Made by a program: the position numbers and the translations under genes
The notes under the pieces: model-generated
The model's input: only the letters and a program-made list of their open reading frames with translations
Database searches by the model: none
What the model was told of the DNA's origin: nothing
In this document: positions 1 through 64,000 of the stretch, in pieces
How positions within the stretch are numbered: position 1 is the stretch's first letter
Layout: each line of letters starts with the position of its first letter
Source of the DNA: Bigelowiella natans CCMP2755
Taxonomy: Eukaryota; Protista; Cercozoa
Direction: 5' to 3'
Length of the DNA stretch: 64,000 nt
NCBI GenBank assembly: GCA_000320545.1
Contig: ADNK01003025.1
Location: 1-64,000, forward strand

Positions 1-44
1 TTAGCGTGTGTTTCCCTTTACGTGAGCAGTATCCGCAACGTCGG

Positions 45-1145
45 TTACCTTTCCCTGTCCTTGTACCAGTCTCGCTGCGGCTTAATAGCGTTAATGTTTC
101 CTATGCCAGGTACCTTAGGGCTGGTAAACTTGCGGTCCTGCTCCTGCTCGCGTAGGGATATAGCCTGCACTGCTGCCTCCATCGTGGTGTAGCCTTTCTC
201 CGTAACGTAAGTGGATTCCTTTATCTTTAACTTGAACTCTTCAAACCTTGCCTGATCATCACCTGTGTTGTAATTAAAATCATGTAGTTCGTCGATCATA
301 TCCTGGAAGCGCGTGGCAAAGTCTCTAACAGGTTCTCTCTCATGCTGCATCATTGCTCTGTATTTTCTAATAGCCTGGGGTAGGGAGTTAGCATCCTGTT
401 CATTTACAAAAGCCTTCATTATCGCCTCAACGTCTCGTAGCCCACTAACTGTAGTGTGTATTTTCTCTAGCTGCCTGATCCGGGTCCTGCCTGTCTCGTA
501 AAGGTCCATGGCTTGCTTTATTATAGCTAGCCATTTGAGCTTGTCGTTTTCGGTGGGGTTAGGGGTAAAGTCGCAGAGTATACTCCTAGCGTTCTTCCAC
601 CACCTCCTTGCCTCACCTCTTTTCCCGTTGTATTTCGTTATCATAACCGGTGCTGTTTTAACAGACATGAACTGGGTGTTCCGCTGTACCGGCTGCTGCT
701 GCTTGACGGTGCTCTGGGTCGTCCCCCGCGAGGCGCCCAGACCCCCGTCGTTCCTAAACAAAGCTGCCCACTCTGGAGGTAAGTCTGCTTCGTAATCCAT
801 GATGTCCTGCATGATAGCTGCCCAAACATCATGTGTCTGATACTTGTATTCTATCGATACTTTCAGTTTGGCGTAGTTGCTCGCCCTGGGTCGCAAGGCT
901 CGTAATGCCATTACGACCTTCTTGCTTTCGGCGGCCACGTCCTCGTCGTCCGCCTCGTAGAAGTTCTCCAGTGCCTCTGCTGCTGCATCTGCTTTCTTAA
1001 TCCCGGGTGCTGGTCCCGGCGGTGCCTGTGGAGGTGTTCCTCCTCCTTCCTTAGCGTCCGTATCGCCCTTCCTTTCCTGTTTCTGCTCGTGCCCTTGCAC
1101 GGCCTGCGAGCCAAAGTCCTGCTGTTCTTCTAGCTGCTGTGACAT
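45..1145 (-). CDS. gag: Gag-like capsid protein of LTR retrotransposon (366 aa to the first stop)
   Basis: Retrotransposon gag hallmarks: 'ITKYNGKRGEARRWW' (F/Y-x-G-type motif) and a major-homology-like 'MMQHEREPVRDFATRFQDMIDEL' (Q-x-x-x-E-x-V-x-x-F/Y-x-x-R-F). Intronless, in contrast to host genes, and starts 40 bp after the LTR. Confidence 0.8.
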   Translation of the reverse strand: MSQQLEEQQDFGSQAVQGHEQKQERKGDTDAKEGGGTPPQAPPGPAPGIKKADAAAEALENFYEADDEDVAAESKKVVMALRALRPRASNYAKLKVSIEYKYQTHDVWAAIMQDIMDYEADLPPEWAALFRNDGGLGASRGTTQSTVKQQQPVQRNTQFMSVKTAPVMITKYNGKRGEARRWWKNARSILCDFTPNPTENDKLKWLAIIKQAMDLYETGRTRIRQLEKIHTTVSGLRDVEAIMKAFVNEQDANSLPQAIRKYRAMMQHEREPVRDFATRFQDMIDELHDFNYNTGDDQARFEEFKLKIKESTYVTEKGYTTMEAAVQAISLREQEQDRKFTSPKVPGIGNINAIKPQRDWYKDRER

Positions 1146-1161
1146 TGTTAGTCAAATCGTT

Positions 1162-1179
1162 TCCCGTGTGTGGAAGCCA
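1162..1179 (-). promoter_or_regulatory. Putative tRNA primer-binding site (PBS)
   Basis: Minus strand reads TGGCTTCCACACACGGGA, 5 nt downstream of the LTR end, complementary to a tRNA 3' end ...TCCCGTGTGTGGAAG-CCA. The cognate tRNA was not identified. Confidence 0.55.
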
Positions 1180-1184
1180 AAGGT

Positions 1185-1510
1185 TGTTGCGCGTAAGGTG
1201 TTCACAGGCCGAGGCGCTACGTGCACAAGTAGGCAGGGGGGGGGAAAGGCACGTTTGCTTCCTTTTGAAGAGTTGTGTTTATTTTTATTAAAGATTATAT
1301 TTTTATTAAATCGTGCACTGCGTAATCATTCGCGAAGCTTTCGCGAATGCCGCCGCACGTGGGGCAGCACACTTCCGGTGTGCTGCCATGAGTCCCGCCG
1401 GAACCCACGTGCCTATGCTGTATTAATATCTACGTTATCTATATTCTATATCCGCGACAACCCCTTTGTTGTCGCACGTGACTTGTGCCCGCGTAGTGGT
1501 ACGCGCTACA
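1185..1510 (-). repeat. 5' long terminal repeat (326 bp)
   Basis: Plus-strand ends TGTTGCGCGTA (1185) and TACGCGCTACA (1510) form a 10/11 inverted repeat with canonical TG...CA termini. Minus-strand AATAAA signals at ~1280-1307. The partner LTR lies outside the window. Confidence 0.7.
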
Positions 1511-1633
1511 AGAATCAAGCATGGAAGTCACTTCATTCTGCTGGTTTCACCAGCCATGCCTCACCAAAGCCAGTTCGAGGCACTGCGTTTCGCACACTGC
1601 AAATGTCTTGCAACATTTGGGAAGTGTAGTTCA

Positions 1634-1680
1634 TCATTGTTCATTGTTCATTGTTCATTGTTCATTGTTCATTGTTCATT
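1634..1680. repeat. Heptanucleotide tandem repeat (TCATTGT) x ~6.7
   Basis: Directly visible perfect repeat. Confidence 0.95.
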
Positions 1681-2617
1681 CAATCAATCTTCGTCATTGT
1701 GTTTCTCTTCGGCCGGCGTCGGCACGGAGAGCAGAGAAGGCACAAGGCATGCAAGCAAAGGCACACAGACTTCTGTTTTGTCTCTTTCTCCACTTCAGAA
1801 AGAACAGGAGATCTGGAGGATTTTGTGTTGCGAATGCCAGCTAGCCAGGCTAGCAGGCATGCGTGCACAGATGGATGCAAATCCATCACACAATCAATTT
1901 GTTTCACTTCCCTCGCGGAAACTCTTCGCATGCACATTGTTGTCAGTTCCTTCCACAGGCAGCGCGTGCCAGGTTTGGTTTCAGCAAGTGATCAATGTGA
2001 AGTGCCCAGATGCCAGCTCTGGAACTGCAGCGAAAAAAACAGCAATGCTTTGTCAGCATCACTGACCTCATGGTCTCCTGCACTTGAGTGCGCACAACAC
2101 GATTGTCTTCATCCTTCATTCATTCGTTTGTTCATTCACTCGTGCACGCGCATGGTGCGTCAGGGATCTGCAGGTGCTAGCGTGTGCACATTGCATGCTG
2201 CACATCGTTGCCTCCTCTTGCAAGTCCTGTTCGTCCCCGGGCACATTTTTGGCTAGCAACGCACAGCAAGATGTGAAACGCACTAGCGCCGAGCATGTAC
2301 GCACGCGTGGCTTTGTTTGTGTTTTTATTGGACATGACAAAGATCTGATGAATTTTTGCATCGTTTGCACAATCTTGTGAATCTAGGAATGGGAATGATG
2401 TGGGGAATTTAAGAGTTGTATGCTTCTTCTTCTACTGCAGCTTTGGCTTGGATGCTGAAATGCATCGTGCTTCACCATCTTAAGAATTGTCGGAACCGTG
2501 AATGAGAGCGCCACATTGGATCAAAAACATTTCCAATGAGCAGCATTTTTGCATGTGATGAAGTAAAATTTTGGAGTTTGAAGTCTGATTTGTGTGTTTT
2601 GAGAGCATTGCTTCAGA

Positions 2618-5344
2618 TTATTTCAGATGATTCTCGGCAAAAATGTTCGTGACTGTTTCATACGTTAGAAACGTTGCACCATTGGCCTGAATAAAATATT
2701 CTGTATTTGTCAAACTAACTCAGATGTTGAAGTATGCATACACTCATTAGGTTGAGCCAGAAATGTGTGTTGACCGGAAATGTTCTCAATAGCGCAGGAG
2801 CCATTCCACGATACAGCCCGCTGCAAAGTAAGCATATTCAAAATGTTTCAGGGTCATGATTTAGCTCTTGTTGTTGAGCTCACCTAACGCCTTGCCTAGC
2901 TAACGTTTGCGAGAGAATTTGATGGATGGTGCGTAGGTCTCCATTCCTATAGATAATATTCTTGGTGGAAGAGGACGTCAGACTGCTTGCTTCCAGAGAT
3001 TGCGTCATCAGTTGGTTCTTCACCGCCTTATTTGATTGAAAAGCTAGAATAAAGAAACAGAAAGTTTTAACACCCAAGGAGGTAGCCTTTAGACTACCCG
3101 AAATTCAAAGTTCTCGTGCACCGTATTTCTGATAACTATTCAAGTAACCTCCATCTCCCCCTCCATCTCCCTCTCTTTTCAAAACTTCAAAATACTCCCC
3201 TGTTCTGTTCATACAGACACCTACATCAAAAGGCAAGGCAACTATCCAGAAAAGGGATCCGCCGACTCCGCCCTATGCATTGGTTACAAAGTCGATGAGG
3301 AGGTTGCTAAGACTCGTTTATGATGAAGGACTCGCAAGCAAGCGCGCGAATTCTCTACAACACTTCTTTCTCACCGCAAGGAATGAAGCGATAGGCGAGA
3401 TGGATTTACTGGCAGTTGCCTTATCACCATCACCATGCTGCGTTGAGAAGTTGCACTTGTCGGAAAAATATCTTCGAGAGGCCTCATATCCCCTTGATAT
3501 GTGCATATGCATGTAGTATTCATTGTAACAGAGATTTGGATCCGATTTGCAGTTGTGTGGAAAGGTAGGGAGGTGATGCGTGTGAACTCTTGAAAGCATT
3601 ACACAAGTCGGATTGCGCACATATCCTATTTCGTGTTTTTATCCAATGACTTTCTTGAGGCTTACCCGAAATATGGTCCCATCATCGTCATTTCAAGCAT
3701 GGTTGGGAACCTTTCATATATTATTCCCACCAAATTGGATGAGGCGAAAACAAAATGTGCACGCAATACACATGTTAACATAAACGTACTACACGCACAA
3801 ACATGTTTACATACATACAATGCCTCATTGTATTCGGCTGGTTCCTTTTGCTCTCTCTCTCTAATTTGTCATTTTCAATGCTGCTGCCGTGCTGCTCTCC
3901 ATACCAAAAGCGATAAAGCCCTCCTACGATACCTGAATAGGGGATGATATCATGACGATGGGAAGCGCAGATTTGAATCATCCTTTTCATTCACCAACTC
4001 ATCCACTCACTCATCGCTCGCTCGCTCTCACAACAACCTCTTGCCCGCACAAGGCCCATGGTGCAATCTGCAACTCCGCGGTACTTCGTCGCCTGCGAAG
4101 ATCCGTACTGAACCTTGACGATGAAATAACGATGGTGATTTGGATGAGAATTAGGATGATAGTGTTGAAGATAACGGTGATGAATGACACTTCGGTGTAA
4201 ATCTATGGTGAAACCTGCAAGTAGGCCTTAATTTGATCGATCGGAGTCACAAGTACGACTGAGCACCACCCCGCAACCTTTTCGTTTCGATGATATGTGA
4301 ATGGCAATAAAGAGAGCTTTTAAACGAATGATGGCGAATCCGGAGGATCAAAGGTACGTTACCACTCCTGCACAAGTCACAACAGCTATGCTCGTTTTTG
4401 CTCGGGGTACTGATGTAAGATATCCATAAGCGTCAGATTGCAGCGGAAGTCATAGACCCATATCATTGCGGTTATAAAAACTTGAACTCATACATGTTTT
4501 TACAGTAAGTTTTACCATCCGGGCTCATGAAAGCACGCGTCCGCTCGAAGGCCCCGAAAAGCACGGAATGAACCATTCTTGAGGGTGGGGAAACAGGGTT
4601 GGTGCGTGATTATGCTGATAATGCGCTGTGGATGGCGTCCACAAGATAGTTCTCCCTTCTTTTCCTCCCCCATCTTTTATGTTATCATTCACAATTTACA
4701 TCATACCCTTTGCCGAGAAGGGGGGGGGTTACCCCTTTGTAGAGCCCTAAAATCCCCTCTCCAGCAACCGTTCGTCGTAAACAATCAATAGGGCCTGCAT
4801 CGGTGATTTGGTTGTAGTTGTGGTCATGGTATGCGGATTACATGTTAACGATAATGATGAACAAGACCAAAATGGGGCTACAATGCAGCGAAATAGCCAT
4901 ATCGTCCCGCAGCAAGGGTGCAAAAGTGAACACAATAAATATCGAGGCGACGAGCTTTGAGACCTCTAAAAGTCTTGCCAGGTTCCGGCTGCGTCTGGAG
5001 CCTGACCTTGACTGTATCTGTATACACCCGTTTACAAATGGTAACCTTCAAATCATACAATTCTACGCACTGATCCTACGTTGAAGTTGCGAAAGGTTGT
5101 TACCGAACGGATGTCCTACTAATAGATTTGCGCATCCAGAGAGAGATCTGAACGACATTAATGCTTTCTCTTAGCAGTTGTTAGGTGGTTCAAAAGGCGT
5201 TGCTGTATTTTGTGAGCCTGTGTGTTTACGCGCGCGTGTCGAGTAAATCCCCCCAAAACAGATCTAACGTGGATTTGCATAGCACCCTGCGATCCAAGGC
5301 ACCAACGTTGGAGGCACGCTGTCTTTCAAAGACACCAAGGCCAT
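2618..5344 (-). CDS. Mitochondrial carrier family (SLC25) protein, carnitine/acylcarnitine or basic amino-acid carrier-like; ~15 exons
   Basis: Hand-spliced exons give three carrier signatures: GHPFDTVKVRLQTQ (5110-4990), VTPIDQIKAYLQ (~4250-4216) and ALPFDAVKNQLMTQ (~3240-3000). Also GEGILGLYKG, GLYRGMAPALLRTFPANGATFLTYE and stop TAA at 2618-2620. Start Met at 5344 is uncertain. Confidence 0.9.
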
Positions 5345-5809
5345 ACCAACAAGGGACCGAGTTGCCAGTCGTTTAAGTGGATCAAAAGAGGGGGTCTAGG
5401 GATGGCGGCGAATGGGTTACGTGCAGCGCATGTTGGGTTGTGAGGAAGCGACGTCGTTCGAATGGCTGTTCGAGTTCTCGTGGTGGTGGGCAAGAGAAGA
5501 AGTGGTCCAACTCAGAAATGTATTATGTTAGAGATAAATTATAGCAAGAAACTTCTGAAATTCTCATCATTCGGTGGATGTTTTGTAAGCAAAAACTAGA
5601 ACAATACTGCCAACAACTCATTTCAATCATCTACACCACAGATCATTTTTTTTACGATGTATTTATGTAAAAACAGACATAAAATACTTGTCAAACACCT
5701 TTAATTCTGGCATATTGTACTTAACCGACTACTTCTATTAAACTTACAAATAATATCGTAATATTACTAGTAAGTATTTTCTAAATGAAGAAGCAGAAAA
5801 TAGACAAGG

Positions 5810-6585
5810 ATGAGCGGCGACGTGGTGGTGATCGGCGTGATTGCTGGTGTAGGTACGCACCTCTTTGAGACGTGCCCGGCTTGTAAAGACATGTCAATAT
5901 ACTCCGAAAAGAGTACTAAAGCCTTAGATGATGTTGGCCTTTCCTCTGCGTGTGTTGTGTGCTTGTATTGTTCGAATTAACAGGCGTGTCGATGCTGCCT
6001 CTCGCCATCGATATGATGAATGCGTTGTTTCCGAGCAGGAAAGTTTCACGGTACGAATGGTGAGGGTGTAAGTATGATATTTGTTATAAAAAGAGATTGG
6101 GTTAAACCTGTCGGAGACGTGGTCGCTTGAGAAGACTCGCGTTTACTCTGTGACATACCAAACAGGGCAACTTCCACCATTATTCAGCCCATTCTCCTCA
6201 CCTTCGTCTTCTCTCTTTCCGGAGCAGGTACTGGATTTTTTTTAGCCTTTTGAAGTAGAACGTGTTGATGTCCGCTATCTTATCTGTCCCTTCCCCGTGG
6301 CAGGCTTATACTTTTTCTTCGCTTACTATCTACCTTACACCGTGTTCCTCGACGATACAAGAGCTAGAGAGATGTATATCTCGTCAAATAATGGTAGAAT
6401 CAAAACAGCTAATGGATAGATACCATGAATATTACACTTATGTTACGATATCCGGCAGATATCAATGGCAATTTCCATCCAGGCTCAGAGAAGGAACATT
6501 TGTCAGTTGAATACAAAGAAATGTTCATTAGTAGCTGGAGGGCTTGGACGCACACTCTCTTCGCGATCTGGGCCTGGTCGAAGCT

Positions 6586-6629
<44 letters not shown>

Positions 6630-7162
6630 GAGTTCGATTCATTCTGTATCATCATTGTGAAAAAATCTTTGAGGAGTTGTGTCTCGTCTTACTCAGGATC
6701 AACGTCGTATACAACTTTGCGGGCGCTGTGCTGGTCAGTGAGGCACTGCAGTACGAGATAAAACCCAAATATTTCTTTGATGTACTGAAAGCATCGATGA
6801 TTTATGTCCACTACATGGCTTACGACAGCGTCGATCATGAGCGACTGGCGAACTAGCAACAACTTATTCACCATTTCAATTGCAATGACAACAGACTAAT
6901 GGGGGAACTCGCCGGCACCCTGATGTAATTCGCTATTTTGGAGCGCAACGAGCAAAGATACGGAACAATGCAGTAACTGAGGGAGGAGTGTTAGCCGACA
7001 GACAGCACCGAGCCAACACAGGGGCGGAAACAGCAGAGGCATCTACAACAAAACACCAAAGCAAAAAAGTCACAACAACCCCTCATATCGCCTCCTCCAT
7101 GATGGTCTGCCGGAAGGACGATTGTGCTTTACGCTCGTCAGCTATGATGCCTCCTCGGTACT

Positions 7163-7232
<70 letters not shown>

Positions 7233-8239
7233 ATATACATACTATTCATGCTGTTTACACTAGTAGAACAGTCATCATCATCGTCATCATCATCTAGGTT
7301 GTTCTTCCGCCATTGTAAGGTGTGCGGGACATGCACAGCCTACATGGACCATCATTGCCCATTCACAGGTATGTTAAGTGCTGCTTCTTGCCGCATCTCT
7401 CATCACAGGGGTGTGTTGTTATTGTTGTGATCAACATTTGTTCCTGTTGATGAGCTGTGGTTGTTGTTGTGGAGATGATGTGTCAGCCCCCTCAAAACGA
7501 CTTAGTGCCATACTAAGACTCCAAGCTTGTTGCTTCCCCACTACCAGGAAATTGCGTCGGTGCTGGCAACTTCATCTACTTCTACTTGTTCTTGGTACAG
7601 AAGCCATGCAGCTGAGTGCTTTGTTCGATTCAACGTGTCAGTAATAGGACTGCTTTCCTGATGATTCCATGAAAATACTGCTTTTCTGATTGATGATTGC
7701 ATGAGAATGCTGCGTATTAATCACAGGGGTATTGCTCTCTGGGATTGCTCTACGCTCTTGTCCTCTCCTCCAGGGCTTTTCTTCGCTGTATTATTGTGAG
7801 TCGAAATTGGAAGACGTTCCGTATTTATTTGATTCGCAAAGTATATGTATTGTGAACGTTATTATAAGTGCATAACTGAATATATCTGTTTCTTTTACTT
7901 TTTCTCCTCGTTTCTTTCTAAAATTCCTGTTCCATAATATGTGTAGCTAGATGTGACGGGAGAAGCTAGCTTAGACCAAGAATGGTAGGAGCGTTGCAAT
8001 GGCGGACGCAGATCTTTGTGATTAATAAGAAGCTGCCCTGAGATAAACTTTTTCGCTGCCTCTGCTGCAGCTGCTGCTTTTGCTTCCGATATCATGATGA
8101 TGATAATGACGATGATAGGCAGAGTTGTGGGATGTATACTTCTTGCCATTATCACATTGAGCGTATGATACATGCTCTTAGGTGCCGATATCTCGGGACA
8201 TCGGCGCTCATCTGCTTACCAGTGGTAAATGATAGACAC

Positions 8240-8284
<45 letters not shown>

Positions 8285-8925
8285 TTCATCATAGTTCTTT
8301 GTTGAAAATGACTCCTCTATGATCAGGCTGCAGGCTGGTTCGCCGTGTCTGTCCTCTTTGCCTTCCACTCGATCTTACTACTATTTGACCGTACCACTGT
8401 GCAGGTGATATCAGATGTTTTGTCCTTAGTTGTATGGTCTTTACACCATAGTGCTATCGTTGTTGACATCACCCTCATTGTTGTCCAGTTTTGCCGGGCA
8501 TTTCGCTCTTCGTGGTCTTGGTTCTCATTGTCTTCTTGGAGGTGCTGCGTTTCCCCCTCTCTTTTAGCAGTCGCATGCCGATGTAGTGTGCGGAAACAGG
8601 CCTAGAGATGATATTGAGCGAGGAGAGTGATATCAAGATACCAATATCCATGAAATTATGAGCGTGTAGTTATGAGCAATGCTGCCGAATAGATTGCAAC
8701 AAGACGATTGAATCTTCGATTATTCTATGCTTCACACATAGGGAGGCTCTCGGTATCAAGGATCCTTCGGCGAATCCTGGTTTGTTAGTGACGCTGCTGA
8801 TGTGACGTTTATCAGCTTTCGGGCTGGAGATATTATGCGCGCGCGCGTGTGTACGTGTGTGTGTGTGTGTGCGTGTGTGCACTTACTCACACATACACAC
8901 ATATATACACACATACAGTAAAATA

Positions 8926-8963
<38 letters not shown>

Positions 8964-9443
8964 ATATCTAGATATGATGTGCTGTGCGATAGGAGAATAG
9001 AGTATAACCTCAATTAATCGTATAGATGGGATGAATACGGCGCAACAGCGAAGTTCTGGAAAGTTTTGGGAGCTAAAAATAAGATCAGAAAAACACAAAT
9101 CGGTAGCAACTAGATCACATGCAAGTGTGCAAATCTGGCAATAGGATTCTTTTACTTTCAATGTTTCGTACAGTATTCTCATGGCTGCATTCTCACTTCC
9201 AAAACTCACAGTTGCCTCCTTTTGGTTGCCGATGCAGATGTCCCTGCTGCAAGTACTATTGCCGATAGCTCCATTGCCGAATGTAAATTCCGTGCCACCA
9301 TTATCGGCGCTGCTGACGCAGAGTTTATGAAAAAGTTTAAGTTCGTGAATGAAAAGGATGCAGGAGGTGGAGAGCAATCAGTACGTACTGTCACTAACTC
9401 TAGAACTACAGACCGTGTACATGCAGGATGTTATTATGCTTGA
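5810..9443 (+). CDS. DHHC-type palmitoyl S-acyltransferase (multi-exon)
   Basis: Exon ~7300-7368 encodes RHCKVCGTCTAYMDHHCPFT and the next exon (7548) GNCVGAGNF. Hydrophobic TM exons flank these, with a TTxE-like 'LLLFDRTTVQ' after TM4 (~8375-8404). Start MSGDVVVIGVIAGV at 5810. The 3' end is uncertain (8630-9443). Confidence 0.85.
7167..7230. repeat. Compound intronic microsatellite (AC)n(AT)n
   Basis: Directly visible; one of many intronic microsatellites in the window. Confidence 0.95.
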
Positions 9444-10086
9444 CCAGCTAATATAGCCTCAGGCATTCCAATAGACGCGCTTAATGTTGCATGTGGGAAC
9501 TTCCGCGAGACGTGTAACTTCGCGCACAGCCCTGCGAGCGACCGAGCAAAATGCACGCGTGGGCTGCAGGCAGGAAGCCAACATCTGCTCTAAATAGCTA
9601 TGAGACGTTTTGTGGCGCTAGTGTGTTACAAGTCGATGCGATTTTGTTGCGTTGAAAGGCACACGATGGCGTGCTCGTTGTTTGCTGCTCCAAACTAACT
9701 GTAGCGTGCGTGCATGTAGACATGCATGTTGTCATGTACCTAGCCTCATTGTCCACGCCACATGTGCAGCAATGATTGGCGCACGTAGGCGATTAGCTGA
9801 GGCTACACAATGCTGTGGCTGTGGACACACAGCTTCATTTGCGGATCGAATTGACATCTAGTGTGCATGCTGTGCGCACATGTGCATTGCGTCGTGCATG
9901 AGTCTACGCTACCATTCCTCAAAGACATCGATCACCGGCATTGCCTGCCATTGGCACAGCGCACAGCAGTTCGTCCCAGAATGAGACTTGCACACGAAAC
10001 TCTGCAATCAAGCTAGCAAGTGATGGTCTGTGGTGTGCAGGAACACTGACATGCCATGAAGGAGCTGTCTCAAGACAAGGGTGATC

Positions 10087-10519
10087 TAGAGGTGACAGAG
10101 ACCAAGGGGGGCGGAAATGAGGGTTTTGCGGCCAAAGGGGTGTTTTTTCCGCGCGGAGCGCGAAAAATTTTCGGGTGGTTGCAGTGATGTTTGCAAGTTT
10201 CCATTGCATGTGGAGCTCAATGGGGGCGGAAATGAGGGTTTTGCGGCCAGAAGAGTGTTTTTCTCGCGCGGATTTCTCGCGCGGAGCGCGAGAAATTTGC
10301 GGGTGGTTGCAGCAAAGTTTGCAAGTTTCCATTGCAAATTTCACTGAATTTCAGAAAAATGCTGTGTTTTGGCTTGGTGAAATGCGGAAATGGCGCAACG
10401 CGCCAAGAGAAACCATTTCCGCAAGTCAGCTTCGGCCGGCGGCGCTCGGCAGGGCCGCAGGGCCGCAGGGCGCCTGCGATTGCTGTGTCCGCAAACCCGC
10501 CCCCCTAGCTTGAGCTCTA
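10087..10519. mobile_element. Degenerate non-autonomous DNA-transposon-like element (hAT-type TAGAG...CTCTA ends) with an internal ~110-bp direct duplication
   Basis: Two imperfect direct copies of GGGGGCGGAAATGAGGGTTTTGCGGCC...GCAAGTTTCCATTGCA (~10106-10208 and ~10222-10336). The reverse complement of the right end (TAGAGCTCAAGCTAGGGGGGCGGGTTTGCGG) resembles the start of each copy. Flanks gggtgatc / gggcgccc are only a 5/8 target-site match. Confidence 0.4.
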
Positions 10520-11222
10520 GGGCGCCCACAAAAAAGAGAGAATGTCGCATGCGCGCACTACTGCATCGCACGCTCGCTCTGCACGACATTCTGCATGTGC
10601 TTTCAAATGACAATCACTGAAACAAACACGCACAATTTAAGCACTGTAGCCGCGACATTGCTTAGCTACACTAGGGTGACAATTGAAAAAAATGATTTTA
10701 TTCATTACTTGCTAGTAATGAATAAATAGATTACATCCGTCTCATACGTCTACGCTTTGCAACACATAGCAGTTGCAAATGCCCAGTTCTACGCGCACTT
10801 TCTATGAGTGCGCGCTGAATATTCAATTTCTAGGTCCACGTAGTTGTATTCGTGAAATAAATCGTATAAAATCACTTTAAACCACCGCCAGGCCAGCACA
10901 GCAGCAAGTATTGCAGCACACTGATTTCCGCTGCATAGCCGTACTGTCGACAATCTTCCTATTCGGAACTGTTGAGAAATTTGCATTAATTATGCATTAA
11001 AATTATTCTATCGTCGTCGCATGCTAGCGCTCAATAATTACAGATTGTGATTTCTATATTTCAGGACTCCGGTTTTGGTGAAAGCTTGATAACCCACTTC
11101 CCATGGTAAGCAGTATGATTCCAATGTATAAGTTAAGGCATCCCATGCAGGAAGATGAGCTACATCCCCACGAAAACACTATATCAGCACTGCTAATAAA
11201 TGAGAGGCCCATCCATTGATGA

Positions 11223-12476
11223 TCAGAGCGTAATTTCAATTTCGGACTTAGGCAGGAATTCTGACACACTTCCATCTATATCTTGGTCAGCATGATTTTG
11301 AATATTGAGTTGTTTGGAGTCCTGTTCCCCAGGAGATATCTCTAATGGTTCCGAACTTTGTAATATTGCTACCTCGAGGGATTTCGGTAGAAGAACCCCA
11401 TACTTTTGCTGCAGAAACTGCTTTAGTTCTCGCTGTACGGTGGGGTTGATGAAGAACATCAAGGCATCTAAGGGGCCCATACTCATAACACAAATTGCGT
11501 GCATCATTGTGAGCCATGAAAACTTTACAGAAAAGATGCCAATGAAACGATTCAGAGACGGAAACGACAATACCCAAATTGTGATGAGAGGATAATATTT
11601 GAGAACTCGGAAAGATCCAGATAGAATATTACTTGCGGCATTTGAATTTTGTTCTTGAAATCCTCGTAATCTTCTCCACACAGAAATGTAGGTATAGATG
11701 CAGTATCCAAGAGTAATGTATCCGAAAAGATAATCTGCGCACAAGCGGATGACTTCGTAGTTTATATTCTCTGTGTCAGCCTAAGAACGCATGGACACTC
11801 TCACAAATTATTCTTGAATTTCAATGTAAAAAGAATCGTTAGTCAAACATATAAGGTAGGCAAGAGGGCGGCAGTTGATGTTTTCAATCTTCATCCTCTT
11901 AAATAAATATCTATAAATCTCTAACCTTGACCCAGCACCAGGCTCCGCTGTTACCATATGCATCGAAGAAGAAAGGCATTACAGAAGGAAATACAGGCAA
12001 TATCTGGAACATTAGTATGAAATAGCGCATGGTTGTCGCCCCTATATTCAACGGTTTCAACGTTGTTGCAGAATCAATGACTCTGTTCAGCGTGTACGCT
12101 GTGGCATTTGCCCAGCACCACGCACTGAGGAAGAAATAGTTGAGGCCAAATGCTTGGAATTGACACCCAAAGCTGGATTCTCCATACCTTTCTGCCATAT
12201 TTCCGAAGGCAAACACTATATAAGCGCAGAGGTCGTTTAACGCCAGAAATAAAATTATACGGAAAGCGAATAAACTTTGGAGTTTTTTCACAGTTGCCAT
12301 TACTATAATGACTGCCAAAATTATGAACGAATTAATGATAGAGCACACTTGGAGGAACATGGCCTGATTTTGAAAGCAGAAGCATATCATCGGAAAATCG
12401 AATGATTTAATGTCTCTTATTAAATGGAAGCGATATCATCAGAGGGTATTATCACCAATGCCGAGGCTGATGTCAT
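11223..12476 (-). CDS. cAMP-receptor-like (Dictyostelium CAR / GCR1 family) G-protein-coupled receptor
   Basis: Large exons ~12365-11925 and ~11780-11223 encode 'FAFRIILFLALNDL', 'CQFQAFGLNYFFLSAWCW', 'YGNSGAWCWV', 'LKYYPLITIWVLSFPSLNRF' and 'GPLDALMFF', diagnostic of CAR-family 7TM receptors. The 5' end may extend further upstream. Confidence 0.85.
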
Positions 12477-13041
12477 TGTAGCTTGCTCGAAGGGAGAGAA
12501 AAGCTTCTCACAAAGATAATATTCTGAAGGAATCTAATGATAAGGGCTTTTCGGGAGGAGGGGGGTTGATTCCGTTCTAAACCATTCCCAATCTGATTGA
12601 TGATGATCCTCCTGTGTCTTCAGTTTCGGATCCTATGAGATCAAAACCTAAATGATCGACTTTTGTGAGGAGAAGTGCCTTTCATTTTCTCCTCGCGACT
12701 TCGCCAGATACAGAAATTACAAAATGTAGTAAGTACTTGTTGTTTAGTATCTGCGACATCACTTTCAACATGTCGTAAGTTCAAAATATGCGGAACAACT
12801 CTCACCCGGAGCACCGACGACCAGAAGGAAAAAGGTCGGAACGATGAATAAGCATGGCATGGCGGGTCGCCAGGATTGAGCAACTATCACTGAACGGCAC
12901 ATACCCTCTTGCCGCATTACGCTTGTTGGTTCCAACGAGGAGACCCTGTGTGGACTCCCGTCGGGGAATCTGTAGACCATGCGGCGAAATAGCATAGTTC
13001 TCTCCGTCCAGGTTGCTATGTCTGAGAATAGTTCATATATG

Positions 13042-13044
<3 letters not shown>

Positions 13045-13102
<58 letters not shown>

Positions 13103-13129
13103 ATACACACACACAGGGCGAGAGAGAGA

Positions 13130-13183
<54 letters not shown>

Positions 13184-13196
13184 AGAGAGCAGAGAG
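13045..13196. repeat. Compound microsatellite (AC)n-(AG)n
   Basis: Directly visible. Confidence 0.95.
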
Positions 13197-13220
13197 ATGT
13201 GACAATTGACTTTACAACAG

Positions 13221-15186
13221 TACTGCGGAGTAGTTATGGTGGTTCTGTGCTTCTGTCTCGGTGCGCTTGGAGCATTAGCTGCATATCTTGTCACCTCATT
13301 TGATGAAGAAAGGCAAGATATGGACCTTGTGGTATTATCGACCAACATATCATTCGTGCCTACACCACAAGAAGAAAACAGAAAATGGACGTGCTAACTT
13401 AAAGATGCAGGATAATCAATCAATGTGCCCACACGCAGGTACATCTTCGCTGGATCAGGGGCTTAGGGTATGTGCTACAGAGTGTGATGTTTGTCTTCAT
13501 GATGCAATCATAACAAGCAGAAGAACACCCCTCGCTAATTTCTCAGAGTCATCTCCTCCGCGGTCATTGCCATTCTCGCCAGTTCATGCTGTTTTCTGAA
13601 CGTTTGCTTACTTGACCGACACGGGTGCAGTGGCGGAGGTCGTTAAAAAACAAAAAACACACCCATTTCTGCCGAGTGAAAAGGGTCGTTAACTGCCCAC
13701 ATCGAGGCACTTTCTCATTTGTACTCTCGGTTCAGTGTATTTTGCAATGATAATTTCAGGAACGTTTTTCCGCTTGGGGCTTGTCGGGTATCGATGCCGA
13801 AATGAACATGTCCACAACATGGCAAGCCTATTCTGTTGTTGCCTTGTTCCTTCGATTTCTGCCCATCCTCAGCGTTGTGAGTTGAAGTCTTATTCTAGGG
13901 TGTGTACGGCTCCGCTTCTCTTTGCGTGCTCAGTTCCCATGTAAAATCTATACATGTGTCTTTGAATGATTTGATGCCTTATCCCGCCCTATATATGTAC
14001 GCATACTACAACAGATATGCTTTCTTTTCTTGCGTCGTTATGAGAAAGTTGAACAACGCTGAGTTCACCGTAGAACGGATGAAGTCCCCATTGTGGTTCG
14101 ATGGTATGGACGTAGGATAGCAATGAGGATGATCAAAGCGATGCTGCTATGCCATGACAATCACCCCGCAATGAGACCTTTCGACACACAGCTAGCTTGA
14201 AAAATTTTGAGATTAGGCTGACGAGCACATTGTCGATCTGCTTTGATGTCGCAGTTTGCTGGGGAATGATGATCGGCTCATGGATGCTGCATCTTTTGGT
14301 GCTTGCTCTGTGCAGTAGGTCGGTACTGATAATGTGAAATGTTGCCTCCTCATTATTGATACTTCACTTTCGAGTTCCTACGTCCCGACCTTGCGATTAT
14401 TTAGCCGCGTAGATCTGCCTGTAACAACGATGCCATGCCTTCTGCGCTTGACCAATTCGTATGGCAGCTGAATCATCATCAACGGTGTGTGCACTAAAAA
14501 GGATCGTGACGCTGCTTACCTGCTGCCATCATCAAGGAGGTAGCAGATGATTGTAATTCACATCCTGATGGTCTGGTCCCCTCTCAGCAAAACGTTAACC
14601 TCGTTCGCGATGTTGTTCTTCAGAGGGCTTTGACAATTACCATGAATTCGATAATCCGTCTGTGTTCTCCATGATGGATCACTACTACTACACCGAGCTC
14701 GCAGGTTGTTAAATCCATGGCGATGGACCAAAAACGCTAACAGCATGTATGTCAAAGCGAGTAATTCTAAGCATTCAGACTACAAGCTGTCTCATAATGC
14801 TGATGATGTTAGTAGACATCTTGGCATCGTCTCACTGAAGATTCTTAACATCCCCAGGCAACGGCCACACCATTTACGACCAGCAAGGAGCGGAAAAACG
14901 ATTTCATGGATCCTCTGTAAGTGCTCACTCACACATCACTGGACACTCGATGGCGTCCCAGGTGTCATACCAATTGTACGATGGGGCGGCATCTATGGCA
15001 TCATCGAAGTCCCCATCTATGGCGCACATTCCATCCCCATTTCGAGTGACTCGCCGACTATCGTCATCTTCGTCGCCCAAACGCAAACTAGAACCACATG
15101 AAGCTCTGGATGGAGTTCAGCCTCTTGACCTCTCCATGGAAAACCCCGTAGGAGAGGTTTCTGTGAATCTTGATGCTAAAAAATAG
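13221..15186 (+). CDS. Hypothetical multi-exon, multi-pass membrane protein
   Basis: AG/GT(GC)-bounded open segments encode hydrophobic stretches: YCGVVMVVLCFCLGALGALAAYLV (13221), VISSAVIAILASSCCFLNV (~13548), YAFFSCVVMR (~14015) and LSICFDVAVCWGMMIGSWMLHLL (~14230). A Ser-rich terminal exon ends at TAG 15186. Exon phases could not be fully reconciled and no family was recognised. Confidence 0.45.
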
Positions 15187-16433
15187 CACAGCATCTTACC
15201 ACCCTGAATGATCAATTATGTATTAGTTGTTGTTTCATATTTTACTGAAAACATTAAATGCTTCCTGAATCTTGAACTACAACACTTTCAATTATATTAA
15301 ATTAATTTAGCAATGCTTCCCAATCTATGCGATAAATGCGGCTCCAATGACTGTTACGATTGTGTTGAGTGCTTCGGCTTTAATATCATTAATACGATAG
15401 TGTTCTAGATTTGTTTAGTTTTGTGCATGTATTTGTCTTGAATTTAAATTATCAGTCACGTGATCGTACGCGTCGATCTAGCCTTGCTGCTGCATATTTT
15501 TAGACATGTGCATGATAAAACAAGCGCTCACTACCTAGCTACATTTCGAAGGCACAATGAAGCCAGTATGACGTAGCATTCTAAGATACGCCTAAGCAGA
15601 TCTAGAGATGGTCGACATGCTGCCGTTGTGTGCCACTAGCTAGCTAGGTCATTTATTTGTTGTATGAGAAGGATGTAATGAATTGATCAAATCTTTGCAA
15701 TGGTCATCACATGCAATGCAGCGGCTACATGTTGTGCTCATGTTGTGTCCGTTCAAATTCCATTGTCACATGTGGAATAAGCATCTTCTCTTCTACCCCA
15801 TTGCGCGCATGTCGAGCAGCACGCCTACCGGCGCGGTCTTCTCTTTCAGCCTTGGTTGAACGTTTGATGTTGTCTTTGCGGTCCGTGATGGCGGTCAACT
15901 TGTTGCGCATTTTGCGCTGGTGATGATGTGATGTGCATCGCAGGTGTGCATTTAGCTAGCTCAACGTAGCGACAGCAAGCATGCAAATGCATACATGTAC
16001 TGTATCTACATGCTAGCATGCACCGAATCATCATACGCCATGCACATATGAACTCATACGTATTTTAGTATGGCAACCTCCAGGCGTATGTGCACATGAA
16101 TGTGCCTGTGCTACTTACATCGTAAAGTCTTCGCTATCAGCTATACTCTAGCGCTGTGGCCGCCGCATTGAAGAGCTACATTAGCATGGCCATTGATCAA
16201 ATTTAAATTAATCATATTAAATCCGTCTTATACTCTAGCATTAGTGTGGCTCCAAGCTCTTATGAAGCATGCTTAGCACATTGATGCAGTGACACCAATA
16301 TTTCGGCATGATAAGCTCGTCATAATTAGGCAGAATATATGCACACTACAGCTAGCTCTAAGTGGAACTAGTTTCATACGCGACACTTCTACACAGGAGC
16401 GGCTTGTATTTGGGCCAAGATTAAACCATTGAC

Positions 16434-17324
16434 CTAATCTGCTGCTTTTTCTTCGATAGATTTATCTTCGGATATGCTCTCCGATATTTCTGCTATTTTC
16501 GGCATCTGTCCCAACATTCCTGTATTTTTCCTTACATGCGTACCACTACGATTCATGCTTCCCCGCCTAAATAATTTTGATCATCATCACAGTAGATCGA
16601 GAAATCACAAAATCAATGAGTTAGAAACCATTGTAGTGGCGCTTGTGCCGAACTGATGTGAGAAGACAAAAGGCCTCTTTTCTCGTAGCAGGACATCACA
16701 ATCTAACCACGCCGTGTGATGCGTCTACTACATATTCGTTGAAGGTGCTACTGTGAATAATATATCTGTACTTTACCCAGCACTCCTCAGGGCCATACTA
16801 CTTCGTCTAGTCAAGATTTTTATGCTCTTCTTGATGTTCGCATCCATATCTTCATAGTTGCCGACTTCGGAAAAGAAGAAGAAGAAGAAGAAGAAGAAGA
16901 AGAAAAGCATACATGTCAAAGAAGTAGACAGAAGCAAGGCAAAACAGCACAGACTCAGCAATCGTTTTCTTTTGAATCTATAAGTTTTGACTAGTACTCC
17001 TCCTTCCCAAAACGACGTTTAGTCAATATGTACATTTCATTCATGGGTGGTGTCGTGTAAATTGAAGGAAAGGAGCTCCCTCGGTCAGTACTACTACTGC
17101 TACTACAACTACTGAATCATGATGAGGGAAATCGTCATAATCATCATGTCATCTGTGGTGATGGTAGCACGCTCGCTCAATGGTGTTCATCGTCTTCGTC
17201 GTCTGATCTTACCCGTATCTAGTACTTTTCTGAATCCGGGGGTTGTTCGGAACGTGCTCAGCTTATCATTTCGCATCAGCCCCACTATTTCAACCTGGTC
17301 GACAATAATTAACACACGCACACA

Positions 17325-17384
<60 letters not shown>

Positions 17385-17412
17385 TTCATATAGGAGCTCA
17401 TAAGAAAAGGCT

Positions 17413-17449
<37 letters not shown>

Positions 17450-17767
17450 GTGACTCGTTGCCTTGTTCACGCATCATGTACCTCCATCGCAAAGAACACG
17501 TCTTCGTATATCTCGCCAGTCTCCACCTTTTCGTATAGCAGTAGTAGTACATGGGGATTTTGATTGAGTGAAAATTGAAAGAAAAAGACACATTTTCCGA
17601 CAAACGCTGTTTCGTTCAAAAAGAGCAGCAGGTCGTTTCATCAGAATGAAAAAGGAGGAAGACTGAAAGCACACACCGCGTGTATGACGTTCTTTCGCAT
17701 GAAGTCTGGTATATTGACCTCCTGAAAACAAGAATAACCAGTAGGTGCATTACACTTTCACAGCAAG

Positions 17768-17804
<37 letters not shown>

Positions 17805-17922
17805 ATGCATTCATTGTCGGAACGTTTTGTTGCACGTGTCACCCCCTCCCCTCTTCCGTCCCCTTCCTTGCCGTCTGCTTACTTCCTCTCTCAATCTCTC
17901 TCTCTGTCTCTTATATAATGTA

Positions 17923-17967
<45 letters not shown>

Positions 17968-18069
17968 ACTTGGTTGTCGACCTGGTCAGAGCCTACTTTG
18001 ACGAACTTCTCAAGTATGTCTCTCGCCATTTTGTTCACCTCCTTCTGCTCGTGTGCGTATGGAGAAATA

Positions 18070-18114
<45 letters not shown>

Positions 18115-18657
18115 GAAAATGATCGAGAGAGAAAAATCAGCATTTGATGAGAGAATGAGCAGTGGTCACCCGTGTATCTATATGCATCTTGTATAGTATA
18201 GCAATGAAGAGGATCGTAAATAAAACTAAAACTATCAGTGTTGTGCTTCAGCTTGTTGGTATTATAGGCTGCTGTTGATATGTTGGTGATCGTGTTTCTT
18301 ATTTGCCACCCTTTTTTCCCCATCCACTTGCTGGCTCCCGTCTTCGGACTTCTCGAGACAAAAAATTTAGTAATTGCAGGCATTATCAAACATTGAGATC
18401 GTAGATGGAAGAGAAGAGATCATGGTTCCGAGACTGCCAGCCGAGGAAAATAGGAATGATTGTTCGTTCATGCCACGCAACAAAGCGTTAGATGAGCAGT
18501 GCATGTCATGAATGAATTACCATGTTATAATTGTAGAATTTGCGAAATCGGACGACTGCCTCCCAGCACAAAAGGCCTTTGGTGTTCGGTACAAACCAAA
18601 ACAAAGAAGCCATAGCGTTATCGTCAATTCTTGTCAACAGTGAGATAGAACTGGATC

Positions 18658-18696
<39 letters not shown>

Positions 18697-19310
18697 ACGT
18701 ACACACTCGCAAACGTACACATACACAACGCACTTTCTAAAGCAATCTGCGATTTGAGGAACCTAGTAGGTGAGAATGGGGGAATGGGCAAGCAATAATA
18801 TCATGGTGTCAGGAGATACGAATACGCAAGAAAATATAACATACAGTCACTAGGATCCTCTTGGCATTATTATCCATTTTTCATCATATCGAGGCAGTGG
18901 CAATATTAGCCGCATCAATGACTTGGTGAATTCCCGTAGAGCAAGGGGATGGTGCAGCACAGCTCGGATCCCAGCGTTCTTCCCTATACACACATCACAC
19001 AACAATAGGCCCTTTGAGTGACTTACTCCATATGTTGTATTAATGGCAAGGACGCATATCTGTCATTTCTACTCCTCATCCTCACCCCCCTTCGACAATT
19101 GCAACTACTATATTTACTACCAGCGAGCTTAAGCTCTACATCTGCTAATGCCTGTATGATCATCAGGAAGGAGAAGAAGAAGAAGAATAAGAAGAAGAAG
19201 GAGGAGGGGAGGAGACCCATTTAAATTCCAAGAAGAACTATGGATCTGGCTTTCATCAACGCTGTGCGTGGGATCATGCGCAACGGTAGAGCAATCGTTT
19301 CATGCAGCAG

Positions 19311-19344
<34 letters not shown>

Positions 19345-20771
19345 CCGTCCCCACTGCGCTTATGACTAACTACTAATTTGATCAATACCACTACCTCTGG
19401 ATTATGGTCGAAGACTTTCTTGAAATCTTCTCGCGACATGGTGAGCAGCACCGTCTCCATGCACGTAATGCAGGTTGCTGTTCGTTTGGACTCTTCACTG
19501 ACTAAAGCTGCTTCACCAAAGTACTTACCTGTAAGGAGTAGGAATAGGAGGAGGAGGAGGAGGAGGAGGAGGAAAAGGAGGAGGAGAAGGCGACAATGAT
19601 TCTTCAATGCTACCATCCCTATGATTTGCCACCGGCACCGCTTGCAAATAATCTGTTGCAATCTCTCCTTCCCCCCTACCCCCAAGCACTAATGATCTAC
19701 CAGAATCTAGACGCGTAAGAACGCGGCCTTCCTTTGAGATGGCTACTTGCCCGTAAGAAATTATGTAGAATTCGTTTCCGATATCTCCCTGCGATTGTAG
19801 GAAGTGGTTGATGAGGTTTTGGATATGAGATCAAATCACATATATGACTTTTCTCCTTCTCTTGTTGGTCACTTTGCCCCAAAGATAATGGCGCACTACT
19901 ACCTCTTCAAAGATGGTTTCATTCTTATCGTACTTCTCGATTCGACACTTCTCCGCAACGAACGGAAATCTGTGCGTGTGAAGGAGATGATCATCAGTAC
20001 TAAAATAGCGCAGTATATCTACACAAACACACACACTCACACACACACACGCACACATTGATGTCTGTTATATTATTCCACAATGATTGACAGACTGACG
20101 AACGGACTTTTCATCAGGGATGGCCTGGAAGAATGGTATCTTGAACTTCTTGAAGGCCTCTATAATCCTAGCTCTCATCACCTTTTGTATGCGGCAGGAG
20201 GAGGACGGGGATAAGAATCGATAAACACGAAGCAAAGCAAGGGATGATCATGGGATCAAAACAATGGGATCAAAACAAAAGGTGTAGCAACGAAAAGAAA
20301 TGTCCGACGGCTCAGAAGAGTTTGTTCCAGTGTTTTCACCAAAGATGAAGATGCTGCTGTCATATTCAAAAATTCTGCAGCTATTTCACGCAAACAGACC
20401 GTCATCAAGTCGAGCCCGGCCATCTCTAAGAAGCTTCGAAATGTCTTTTTGTTGATGCCTAGGTAGTGAAGGAGGAAGGAAAAACAGAGCAACACTACGG
20501 TTGGCAAATAGACACTAATTCGAACACAATAGGAGATCGATACTAACTAGCAATACTGTTTTTCCTTCTTATTCTTCTTAGTCTTGGGAGATGTTTGTAC
20601 GATTTTATATTTCACAATGGTTATCTACATACTGAGGATCAGAGAAGGCTCTTTCACCACAACGCTTGCTGTTCTTCCGATGTCCATTATGAGAGCAACC
20701 TGAGTGTGCGGATTCGCGAAAGTATTAAGAATGCTGTAGTTGGAAAAACACTTTGCATGCGTAGCACTATG

Positions 20772-20845
<74 letters not shown>

Positions 20846-21526
20846 TTACATCGTACGTTTATTTGTTCCTACGTATTGAAAAGGGTAGAAGTATTTTTGG
20901 GTTGTATGTATCCTTCTCCTCTTCCTCTCTTGATACTACTACTGCTACTACTACTACTACTACTACTACATAGATCATCCATCATCATCACCTCGCCGAA
21001 GTAGTTTCCCTCATCCATTTTGGCAACCTCTAATTCTTTTCCTGCCATCAACAGATACACAGGACGATGAGGACAATAATGACAACAAAATGGGTATGGT
21101 GTTTGAAATCAGCAGCAGCAGCAGCGTTACTACCACTACTACGACTACTACTCAACACAATACACCTGTAGAGAAGTCTTTGCGCTGTATAACTACGGAA
21201 CCCTTTAGAATCATATAGAAACGTTCGCCGATGTCGCCTATGAAGAAAAGGACGATAATAATAATTAACTAAAATATATGATTGAGAGGAGGGGATTGGG
21301 TAGTAGGGACTCTGTCGGTGAGGAAATACAGGTGTATATATGTAAAAGCTGCATTGAATAAAGGAAGAGAAGCTTCGCACCTTCATAAAATACTATCTGC
21401 TCAGCCTGATATCTAAAGTTTGTATAATGAAATATTATGGTAAAAGGGGGATCACAGGAGAAGAATCATCAGAGGTGAAGTTGAATGATGTGTTCGTGTA
21501 TATATCATACTCTCTCACACACACAC

Positions 21527-21566
<40 letters not shown>

Positions 21567-24500
21567 TATTACGATACATTACATAGGAGATACTAGTCAG
21601 AGAGAGAGAGGGGGGGGGGGAGGGGGGGGGGGGGAGAGAACACGCTTCCTCTATTATAGATCTGTCCCATAAGATACGGAGACTTTATTAGTATTTCTTT
21701 TCCTTTATTTTTCTTTTTTTTGTGCCAAATTGATGCAATCCATACGTGGAACAATGCAGTCCTCTCCGGAGAACCTCCAGATCTTGTATATCCAGGTTAG
21801 ATAGGAACGACACCTTCTTCAGCATTTCGATGACACCCTTGCCTGAGCATTTACAATGGCAATGCGATATCGTCGTGTGTTGGGGGAATACCATTGATGA
21901 TAATAATATTTATAATATGCATGAATGAATGGTAGTAAACAAACAGCAGCAGCATCGTGCTTGTGCGTGCGTTTGTGCAATAAATACCAAGGAAGTTTAG
22001 GATCTGCCCCTTGAGGACCGGTTGTTTCTTTATGAGCTTAAAGAATTTCTTCTTCTCAAGCACTGCGCATATGACCTCCGTCTCCGCGCGGATGGAGGCT
22101 CCGCATACTCCCCCATCAAACATTTCCTCTCCAAAGAAACTAACCGGCGTTTGATACGTCAGCAGCCTTTGATTCTGCCCCCCTCCCTCATCCTTATTCA
22201 TGTATACTCCGATTCTGCCCGTGTGAAGGAGGCAGAAGATCTTACTCTCCCGCCCCAGTTTTGAGATCCACGTCCGTTCGTGGAATTTTGTTACCTTCAT
22301 CGCCTTTGCCAGGCTTTGCCGCTGTGCGTGTAACAATGATAGGTGCAGCAAAAGAACGATTGAGAGAAGTAAACGGATAGATGGTGGCATTGGGTAGTAG
22401 GAAGTAGAGATGGGGGGAGAGAGGTGAGTAGTGCTGCTGGAGTGGAATCTGAAGGCAAACGCATTGCACGCACCTGAGAATCATCGAGTATGAGTCGGAA
22501 CGCCGATTGATTGAGCACATCCATCACAGTCGTTGCCTTAACAAACGGCTTCAACGCTCCCACCCATTTGATTGCCTCATTCTCCGACCGGCAACGAAGG
22601 GTGTAACTCGTTTTGCCCTTGTGCCCTGAGGACATCTTAAGCTGCGCAGTATCAACGCAGCGGTGTCGTCGTATCGCAACATGAGAACAAAAAATACAAG
22701 TTTTTAGTATTGTTATTTTTATTGTCTGTATCATTAAAATAGTCGTCCACACCCCTAGATGATGACGGGTATTTATGACTACACAGCAAGTCCTGTTGCT
22801 GCATTAGTAGGGCCCTCGTGATATGCAAGCTATTGTTTCATATTTTCTGAGAGACTCTCCATATTCTTCTTCTTTTTCCTCATCCCTTCTTATTTTCCTC
22901 CTCTGCTCGAAGATGACACCACCTTAATGAGTCTGCCTTCCTTATACACCGAAGATACTTGGACCAGCGGGATGGTGCCTTTTTGCTTTGTGTCTTCTTT
23001 ATCATCCTGGAAGTAACCTAAATGCGACCCGAAAAATCTGTCCCGCAGCTTTAACCGGAAGTATCTTTTCTTCCAAAACCTTGTGTGGTAAAAGTGATTG
23101 GAAGAGATCGGTTATAGATTGAAACGCGTGACACTCCTACTACTACTACTACTACTACTACTATAACTACTAAGTTCTCTTTCTCCCTAAAGGTTTTTGC
23201 ATAATCCCTATAATCCCTATAGTCCCAAGCAGGGAGTATACAACAAACGTTTGGAGAGAAAGAGAGAAAGAGAACTTTATTGTCTAGAATCATGATAATG
23301 AGATTGGTAAAGAAAGTGGAAAGTGGAAAGAAAGAAGGAGGGGAGAGAAGCACAAAAACAGTAGAGAGTGGCGTTAGGTGGAATGGGAAGTAAAACGACC
23401 CAAGCTTTGATCTGCGCTCTATCCATCCTTCCAGGCCATCCAATTCCTTTAGATTATCTGTCGAAGTCCGCATAAACAACCTTTGACGATCTGTCGAAAG
23501 GCTATTAATGCTGCTGGCGTCGGAGTCCGTGGTCAAAAGCGGATTGTCGATCATACTCACTACAGCCATATCGTCTTTCAGTTGGTAAAACCGGTCGGCC
23601 GCCATTTTAAACCTGGAAAGATGGAGGCGGGGATGAACATAAATTTGAAAAACTGTCAACTAATCGGAATTCCAGCATGAAATTAGATCTATGAGCTGCT
23701 GTTGTTTTTCCTGCTGCTGCTTACGTGTCTTCCTTCCGATTTGCCTCATAGATAAGATGGTGTATTAAGAGCAGTGTTCCTAATGCCACTGCATCCTCGT
23801 CGCTCTGGCACTCGCTGCATTCGTCCGAATCACGTAGCCAGTCAAGAATGGCTGAGCCAGACACGCCTTCTTTTACGCGCTTGAACTTCCGTACCTTTGT
23901 TCTAAAGAAGAAAAAGGAGTGGAAGGGGGAAGGGGGAAGTGTAAGAGTATATAAGGCATGTAAGGATTTCATCGTCCTCCTCGCCATAGCCATCGATGTC
24001 GCGGCACATGGAGAAGTTTCAACACCTTTCGGGAAGCGAAGAAAACATCGACTTAGCGAGTATCTTGGCCTTATCAAAGTCTCCCCACTCTTCTAACATT
24101 TCTCTAACGCGCGATGTGTGCTTTTCTTCATCCACGAAATGGTACATGTGTTTCCGAGACATGTTAAGTTTTTTCCCCTCAACAGGCCAGATGAACCTCC
24201 AACATCTGATCAAATGATAAGGGGAAGAAAGGAGCTTTAACGGTGATAATGTTACATTCCTCGCTGCAGCAGCATGACCCTGGATGTTTTATATCATCAT
24301 CTTCATCATCATCATCATTATCATCAGTGTTAGTAGAATCATCCAAAGCATCATTCTCTCTAGGAACTCAAATGAAGTTGCGTACGTAATAAGCGTCCCG
24401 AATTCGATCGCTTTCTCTTCGTTCATAGCAACTTGCGACTCTAGGACCCAGTCAATAATCTGCACCCCCGACATGCTATCTTTGTACTTCTTAAACTTGT

Positions 24501-25559
24501 GGTACTGCGCGCTCACGCCAACCTCGTGTCGCATCTTGCGCACGATATGTTCCATGTCATGTTTGCTGAATAGTTCCGGGGTCGTTGCTTCTCTGCGCTT
24601 TGTCGCCATGCTCGCCGCAACTCCAACTTTGCTCCCTTCACCAACTTTGCTTTCTTCACCTTCTACCGCGGGTGATGTTGGCCTAAACAAGATTGATGGG
24701 CTTCGCACCTTTTTTACTCTCCGGTGATGATGCTCAGGTTTCCTTTGAAATCGTCGCATAAGCATCCCTACATCGGCGGTCGCGTTTCGAGCGTGTCCCC
24801 TTCTCTTCGGTTTCATGATTTTTTTATCATCCAGCGCTAAAGGATTGCAGAGATCACTGGCAGAAGAAGTCTTTGTCAATTTTAAGCGGTTTCTTTGATC
24901 ATTTTTCTCGAGGCGGTGTGATGGTATATTCCTTCTCTGGGGCGCTTCTGAAGACTTTGCCCGCCTATGTTTTCCACCCGATGGAGTAGGTTTATGATGA
25001 AATTTGACTCCTGAAAATATAGAAATATAAAGAGTAAACGAGCAAGCAAGATAGAAAGAGAGATGGGGGGGTTGGGGACACCCGAAGGAACACATCAGAA
25101 TATCCTCTCAATCCTGCAATATTTTTGGCTAGCACGATTTTTTTCTTATCTCAATAGTATTTAAAGAAGCTGGCACTCTTAGAGTAATTACGGATTCGTT
25201 CAGAAGGACTGAGTTCTGAAGATGGCGTTTTAAGAGCCGGTGGTGGATCTAAATAGAAACTACAATTGCTGCCTTGACTGGCAGCACTATGTGCATGCCA
25301 GTCAGCAGGCGGCGGCGGCGTTGTATCTGTGCTTCCCAACCTAGAGGGAGGAGAAAAAGGTGTTCATTGTTATAAATTATGTTAACTCAAGAGTGTATCA
25401 TCGAAGTTACTACCCGGACATGGAATCTGTAAGCTTTCCACTGCTCGTATGACTCCTATGTCTTTCCTTCAGGCTGAGTCTACAGGGTATCTTTGGAATT
25501 CTCCTCCCGGAAGATTGTTGTTCCATCTCATCATTATGTCCACCACTTGATTCGCTCAT
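16434..25559 (-). CDS. Multidomain signalling protein: DEP-DEP-PH-cNMP-binding x3-RGS (regulator of G-protein signalling), >20 exons
   Basis: DEP1 'KYKDSMSGVQIIDWVL...EEKAIEFGTLI' (~24560-24140). DEP2 'VSGSAILDWL...EDAVALGTLLLIHHLI' (~23900-23740). PH 'LEGWIERRSKLGFWKKRYF...YTLRCRSENEAIKWVGAL' (~23440-22530). Three cNBDs: FFGEEM, YFGEVALIMDIGRTASV, YFGEAALVSEESKRTATC. RGS 'IRAVLHHPLALREFTKFLKSQIALESLLCWEAVVRF...MARDILEKFVKVGS...VEIVGLMRNDKLSTF' (~18985-17220). Stop TAG at 16434; start tentative. Confidence 0.85.
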
Positions 25560-26757
25560 CGAATTAAGCTAAAAGAAGGTCCTAATTACCTGGAATGGTA
25601 AGTTTTTACTTCACCGAGTGTTTTCATAGCGAATGAAAGAACTGGGCAATCCTTGAAAATTTTTAAGTCAACCTTAAAAGTCCCTCATGGGAATCCTTGA
25701 TACATTTTGTTGAAGATCTTGTTTGTTGCCAGCCTGTTTGGAGTCAAGATGGATGAGGCTGGAGCTTACCTCTTATCAAGCTACCATCGAAGCAAACATG
25801 GGGGGCAAGCCATCGCCAAAGTGTTCAGAATCTCGATGTTCGATGTTCTTAAATCATCGATCGCTTTGTCATCCTTTGTCGCACCAATAAATTTTGCATC
25901 GATTCTCAGGCCATTCCGACATTTCTAAATGACGAAGTAGATCTCCTCGTAGACTAGAACTAGATCTACTCGTATTTTCTACGAGGAGCAGCAAAATGTG
26001 TTCACCAGATTTCGAGTGAGAAAGCAAAAAAAAGTAAGATAGATCTATAGTGTTTCTGCATGTATCGAACCGTGCATTCGTGTTTGGCGACATCAATCAG
26101 TGAGCTCTCAATCTTCATCAAAACCCCTAAAGAAGTGGTTCATTGAATCCCCCTCAAATGCATGATGTTTTAGACTGAAATCATCTGTGTTTTCGAAAAT
26201 CGATCAATTCAGAAGCACTCGTTAAAAAAATGTTAAAAATAGGTTTTGACGACAAGAAAAGGACATGTCGTAGGCAAATAAATCGATGGGAAAACGAAAT
26301 TCCGTCTGACGTCCATCAGAGTCAGCGTGGCAGGTAGAAGCTTTCCCCCCCTCATCATTTTCAGCTTATATTATTGTCATTAAGTGTTTACATATTGACC
26401 CCCGTGATGTATAAAAAGACCCTGCTTTTCTGAAGTGATTAGTTAAAGTTTTTGAGTTGGTGTGATGAAATTATTGAAATTAATAGTGGCATGGAATGAA
26501 AACGTCAAAAATGTTTACTTCTGAGGGAGAAATTCAAATGTCCTGACGTAAAAAGCCTACCTACTACAAACACCATCTCAACATACAAATTAAAATATGA
26601 TAGTTTAAAGGATCATAATACATTCTCCCAGAACAAGGGTGGATCCAGTAGTGGATTAGGGGCTATTTCCTTCTTTACTGTGCCGGGCATGCTGCTTGAC
26701 ATCATCTTCAGACCTCGAAAGACTTAGACTAATGTGTTTTATCTTAAATCAATCAGG

Positions 26758-28013
26758 ATGGCGGATAGTGGATTCAAACCTGGTTCGAATGAGGACCTTG
26801 CCGCAATGGCAGCAAGATTCAAAGCTGCAGGTCAGCACTCACATCCACAGTATCCACCATTGCAAGCCCTGAAAAAATCAATGGATCCAGGTGTCTCAAC
26901 GACATCGAGTGACCCCCAAGGTGCCCCCCCAGCAGGAAATTCTGATGAAGATCTTGCGGCTCTTGCTGCCAGCATACGTGGACACAGGTAAAAGAGGCAT
27001 ATTTTTCGGTCATCAACGTCGAGAGGGGTGGAAATTGGGTTCCATGATTCAGAATAGTATGTTGCACAGGAAGGTGAGAAAGAATGAATAATCTATTTCT
27101 TTTAAAATTAGTGCCCCTCCTTCGGCGGCGCATCCGACTAAGAACTCCGATGCAGAACTAAAGATGCTCGCTCAAAAACTCGGTGCTGCCCCGACTACCG
27201 CCACGACAGACGTAGGGGAAATCGCCAAAAAGCTTCTTTCAGTAAGTTATTTTCATGCTTTCTAATCTATTTGTGATGGGGAACACCGCTACAGCTTCGA
27301 CAAATATTTCGTCCTTTCATAAAACGTCGTCAGGGTGGTAGCAAACCTCAACTTGGTATAGAGAAGGAAGAGGCACCTGTTACAGAACCGGTATGTTGAC
27401 TACCTATACATCATCAAAATAGTCATTGCTGCGAACTCCTTCCTTGACCTCATCCCCTTTCCACGTCGCTGTTCTCATACAACACTCTCGTCCTCTCCCC
27501 GATGCACAGGCTGACAATATAGGCTCAGCAGCGCCAGAAGAAGTACCAGAAGAAGATCCGGAGGTGCTACCAGCTGAGCGAGCAAGAGAGGGGGGTGAAC
27601 AGAATCTTCAAAATGGGGATGTAGATGGCAGCGGGGCTGATGCGAAAGATGAGTCGAACGAGGACAGTATTGAATGGGTGCAGTATCTTGATGAAGAGTC
27701 TGGGTAAGTCAGTAACTAGCATCTTGTGAGATGTGCAGATGGCTATCGATCTTCTCTTTATGCTTGTGTATTCGCTCACACAATCATATTCTAGCTATTC
27801 ATTGGTATGCCACACGACTGAATTGACTCCTCTTCAACTATAATTAGGTGTCCTTACTGGTACAACACACGGACGAGTGAGACGACGTGGGAAGAGCCGA
27901 TTGAAGATTTTGCGCTAGATGAATCAGCAGCAGAGTTACTGAAAGACCTTAGGTCGTGGTCGCCTCTTGCTCCCTCTTCCAACTCCGTGAATCTTCCTTC
28001 CCTCCCCTCTCTC

Positions 28014-28063
<50 letters not shown>

Positions 28064-31000
28064 TCTGTGTGTGTGTGTGCGTGTGCGTGTGCGTGTGCGT
28101 GTGCGTGTACGCGTGCGGGACTCGACATAAAACCTCTAACAGGTTTTAAGATAGAAATTTTCAAATATGTACGGTACTGTAAACATCAATATTTTCGCTC
28201 TTCGCTAGCTAAGTACGAAAAGCATCTGTGTCATGACAAAGAAATGAAAAGTCACCATTGCTCGTCTTGTCGTCCTAATGTTACCGCAGCGGTCTGAGTG
28301 GCGGAAGGAGTAGCGCCGAAGTTCGCGAAGGTTTCATCTGTCCGAAGTGTTATCTCGCTTTAACCTCGCAGGAGGAGCTCCTTAGACACTGCATGACGTG
28401 TGCAGGGAAGACTCCGGATACTGCTGCACGTAGAGGGGGAAAGAGCAAGGCCGCTTCGGTACTGCAACAACTCCTTCTACCAATGCTTTCTCCAGAGACT
28501 AAATGGCATTATGCTCTTTCATGCTAAATGCTGCTCCCAGGTGCCCGTTTCCGCTACAATTGTCCCTCAGAAACCACAGCAGCATCAAAGTATGACGGAC
28601 AGGCTCCTCGGATACTTTGGCGGGTGCGGTGCATGATGATCGTCGTATCTTATCGTGATGATAATGAGTATAGTTATTATTATCATTTTTGTTTTTTATA
28701 TTGTTATTTTTAGCGCTAGATGCTATGTGCCATGTGTACTCTTCCCACAGCCCTTATCTTCAAACCGCCTGTCACGTATATAGGGTCACGAAGGATGACT
28801 CAATGGACGTCAAAGACATGCTTGACGGAGCAGGCCAAAGGTGGGAAAGCCAGAGAAGATGTGTAGTAGTAGTAGCACAAGCAGCAGCAGTACTACTAGT
28901 AGTGGTAGTTGTTGCTGTTATGATGAAAAATAGACACGGTCCTTTCCTCTAGCTTTCCATTTCGCTGATATTATCGTGGAGGGAGGAGTATGAAAGTGGG
29001 GGTGGCGGGTGTGGTGGTGGTGGTGGGGGTGAACAGCGCGAATTACATGATTGACAATGATGAAATCCTATCTTCTTCCTCTTCTCTCTTTGTCTGGAGG
29101 GAGGAGTATGAAAGTGGGGGTGGCGGGTGTGGTGGTGGTGGTGGGGGTGAACAGCGCGAATTACATGATTGACAATGATGAAATCCTATCTTCTTCCTCT
29201 TCTCTCTTTGTCTCATTCCTTCAGTGGTGGTCAAGTTGTCAACCTCACGGAGAAACAGCTGCGAAAACTTATTGGTACGTACGCGTTGCTATCGTCTTCA
29301 GCATCATTCGTGGCTACATCATAATAAGATACGTCAGTTTAGCAGAAATCATAAAAAACATTCATCATATATATCTCGTCATTCATTTTAAGCTGTCAGT
29401 AATCACACATAAATCTCGTCACTCGAACAGTATTATTGGTGTATCATTTGACGTGGAGACAGTAGCTGTAGTAGGGCGATGTTCGCCGATTCCTGTTGCT
29501 CCCTTTCCACCCGTCTCTCTTCAGGCCTTAACAAGCGCAACAAGATGCTCAAATCTAAGTTACAGAAACAAACGGAAAAATACAACCAGAATATTAAGGT
29601 ATGTTACCTATAATAAGACGATAATGATGGATTTATTGCTGCGCGCCATCGTTGCTCATACTCCTCTTATCACATGTTATTGGTGTTTTCTCGATCATAT
29701 TTCCATCATAAGAGGGGGGTATTATAATGACGTATTTGCATCTGGATGAACTCATAGGTTTTGGTGGAGAGAGATCGTAAGTATAAGGTGCTTCTGCAGA
29801 AGAAGGAAGAGCATCATCTCAAGGAGGTAGCAACTTCTCGATGAACCCTGGAACTTTTCTCTCCCCTCTTTCCCTTCCGTATTTCTTTTATTTTCTGAAA
29901 GTGCGTTCTCCTATTTCCGCTTAGTGGGTACCTCCTCCCTCTCCCCCCCCCCTTTTTTTGAAGGTCCATGTCCTGAAGGAACAAAACGCGAGACTCGCAA
30001 AAGGCATCGCGCAACAACATGAAGAGTGAGTAGTGACACTTAATGATGACGAGTGACAGATGGATAATATGCTCACGATAACCCTTTCATTCTCTCTTTA
30101 ATGCACTTATCGCCTTGGCTAGGTTCAAGCGCAAGAACTTTAAAGTGCTGAAGCAGAATCAGAGCATGGGCAAACAGGTTGTTAGCTACATAAAAAAGGC
30201 TGCTGCTTCGTTGTTGTGTGTTCTTGCGCCTGCCCATTCATCCACGCCAATTCATGAATCACCCACGCGCGCGAGTCCGCGATGAGACGATGGTGCTAAA
30301 AGATTAAATTATGACTGTCAATTCTAATACCAGTTCTGATCTTTGTTGTCGTTCCCGATTTCGGCTTTTCTACCGTTGTTCTATTCCAGCTCTCTGCCGC
30401 TCTGATCCAGCTGCAAGAAAAGGCGCAACTCGAAACGGACAATAAGGTAGCGCCATTCTTTCAAAACATTTTGCAGATAATGCCTCATTTGGGGAAAGTA
30501 TTAAAGAAACTGCTGCAACTCCTCATGTTGGATAATGCTTCGCAGTTTTATCGCCAATCCGAGTGTATATTTGTCACATTTGAAGTAAGCATGCCTCGCA
30601 CTACCTAACAAAACTGTCTTTGTCGGCATCTTCCTGCAGTCGCTTAGGCAAGAAAACTTCAAGATGCGCGAATACATAAAGAGGCTCAAGCGTGAGGTAT
30701 GTTACAGTGTTGTGTTCGATAGTCTGTGGACGTTAACTATCAATGATTTTGCAGCTGAGCGAGCAAAAATCTATTGTCGATACGCTGAAGGACGCAACGA
30801 AAGACGCGCATAAGAAAATTTACGGTTAGGAATTTTAGCATTAGATGTATTGAAGCCAAATGAGCCATCTCACCTCCCCACGACATTCTTCTCTTCAATC
30901 CAGTAGAGTCGTCATCGATAACAATCGTCTCAAAGACGTATAACTTACATTATTTTTGTTTGTCAGAGCTGGAGTCTCACAAAGGAAGTGATTCCGCTAA

Positions 31001-31091
31001 TGCAGACGGAGGTGATGGTGATGGCGGAATGCCGGTCGCTGATCTACAGCCACCGACTGGGGATGATGATGATGCAATGGCATCTGTATAA
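26758..31091 (+). CDS. WW-domain and coiled-coil protein (multi-exon)
   Basis: Spliced WW domain 'EWVQYLDEESG|CPYWYNTRTSETTWEEP' (27670-27900), an acidic low-complexity N-terminus, and heptad-rich charged C-terminal exons (~29220-30830). Start MADSGFKPG at 26758, stop TAA at 31089-31091. Confidence 0.75.
28018..28110. repeat. Compound intronic microsatellite (TC)n(TG)n(CGTGTG)n
   Basis: Directly visible. Confidence 0.9.
28977..29213. repeat. Perfect 118-bp tandem duplication inside an intron
   Basis: TGGAGGGAGGAGTATGAAAG...CTCTCTTTGTC occurs at 28977 and again at 29095. Confidence 0.95.
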
Positions 31092-32583
31092 CAGTGGCAG
31101 ATATAGAAATAGTGCTCGGCTATATGTTCGATTACGGTGTGGAGCGGGAGACACCCAAATGTGAACAAGTTTAACCCGTTATTGTAAGCTACAACCTTTA
31201 AGGCCGCTATGATAGTATGGTGAATGTGTACTTGCACAGTCCGTGTGCATATAATGGCTCTGCTGCGCATGCTGTTCTTGGCCATGTAATGGCTACTGCA
31301 CCTTTTATCGCGCTATGCTTATGCATCATCGAGGTGTAGCCTCAGTCCTTCAGTATATGCCTGTAGATGGCGTGTGTATCAGCGATGGAGGATGTAAAGC
31401 TACATTTGTGATACCACATCGCGCACTAGCAGAGCGACATATATCTGACAAAATCATCATTGTGGATTCATGCATCATTGCGTGCTAGCGTGCACTACTA
31501 GACTATAGCAAGTGCAGTGCATCGCATTATTACAAATCGGCATGTAGGACATAGTTTTTAATTGCGATGAGTCAGCACCATCGTATCGCGTTGTCAGGAA
31601 GCACGTCGACGAACATTTCTCACTGGAAGGGCTTGCTAGTTTGATGGCTTGATGCAAGAACAAGCACCTGCTAGCCTAGGCACATATGCTTTGACGAGGG
31701 GCTTTTAACACCAGCACTACATGTTAGAGCGTCATCGCGCACGCATGCTAGCATGCACAGCAGGCTAATGAGCAAGAATAAATGTGATGATCGTTGAATT
31801 AATTCACTATTCATTTGCCGAATGGGCTAGTAGGGGGCACGCCGATGAACGATGCGCGTCACAGGCTAACGCATGCGCAATCATGCAACATGGAATTCCA
31901 TGCAAACCAAGGCGCTCATTGTTTGACAAATTTGTGGCGGCAAATGTGCTTCGCGATTATCAAGCACATTGCTAGACTGCCCTGCCTGTTGTTCTGTCTC
32001 ACTGTTAGTGCTACGCACATGTCATTCCGCATTCAATTTAATTGTCTAAGACTTGTTTTGCCGGCCAACCTAGCAACTATATTTCAGATTTACGAGCACG
32101 CTACCGAAACGCGTAACAACATACTAGCAGCATGCGTACAATACGCGCAGCATGAATGACATTTCAAATTTCGACGTGCGCATAGGCCATACGTTCTTCG
32201 CGCTACCGTAGCAGATAATTAGAATATGCACCAGGAAACAACAAGAATGAATTTCTATCTAGGAAAAATACACATCTAGAAGCATACTCGAGTAAAAAGG
32301 CAGAAACACTGTATTCAAATTGCACAAACCCAGATGTAATAATAGAGTTGTTACTATACAAAGAAGATTTCTACAGGAGGTGCATTAGGTATGCATAGCG
32401 ATAGGGCAATTCCACGCATCTTTTGCTAACTTAAATTTTTCTCGCTCAATATTCTCTAATTTCTAATGCACCACCACACTTTTACAATTTTTGATTTGCT
32501 GCTGTACACATCTCTGGGAGCGGGTAGAATTTGGTACATAAAATTATTTTATTCCTCGAAATGCTTGGTTTTAGAATCAGGAG

Positions 32584-32908
32584 TCAATGTAGCATTGTCC
32601 TAGGTACATCTCGTGGAAAATGCCACAATTCGTCGTCATTTCGTGAATCGAGCGGGATGTATGGAAGATCAACTGGACCAACATAGTTTGAAATAGGTCT
32701 TATCAATTTCTTTTCCTCTCCTTGCTCAATAATGTGAGCAGACCTAAAGAATAGCATACATCTCTTGAGGGTCATACAGATTTGCATGTCGTCATGCCGT
32801 TCCAAGAACTTGCCAGCAAGGATATAAACACAGAACCATGCAAATCCATTTAGCTTCTTTTCCTGATTCTCTCCATTTCTCCTACTACGAGTTAGATGGG
32901 CTTATTTG

Positions 32909-32939
<31 letters not shown>

Positions 32940-34497
32940 ATCAGGTGCATCGTCAGCAGCAGCAGGAGCAGCACCCACACGAACTCGCCGTCTATTACTT
33001 ACCATCCTGCAAGTCTGGCAAGTGCAAACAGAGCTACAAAGATATTTTGTGGTATGCCAAGGAAATCGAACACTAGGGCAGTGTAATAGTCAACGTTTGG
33101 CCGAAGCCCTTTTTCCTCCAGTATTGCATCTTCTATCGCCTCCGCAATTGCCATTTTCTATTCAGTCGCATATGAGAATATGCATAGGTAAATAATCGTG
33201 TTTTTAAAGTGTGCAGTGGCAGATGTCTGTAGGACATAAACGTTCGAATACTTATTGAAAGCTGTGTAGCTATCTTTGTTTGTCCGTCTATATGACAAAT
33301 TGTTGTTGGGGCACGTCGATTCACCTGCTGGCGTTTTTTGTCTGTCTGCGCCAGCTCTGAAGCCCAAGCTTTAATCATGGTGGACCGAGGATCGTCGCCA
33401 CCGCCCTCGCTATCCTTCCTATACACGCGATGTCCAAAGCCAGACAAGATCTGGCCGCGGGCGAGCGCGCTTCTCACGTAGTGTGCCGCGTCTCTTGGAG
33501 CACTGAACGAGTCGATCAACTCAATCGTGCCTGCAAGGGCCCCGCCTGTATGCATATCAGTTGTTCAACAAGAGTCTTCGCATTACATCATCGCCAAGCA
33601 CTAAGACGAATGAATAGGTCAGAAAAGAAAAACCGAGGCAATAGAGAAAGCATGTGCACACATTGTATAGCCATTCACGATCTTGCAATACCGTGCAAAG
33701 GCCCTCTGAGAGTTGACAAAGCCGAGCAGACACTTGAGTAGAAGTCCGCCTGCGTTGATGCTGTAACCCGTGCCGCAAATGTCGAGGCGTTCAGGTCATG
33801 CTCAGCGTACAAAATCATTACGCGATCCACAATCTGTGCTGCATTTCTGTGTAAGTCAGAATGACATTTTAACAATACACACACAGACACTATATCTACT
33901 CAAACGTATTTGTAGGTACTCTGTAATGATGAAATGCTCACTTCATATGTGGAAAAAGAAACACCGAAAATCTGTCTACCGTTCATGAATGCCGAGGCCC
34001 TTAACGATCCGTTCTGCAATGGAAAAATTTTCGGGATCTTGCACGTCGGGTGTGATGGGGGATCCACTTTTCTTCAGCCAATGCAATATCATCGAGGGAA
34101 AGAGGGCCAGGAGTTTCTCGGCTTTAACACAAGAGGAAATCCATCAGATTTTGTCACCAAATAATGCATATCCCCCGCAACAGCATATTCCAAGTTTCAC
34201 CTATCTTTTGAGATTCTTCCTTTATCGCGTGGATGCTTTGCTGATGCGAAGACATCGAATTGATCTCAAGCGCTCCTAAAATCGAGCAGCCAGTTCTGAG
34301 AACATCCATAGAATGGGCGCTTTGAGGAATTGCGCTTAACGTGCTCTCCAGTGCGGGCGTCAGCTCTTGATGCTTTGATAGACGTGCACGAAATTGAGCT
34401 GGTGATGACGATGGCCAGGAGAGCATGTAAACAATTGTGAGAAAAAAGGAGAAGAATAAGATGTCACAAAATCAGGCAGACGATAGAATGGGAAGCC

Positions 34498-34535
<38 letters not shown>

Positions 34536-35334
34536 TACGCCTGCATGAACATCAAATCAACCGACCTAGTTGAAGTTGGCTGGGCAGTAGCCCATAGATG
34601 AGAAGGTATGCCACTTCTTCGAATGACGACTCGACAGCGAGAGAAACAACAGGGAATCCACGGTATTGCAATCCTCTCCCCGGATCGCCTACCACTGAAA
34701 TACGCGAATCGCCCAAAACCACTCCTTTTAAGCCACCTGTTGTTGGTTAGGATAATTAGATGAGTTCAGATTGTCGATTGCTACACTGCGGAATATTTCG
34801 ATTGAGTCCACAAGATATCGCTGAAAATTTCAATGCGAGTTGTTAAGACTACTCGAATTTCGATATCCCCATTTTTTCTGAATTACGGTGGTTAGCTGAA
34901 AGGCCCAATATAGGAGAAATGGGACCTGCTGCACGAAGAGTCTCGTTCTTCGTGTTATGATTGGGTCCGTCAGGGACAGCATCTTGCGAGTCGGATTTGC
35001 ACAGGGCTCGAACTCGGAGTATTTCTGTCCTCCTGTCGTTGCTGCCTCGACGAATTGCAGGAAAATGGTCGCGTATTTTCAAGCTTCCTACTTTCGGATT
35101 CCGTTTACCCCTGATATTTGTTTTTGGATTGATGGCTTCGATGATTCCCGTTGTTCCTCGTGCAGACTTGTGCTGGATCGGAACTTGCAGCCTACACGTA
35201 TATCCTGCCGTCGTTTGCAATCCAATAACAATCAGTGAGGAGATTCCTAGGAGAGATAATACACTGATCCGTTTATCGATGAGCACTTGCCCCTTCCTTC
35301 TGAAACAAGCTGCTCTTGAAGCCATCCAAAGCAT
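32584..35334 (-). CDS. prpC: 2-methylcitrate synthase / bacterial-type citrate synthase with ~150-aa N-terminal bipartite leader
   Basis: Exons encode [43 protein letters not shown] (PrpC-like), [56 protein letters not shown] and [11 protein letters not shown], with catalytic His/His/Asp retained. Exon 1 (35334-~34886) splices in phase (CAC C|GTAAT...CAG|GT GGC). Confidence 0.88.
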
Positions 35335-36792
35335 GAATGTGCTAAAATGTTACATTGAATGCGATCATTTTCAGGAGAATCTGAGATCGAGATGAGATAA
35401 ACCCCCCTCTTTCTTGAATATTACCTGCAACCTGAACAAGTAGGGCAATAAAATATATATATTGATGGCTTGATCTGTTTCTTCCTTGGCCTGTTCACAC
35501 AGATATTCCGGTTGAGCTCGCCGTTCACACAATTCGAACGTCCACGTGGACCTGCTGCTTTACGATCAGAAATGGGAATGGCAAAGTAAAAATATATCCG
35601 CAATATATTGACCAATCTTATATCAATGAAACTTCAATGAAACTACTTGTCCTTCCGAAATACATCTACATTATCAACACATTTAGCTGATGATTTTAGG
35701 ATGTTTTTTCCACATAATTTTGATTTTCTTCTGAGGTACAGAGAAGGCAAGATCATTCGAGGACGTTCCCCAAGATATCCCTTCATTTTTTAATAACATT
35801 TTACTCTGAAGAAATGTGGACATTTCATATGTACGACTTTATATTTATTTGAATTTAATTTTGAAAGGTCCTTCCGTACCAGGAATCCCGGCGGGATCGT
35901 TTTCGAGTTCATTGGAGACATCTCTGTAAACTAACACGCCGGGCTTCAACCACAAAAAAATTATATTTCGCGCATTTTTTGATACGACATAGATATTTTT
36001 GTTGTTTTTAGGAGAGTTCCCAGATAATTCTGACTAGTTTCACATTTTTTACTATCTGGATAGTTACAGCCGTTTTACCGGTGTTAATACCGTTTTGTAA
36101 AGATTATATGAGTTTATCCATACCGACCTACGGTTTTCCCTGTCGTAAAATAAAATAATCGAAATATTATTTTTTATGGGTCAGATAGAAGGAATGGAAA
36201 AGGAATGTAATTTATTGCCTTATGTTGAATATAACTGTCTTTTGAAAAAAATAGGGCTAATACTCGAAGTTGTAACTTCTTTTTCGGTTTCAACTTGTAT
36301 TTTGTTTTCCGTTTTTGGCCCAAAAGGGCCTCCCGCGTTTTTTAACGGTGTAAATCCCCTATATTAGGGAGAAATAAGAAAGGCGACATTTTACCACAAA
36401 CCATTTCACTTGCACATATTATTTTCCAGGGTACCGGTGAAATTATGAAGACGACAATAATTTTGGGATGTCGAAATGTAATATAGGACCTCCTTTGGCT
36501 TGATATCCACCAAACGATCTTTGCGCAGTGTAACAGAATTTTGTGGCTTGAGGGAGCTGGCTCAGACTCACGCTTCCAGCGGAGGCCCTCTTCAAGCTCC
36601 GCTAACCACATCCCCCTTATTTATCCCTTTCAGGGGGAAATACACTGACTATTGGGAGGGTAATCGCAAAAAATACATTTAATTTGTGTGTAGGTGATGG
36701 TATCGTTTTGAGTCGTTTTTCAGCCTGTCGAAATCCCTTTCAAAAGCCCCTTCTCATTCCACTTTATGTTTTAGGGGATAACCGCATCCAGA

Positions 36793-37115
36793 ATGGCTTC
36801 TCAAAGGAGTGCAAGCTTACTTGCGCTCCTAGCCTTTCTTATTACATGTTGTCGCTTCACAGGTTGTCCACCTTATATTCTCTTTTTCAAATTTTACTAT
36901 CTAAACTTTTGCATTATCATCCATTTACGCTACGCACCCAATGTTACTAAACGCAAAATCTATGAATTAGATGGAGCGGCAGATATTACAATCGGAGGCA
37001 GTATTCCTGGTCACGAAAACATTCCTGCAGCTAGGTAAGACTCACTGCATTTGCCCTTCACCTAGCACTGCATATTTCTCTCTCTATCTTTCCTCCTCAA
37101 TAATTTAATTCTATG

Positions 37116-37160
<45 letters not shown>

Positions 37161-40100
37161 TCATTATATATTTAATTTATCAATTTATCAATGTTGATTC
37201 AAATATCTCCCTTTCCTTCTCTTAATTCTTCTTTTTCTCCTTGGTAGGGTCGTCCAAGCCCTTGGCTCCGGAGATGTATTGATCCAGGCGACACGGTCTA
37301 TTCGGGTGGATGAGGACATCAACTCCACCTCCGTGTCGACTCTGACCCTGCAAGCGCCTATTGTAGAAGTTGAAGCTAAGATCAACATTCAAGGCGCATT
37401 GAAGATCATTTCTCCCTTGAGAAATTCCCTGCATTCAGGTAGCTACTTCTCGCTCATCATCTTTCACATTTCATCTATTATTTTTATTTTTAAGAGAGGT
37501 TGGTCTTAAGACCCATTACGGATCTAAAGTTATGATCGAATCTGCATTAACATTATATTACTTGCAGATGTGAAAGCAGCGGAAGTCGACATAGCCACCG
37601 ACGCAGTCTCTACAGACCTGTGTCAGTATAAGACTTTGTCCAGTTCTTCACCAGCGTCAGAGAATTATCTAGGCTGCTACCATGATGACCCAACCTCACG
37701 GGCCCTCTCCTCGACTTCAATGGTTGATCCAAACATGTCACCTTTCATGTGCATCAACTTTTGCAAAGCTGGAGGGCATGCTTATGCTGGCGTTCAGGCC
37801 GGCGATAAGTGCTTCTGTGGTGGGACAACATACAATGTGTATGGTCTGTCGAACGGTTGCACCCGCCCTTGCGGAGAAAGTATCGAGAATACGCGCCTTA
37901 CTTGTGGTGGGTGGCAATCGAGCGATGTATACAAGACGAGCAGCGCCACATCTTCGCTGCTCTCTACACGATCCTCGACAACGACCGGTATGCAAGTTGA
38001 TGGCGTCGTTTTGAGCTCCTCAGCCAAGACGTCTATCGTAGTCTACGCCGACTACGTGTCGTACGGAATAGCCAAGTTGAATTTCGCGTCGAACCCGCCA
38101 GTCGAGTCCGGCAACTACAAGTGGAATTCAGCAAGCTCATTCTCGAACGTCGCTGCCGTATCAATCGACTCATTACCGGGAGGATATTACGTCGTCTTTC
38201 ACCATGCGTGTGGGCAAAACCCATGCCTTGGAGGCCAGCTTCTTCGAGCTAGCATCCTTCAGGAGGCTTCAACCTCCTTTACGCAGAGAGCATATTTGAA
38301 TGTGCGTACCGCCGTGGGTGCGGGCATTCTTCTTGACTCCTGCTATTTCAAAGGCGATGTGAACTCTGGCATACACATTCTAGCTATGTGGACCGACGAT
38401 AAGGACAAAACGTGGGTGGCACGTCTTCTTTACGATTTTGACGGAACATCACACACGTTCACCAACGTTGAAGTCAAGAAGATGGTAGACTATCGTGTCT
38501 ACGATGTGAATATCGTTGGCCTAGATGGGGGCAGAGCTCTTGCCTCCTACTTCGACAAGCAAACCAAGCGCGTTCATCTTCGTGTCGTCTATGATAAAGA
38601 TGGTGCGCTTGAATTTGGAGCGGTCCATGACGTCCTACCCAGCAAGGGACCATTCGGAGTCATGGGAAGCAACAAGGCTCTCGTAGCTCTTGACGAGACC
38701 CGTGTGGTCCTAGCCGTCAATGAGAATGCAGCAGGAAGAGCTTATCTGTTCTCCACGACCGATACCGTCGTTATGACCGATCATAATATCCAGTTTGACG
38801 TGGATAGCGCCACGAAAGTGACATTTGGAAAGATCGACTCATGCCATCTTGTCATGGCTTACGTCATTGACAACATGGGTACCGCTTCATACGCTACGAG
38901 CCGTTCCAACCAGCTCACCATCGGAGCTGCGAACTTCTCTGTCGTTAACCAACCACAGTATAACAGCCTCGAACCGTACACAAGTGCTGTGCTCACAGCT
39001 CACTCTCAGAGCAACGTAGGCTTCTCTTACGTCGGCTCTGACAAAAAGTTTAAGCACGAAAGGAGGTCTTGGGCGTCCCAGGATACCCTTGCTAAGCTTT
39101 ACTCCACTGCGACCACAAGTCTCAGAGGCCCTAGCACTTTTGAGGCCAACGGCGACATCAACATGCCGTTGCCGATTACCCTCTCGGGAACTTCAAAGTA
39201 TTACATGGCAGCCGATGCGGATACCTCTGGCGCAGGGAAACTGGCGCTATCCACCGTTTCTATTGGCTCTTCCATTCAGGAGTTCCAGATTCTAGGTGCA
39301 GCACTGGACCTGAGCACAATCAACGGCCCGACAGCTGACATCATCGTCGGCTGTACGCTCCAGATGAAGATTGGCAACGCACTCTCTGGTGCAGGTTGCC
39401 ACCTTTCTTACGCAGAGCTCAGCGGTATTACCACAACACGGCGTCTCGGCCTTGGCAATTCATTAGGTGGAGATGTTATCCTCGGCAACCAAGTGTCGTC
39501 GAATGTGGGTAATGCAGAACATCTGTGGATTTCTTCTGGACTCAATATTCTTTTTGAATCGGGCAGCGTCTCTCCGTACACGCTTTCTGTGTACGCACAT
39601 GCAAAGAACCACGTGACTCTAAGCCACTCTATGACGAACACAGGCCTCTTCGCAGTTGTCGCAGATAGTGATTGCAATGGCGCTGGCAATTTCATCCAAA
39701 ACTCCCCTGTTTCGGCGAAGAATATGTCTATGTACGCCGCTGATGTTACATTCGGCGCAAGCATATCCGTAACTGACATGTATGTCGGTGCGTGTAAGTT
39801 CAGAAATATTGCTTTAGGTGGTTCTGGAAGCACTCTCACAGGATCGCTTCTTATTAATAAGCAAGAAATGTCACGTTTCGCAACCACTTCTTTCACCGTA
39901 GCTACATCTAGAGCTGAAGTCACAATGATGGACATGACTGCCACCGCTGCTGGTGATTTCAACATTATCTCTGGTGGTGATCTTACTGTGAAGGCATCCA
40001 AGAAAGCAAGTTTCAAAACTCTTTCAGTCTACACGAACTATTCCGCTAATTTGGAGCAAAGTTCGGAATTAACTACGACGGGTGACATGAAATTCGACTT

Positions 40101-43100
40101 AAACGAAGCTCCTGCTCGCACTGTGACAATGAATAAGCTTTCAAAGTTGACTAGCGCGGCTAAGCTTACGTTCGATGGGCATTCGAGCTCTATCCTCAAC
40201 ATGGGCGAGAACACCACCGCCTCCGCCAAATCTGATTTTGACATTGACTTCCCAGTCAATCTCATCGGAAGCGGTTCGGCAACGATAATTGCTGATTCTG
40301 ACCTGAACAACGCCGGAACTCTGATTTTCAAGTCAACTGCTCCAGTGACCACAATTGGGACGACCAAGGACCATTTTACACTTCAGGGTGCTGATTTGCA
40401 GCTCAGTGCTGCCATCAAAACCTCTCAAGCTCACCTCACAGTCCGAACGTTGGCTGGGAAACTTTGGCTTGGAAGCAACCCGTCCACTGGTATGAAGATA
40501 TCTCAAGCTGAGCTTAACTTCCTCGAGACAACCGGAACCCTCAAACTTCGCAGCAAGTTTGATGTCACGGTCGATGCATACAACCAGGTCAAAACCCCAG
40601 CTGAGACGCAGATACTCTCCGATCTGGACATCATCTTCAAGAATGGCGGCTCCAGATTCATCACCAAGTTCTCTGCTCTGGCAAACGACGACGTGAAAGT
40701 AGAAACTGCTGTCACGGGTAGCGGTGCTGGGGATTTTTTCCTATTTGGGGATGCAGACTGTAATAGTATCGGAAACTTTGAGTTGAAGCCTTCAGGATCA
40801 GTCACAACTACTAACAGAAGGCTAACGATCCATGGATTCCCTACGCTACAGGGAACCATAAACACTGGAACTGAAACCATCGTCTTCTCAGGCTGCTTTG
40901 GTACTCACATCGATGTTGGTGGCGATGGCACAACAACGACTGGTGGTATCAAGATCACCAGAGCAGATTTGCAAAGGATTACTAGCTCTAACCTTACCAT
41001 TCACGCGAAAGGAGGTAATGTGTACCAATACGATACCATCGCATCGGACACCGCTAGTATTGCAGGTCGCATCAAACTTATCGGGGACAGCCAAGTACAG
41101 TATAAGGGATCTGCCGTCTACAAGAGCTTGTATAGCAAAGCTCCCACTACATCTATCGCGGGAGACATCAAGGTGAACGAGGGACATCTCCTCCTCGAAT
41201 CCACCTCATACACCGTCGAAGATACTGCCTACATTACCTCTGAGGTTAAGAACATCTATGTCAACCCCATTGGCTCTGGAACAGGCTCCATGACCACCAA
41301 AGCAGGCGCCACGTGGAAGAGTGCTACAGACATCACGTTCGAAGTACCCATTACGGTTACAGGCTCTGGAACACTGGCTTTCCACAGCGATTTTGATGAG
41401 GATGCAGATGGAGAGATTGTGATTCCAAGCACATCAGGCATAACAGTTTCCGCTACTTCTGTAGACCAACTACTGTTCACCGGTGCCGATATCACTGTCA
41501 ACTCTAACATCCAGGGCAACCAGGCAAACGTCACGATCATGACTTCGAATTACACATCAAGTCAATTGAGTGTAGGCAGTAATAATGGTGGTATGCACCT
41601 GAGCGACGCCGAACTTGATAGGATTACGACAGCTTCTAAGATTACTCTAGGAAGCCTTCAAACTGACAAAGTTACGGTTAATGGAGTTTCGAGCAGCCAC
41701 ACCGCGAATGAGGTGCTCATTGTAAGCCATGGAGACGTTGTCTCCCAGGGAGCATCCTCCGCATTTTCTACGAAAATCAATATTATCGCTGATAAAAACA
41801 TCGATATCACGGAATCTGTGACGGTCACAGGGGGGAGTATTACAGCTACAGCGGACCGAGACTGTAATTTCGTTGGTAACTTCAAAGTGAGGAGTGGCAA
41901 GACGTTTAAGGCCGTTAACAATCCTATCGACGTTAAAGCCTACGATGTTCAACTGGACGGTTTGCTCAATTCTGGCACTAAACCTACCAAATTCTTCGGT
42001 TGCAGCGGCATTAATATCGATGTCGGAGGCTCTCAATCTACGCCGGGCCATATGAAGGTTAATCAAGCTGAGCTACAAAGGATCACAGCTACGAACCTGA
42101 CCTTCAATGGCGTGAATGCAGAAATTTCTGTTTACAAGACTGTGAGTGCAGATACTGCAAATGTAGCTGATAGGGTGTTTCTGGACGCTGGGGCTAAGAT
42201 TAACTTCAAGCAGTCCAATATTTGGAAATCCTTAGAAACCAACACGGCCACAACAAATATCAATGCTGATATTAAAGTGACTGACAACCATCTCGTCATG
42301 GAATCTGCTATATACAATGTCGCCGATGCTGTATACGTGACTTCAGAGAAGGAGAACATCTACATTGAGCCAAGAAGTGGTGGTACTACTGGTACAATGA
42401 ATGCCGCGCCCTCTACATTTAGAAGTGCTGGAGATCTGGCATTTGAGGTCCCTGTCACGGTTTCAGGTTCTGGAAATATGTTTTTCCAAGCTGACAAAGA
42501 TGCAGATGCAGACGGCACATTGTCATTTTCCGCAGCCTCTGGCATTACCAGTACTGGGGGAGGAGTAGCGCAAATTGAATTATCAGGTCATGACTTGATT
42601 CTTGAATCCGCTATTTCTGCTGGCACTACCAATGTATCTATCGAAACTTCCAACTACACGAACTCTATATTGAGTGTTGGGGCAACAGCGTCTGGCTTGC
42701 ACCTTAGTGACACTGAGCTTGACCGTATTACTACCACATCATCACTTACGCTCGGTAGCAAGCAGACTGAGACGGTCATTGTGAATGGGGCGTCCTACAC
42801 AGGAGCCACTCAGCCTCAAGACGTCTACATTATTGCTGAGAAAGATGTGAAGTTCCAGACCAGCGGATCTTCCTTCAAAACTCGTTTGGGAGTCTACGCC
42901 GACAACAATATTGACGTCGAAACTTCTGTCACTGTTAACAACGGAGACGTGAAGATGGTTACTGATGCAGATTGTAACGCAGCTGGAATTTTCACTGTGA
43001 AGTCAACTGGTAGTATTACCACGAACAACAAAAAGCTGACTATCCAAGCAAGAGATATTAGCTTATTAGGAACAACCAACTCTGGCACAGAAATGACAGG

Positions 43101-46100
43101 AATTCTCGGATGTGCCGGTGTGTCTATTGACGTCGGGTTTGATGGCAGTACTACAACTGGTCAGATCCGGGTATCCCAGGCGGAGTTACAGAAAATTACC
43201 GCTGCAAACCTAAGTTTCAGCGCGCCATTCGGTGACATTTTCGTGTACGATACCGTTGCTGCAGATACCGCCAATGTTGCTAACCAAGTGCAAATGTTTT
43301 CTTCTCTCACTGGAAAGATTGAGGTCAAGAAGGCGAATGAGTGGAAAAGTCTCTACGCCGTTACGCCTACTATGACTATCAATGGTGATATGAAGACCAC
43401 TGTGTCACACATGGTATTGGAGGCTACGAACTACAACGTAGAATCGGGCGTTTTCATTGTATCTGATGGAGGTAATATTTACGTTGAACCTCGGACCGGT
43501 GCACCAGGGACTATGCAAACCAAGTCTCCAGTTCATTTTAAGGGGAAGCAAGATGTGACCTTCGAAGTACCCATGTTTGCATCCGGTACTGGTGGTGTAT
43601 ACATCGACGCGGATTCAGATGGAGATGGAAGCGGAACATTGAGTTTCAACTCGGCATCCCCGATTTCTCTATCTCCCTCGAACTCGATCATTAGATTAAC
43701 TGCCGCAGATCTGATTCTTGGTGCTTCCCTAACTGCAGTTAATTCTAACGTGACCATTCTTAACTCACCTTCCTCTGGGGCAAAAATGAGCGTCGGAACC
43801 ACCACCACTGGCGGCCTCCACGTTGATAACACTGAGTTAAACAGAATCACCACCAACAAAAGCCTCACATTCGGTAGCTTGAAAACCCACTTCCTCACTT
43901 TCAACGGTGCGAATCATCTGAAGAGCAACCCGGAGCATGTATACGCCATCAGCGTCGATGACGTTATTTTCAAGGGCACCACCTCGAAGTTTCTCACGCA
44001 GTTTAGTTCCTACGCAAACGATGATGTAATTGTCGAAGCGTTGTTGGAAGTTGACGGTGGAGAGGTTGTCCTTGTAGCTGATGCCGATTGTAACAGAGAT
44101 GGAATATTTAACCTGAAAGCAGGAGGAGTTGTGAAAACCAATGACCGCAAGTTGACCATACAGGGACCCCCAACTCTCACTGGAACTATTAACACAGGGA
44201 CAGCTCAAGTGGTCTTCACAACGTGTGCTGGTTACGATATCGATGTAGGCAGTGATGGAACTACTACCACTGGCTACATAAAGATTACGCAATCCGATCT
44301 TCAGAAGATTACCGCGATTAATACAACAATCTATGCAAGAGCTGCAAGCATCTACCAATACAAAACAGTCGTAACTGATACTAGCGGTGTTACTGGACGC
44401 GTAAATCTGGTCGCTGATAAGACACTATCTTTCAGAGAGAGCAGCATTTACAAAACCCTTCGTGGGAGTGCTCCAAAAGTCAACATCACTGGAGACATTA
44501 AGGTGACGGAAAGCCATCTCGTCCTAGAGAGCACCCGTTACGATGTGTTCGAGGGATCTTACATTCAATCAGAAGCCCAGAATGTTTACGTAAGACCTCT
44601 TCCTGGCCTTACTGGATCTATGTGGACCCAAGCAGGAGTATTCTGGAAGAGTGCTACAGATCTGAGTTTCGAGGTACCCCTTAAGGTGGTTGGCTCCGGA
44701 ACTATTGACTTCCAGACTGATAGTGATGAGGATACAAAGGGAACTCTTTCCTTTTCTCCTCAGGCATCCATCACTGTTGATAGCCTTACTGTGAAACAAC
44801 TACGCTTTACTGCCGCGGACATGATCGTTAACGCCGCTGTTCAGGCAAAACAGGCAAATATCTCTATCCAAGTATCCAACTCCACGAATTCGGTTATGAG
44901 TGTAGGCTCCAACCATGGAGGACTCCACCTCAGCGATGCAGAGCTTGATCGGCTCACGACAACTTCGCAACTGACTCTTGGAAGTGAGCAAACCGACTAT
45001 GTAGTTTTGGATGGGGCCACGTACGCAGTTTCCCCTGATGACGTATTTGTCGTTGCTAGTGTGAACGCCACGTTCATAGGAGCAGCATCATCATTCGTGA
45101 CAAGGCTTGGGGTTCACGCTGGTGATGAAATTAAAGTAGATGCAAAGGTGACAGTAACCGGAGGCGTAGCAAAATTTGTTGCTGATCAAGGTTGCGTTGG
45201 GAGAAATGGGATGTTCATGGTTACCCCACTCGGTGAAATCACGGCGAACAGACCTACTTATGTCCAAGCATACGATGTGATGCTCTCCGGCAAAATTGAC
45301 TCTGGATCTCATGCTCTACACTTCATTAGCTGCTCCGGCTCTATCGATGTGGGAGGAACAGGAACTACCACAACTGGTCAGATGCGTGTCTCCCAAGCAG
45401 AATTAGGTCTTTTGACCTCGACAAACCTAACTTTTACGAGTGTGGGACATCGAGTTCATATCTATAAAACTGTTTTATCGGACACGAGCACGGTCGCTGG
45501 TAGGGTTACCTTCAATGGCAAAACAGACGTTGAGTTTGCGGACTCATCCATTTGGAAATCTGCTCTGGCTTTGTCCCCAAAAATCAACATTTCTGCTGAT
45601 TTGAAGGTTACCGAGAGCCACTTGATTTTCGAAGGCACGGAATATTACGTGCACGCAGGTGTGTATGTACAGTCCGAGTCGAAGAATATCTATGTTGAGG
45701 ACACAGCAGGAGGCACGGGTAAAATGGTATCCGAGACGCCTGTGACATGGAAGAGCGCTTCCGACCTCACCTTTGAAGTTCCTATAAAGGTAAAAGGCAT
45801 GGGATCCTTGATGTTTGATGCCGACTTTGATGAAGACAAGAGCGGAACGCTTTCCTTTGACTCCACCGCATCTGTCTCTGTCATAGAGTCGGGTGTGCAG
45901 CAGATTGTTTTGACTGGGGCTGACCTGATATTAGAGGCTGAGTTACAAGCACGCCAAGCTAATATTACTGTTCAAGTGTCTAATCACTCGACTTCAAAGC
46001 TGAGTGTGGGCGCGAATAACGGTGGCATGCATGTCAGTAATGCGGAGCTTGCCCGCATCAAGAGTGACACATCAGTTATGTTCGGCAGTACCCAGACAGA

Positions 46101-49100
46101 CATCGTTGTGGTGGACGGAGCTACTTATTCGCACACGCCTGCTGATCTTTACTTCGTCAGTATGGATCAAATCGAGTTCAAAACTGGGGCTTCCAATTTC
46201 GCTACTCGAGTGGGTGTCCACGCAGATAAAGATATCAAAGTAGGTGCTGCTGTGACAACCACTGGTGGCACTATGACCTGGGTTGCTAACGCAAATTGCG
46301 GTACGACAGCTGGGAGTGGAACATTCACTAAAACTGCATCTGGATCGATCACTACAACAGATAATACAATGTGGATCGAAGCATACGACGTAGTTCTTAC
46401 TGCGAACGGAAAGATAGACACCGGCACTGCCGCACTCCATTTTGTGGGTTGCGGTGTTTCAATAGATGTTGGAGGAACGGGCACTACTACCACTGGGCAG
46501 ATGCGTTTGAGCAGGGCTGAACTTCAGCTGTTGAAGAGCACAAACCTGACGTTTAGTAGCGTTGCAGGAGCCGTGTCTGTGTACAACACACTCGCTACTG
46601 ATACCACAGACGTGCTCAACCGTGTCACATTCAACGCCTTCACAAAGGTTGACTTCCTTGGCTCTTCAATCTTCAAGTCTGTACGAGCTGCTGCTCCAAG
46701 TATCAATATTAAGGATGACATGAAGGTCACAGAGGGACATCTTGTACTTGAGGCTCAAAACTACGTGGTTGACGGTGGAATTTGGATTCAAAGTGAAGTT
46801 AACAACATTTATGTAGAGCCTCCGAAGGGCGGCACTGGCTCCATGACCACAAGTACTCCTGTCACATGGAAGGCTGCCGAAGATCTTACCTTTGAAGTCC
46901 CTATCTCTATCACTGGCACCGCTGGTGCGATGTTCGAAGCCGATGGTGACGAGGATAAATCGGGAACTGTCAGCTTCAACAACGTTGCTACAGTATCGGT
47001 TACAGGTGGTGGAGTTGACCACGTGAAGATTACAGGCGCAGATCTCTTCTTGGAGGCGAATCTCAATGCTGCACAGGCAAATGTCACCATCCAAGTGTCT
47101 AATCACACGGACTCCACACTAAGTATCGGTGCTAATCATGGGGGTATGCACCTTACAAACACCGAATTGAACAGGATTACTACCACCACTTCCCTCAATC
47201 TTGGTAGCACTCAAACTGATCATGTTTTCGTTAATGGCGTGACTCATACAAAAAGTCCAACCGAGGTGAATATCTTGAGTATGCTGATGACCAAATTTAG
47301 GGGAGCTGGTTCAACATTCCAAACCAAATTCAGTGTTCTTTCTGACAAGGACATCGACGTCGATGTACCTTTAACGGTGTCAAATGGGCCAGTCAGGATG
47401 ATCGCAAATGCGGATTGCGGATCGCCACTGGCCGGCGGCAACTTTATTAAGATGGGAACGGGTTCAATTCAAACTAATAACCAGGTATTAACCATCCAAG
47501 GTCACGATGTTGTCATGGCCGGCCCTGGCGAGCTAACCTCAGGAACGCGCGCTACCCACTTCATCTCCTGCACTGGTTCCATTGATGTTGGCGGAACAGG
47601 AGCAACAACAACGGGCTCGATGAGGGTATCCGCTGCCGAACTACGTCTATTGAACAGTGTAAACTTGACATTTAATGCCCAAAATACCGGCAAGAAAGTC
47701 AACGTATACGACACTGTCATCACTGATACTACGGATGTACTGTCACGAGTTGATTTCCACGGAAACGCTGAGGTCAATTTCCTAGGCACCAGCGTCTGGA
47801 AGTCTGCCAGGGCTACTGCACCAGCAATCAATATCAAGAATGACATCAAAGTAACTGAGAGTCATCTCATCTTCGAATCATCTGCTTACACAGTAGATGC
47901 CGGAGTATATGTTCAATCAGAAACCAGAAACATCTACGTCGAACCACCACCTGGCCAAACTGGAACTATGCTTTCCCAAACTCCAGTGAAATGGAAAAGC
48001 GCTGAGGATATTACTTTCGAAGTTCCAATTTCGGTCATCGGGGGCGGGGAGCTCTTTATTCAAAGTGACAGCGACGAAGATGCTTCCGGAAATGTTGTCT
48101 TCAATGCAGCTGCAGATGTTACTGTAACGGGATCATCCGTTCAATCGATCGAGCTCATTGGAGCTGATATCCAACTGAATTCTAGAATTACCGCAAATTC
48201 AGCCAATGTAACAGTCCATCCTAGTAATTACACAGGAAATGTACTGAGCGTTGGATCAGTCTCGCATGGTGGAATGCATCTGAGTGACGCAGAGCTTGAC
48301 AGGATTACTACAACTTCGCAACTTCAACTCGGAAGTACGCAGACAGACAATGTCTGGCTACATGGAGTATCTCATGCAGACACACCCGAATTTGTTTACG
48401 TTGTTGCTGATACACACATCGAGGTTGCTGGAACATCATCGTTCTCCACCAATACGGAAATGCGTGCTGACGAGGACATTAAGGTGAAGTCGTCCTTGAC
48501 AGTTTCAGGAGGTACTTTGCAGTTGAAGGCAGAGGCAAACTGTAACAATACAGGGAACCTGATCGTTACTGCTGCAGGAACCGTTAAAGTTGTTGACAAC
48601 ACTTTGAAGATTGTAGCGAAGGATGTCGACATCAAAGGCATCATTGACACTGGCGCAGCAGCAACACATTTTGTTGCTGGCTGTGCAGGGCAAGGTGTCG
48701 ATGTCGGTGGGGACGGAACTACTACAACAAGTACGATGAGAATTGATCGATCCGAACTGGCTAAGATTACAAGCACGAATCTTTCGATCACTTCGGCTAG
48801 TCATCATATCAGGGTCTACGATACTATTTTTGCAGATACTGCTGCAGTAAGTGGCATCGTATTCCTTGATGCTCATACGGATATGGACTTCATTGGATCC
48901 ACAGTGTTCAAATCTGTAGATTCAAATGCTCCAAAAACTAACATATCAAATGATATCAAAGTCACAGAAGGCCATCTCGTGATGGAGGCTAACGACTTTC
49001 ATGTCGATGCTGGCGTTCATGTACAATCTGAAACGAAAAATATATACATTGAGGCTTTGGGATCATCAGGTATAATCCGTTCTGACAGTCCAGTCACTTG

Positions 49101-52100
49101 GAAAAGTGCTGGAGACATCACTTTCGAGGTTCCCATGAATCTCTATGGATCTGGGTCGTTGAATATGTATGCCGATTCTGACTTTGATGCTGACGGAACC
49201 ATATCTATCTCCAACTCTGGGGGCATCACGGTGGTTGACTACGGCATTCTCGCCATCACGATGGACGCCGCCGATTTTGTTATCGATGCCACTGTTGAAG
49301 CTTTAGCCGCGAATGTCACAATTGGAACATCAAACTACACAAATTCGAAATTGAGTGTCGGAACGTCTCATGGAGGTGCTCATATCACAGACGCCGAGCT
49401 TGATAGAATCAAGACGGATTCTTTGATTAGAATTGGATCTATGCAAACCGAATTCGTATATATCGATGGGATCTCTCACACTGACACACCAGTCAATGTG
49501 GAAGTGTATGCTGAGAAGGATATTACGTTTATTGGAGCTGGATCATCGTTCGTCCGCAGGTTCCATGCGTGTGCAATGAATGACCTCAACATTTTCGCTG
49601 ACTTGACATTGAGCAATGGCAACGTTAGCCTGAAGGCTGATTGTGACTGCAACACTGTCGGAACGTTCAACCTCACAGCCGGTCACACTTTGAATACGAA
49701 CAATGAAAAGCTGGAAACTGCAGCTCCGTGGTATGATATCAAAGGTGACATTATTGCAGGGTCTACAGAGACTCTGTTCAGCAGTTGTTACGGGTTGCAT
49801 ATTGACATTGGAGGTGACGGAACTACGACGACGGGAGATATTAAATTTCCTCAACCTGTATTAAACAAAATAACAGGGAACAATGTTACTTTCCGAGCAA
49901 GTGGAGGAAATATCTACGTGTATCAGGTTGATGTTGCCACTTCGGACCAACTCGATGGCTTCACATCCTTGAGAACTGATGCTGAAATTAATGTTAATGA
50001 TTCGAGTACTTGGAAGAGTATTATTCTTCAAGCCCCTGAAATTAACGTTAATGGGCACATCAGGACCTATGAAAGTCATATGATTTTAAGGTCTTCAGAA
50101 TACAACGTTCAACCAGGATCTTGGATCCAGTCTGACAAGGGAAATATTTATGTCCGTCTATACGATTCTATGCTTCCTGGGAATCCTGCGAACATGACTC
50201 TTCACACCCCTACCCAATTCAGAGGGGCTAACGATATCTCCTTTGAGGTGCCAGTTTTCGTAGTTGGGGTAGATAACTGGTTTGTCCAAGCCGATAGCGA
50301 TGAGGATGCAGCTGGTACAGTATCCTTTGCAGAGGAAGTGAAAGTCACCGAATCTCCCGTTGAGTCCATTGTGATCATAGGTGCTGATATTATAATCGAT
50401 GCACCTTTTGACGCTATGGGAGCGAACGTCACCATCCAAGTCTCTAACTATACTGGCTCAACACTCAGTGTGGGACAGAACTTCGGAGGTATGCACCTGT
50501 CCGACGCAGAAATCGACCGAATTAGAACGGACACCTCCCTCATGCTGGGAAGTCTTCAGACCGACAAAGTATTTGTTGGAGGTGTGAGTTACACAGATAC
50601 TCCTGCTGATTTATATTTTGTCAGCCATGACTTAATAGAATTCAAAGGCACAGCATCTAGTTTCACAACTCGTGTTGGAGTTCACGCAGAGAATCATGTG
50701 AATGTGAAAACACCAGTAACTGTTTCTGGTGGAACATTTACTGTTGTTGCCAATGCCAAGTGTTCTTCGGCAACGAGTGCTGGCAAGTTTACTCTCACAG
50801 GATCTGGAGATATCAAGACAACCGACAACGTTATGTGGATTCAAGCGTATGATGTTGTTTTGACTGGACCAGGAAAGCTGGATACAGGCAATGCGGCACT
50901 CCATTTTCGTGGGATGTGGTGTTTTCTATTGACTTTGGCGGAACCGGCACCAAATCCACGGGACAGATGCATGTAGACAGGACGGAACTGCGCCTTATCA
51001 GGAGTAATAACTTGACATTCAGCGCAGAAACCGGCAGTGTTTACCTGTACGAAACCTCTAGTACTGATTCTACCGATGTGCTGGATCGTGTAAGTTTCCT
51101 CGCCGCAGTGGAATTACATGTACTAGAATCTATTGTGTACAAGTCAATCCGCGCGGTTGCTCCCGTAATGAGAATAAAGAGCGACATGAAGGTTTATGAG
51201 GATCATATGGTACTTGAATCTCAGACTTATCACGTCGATGCAGGCGTCCACGTTCAGTCTGAAGTTGAAAATATTTATGTGAAACCCACAGTTGGCGCAG
51301 TGAATCCGAAGATGACAACTGATTCTCCAGTATATTGGAGGAGTAAGGGCGATGTAACCTTCAATGTTCCAATTTACGTGACCGGTTCCGGAAACTTCAT
51401 GGTAACTGCAGATGTGGATGCGGATCAGGATGGTACAATAGCCTTTTCCTCAGCTGCCAATGTAGTTGTGAGTGGAGGAAGCGTCAATGAATTACAATTC
51501 ACTGGGGCAGACTTCATTCTCGATTCTACATTAACTGCAAACAATGCGAATGTTACAATCCAAGTGAGCAACTACACCAATTCAAAAATGTCAATTGGAA
51601 CAAGAAACAAAGGAGGCTTGTGGCTCTCCGATGCAGAACTTGACCGAATGACAGTTCCGAAGATCCTAACGCTTGGGAGCTTACAATCTGATCTAGTGTA
51701 TGTCGGAGGCGTTTCCCATTCCGATGTCTGCCAGAAAGTTAACGTTGTTGCAAATGACAACATTTACGTTCTTGAAGCTGCATCATCCTTCAACAGTGAC
51801 CTTGGTTTGTACGCTGACGAGCAGATTGAGGTAACAACTGCTTTGAGCTGCACACAGAACATTTGGGTGACGGCTGATTCTACCTGTTCCAGAGATGGTA
51901 ACTTGAAAGTGACTTCAACCGGATCCATTTCGGCTGTGAACAAAGTCCTCAGTGTTCAAGCACACGATGTGGAGCTTCTCGGACCACTCTCTTCCGGAAC
52001 GGCTGCAATGCATTTTGGTGGATGTGTAAATGTGAGCATTGACGTTGGAGGCACAGGCTTGACGTCATCAGGATATATGAGAATTTCTCAAGCTGAATTA

Positions 52101-55100
52101 CGACTTCTCACAAGCACGAATCTCACTTTCAATGCTTTGAGTGCTGACATTCACGTATACAAAACAGTGATTACCGACACCACTAATGTCCTAGAAAGGG
52201 TGACTTTTAATGCCCTCTCGGATCTATACTTCAGAGAGTCCTCCGTTTTCAAGAGCGTACATGGCCTTGCCCCAAAAACAAATGTTAGTGCCGACATAAA
52301 GGTGACAGAAGGTCACCTAATTTTGGAAAGCACTGAATTCTACGTTGATGGAGGTGTCTGGGTGCAATCAGAAGTGGAAGATATTGTTGTATCCGACTAC
52401 CCAGGTGCTGGAGCTGGATCAATGATAACAGAGACTCCTGTGACATGGAAAGCAGCTACAGACGTTACCTTTAGAGTCCCTATCAAGGTATTGGGATCAG
52501 GATCAGTATCATTCCATGCTGATAGCGACGAAGACCAAAACGGGGATCTTTCGTTTGATACGACTGCAAGTCTATCCGTTTATGACACTAGTGTGCAACA
52601 GATTTTGTATACCGGGGCTGAATTTATTTTGGAGGCTGAGATCCAAGCTAGACAAGCCAATGTGACGATTCAAGTTTCCAATTACTCATCTTCAGTGTTA
52701 AGCTTAGGCGCTAACAACGGAGGAATGCATCTCTCTAATGCAGAGCTAGCTCGTATTAAGTCGGATACATCCGTAATGTTTGGAAGTTCCCAAACCGACA
52801 AATTATTTGTGGATGCTGCCACGTACAGTAACACTCCTGCAGATCTCTACTTTGTTGCTATCGACAAGGTTGAGTTCAAGACGGGTGCTTCAAATTTCGC
52901 TACCCGTGTTGGTGTGCATTCAGATAAAGACATCACTGTAAGTGCACCTGTGACTACCACTGGTGGTACTATGACCTGGGTTGCAAACGCAGACTGTGGT
53001 GCTACTACTGGCAGTGGTACATTTACTAAGACAGCGTCTGGATCGATCACTACGACGAACAGCGTTATGTGGATTCAGGCGTATGATGTTGCTTTGACCG
53101 GAGCCGGCAAAATTGATACTGGAAATTCCGCATTACATTTTGTTGGATGTGGTGTATCCATTGACGTTGGAGGTGCTGGTCTAACCAAGTCTGGAGAGAT
53201 GCGTATTGACCAGAGCGAGTTGCAGTTACTTGATACTACCAACCTGACATTCAACGCCGAGACGGGAAATATCAATGTATACACAACACTTGACTCCGAT
53301 ACAGCCCTTGTGAATGACCGAGTTACTTTTAATGCCTTAAACACTGTAAACTTCTTCAATTCTTCAGTTTTCAAATCGATTCGTGTCGACTCGAAGTTCA
53401 TCAATGTGCATGGTAGTGGTGATTTGAAGGTCACTGAAGGGCATACCGTTTTCGACGCATCGACTTCTTTTGAAGGCCACCGCGGTGGTAGAGTTGCGTG
53501 TTTCGGACAGAATACCTACGTAATTGGTGGTGGAAAAGCCATATTACATGGAACCTTCCAGCTTGAGATTGACAACCATCTTACGTTTGACACTCCTGTC
53601 GATTTAGTTGGTGATGGATCTGTCCTTATTGAAGCTGATAATGACGGAGACGGTATCGGAACTCTCCGGTTCACCAATAATGCTCGTGTCGAAACTAAAT
53701 CTAGTATCCTTGATCACGTCACTATATCTGCTGCCGATATCGTATTTGACCAAATAGTCGACGCGAAAACTGCGAATCTGACTGTCCAAGTGTCGAATAG
53801 CACCGCATCCAGGATGAGTATCGGTGTTAACCACGGTGGACTTCATCTGAGTAATGCTGAGTTGAACAGATTGAGGACCACCGCAGGATTAACCTTGGGC
53901 GGCTACCACACTGACAGACTTCATGTCGACACAATTGATTATGGCGTTGTACCTAGAGACGTTACATTCTTGTCTCAAAGAGATGTTTATTTCCAAGGTG
54001 GCAGTGCTAAAACAAGAACCTATACTAGAGTTTATGCTATCAACGATATTGTGGTGTCTTCTGCTGTGTCTTCAAATTCAAAAATGGACTGGTATGCAGA
54101 CTTTGACTGCAACAAAACCGGAACTCTGACAGTTGCGTCCACCGGATCTGTCACAAGCATTAAGCACATCACCATTAGGGCCATTGACTACAACATTGTA
54201 GGTAGTATCACTTCCTCTCCTGAAAGGACGAAGTTGATGGGATGTGATGGGTACAGTATCGACGTGGGTGGATACGGAAACACTACTACGGGCGATATCA
54301 AGATTTCACGCGATGAATTACAGAAGCTTACTGGTATGAATGTTACTATTCATGCCAAGAAGGCGAACATCTATGTGTACTATACCGTCGAATCCGATAC
54401 GGCTGGTGTTCAGCGTGATATTAAGTTGGTTGCCGACAACCAGCTGAAGGTCTTTGAGACTAATACCTGGAAAAGTTTGACCGTAACGACCTCGATCATG
54501 AACGTCTCTTCCGACATCAAAGTTACGAAGGAGCATCTTAATCTGAATGTGTTCAACCTTTTGACAGTTGATGCTGGAGTTTACTTTCAATCGGAGATCA
54601 GTAATATTTACGTCAACCACTTTCCTAATCTCCGTATCGACACAAGCACACCAGTAACTTGGAAGAGTGCAGGAGACATTACCTTTGAAGCTCCAATGGA
54701 CATCTATGGATCCAGTGTGTTATTCCTTCACAGTGATAGCAACGAAGATACCAAAGGAACAGTTTCCTTTAGCAGACCAATCACAGTTAAGGACAACGCT
54801 GTGGATTCCGTCCACATCACAGCCGCTGATATTGTTGTCGATTCCTTCCTCACTGCGAAGCAAGCTAACGTAACAATCCACGTTTCGAACTACACAAACT
54901 CAGTGATGAGTGTGGGCGCTAATGCTGGAGGCTTGCATCTTAGTGATGCTGAACTTGATAGAATCACTACAACGTCTTCTCTATTCCTCGGAAGCACCCA
55001 AACTGATACGCTGTATGTAAATGGTGCTACACATCCAGACTCACCTGCAAACGTGCACTTACTGGCAATGGAACTAGTGCAGTTCCAAGGGAGTGGTTCA

Positions 55101-58100
55101 ACTTTCAGAACTAATGTTGGAATTAACTCACTGAAAAACATTATCATTCAAGCTCCTATGAGCACAACTGGTGGAACAGTGAAGATTCACGCAGATTCTT
55201 TGTGCAATAATATTGGAGACGTCACAATTCAACCAACTGGTTCTGTGACTACCCCATACCCTGTTTACGTACAGGCACAGGATGTAAGTTTGTCTGGTAA
55301 AATAAACTCTAAGTTATCCGCAACTCACTTCATTGCATGTAATGGAGTCAACATCGATATCGGAGGCACTGGAACTGAAGGAACCGGTGACATGAAGATT
55401 GATCAGTCCGAACTTCGTTTGATTTCCAGTACAAATGCTACCTTCACCGCTATCAGCGGAAGTATTCACGTGTACGATACCGTATTTAATGACACAAGAG
55501 ATATTAAAGAACGTGTATACATGCGAGCACACGCCGATATTTCATACCGTGGCTCTACGGTATGGAAGTCCATCCGGGGAATGGCACCAAAAGTAAACAT
55601 CTCTCAGGATATGAAGGTGACGGAAGGTCATTTGATCATGGAGTCCAAGGAATACTATGTGCACAAGGATACTTGGATTCAGAGTGAGGCAAACAACATC
55701 TACATCGAGGATTCTGCATCTGGTGCGGGTAGTATGATCACTGAAAGTCCAGTTTACTGGAGGAGCAGTGGAGATATGACCTTTGAAGTACCGATGAAGG
55801 TTCTCGGTTCTGGAACCCTCACATTCCAGGCTGACAGCGACGAGGACAACCTGGGAACTTTGTCTTTTGATTCGACTGCAAGCATCACTGTGTATGACAC
55901 AGCGGTTCAGGAGTTGACATTCACTGGCGCCGATTTGATTCTGGAGGCTGATGTTCAAGCAAGACAGGCCAACATTACAATCCAGGTTTCAAACCACACC
56001 GGTTCGACAATGAGTGTTGGTACGGGTTCTCTCGGTATGCAAGTGAGCAATGCTGAGCTTGGTCGTATTAAGTCGGATACATCCGTAATGTTTGGAAGCT
56101 CGCAGACTGATAAGTTGTTTGTGGATGCTGCCACTTACACGCACACTCCAGTTGATTTGTACTTCGTTGCTATCGACAAGGTTGAGTTCAAGACGGGTGC
56201 TTCAAATTTCGCTACCCGTGTTGGTGTGCATTCAGATAAAGACATCACTGTAAGTGCACCTGTGACTACTACTGGTGGTACTATGACCTGGGTTGCAAAC
56301 GCAGACTGTGGTACTACTACTGGCAGTGGTACATTTACTAAGACAGCGTCTGGATCGATCACCACAACAAATAACGCCATGTGGATCGAGGCATATGATG
56401 TAGTATTGGCTCCCTCAGGTGGAATCAACACTGGGTCGTCTGCCCTTCACTTTGTCGGTTGTGGTGTATCCATTGACGTTGGAGGATCTGGATCTCCTCG
56501 AACAGGAGAGATGGTTGTTGACCGAAGTGAGCTACAGCTTCTGTCGTCAACAAATCTGACCTTCAACAGTGTTGCTGGAAACATTACTGTATATGATACA
56601 GTAAGTTCAGATACGAGTAGTGTCTTTGATCGGGTTACGTTCAATGCCTTCTCTCAACTAGAGTTCATGGGATCATCTATCTTCAAGTCCGTCCGTGGTG
56701 CTTCTCCTGTTATTAATATCATGGATGACATTAAAGTTACAGAAGGACACCTTGTGTTCGAATCCCAAAAATACAGAGTTTTTAGTGGTATTTGGATTCA
56801 AAGTGAGGTCAAGAACATCTACGTCGAGCCCCCCAAGGGTGGATCTGGATCAATGATTATGAGCACTCCAGTGACTTGGAGAGCTGCTGGAGACCTAACA
56901 TTTGAGGTTCCGGTTGACATCGAAGGTTCAGGAGCCGCATACTTCCAGGGTGACTTTGACGAAGATGCCTATGGAACTGTTTCATTTTCACCTGTTTCTA
57001 AGGTATCTGTTGTCAGTTCTTCTTCTGTTGACAGTGTTACCATTCAAGCTGCTGAGTTGATCTTACATCCTGAGCTTGATGCCAAGCACGCTAATGTGAC
57101 TATTCACGTCTCGAACTACACTGGTGCGGTAATGAGCGTTGGTGCTAATCGTGGAGGTCTCCATGTGAGCGATGTTGTAGTTGATAGAATCAAGACAACC
57201 ACTGGCTTAACCTTTGGAAGTACACAAACTGATGTTCTTTACATTGATGGCGTATCCTATTCCGGTACTGCCACCAACGTCTACCTCATCAGTATGAACA
57301 CCATCGAGTTCAGGGGATCAGATTCTTCCTTCTCAACAAATCTTGACATGTATGCAGATCACGATATCGTAAACGATAGGAAAGTCTCGGTCAACGGAAA
57401 ACTTGAAATTCTTGCCGATGCAATCTGCAACAAAACAGGAACCGTATACGTTACTTCCACAGGAAAGTTCATCACCACATCTGGAAAGAAGATTGTAATC
57501 CAAGCTAATGGTTTGGAGTTAAACGGACAGATTAATTCCGGGACAGCTCCAACTCATTTTGTTGGGTGCAATTTGGTCAATATCGACGTGGGCGGGGATG
57601 GCTCCACAATCACAGGTTCCTTGGTTGTCGACCGCGCGGAGCTTAAGCGTATTTATTCCCACAACCTCTCCTTCACTGCAACAAATGGATCTATCTTCGC
57701 ATATCATACAGTATTAGATGATACCCACAATGTCGAGGGACGTGTCACTTTTGCAGCATATGATGAAGTTTCTTTCTTAGAATCCACCGTTTTCAAGGCC
57801 CTTAAGTCTGTTAGTCAGCAAGCCAACATCACGGCGGACATAAAGACTGTGTATCATAATTTAATTTTCGAGTCGCAGTATTATTATGTTCACCCTGGCT
57901 CGTTTATGCAGAGTGAAATTGAGAGCATTTACGTGGGCCCACTCGGTGCATTTGGTGTTATGAATGTTAATACCGGAGATTCTCCAGTGTGGTGGAAAGC
58001 TGCGAAGGATCTTACATTCACAGTGCCACAAAATGTCACCGGCTACAGCATTCTGCAGCTACAGGCTGATAGTGATGAAGATGCTCAGGGTACCCTTTCA

Positions 58101-61100
58101 ATCAGCTCGGGATCCTACGTGTCTGTAGACGGAGCTAGCGTTGATTCGATCATACTCACAGCTGCCGATATCATTCTGGAAGCTGACGTCAAGGCAAGAG
58201 TCGCGAACGTGACTGTTCAACCGTCTAACTATTCTCATTCAGCTTTGAGTGTGGGTAACAACAACGGTGGAATGCACCTTAGCGACAGGGAGCTAGACAT
58301 GATCACAACAAGCTCAGAGCTTTTCCTTGGAAGCCTTCAGACTGATCGCGTGTACATTGACGGTATCAATCACACTGATACTCCAACAGATGTTTTTGTC
58401 GTTGCCAATAACGACATTTTCATCAAAGGAGCTCCAAGTTCCTTCGCAAGTACGCGAGTAAGCATTTGGGCCGACCAACATATTACAGTTACAACCCAAC
58501 TTGATACCAATGGTGGCATTTTAAGTTTTGTTGCAGATTCCACCTGCAACAAAACGGGAAATTTCATCAAATCTGGAGCTGGAGCTATTAATTCAAATGG
58601 CTACCCAATTTACATTCAAACTTATGATGTAGAGACTCAAGGGCCTGGATTGATTGATAGCGGTGGATCGCCAATTCATACCTTAGGCTGCTCCGGCGTG
58701 TCAATTGATGTCGGTGGAACAGGACTCACGCAGACTAGTGACATGCGTATATCCGAGGCAGAACTTTCGCTCATGAAGGGGACAAACATCACGTTTAACT
58801 CCATCGAGGCTCACATCTACGTGTACAAAACAGTGTCGGCAGACACTGAGAAAGTTCGAAACAAAGTCATCTTGAACGCGAACACAACTCTCATCTTTGC
58901 AGACTCGAGCATATTTAAGTCGGTCCTTGGTTTCGCACCAACGATCAACATTACGGCTGATATCAAGGTAACCGAGCACGATCTCCTTCTCGAGGCGAAT
59001 AACTACTTCGTCGATGGTGGAGTTTGGATCCAATCTGAGGTAAATGACGTTTGGATTGCTCCTACTATAGGGGAATCTGGTCATATGGTAACCAATACTC
59101 CACTTACGATCAAGAGTGCCAATGATTTGACGATGGACGTTTCCGTACATGTTTACGGATACGGTTCAGTAATGTTAGAATCAGACAGTGATGAGGATGG
59201 TGCTGGAATGCTTGCCATTTCTCCTGTAGCACCTCTGACTATCAAGGATTCTGCTGTGCAGCAATTGCACTTGACAGGAGCTGATATTGATATTCAGGCT
59301 GCAGTGAAAGCCTTCCAAGCTAATGTCACCATTCAATCTTCAAACCACAGCGGCTCTACAATGAGTGTCGGAACTACTCATGGCGGGCTACATCTGAGTG
59401 ACCCTGAGCTAGATCTAGTTACCTCGACAACTTCCATTCAACTGGGTAGCCTCCAAACGGATCTGCTGTTCATTGACGGTGTATCTAATGCAGATACTCC
59501 AGCCGACATTTATTTCGTTGCCAACAACGAAATAGAGTTTACTGGAACTGCATCCACATTCTCAACACGTCTTGGCATACATGCAGATAATGATGTCAAC
59601 GTCAAGGCTGCATTGACAACAACAGGCACTGTAACCGTTGTAGCTGATGCAACTTGTAACCGAACGGGACTTTTCACGAAGACGAGTACCGGTTCAATTA
59701 AGTCCACTGACAATGTAATGTGGATACAAGCTCATGACGTGATAATGACTGGCCCAGGCCGCTTGGATGCCGGGGCTAGTGCGATTCACTTTGTCGGATG
59801 TGGAGTGTCTATTGATGTCGGTTCCGATGGATCAACAGTATCTGGTGAGATGCGCATTGATCAGTCCGAGTTGCAGCTGCTCACGAGCACCAACTTGACT
59901 TTCAATTCGGAAACTGGAAACATCAATGTGTACACCACAGTTGACACTGATACCACACAGGTGCAGGATCGTGTTACTTTCAACGCGAAGAACTATCTCA
60001 ACTTTAACAATGCTTCTGTTTGGAAATCCATCAGAGCTTCGTCAGACAACATCCAAATCATGCCGTTCGGTGACGTTCAAATTGTTGAGGGTCATGCTAT
60101 CTTCTCTGCGGGAGCCTACCTTGAAGGTTTCTATGGTGGACGTGTGATTTCCAGCGGAAAGAACATTTACGTGGTCGGAGGTGGTACCACCAAACTTCAT
60201 GGCTCTTTCATCTGGAGTGCAGAAGGGGACATTACTTTCGAAACCCAAACATTGATGCAAGGGGGAGGTACTGTTTTCTTTGAAGCTGACCAGGACGGCG
60301 ATAAAATCGGAACTCTCTCCTTTTCGAGCGCAGCTAATCTACAGTCAGTTTCAAGTGATCTCACCCACCTTGTACTGTCTGGAGCCGACCTGATTCTTGA
60401 TAACATGGTGATTGCGAATCAAATGAACATTACTGTCCATGTATCGAATAGCACTGCATCCCAGATGAGTGTGGGTGCAAATCATGGTGGTTTGCATCTT
60501 TCGAATGTCGAGCTTAACAAACTCATGACAAGCACAACCCTGACTTTGGGAAGCCACCAAACCCAACTTCTGTATGTTGATACGATCAATCACGTCCTAA
60601 CTCCGAGTAAAGTAATTTTCTTGTCTCATAGAGACATTGAATTTAAAGGGGGTCCCTCTGTTACAAGAACATTTACCCAAGTGTATGCCGACAATGACAT
60701 CACAGTCAGTTCTGCAGTGTCTGGAACTAGCAGTAACATGGACTGGTTTGCTGATGCAGACTGTAATAGAACTGGAACCCTCTCAATTACTGCGACTGGA
60801 TCTATCTCGACTTCGGGTAAGATCAATCTCCAGGCACAGGATTTCGATATCATCGGAACTGTGCAGTCGAATTCTGCTATGACACAACTAAAAGGTTGTG
60901 AGTTCTTTAATATTGACGTCGGTGGATACGGAAACACTACCACGGGTGATATTAAGATTTCCCGCGCAGAATTGCAGAAGATGAACGGGGGCAATGTTAC
61001 TATTTATGCAAATAATGCCAACATTTACGTCTATTACACCGTAGAATCTGACACTCATGGAGTCACAGACGCGGTGAACTTAATTGCGGACAGGCAGATG

Positions 61101-64000
61101 AAGTTCATTGAGTCTAACGTATGGAAGACTCTCAATGCGAGAACTTCAATCATGAACATTTCATCAGATATCAAAGTCACGAAGAAACATCTCAAGCTTG
61201 AGGTTTTCAACCTCTTGACTGTGGATGCTGGAGTTTATGTTCAATCAGAGACTCAAAACATATACGTGAAGCAATTCCCAAGTCTTCGCATTGATATGAG
61301 TACCCCTGTAACTTGGAAGAGCGCAGGCGATCTTACTTTCGAAGCACCTATTGACATATATGGAACTGCATCTTTGATGTTCGAAAGTGATAGCGACGAG
61401 GATGCAAGTGGTACAACATCATTCACAAGTCCAATTACTGTGAAAGACAACACCGTAGATTCGATCCATATCACAGCTGCTGATCTGATCTTGGAGTCAT
61501 CTCTCACTGCAAGCCAGGCAAACGTAACGATACACCCATCAAATCACTCTGGTTCAACAATGAGCGTCGGTTCCACTACCCATGGAGGTCTACATCTGAG
61601 TGACACAGAATTGGATCGCATAACCACAACTTCCGCGCTTCTCCTGGGAAGTACTCAAACGGACATTCTCTTCATCAACGGAGCGACTCACTCTGACACA
61701 CCTCAGAATGTATATCTGTTGAGTATGACCCGAACTGAATTCAGAGGAAGCAGCTCCACATTCAAGTCTGATCTATCTATTCATTCTGAGACCGACATCA
61801 AAATCGCAGCTCCACTTGTGGTATCTCCCGGAAAGTTCGTCGGTATAGCAGATAATAATTGCAATGATACCGGACTATTTTCTGTAACTAGTAGCGGTAG
61901 TGTTACAACTCCAATGTCCTTGACAGTTAAGACGCACGACATAGATCTTAAGGGCCAACTGAACTCTGGATCTTCTCCAACTTATTTCTTGGGATGCAAT
62001 GGAATCAACATCGATATCGGAGGCACTGGCACTGAAGGAACCGGTGACATGAAGATTGATCAGTCCGAACTTCGTTTGATTTCCAGTACAAATGCTACCT
62101 TCACCGCTGTCGGCGCCAGTATTCACGTGTACGATACCGTTCTAAGTGACACTACTGACATCAAAGAACGAGTATTCATGCGAGCTGACGCCGATATTTC
62201 ATACCGTGGCTCTACGGTATGGAAGTCCATCCGGGGAATGGCACCAAAAGTAAACATCTCCCAGGATATGAAGGTGACGGAAGGTCATTTGATCATGGAG
62301 TCCAAGGAATACTATGTGCACAAGGATACTTGGATTCAGAGTGAGGCAAACAACATCTACATCGAGGATTCTGCATCTGGTGCGGGTAGTATGATCACTG
62401 AAAGCCCAGTTTACTGGAGGAGCAGTGGAGATATGACCTTTGAAGTACCGATGAAGGTTCTCGGTTCTGGAACCCTCACATTCCAGGCTGACAGCGACGA
62501 GGACAACCTGGGAACTTTGTCTTTTGATTCGACTGCAAGCATCACTGTGTATGACACAGCGGTTCAGGAGTTGACATTCACTGGCGCCGATTTGATTCTG
62601 GAGGCTGATGTTCAAGCAAGACAGGCCAACATTACAATCCAGGTTTCAAACCACACCGGTTCGACAATGAGTGTTGGTACGGGTTCTCTCGGTATGCAAG
62701 TGAGCAATGCTGAGCTTGGTCGTATTAAGTCGGATACATCCGTAATGTTTGGAAGCTCGCAGACTGATAAGTTGTTTGTGGATGCTGCCACTTACACGCA
62801 CACTCCAGTTGATTTGTACTTCGTTGCTATCGACAAGGTTGAGTTCAAGACGGGTGCTTCAAATTTCGCTACCCGTGTTGGTGTGCATTCAGATAAAGAC
62901 ATCACTGTAAGTGCACCTGTGACTACTACTGGTGGTACTATGACCTGGGTTGCAAACGCAGACTGTGGTACTACTACTGGCAGTGGTACATTTACTAAGA
63001 CAGCGTCTGGATCGATCACCACAACAAATAACGCCATGTGGATCGAGGCATATGATGTAGTATTGGCTCCCTCAGGTGGAATCAACACTGGGTCGTCTGC
63101 CCTTCACTTTGTCGGTTGTGGTGTATCCATTGACGTTGGAGGATCTGGATCTCCTCGAACAGGAGAGATGGTTGTTGACCGAAGTGAGCTACAGCTTCTG
63201 ACATCGACGAACCTGACGTTCAATAGCGTCACAAAGAAGATCACAGTGTACGACAATTTAATCACTGATACAACGACAGTTGCAGATCGTGTGACTCTTA
63301 ATGCTCACACAAATATTGACTTTTTGGGTTCGTCGTTCTTCAAATCGTTGCGAAGTTCTTCTCCGATTATCAACATCAAGAATGACTTAAAGGTGACTGA
63401 AGGTCATCTTGTTTTTGAATCGGAAAGGTATAATGTGGATGGTGGTATTTGGATTCAAAGTGAGGCAAAGAACATCTATGTCGAACCACCTAAATCCGCC
63501 ACTGGTAAGATGTTCACAAGCACTCCTGTAACATGGAGGTCTGTAGGCGACTTAACCATTGAAGTACCGATTGACGTGAGCGGCTCTGGCTCGTTCATGA
63601 TGGAAGCAGATTATGACGAGGATGCAGCAGGGACAGTTTCTCTAAGCTCTGGCTCTCATGTAAAGGTTGTTGGAGCAACTGTAGACCAAGTTCTTATTAC
63701 TGCTGCAGATTTCATCCTTGAATCGAATATTATTGGGGCTCAGGCCAATGTTTCTATTCAAACTTCCAACCATTCTTCATCAAGAATTAGTGTGGGAAAT
63801 AACCATGGAGGTATGCACATTAGTGATTCAGAACTTGACCGAATAACTACCACATCGGAGCTTGTTATTGGAAGTCTGCAAACTGATCATGTGATATTTG
63901 ATGGAGCTACCCACGCCGACACCCCCGCTGATGTCTTCGTTGTGACGAACAATCGTGTTGATTTTGTTGGTGTGAAATCTACGTTCGCAACTCGAGTTGG
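36793..64000 (+). CDS. Giant secreted/surface repeat protein (signal peptide, WSC domain, >=21 ~370-aa filamentous-haemagglutinin-like beta-helical repeats); 3' end beyond window
   Basis: Exon 1 MASQRSASLLALLAFLITCCRFT is a signal peptide. Small exons follow at ~36971-37034 and ~37248-37438, then one exon from 37568. The ORF track gives 4468 aa to 50976, but the repeat continues in another frame from ~50926 to the window end with no stop seen. Confidence 0.9.
37663..37935 (+). other. WSC carbohydrate-binding domain within the giant protein
   Basis: YLGCYHD...MSPFMCINFC...YAGVQAGDKCFCG...CTRPCG...CGG...DVY: the complete 8-Cys WSC pattern. Confidence 0.92.
55533..56543 (+). repeat. ~1-kb near-identical direct repeat, copy 1 (copy 2 is 6,657 bp downstream)
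   Basis: The sequence matches 62190-63200 with only a few substitutions. Shadow ORFs 55542..55958/62199..62615 and 56135..56431/62792..63088 are near-identical and offset by 6657. Confidence 0.95.
62190..63200 (+). repeat. ~1-kb near-identical direct repeat, copy 2
   Basis: See copy 1 at 55533-56543. Confidence 0.95.

What the first reader, a model, noticed from the sequence alone, without database searches (positions are those of the whole stretch)
36793..64000. Giant (>8,800 aa, still open) eukaryotic secreted protein built like a bacterial filamentous-haemagglutinin adhesin
Seen: a signal peptide, a WSC domain, a ~350-aa beta-rich head, then at least 21 tandem ~370-aa units rich in T/S/G/V/I with alternating hydrophobic residues; the frame is still open at base 64000. 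Known: 'DITIGG...VVQALGSGDVLIQATRSIRVDEDI...TLTLQA' and the recurring 'LHLSDAELDRITT...LTLGS' and 'ADxDxxGxG' resemble segments of bacterial FHA/two-partner-secretion-type beta-helix exoproteins, and WSC domains bind glycans. Inference: a very long rod-like beta-solenoid with a lectin tip, acting as an adhesin, prey-capture filament, cell-coat or extrusome component in a protist. Gene finders would split or miss it. This is the best candidate for an undescribed system in the window.
Basis: partly seen in the sequence, partly recalled or inferred. Interest (0 to 1): 0.88.

Follow-up and report, generated by a model that had tools for sequence, protein, structure and literature searches.

The report
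Titin-sized algal surface filament protein
The marine alga Bigelowiella natans has a gene, cut short in the public annotation, that appears to encode a single protein of about 37,600 amino acids (longer than titin): a rod nearly a micrometre long, built mostly from a repeat related to bacterial adhesins and anchored in the cell membrane.

Summary
The window is Bigelowiella natans contig C712. The gene runs from 36,793 to 150,317 and encodes about 37,640 aa (about 4.1 MDa).

Order of parts: signal peptide, WSC, head, about 77 units of 370 aa, NHL propeller, about 62 IPT domains, Cys-rich repeats, about 11 membrane helices, cytoplasmic tail. It is membrane-anchored, not simply secreted.

Two other DNA samples lack the two surplus bases at the first break, and a homologue reads through the second, so both are probably assembly errors. 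JGI's model stops at 4,675 aa.

The unit folds confidently (pLDDT 94.5) as a beta-helix closest to EtpA, HMW1 and FHA. Its sequence relatives include bacterial TpsA adhesins and a Plasmodiophora array. There is no TPS domain, so it is not a two-partner-secretion protein. The membrane base is an unnamed family also found in oomycetes and Cafeteria; the scan had noted a roughly 9,000-aa paralogue.

RNA supports the middle and a spliced 3' end. No full-length transcript or peptide was seen. Function is inferred: a surface tether or sensor filament of about 0.8 micrometres.

The parts
36793..36862 (+). Exon 1: ATG and hydrophobic signal-peptide-like leader
   Evidence: Sequence and GT-AG boundaries. 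Matches about residue 100 onward of JGI model Bigna1/144719, which adds ~100 aa of upstream exons, so the start codon is not certain. No RNA checked here.
36971..37438 (+). Exons 2 (36971-37034) and 3 (37248-37438): short beta-rich cap resembling the stretch that follows the TPS domain in TpsA proteins
   Evidence: Splice sites and frame. The resemblance is visual and statistically weak (E ~0.01 against the Plasmodiophora N-terminus).
37666..37911 (+). WSC carbohydrate-binding domain, at the start of exon 4 (exon 4 = contig 37568-146907, 109,340 nt)
   Evidence: PF01822, 51.8 bits, cut-off 27.8
37940..39100 (+). ~390-aa beta-rich head; propeller-like by inspection only
39103..64000 (+). First 22 full 370-aa beta-helix units (the part of the array inside the window)
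   Evidence: Repeat HMM tiling; AlphaFold and fold search
50904..50922 (+). Frame break 1: two surplus single bases (50904, 50922) in this assembly
   Evidence: Both bases are absent in contigs of DNA runs X1 and X6; one X6 contig of 15.6 kb spans the site
63798..64000 (+). Gene leaves the window here and continues on contig G000:C712 (same numbering): array to 126238, ~77 unit-equivalents in all, with a PAN plus unassigned insert at ~119.1-120.0 kb; frame break 2 at ~111.1 kb; NHL propeller ~126.7-127.7 kb; ~62 IPT/TIG domains 127.7-144.6 kb; Cys-rich repeats 144.6-146.4 kb; exon 5 at 146982-147197; exon 6 at 147260-150317 with conserved juxtamembrane domain, ~11 membrane helices (~147.9-149.3 kb), tail and stop
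   Evidence: Pfam NHL, TIG and PF07699 (PAN E 0.002, below cut-off); IPT count; hydropathy; spliced transcript L018; homologue across break 2; homologues of the base

Best explanation
One gene encodes one ~37,640-aa (~4.1 MDa) surface protein, N-terminus outside and anchored by a multi-pass membrane domain. Shown: coding continuity apart from two small breaks, the domain order, the beta-helix fold of the unit and the membrane-spanning C-terminus. Inferred: the chain enters the ER through its signal peptide, is heavily N-glycosylated (621 sequons) and folds unit by unit. About 77 units form a stiff beta-helical rod of ~0.55-0.6 um. About 62 IPT domains form a more flexible stalk of ~0.2-0.25 um. 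Together they hold a WSC lectin and head ~0.8 um from the membrane. It most likely works as a long-reach glycan-binding tether (for particles, bacteria, other cells or its own coat), and the conserved multi-pass base may relay contact or load into the cell. Origin (inferred): an old eukaryotic IPT/Cys-rich/multi-TM receptor was extended by a beta-helix segment taken from a bacterial TpsA-type adhesin and then amplified in tandem.
For: Stop-free blocks of 4,482, 20,097 and 11,943 codons. Units abut with no room for introns. Break 1 is absent in two other DNA samples; a homologue reads through break 2. RNA: metatranscriptome contigs cover 26 of 30 bins of 48.0-53.9 kb, mostly at 99% or more, and 9 raw reads were found in 6% of a same-species RNA run; spliced 3' transcript. 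Purifying selection: an environmental relative is 72/82/41% identical at codon positions 1/2/3. Fold: pLDDT 94.5, pTM 0.83; EtpA, HMW1, FHA and HxuA are among the leading structural matches, while left-handed helices fit worse (rmsd ~12 A); Atlas TM up to 0.89 to a planctomycete cluster. Bacterial relatives with a TPS domain beside a TpsB gene. The same unit forms an array in Plasmodiophora with a clear post-TPS motif. Membrane base conserved in stramenopiles and in a paralogue without the rod.
Against: No full-length transcript, no peptide, no localisation. RNA depth in the same-species run is very low, and DNA in the metatranscriptome cannot be excluded. Break 2 was not tested with reads. 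The array length is uncertain by a few kb: an unplaced mosaic copy on contig C99 and a 3.2-kb near-exact internal duplicate. Nothing here shows ligand binding or signalling. The membrane domain has no Pfam, NCBIfam or PDB match. Topology rests on a hydropathy scan. Lengths in nm are my estimates from 0.48 nm per rung and 3.3 nm per IPT.
Confidence: 0.6

Rival explanations
1. The same giant protein is a fine ciliary hair: a single-molecule ruler and filament anchored in the flagellar membrane, analogous to Chlamydomonas MST3.
For: The estimated length (~0.8 um) equals that of the Chlamydomonas mastigoneme, whose 8,572-aa MST3 has lectin domains near the N-terminus and a multi-pass base, and whose MST1 has Ig-like plus Cys-rich domains (PMC11015965). 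The named homologues of the base come from organisms with flagellated stages. Rhizaria have rare non-tubular ciliary hairs (PMC5756292).
Against: No sequence link to PKD2, MST1 or MST3. No proline-rich helix. No held paper describing hairs on the B. natans flagellum was found.
Confidence: 0.17
2. It is mainly a contact sensor that triggers exocytosis (extrusomes or adhesive), working like alveolate CRMPs, with the rod as an extended trigger.
For: CRMPs share Cys-rich EGFR-like repeats, an N-terminal lectin and several C-terminal helices, with the N-terminus outside, and are needed for mucocyst and rhoptry discharge (PMC9670195). The cytoplasmic segments are conserved across the family.
Against: No alveolate or CRMP sequence appeared among homologues of the membrane domain. 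CRMPs have 5-9 helices and MAR/Kringle domains, and the passages read mention no IPT arrays. A direct comparison with a CRMP sequence could not be run.
Confidence: 0.13
3. The locus does not give one giant product: it is a decaying gene in this strain, or it is expressed as shorter or split pieces, or the ectodomain is cut and shed as a free fibril.
For: Two frame breaks in the assembly; low RNA depth; a relative's fragment has an in-frame stop at a conserved Glu; the Plasmodiophora array is also in several frames.
Against: Break 1 is absent in independent DNA. 109 kb without another stop cannot persist without selection. The paralogue on C3558 has a similar single frame switch, so such breaks may be common in this assembly. 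Shedding would change the mature form, not the gene size.
Confidence: 0.1

Closest known systems
TpsA / filamentous-haemagglutinin-type adhesins (EtpA, HMW1A, FHA, HxuA) and planctomycete beta-strand repeat proteins
   Same: Beta-helix rod; detectable sequence homology of the unit (E 1e-75 Stieleria, 1e-37 TpsA next to TpsB)
   Different: No TPS domain, no TpsB partner; signal peptide and spliceosomal introns; strictly periodic 370-aa two-module unit repeated ~77 times (~29,000 aa against 2,000-5,000 aa for the whole bacterial proteins); anchored by its own membrane domain
Unnamed IPT / Cys-rich / multi-TM giants (B. natans Bigna1/127040 on C3558, Lagenidium DAZ97950, Cafeteria KAA0162760)
   Same: Homologous Cys-rich, juxtamembrane and membrane domains (23-25% identity, E 1e-66 to 1e-90); long IPT arrays (65 in the paralogue, at least 45 in Lagenidium)
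   Different: The paralogue and Lagenidium locus, tested with the repeat HMM, have no beta-helix units in the stretches held; they carry LamG near the N-terminus instead of WSC; roughly a quarter of the size
Cysteine repeat modular proteins (CRMPs) of Apicomplexa and ciliates
   Same: Lectin near the tip, Cys-rich EGFR-like repeats, several C-terminal membrane helices
   Different: No homology shown for the membrane domain; ~11 helices against 5-9; IPT stalk and beta-helix rod; no MAR or Kringle domain seen
Chlamydomonas MST3/Mstax (and PKD1-like proteins)
   Same: Single giant chain as a ~0.8-um filament with lectin domains and a multi-pass anchor
   Different: MST3 is a polyproline helix with a PKD-like channel domain; this is a beta-helix plus IPT with an unrelated membrane domain, four times as many residues
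Titin, PKZILLA-1, Omnitrophota giant proteins (size comparators)
   Same: Gigaprotein scale: PKZILLA-1 is 45,212 aa, about 25% above titin (bioRxiv 2024.01.29.577497); bacterial predictions reach 85,804 aa and are linked to prey adhesion (bioRxiv 2023.11.21.568195)
   Different: Titin and PKZILLA are intracellular; this one appears to pass through the secretory pathway. It is not an overall size record.
TLP-IPT glycofibril (CryoSeek)
   Same: Tandem IPT filament of unknown origin, needing a protein of at least 20,000 aa (bioRxiv 2025.09.30.679562)
   Different: TLP-IPT has over 200 IPT domains and comes from fresh water; this protein has ~62, so it is not that fibril

Membership tests
Two-partner secretion TpsA / FHA family | N-terminal TPS secretion domain (PF05860, TIGR01901) | tested here: not met
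   No match in the N-terminal pieces. The genome-wide PF05860 search was blank, but its controls were also blank. Bacterial relatives do have the domain.
Two-partner secretion TpsA / FHA family | Adjacent TpsB (Omp85/ShlB) transporter gene | tested here: not met
   Flanks are short-exon eukaryotic genes with no TpsB-sized frame; TpsB is present beside bacterial relatives P0019 and P0076
Two-partner secretion TpsA / FHA family | Extended right-handed beta-helix body | tested here: met
Two-partner secretion TpsA / FHA family | Sequence homology to TpsA repeat regions | tested here: met
   phmmer E 1e-43 to 1e-37 to TPS-domain proteins P0016, P0018, P0019; no hit to Pfam Fil_haemagg models
CRMP (cysteine repeat modular proteins) | Signal peptide, Cys-rich EGFR-like/GCC2-3 repeats | tested here: met
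   PF07699 above cut-off; signal peptide by inspection
CRMP (cysteine repeat modular proteins) | Homologous C-terminal domain of 5-9 membrane helices | tested here: inconclusive
   ~11 helices predicted; no CRMP among homologues, but the searches are word- and length-limited; no CRMP sequence was available for direct comparison
CRMP (cysteine repeat modular proteins) | Required for regulated exocytosis | not testable with these tools
   Needs knock-down and localisation
PKD-like mastigoneme anchor (MST3) / polycystin | PKD/TRPP channel domain | tested here: not met
   No Pfam or PDB hit for the membrane domain or its 6-sequence profile
Unnamed IPT / Cys-rich / multi-TM family | IPT array, then Cys-rich repeats, then the conserved juxtamembrane and multi-TM domain | tested here: met
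   BLASTP E 1e-66 to 1e-90 over ~760-900 aa; over 50 invariant columns among 6 sequences

The most novel reading that the evidence does not exclude
A single ~4-MDa chain, encoded almost wholly by one 109-kb exon, is threaded through the eukaryotic secretory pathway and stands ~0.8 um off the cell as a one-molecule filament. It is the founding member of an undescribed family of multi-pass receptor filaments, whose rhizarian branch built its rod from a captured bacterial TpsA adhesin repeat and couples glycan binding at the tip to a new kind of membrane signalling or channel domain.
Probability: 0.45. Interest if true: 0.92.

Novelty: new variant of a known kind. Interest (0 to 1): 0.8.

Why it matters
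If translated whole, this protein is longer than titin's longest isoform (about 36,000 aa). Among the eukaryotic proteins I could find described, only PKZILLA-1 is longer, and to my knowledge it would be the longest known to pass through the ER. It sits unrecognised in a reference genome because a few surplus bases truncate the gene model. It raises testable questions about processive translation, translocation and folding of a 113-kb message. It shows a bacterial adhesin fold re-used and amplified in Rhizaria, including a crop parasite. It also points to an unnamed family of giant IPT membrane proteins that are split in other annotations too (Lagenidium). These are candidate sources for the orphan fibrils now seen by environmental cryo-EM. 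B. natans is cultured, so the protein can be looked for directly.

Tried and rejected
Bacterial contaminant: rejected (spliceosomal introns, spliced transcript, eukaryotic flanks, JGI B. natans model).
Intron as the cause of break 1: rejected, since other samples show two single surplus bases.
Ig-like fold for the unit: rejected.
Single-sequence AlphaFold was uninformative (pLDDT 41). Foldseek on PDB gave nothing at E<=0.001; VIA-align found the match.
Pfam, NCBIfam and PDB sequence searches of the unit, head and membrane domain were blank. ESM Atlas feature searches gave only weak leads.
Homologue searches with the membrane exon alone or its profile found only the organism's own transcript, probably because of the length window; using the longer paralogue worked.
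Pattern scans of metagenome contigs were blank.
The unit tree is a quick tree only: bacterial units lie on one side of a 96% SH-aLRT branch, while Bigelowiella and Plasmodiophora are unresolved on long branches, so neither a single transfer nor a donor is shown.
The downstream end of the Plasmodiophora array could not be reached; its pieces were described and not joined.
All database searches were run exon by exon by reference; the joined model was not searched. Exons were concatenated inside one script only to count length, mass and sequons.
No paper mentioning this gene was found.

Full report
Observation. The window is bases 1-64,000 of contig C712 (199,749 nt) in a 91.4-Mb eukaryotic assembly. 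The gene model Bigna1/144719 identifies it as Bigelowiella natans, a chlorarachniophyte. There is an ATG at 36793 with a hydrophobic leader and three GT-AG introns, a WSC domain (E 9.6e-14), an unassigned ~390-aa head, and then 370-aa units. The frame, however, is not unbroken. Frame +0 is open from 37528 to 50973 and frame +2 from 50853 onward. The public model stops at that break with 4,675 aa.

Extent. The rest of the contig shows stop-free blocks of 20,097 codons (50853-111143) and 11,943 codons (111080-146908), then exons at 146982-147197 and 147260-150317. A transcriptome contig matches the 3' end, is spliced at exactly those two introns and ends in a short A-run at ~151,053. Counting across the breaks gives ~37,640 aa, ~4.07 MDa and 621 N-glycosylation sequons. 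Exon 4 alone is 109,340 nt. The repeat units abut along their whole length, leaving no room for hidden introns in the array. Database searches were done exon by exon; the joined model was used only for counting.

Are the breaks real? Contigs from two other DNA samples both lack window bases 50904 and 50922, which restores the frame; one 15.6-kb contig spans the site. Break 1 is therefore an assembly error or a private allele of the sequenced strain. Break 2 could not be tested with reads (one call allowed). It is again a two-base shift that leaves the unit in register, and an environmental homologue whose best match straddles it is one open frame. The paralogue on C3558 has a similar single frame switch. 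The length stays uncertain by a few kb. Contig C99 is a mosaic of 100%-identical and 73-84% stretches relative to 104.5-108.5 kb, and 115.2-118.4 kb is repeated almost exactly at 120.6-123.9 kb.

Expression and selection. A seawater metatranscriptome covers 26 of 30 bins of 48.0-53.9 kb, mostly at 99% or more; DNA carry-over is not excluded. A same-species RNA run gave 9 reads in 6% of its data. Fragments from related organisms match particular positions of the array at 54-66%, one with codon-position identities of 72/82/41%, which indicates purifying selection. No full-length transcript and no peptide evidence were available.

The base. After the array come a cadherin-like linker (by inspection), an NHL propeller, ~62 IPT/TIG domains, Cys-rich ephrin-receptor-like repeats, a conserved juxtamembrane domain, ~11 predicted membrane helices and a charged tail. 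The last parts are homologous (23-25% identity, E 1e-66 to 1e-90) to proteins of Lagenidium, Cafeteria, marine metagenomes and a ~9,000-aa paralogue. The paralogue and the Lagenidium locus have long IPT arrays but no beta-helix units in the stretches held, and the Lagenidium array runs on in frame between two annotated genes. The membrane domain has no Pfam, NCBIfam or PDB match.

How it most likely works. An odd number of helices puts the N-terminus outside and the tail inside (inference from hydropathy). At ~15-17 rungs per unit and 0.48 nm per rung, the rod is ~0.55-0.6 um. The IPT stalk adds ~0.2-0.25 um at the 3.3 nm rise measured for TLP-IPT. The WSC domain and head would thus sit ~0.8 um from the membrane. 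These are my estimates. The simplest role is a long glycan-binding tether with a conserved base that may signal (0.6). Rivals are a ciliary hair like Chlamydomonas MST3 (PMC11015965; 0.17), a CRMP-like exocytosis trigger (PMC9670195; 0.13), and a split, decaying or shed product (0.1). My confidence that the locus is one gene of about this size is ~0.85.

Membership and novelty. It works like a TpsA adhesin rod but is not a TpsA: there is no TPS domain and no TpsB. It is not shown to be a CRMP or a polycystin. It is a member of an unnamed IPT/Cys-rich/multi-TM family, and differs from the members tested in carrying the rod. In size it exceeds titin's longest isoform (about 36,000 aa) and falls below PKZILLA-1 at 45,212 aa and predicted bacterial giants up to 85,804 aa. 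I found no paper describing it. Verdict: a real gigaprotein gene, truncated in the public annotation; a new variant of the giant membrane-anchored lectin-tipped filament; function inferred; interest 0.8.

Noticed in passing
G000:C3558:18000-46400 (minus), loci L024-L027: Paralogue of ~9,000 aa (LamG-like, ~65 IPT, Cys-rich repeats, multi-TM) with its own frame switch at 32861-32946; JGI model Bigna1/127040 covers 4,732 aa.
   Followed up: partly
G000:C99:1-3988 (L029): Whole contig is one open frame of the same units; mosaic of identical and 73-84% stretches against C712:104508-108472. Probably an unplaced extra copy, so the array may be longer.
   Followed up: partly
G000:C712:115202-118444 and 120614-123856: Near-exact internal duplicate (one mismatch in the central ~3.2 kb) flanking a unique PAN-containing insert: very recent duplication, gene conversion or assembly artefact.
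   Followed up: partly
L030:6971-26252 (Plasmodiophora brassicae CP145418.1): Giant array of near-identical 375-aa units in several frames, annotated only as the 2,083-aa PBTT_06243; N-terminus keeps a TpsA-like motif; C-terminus not reached.
   Followed up: partly
L036:1-26296 (Lagenidium giganteum): IPT array continues in one frame through the 8-kb gap between two annotated genes, so this family member is probably near or over 10,000 aa and split in annotation.
   Followed up: partly
L032:2825-2827 (JGI 3300028134): Single in-frame TAG at a conserved Glu in an otherwise intact relative; sequencing error, mutation or recoding not distinguished.
   Followed up: no
G000:C2666:46000-84000 (minus): Another very long locus with dozens of NHL-repeat matches over ~37 kb.
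   Followed up: no
window 34849-35334 (minus): Divergently oriented gene starting ~1.4 kb upstream with a bipartite-looking leader; noted by the scan as PrpC-like citrate synthase, not checked.
   Followed up: no
window 1185-1510 and C712:197549-197874: A 326-nt sequence repeated exactly near both ends of the contig.
   Followed up: no
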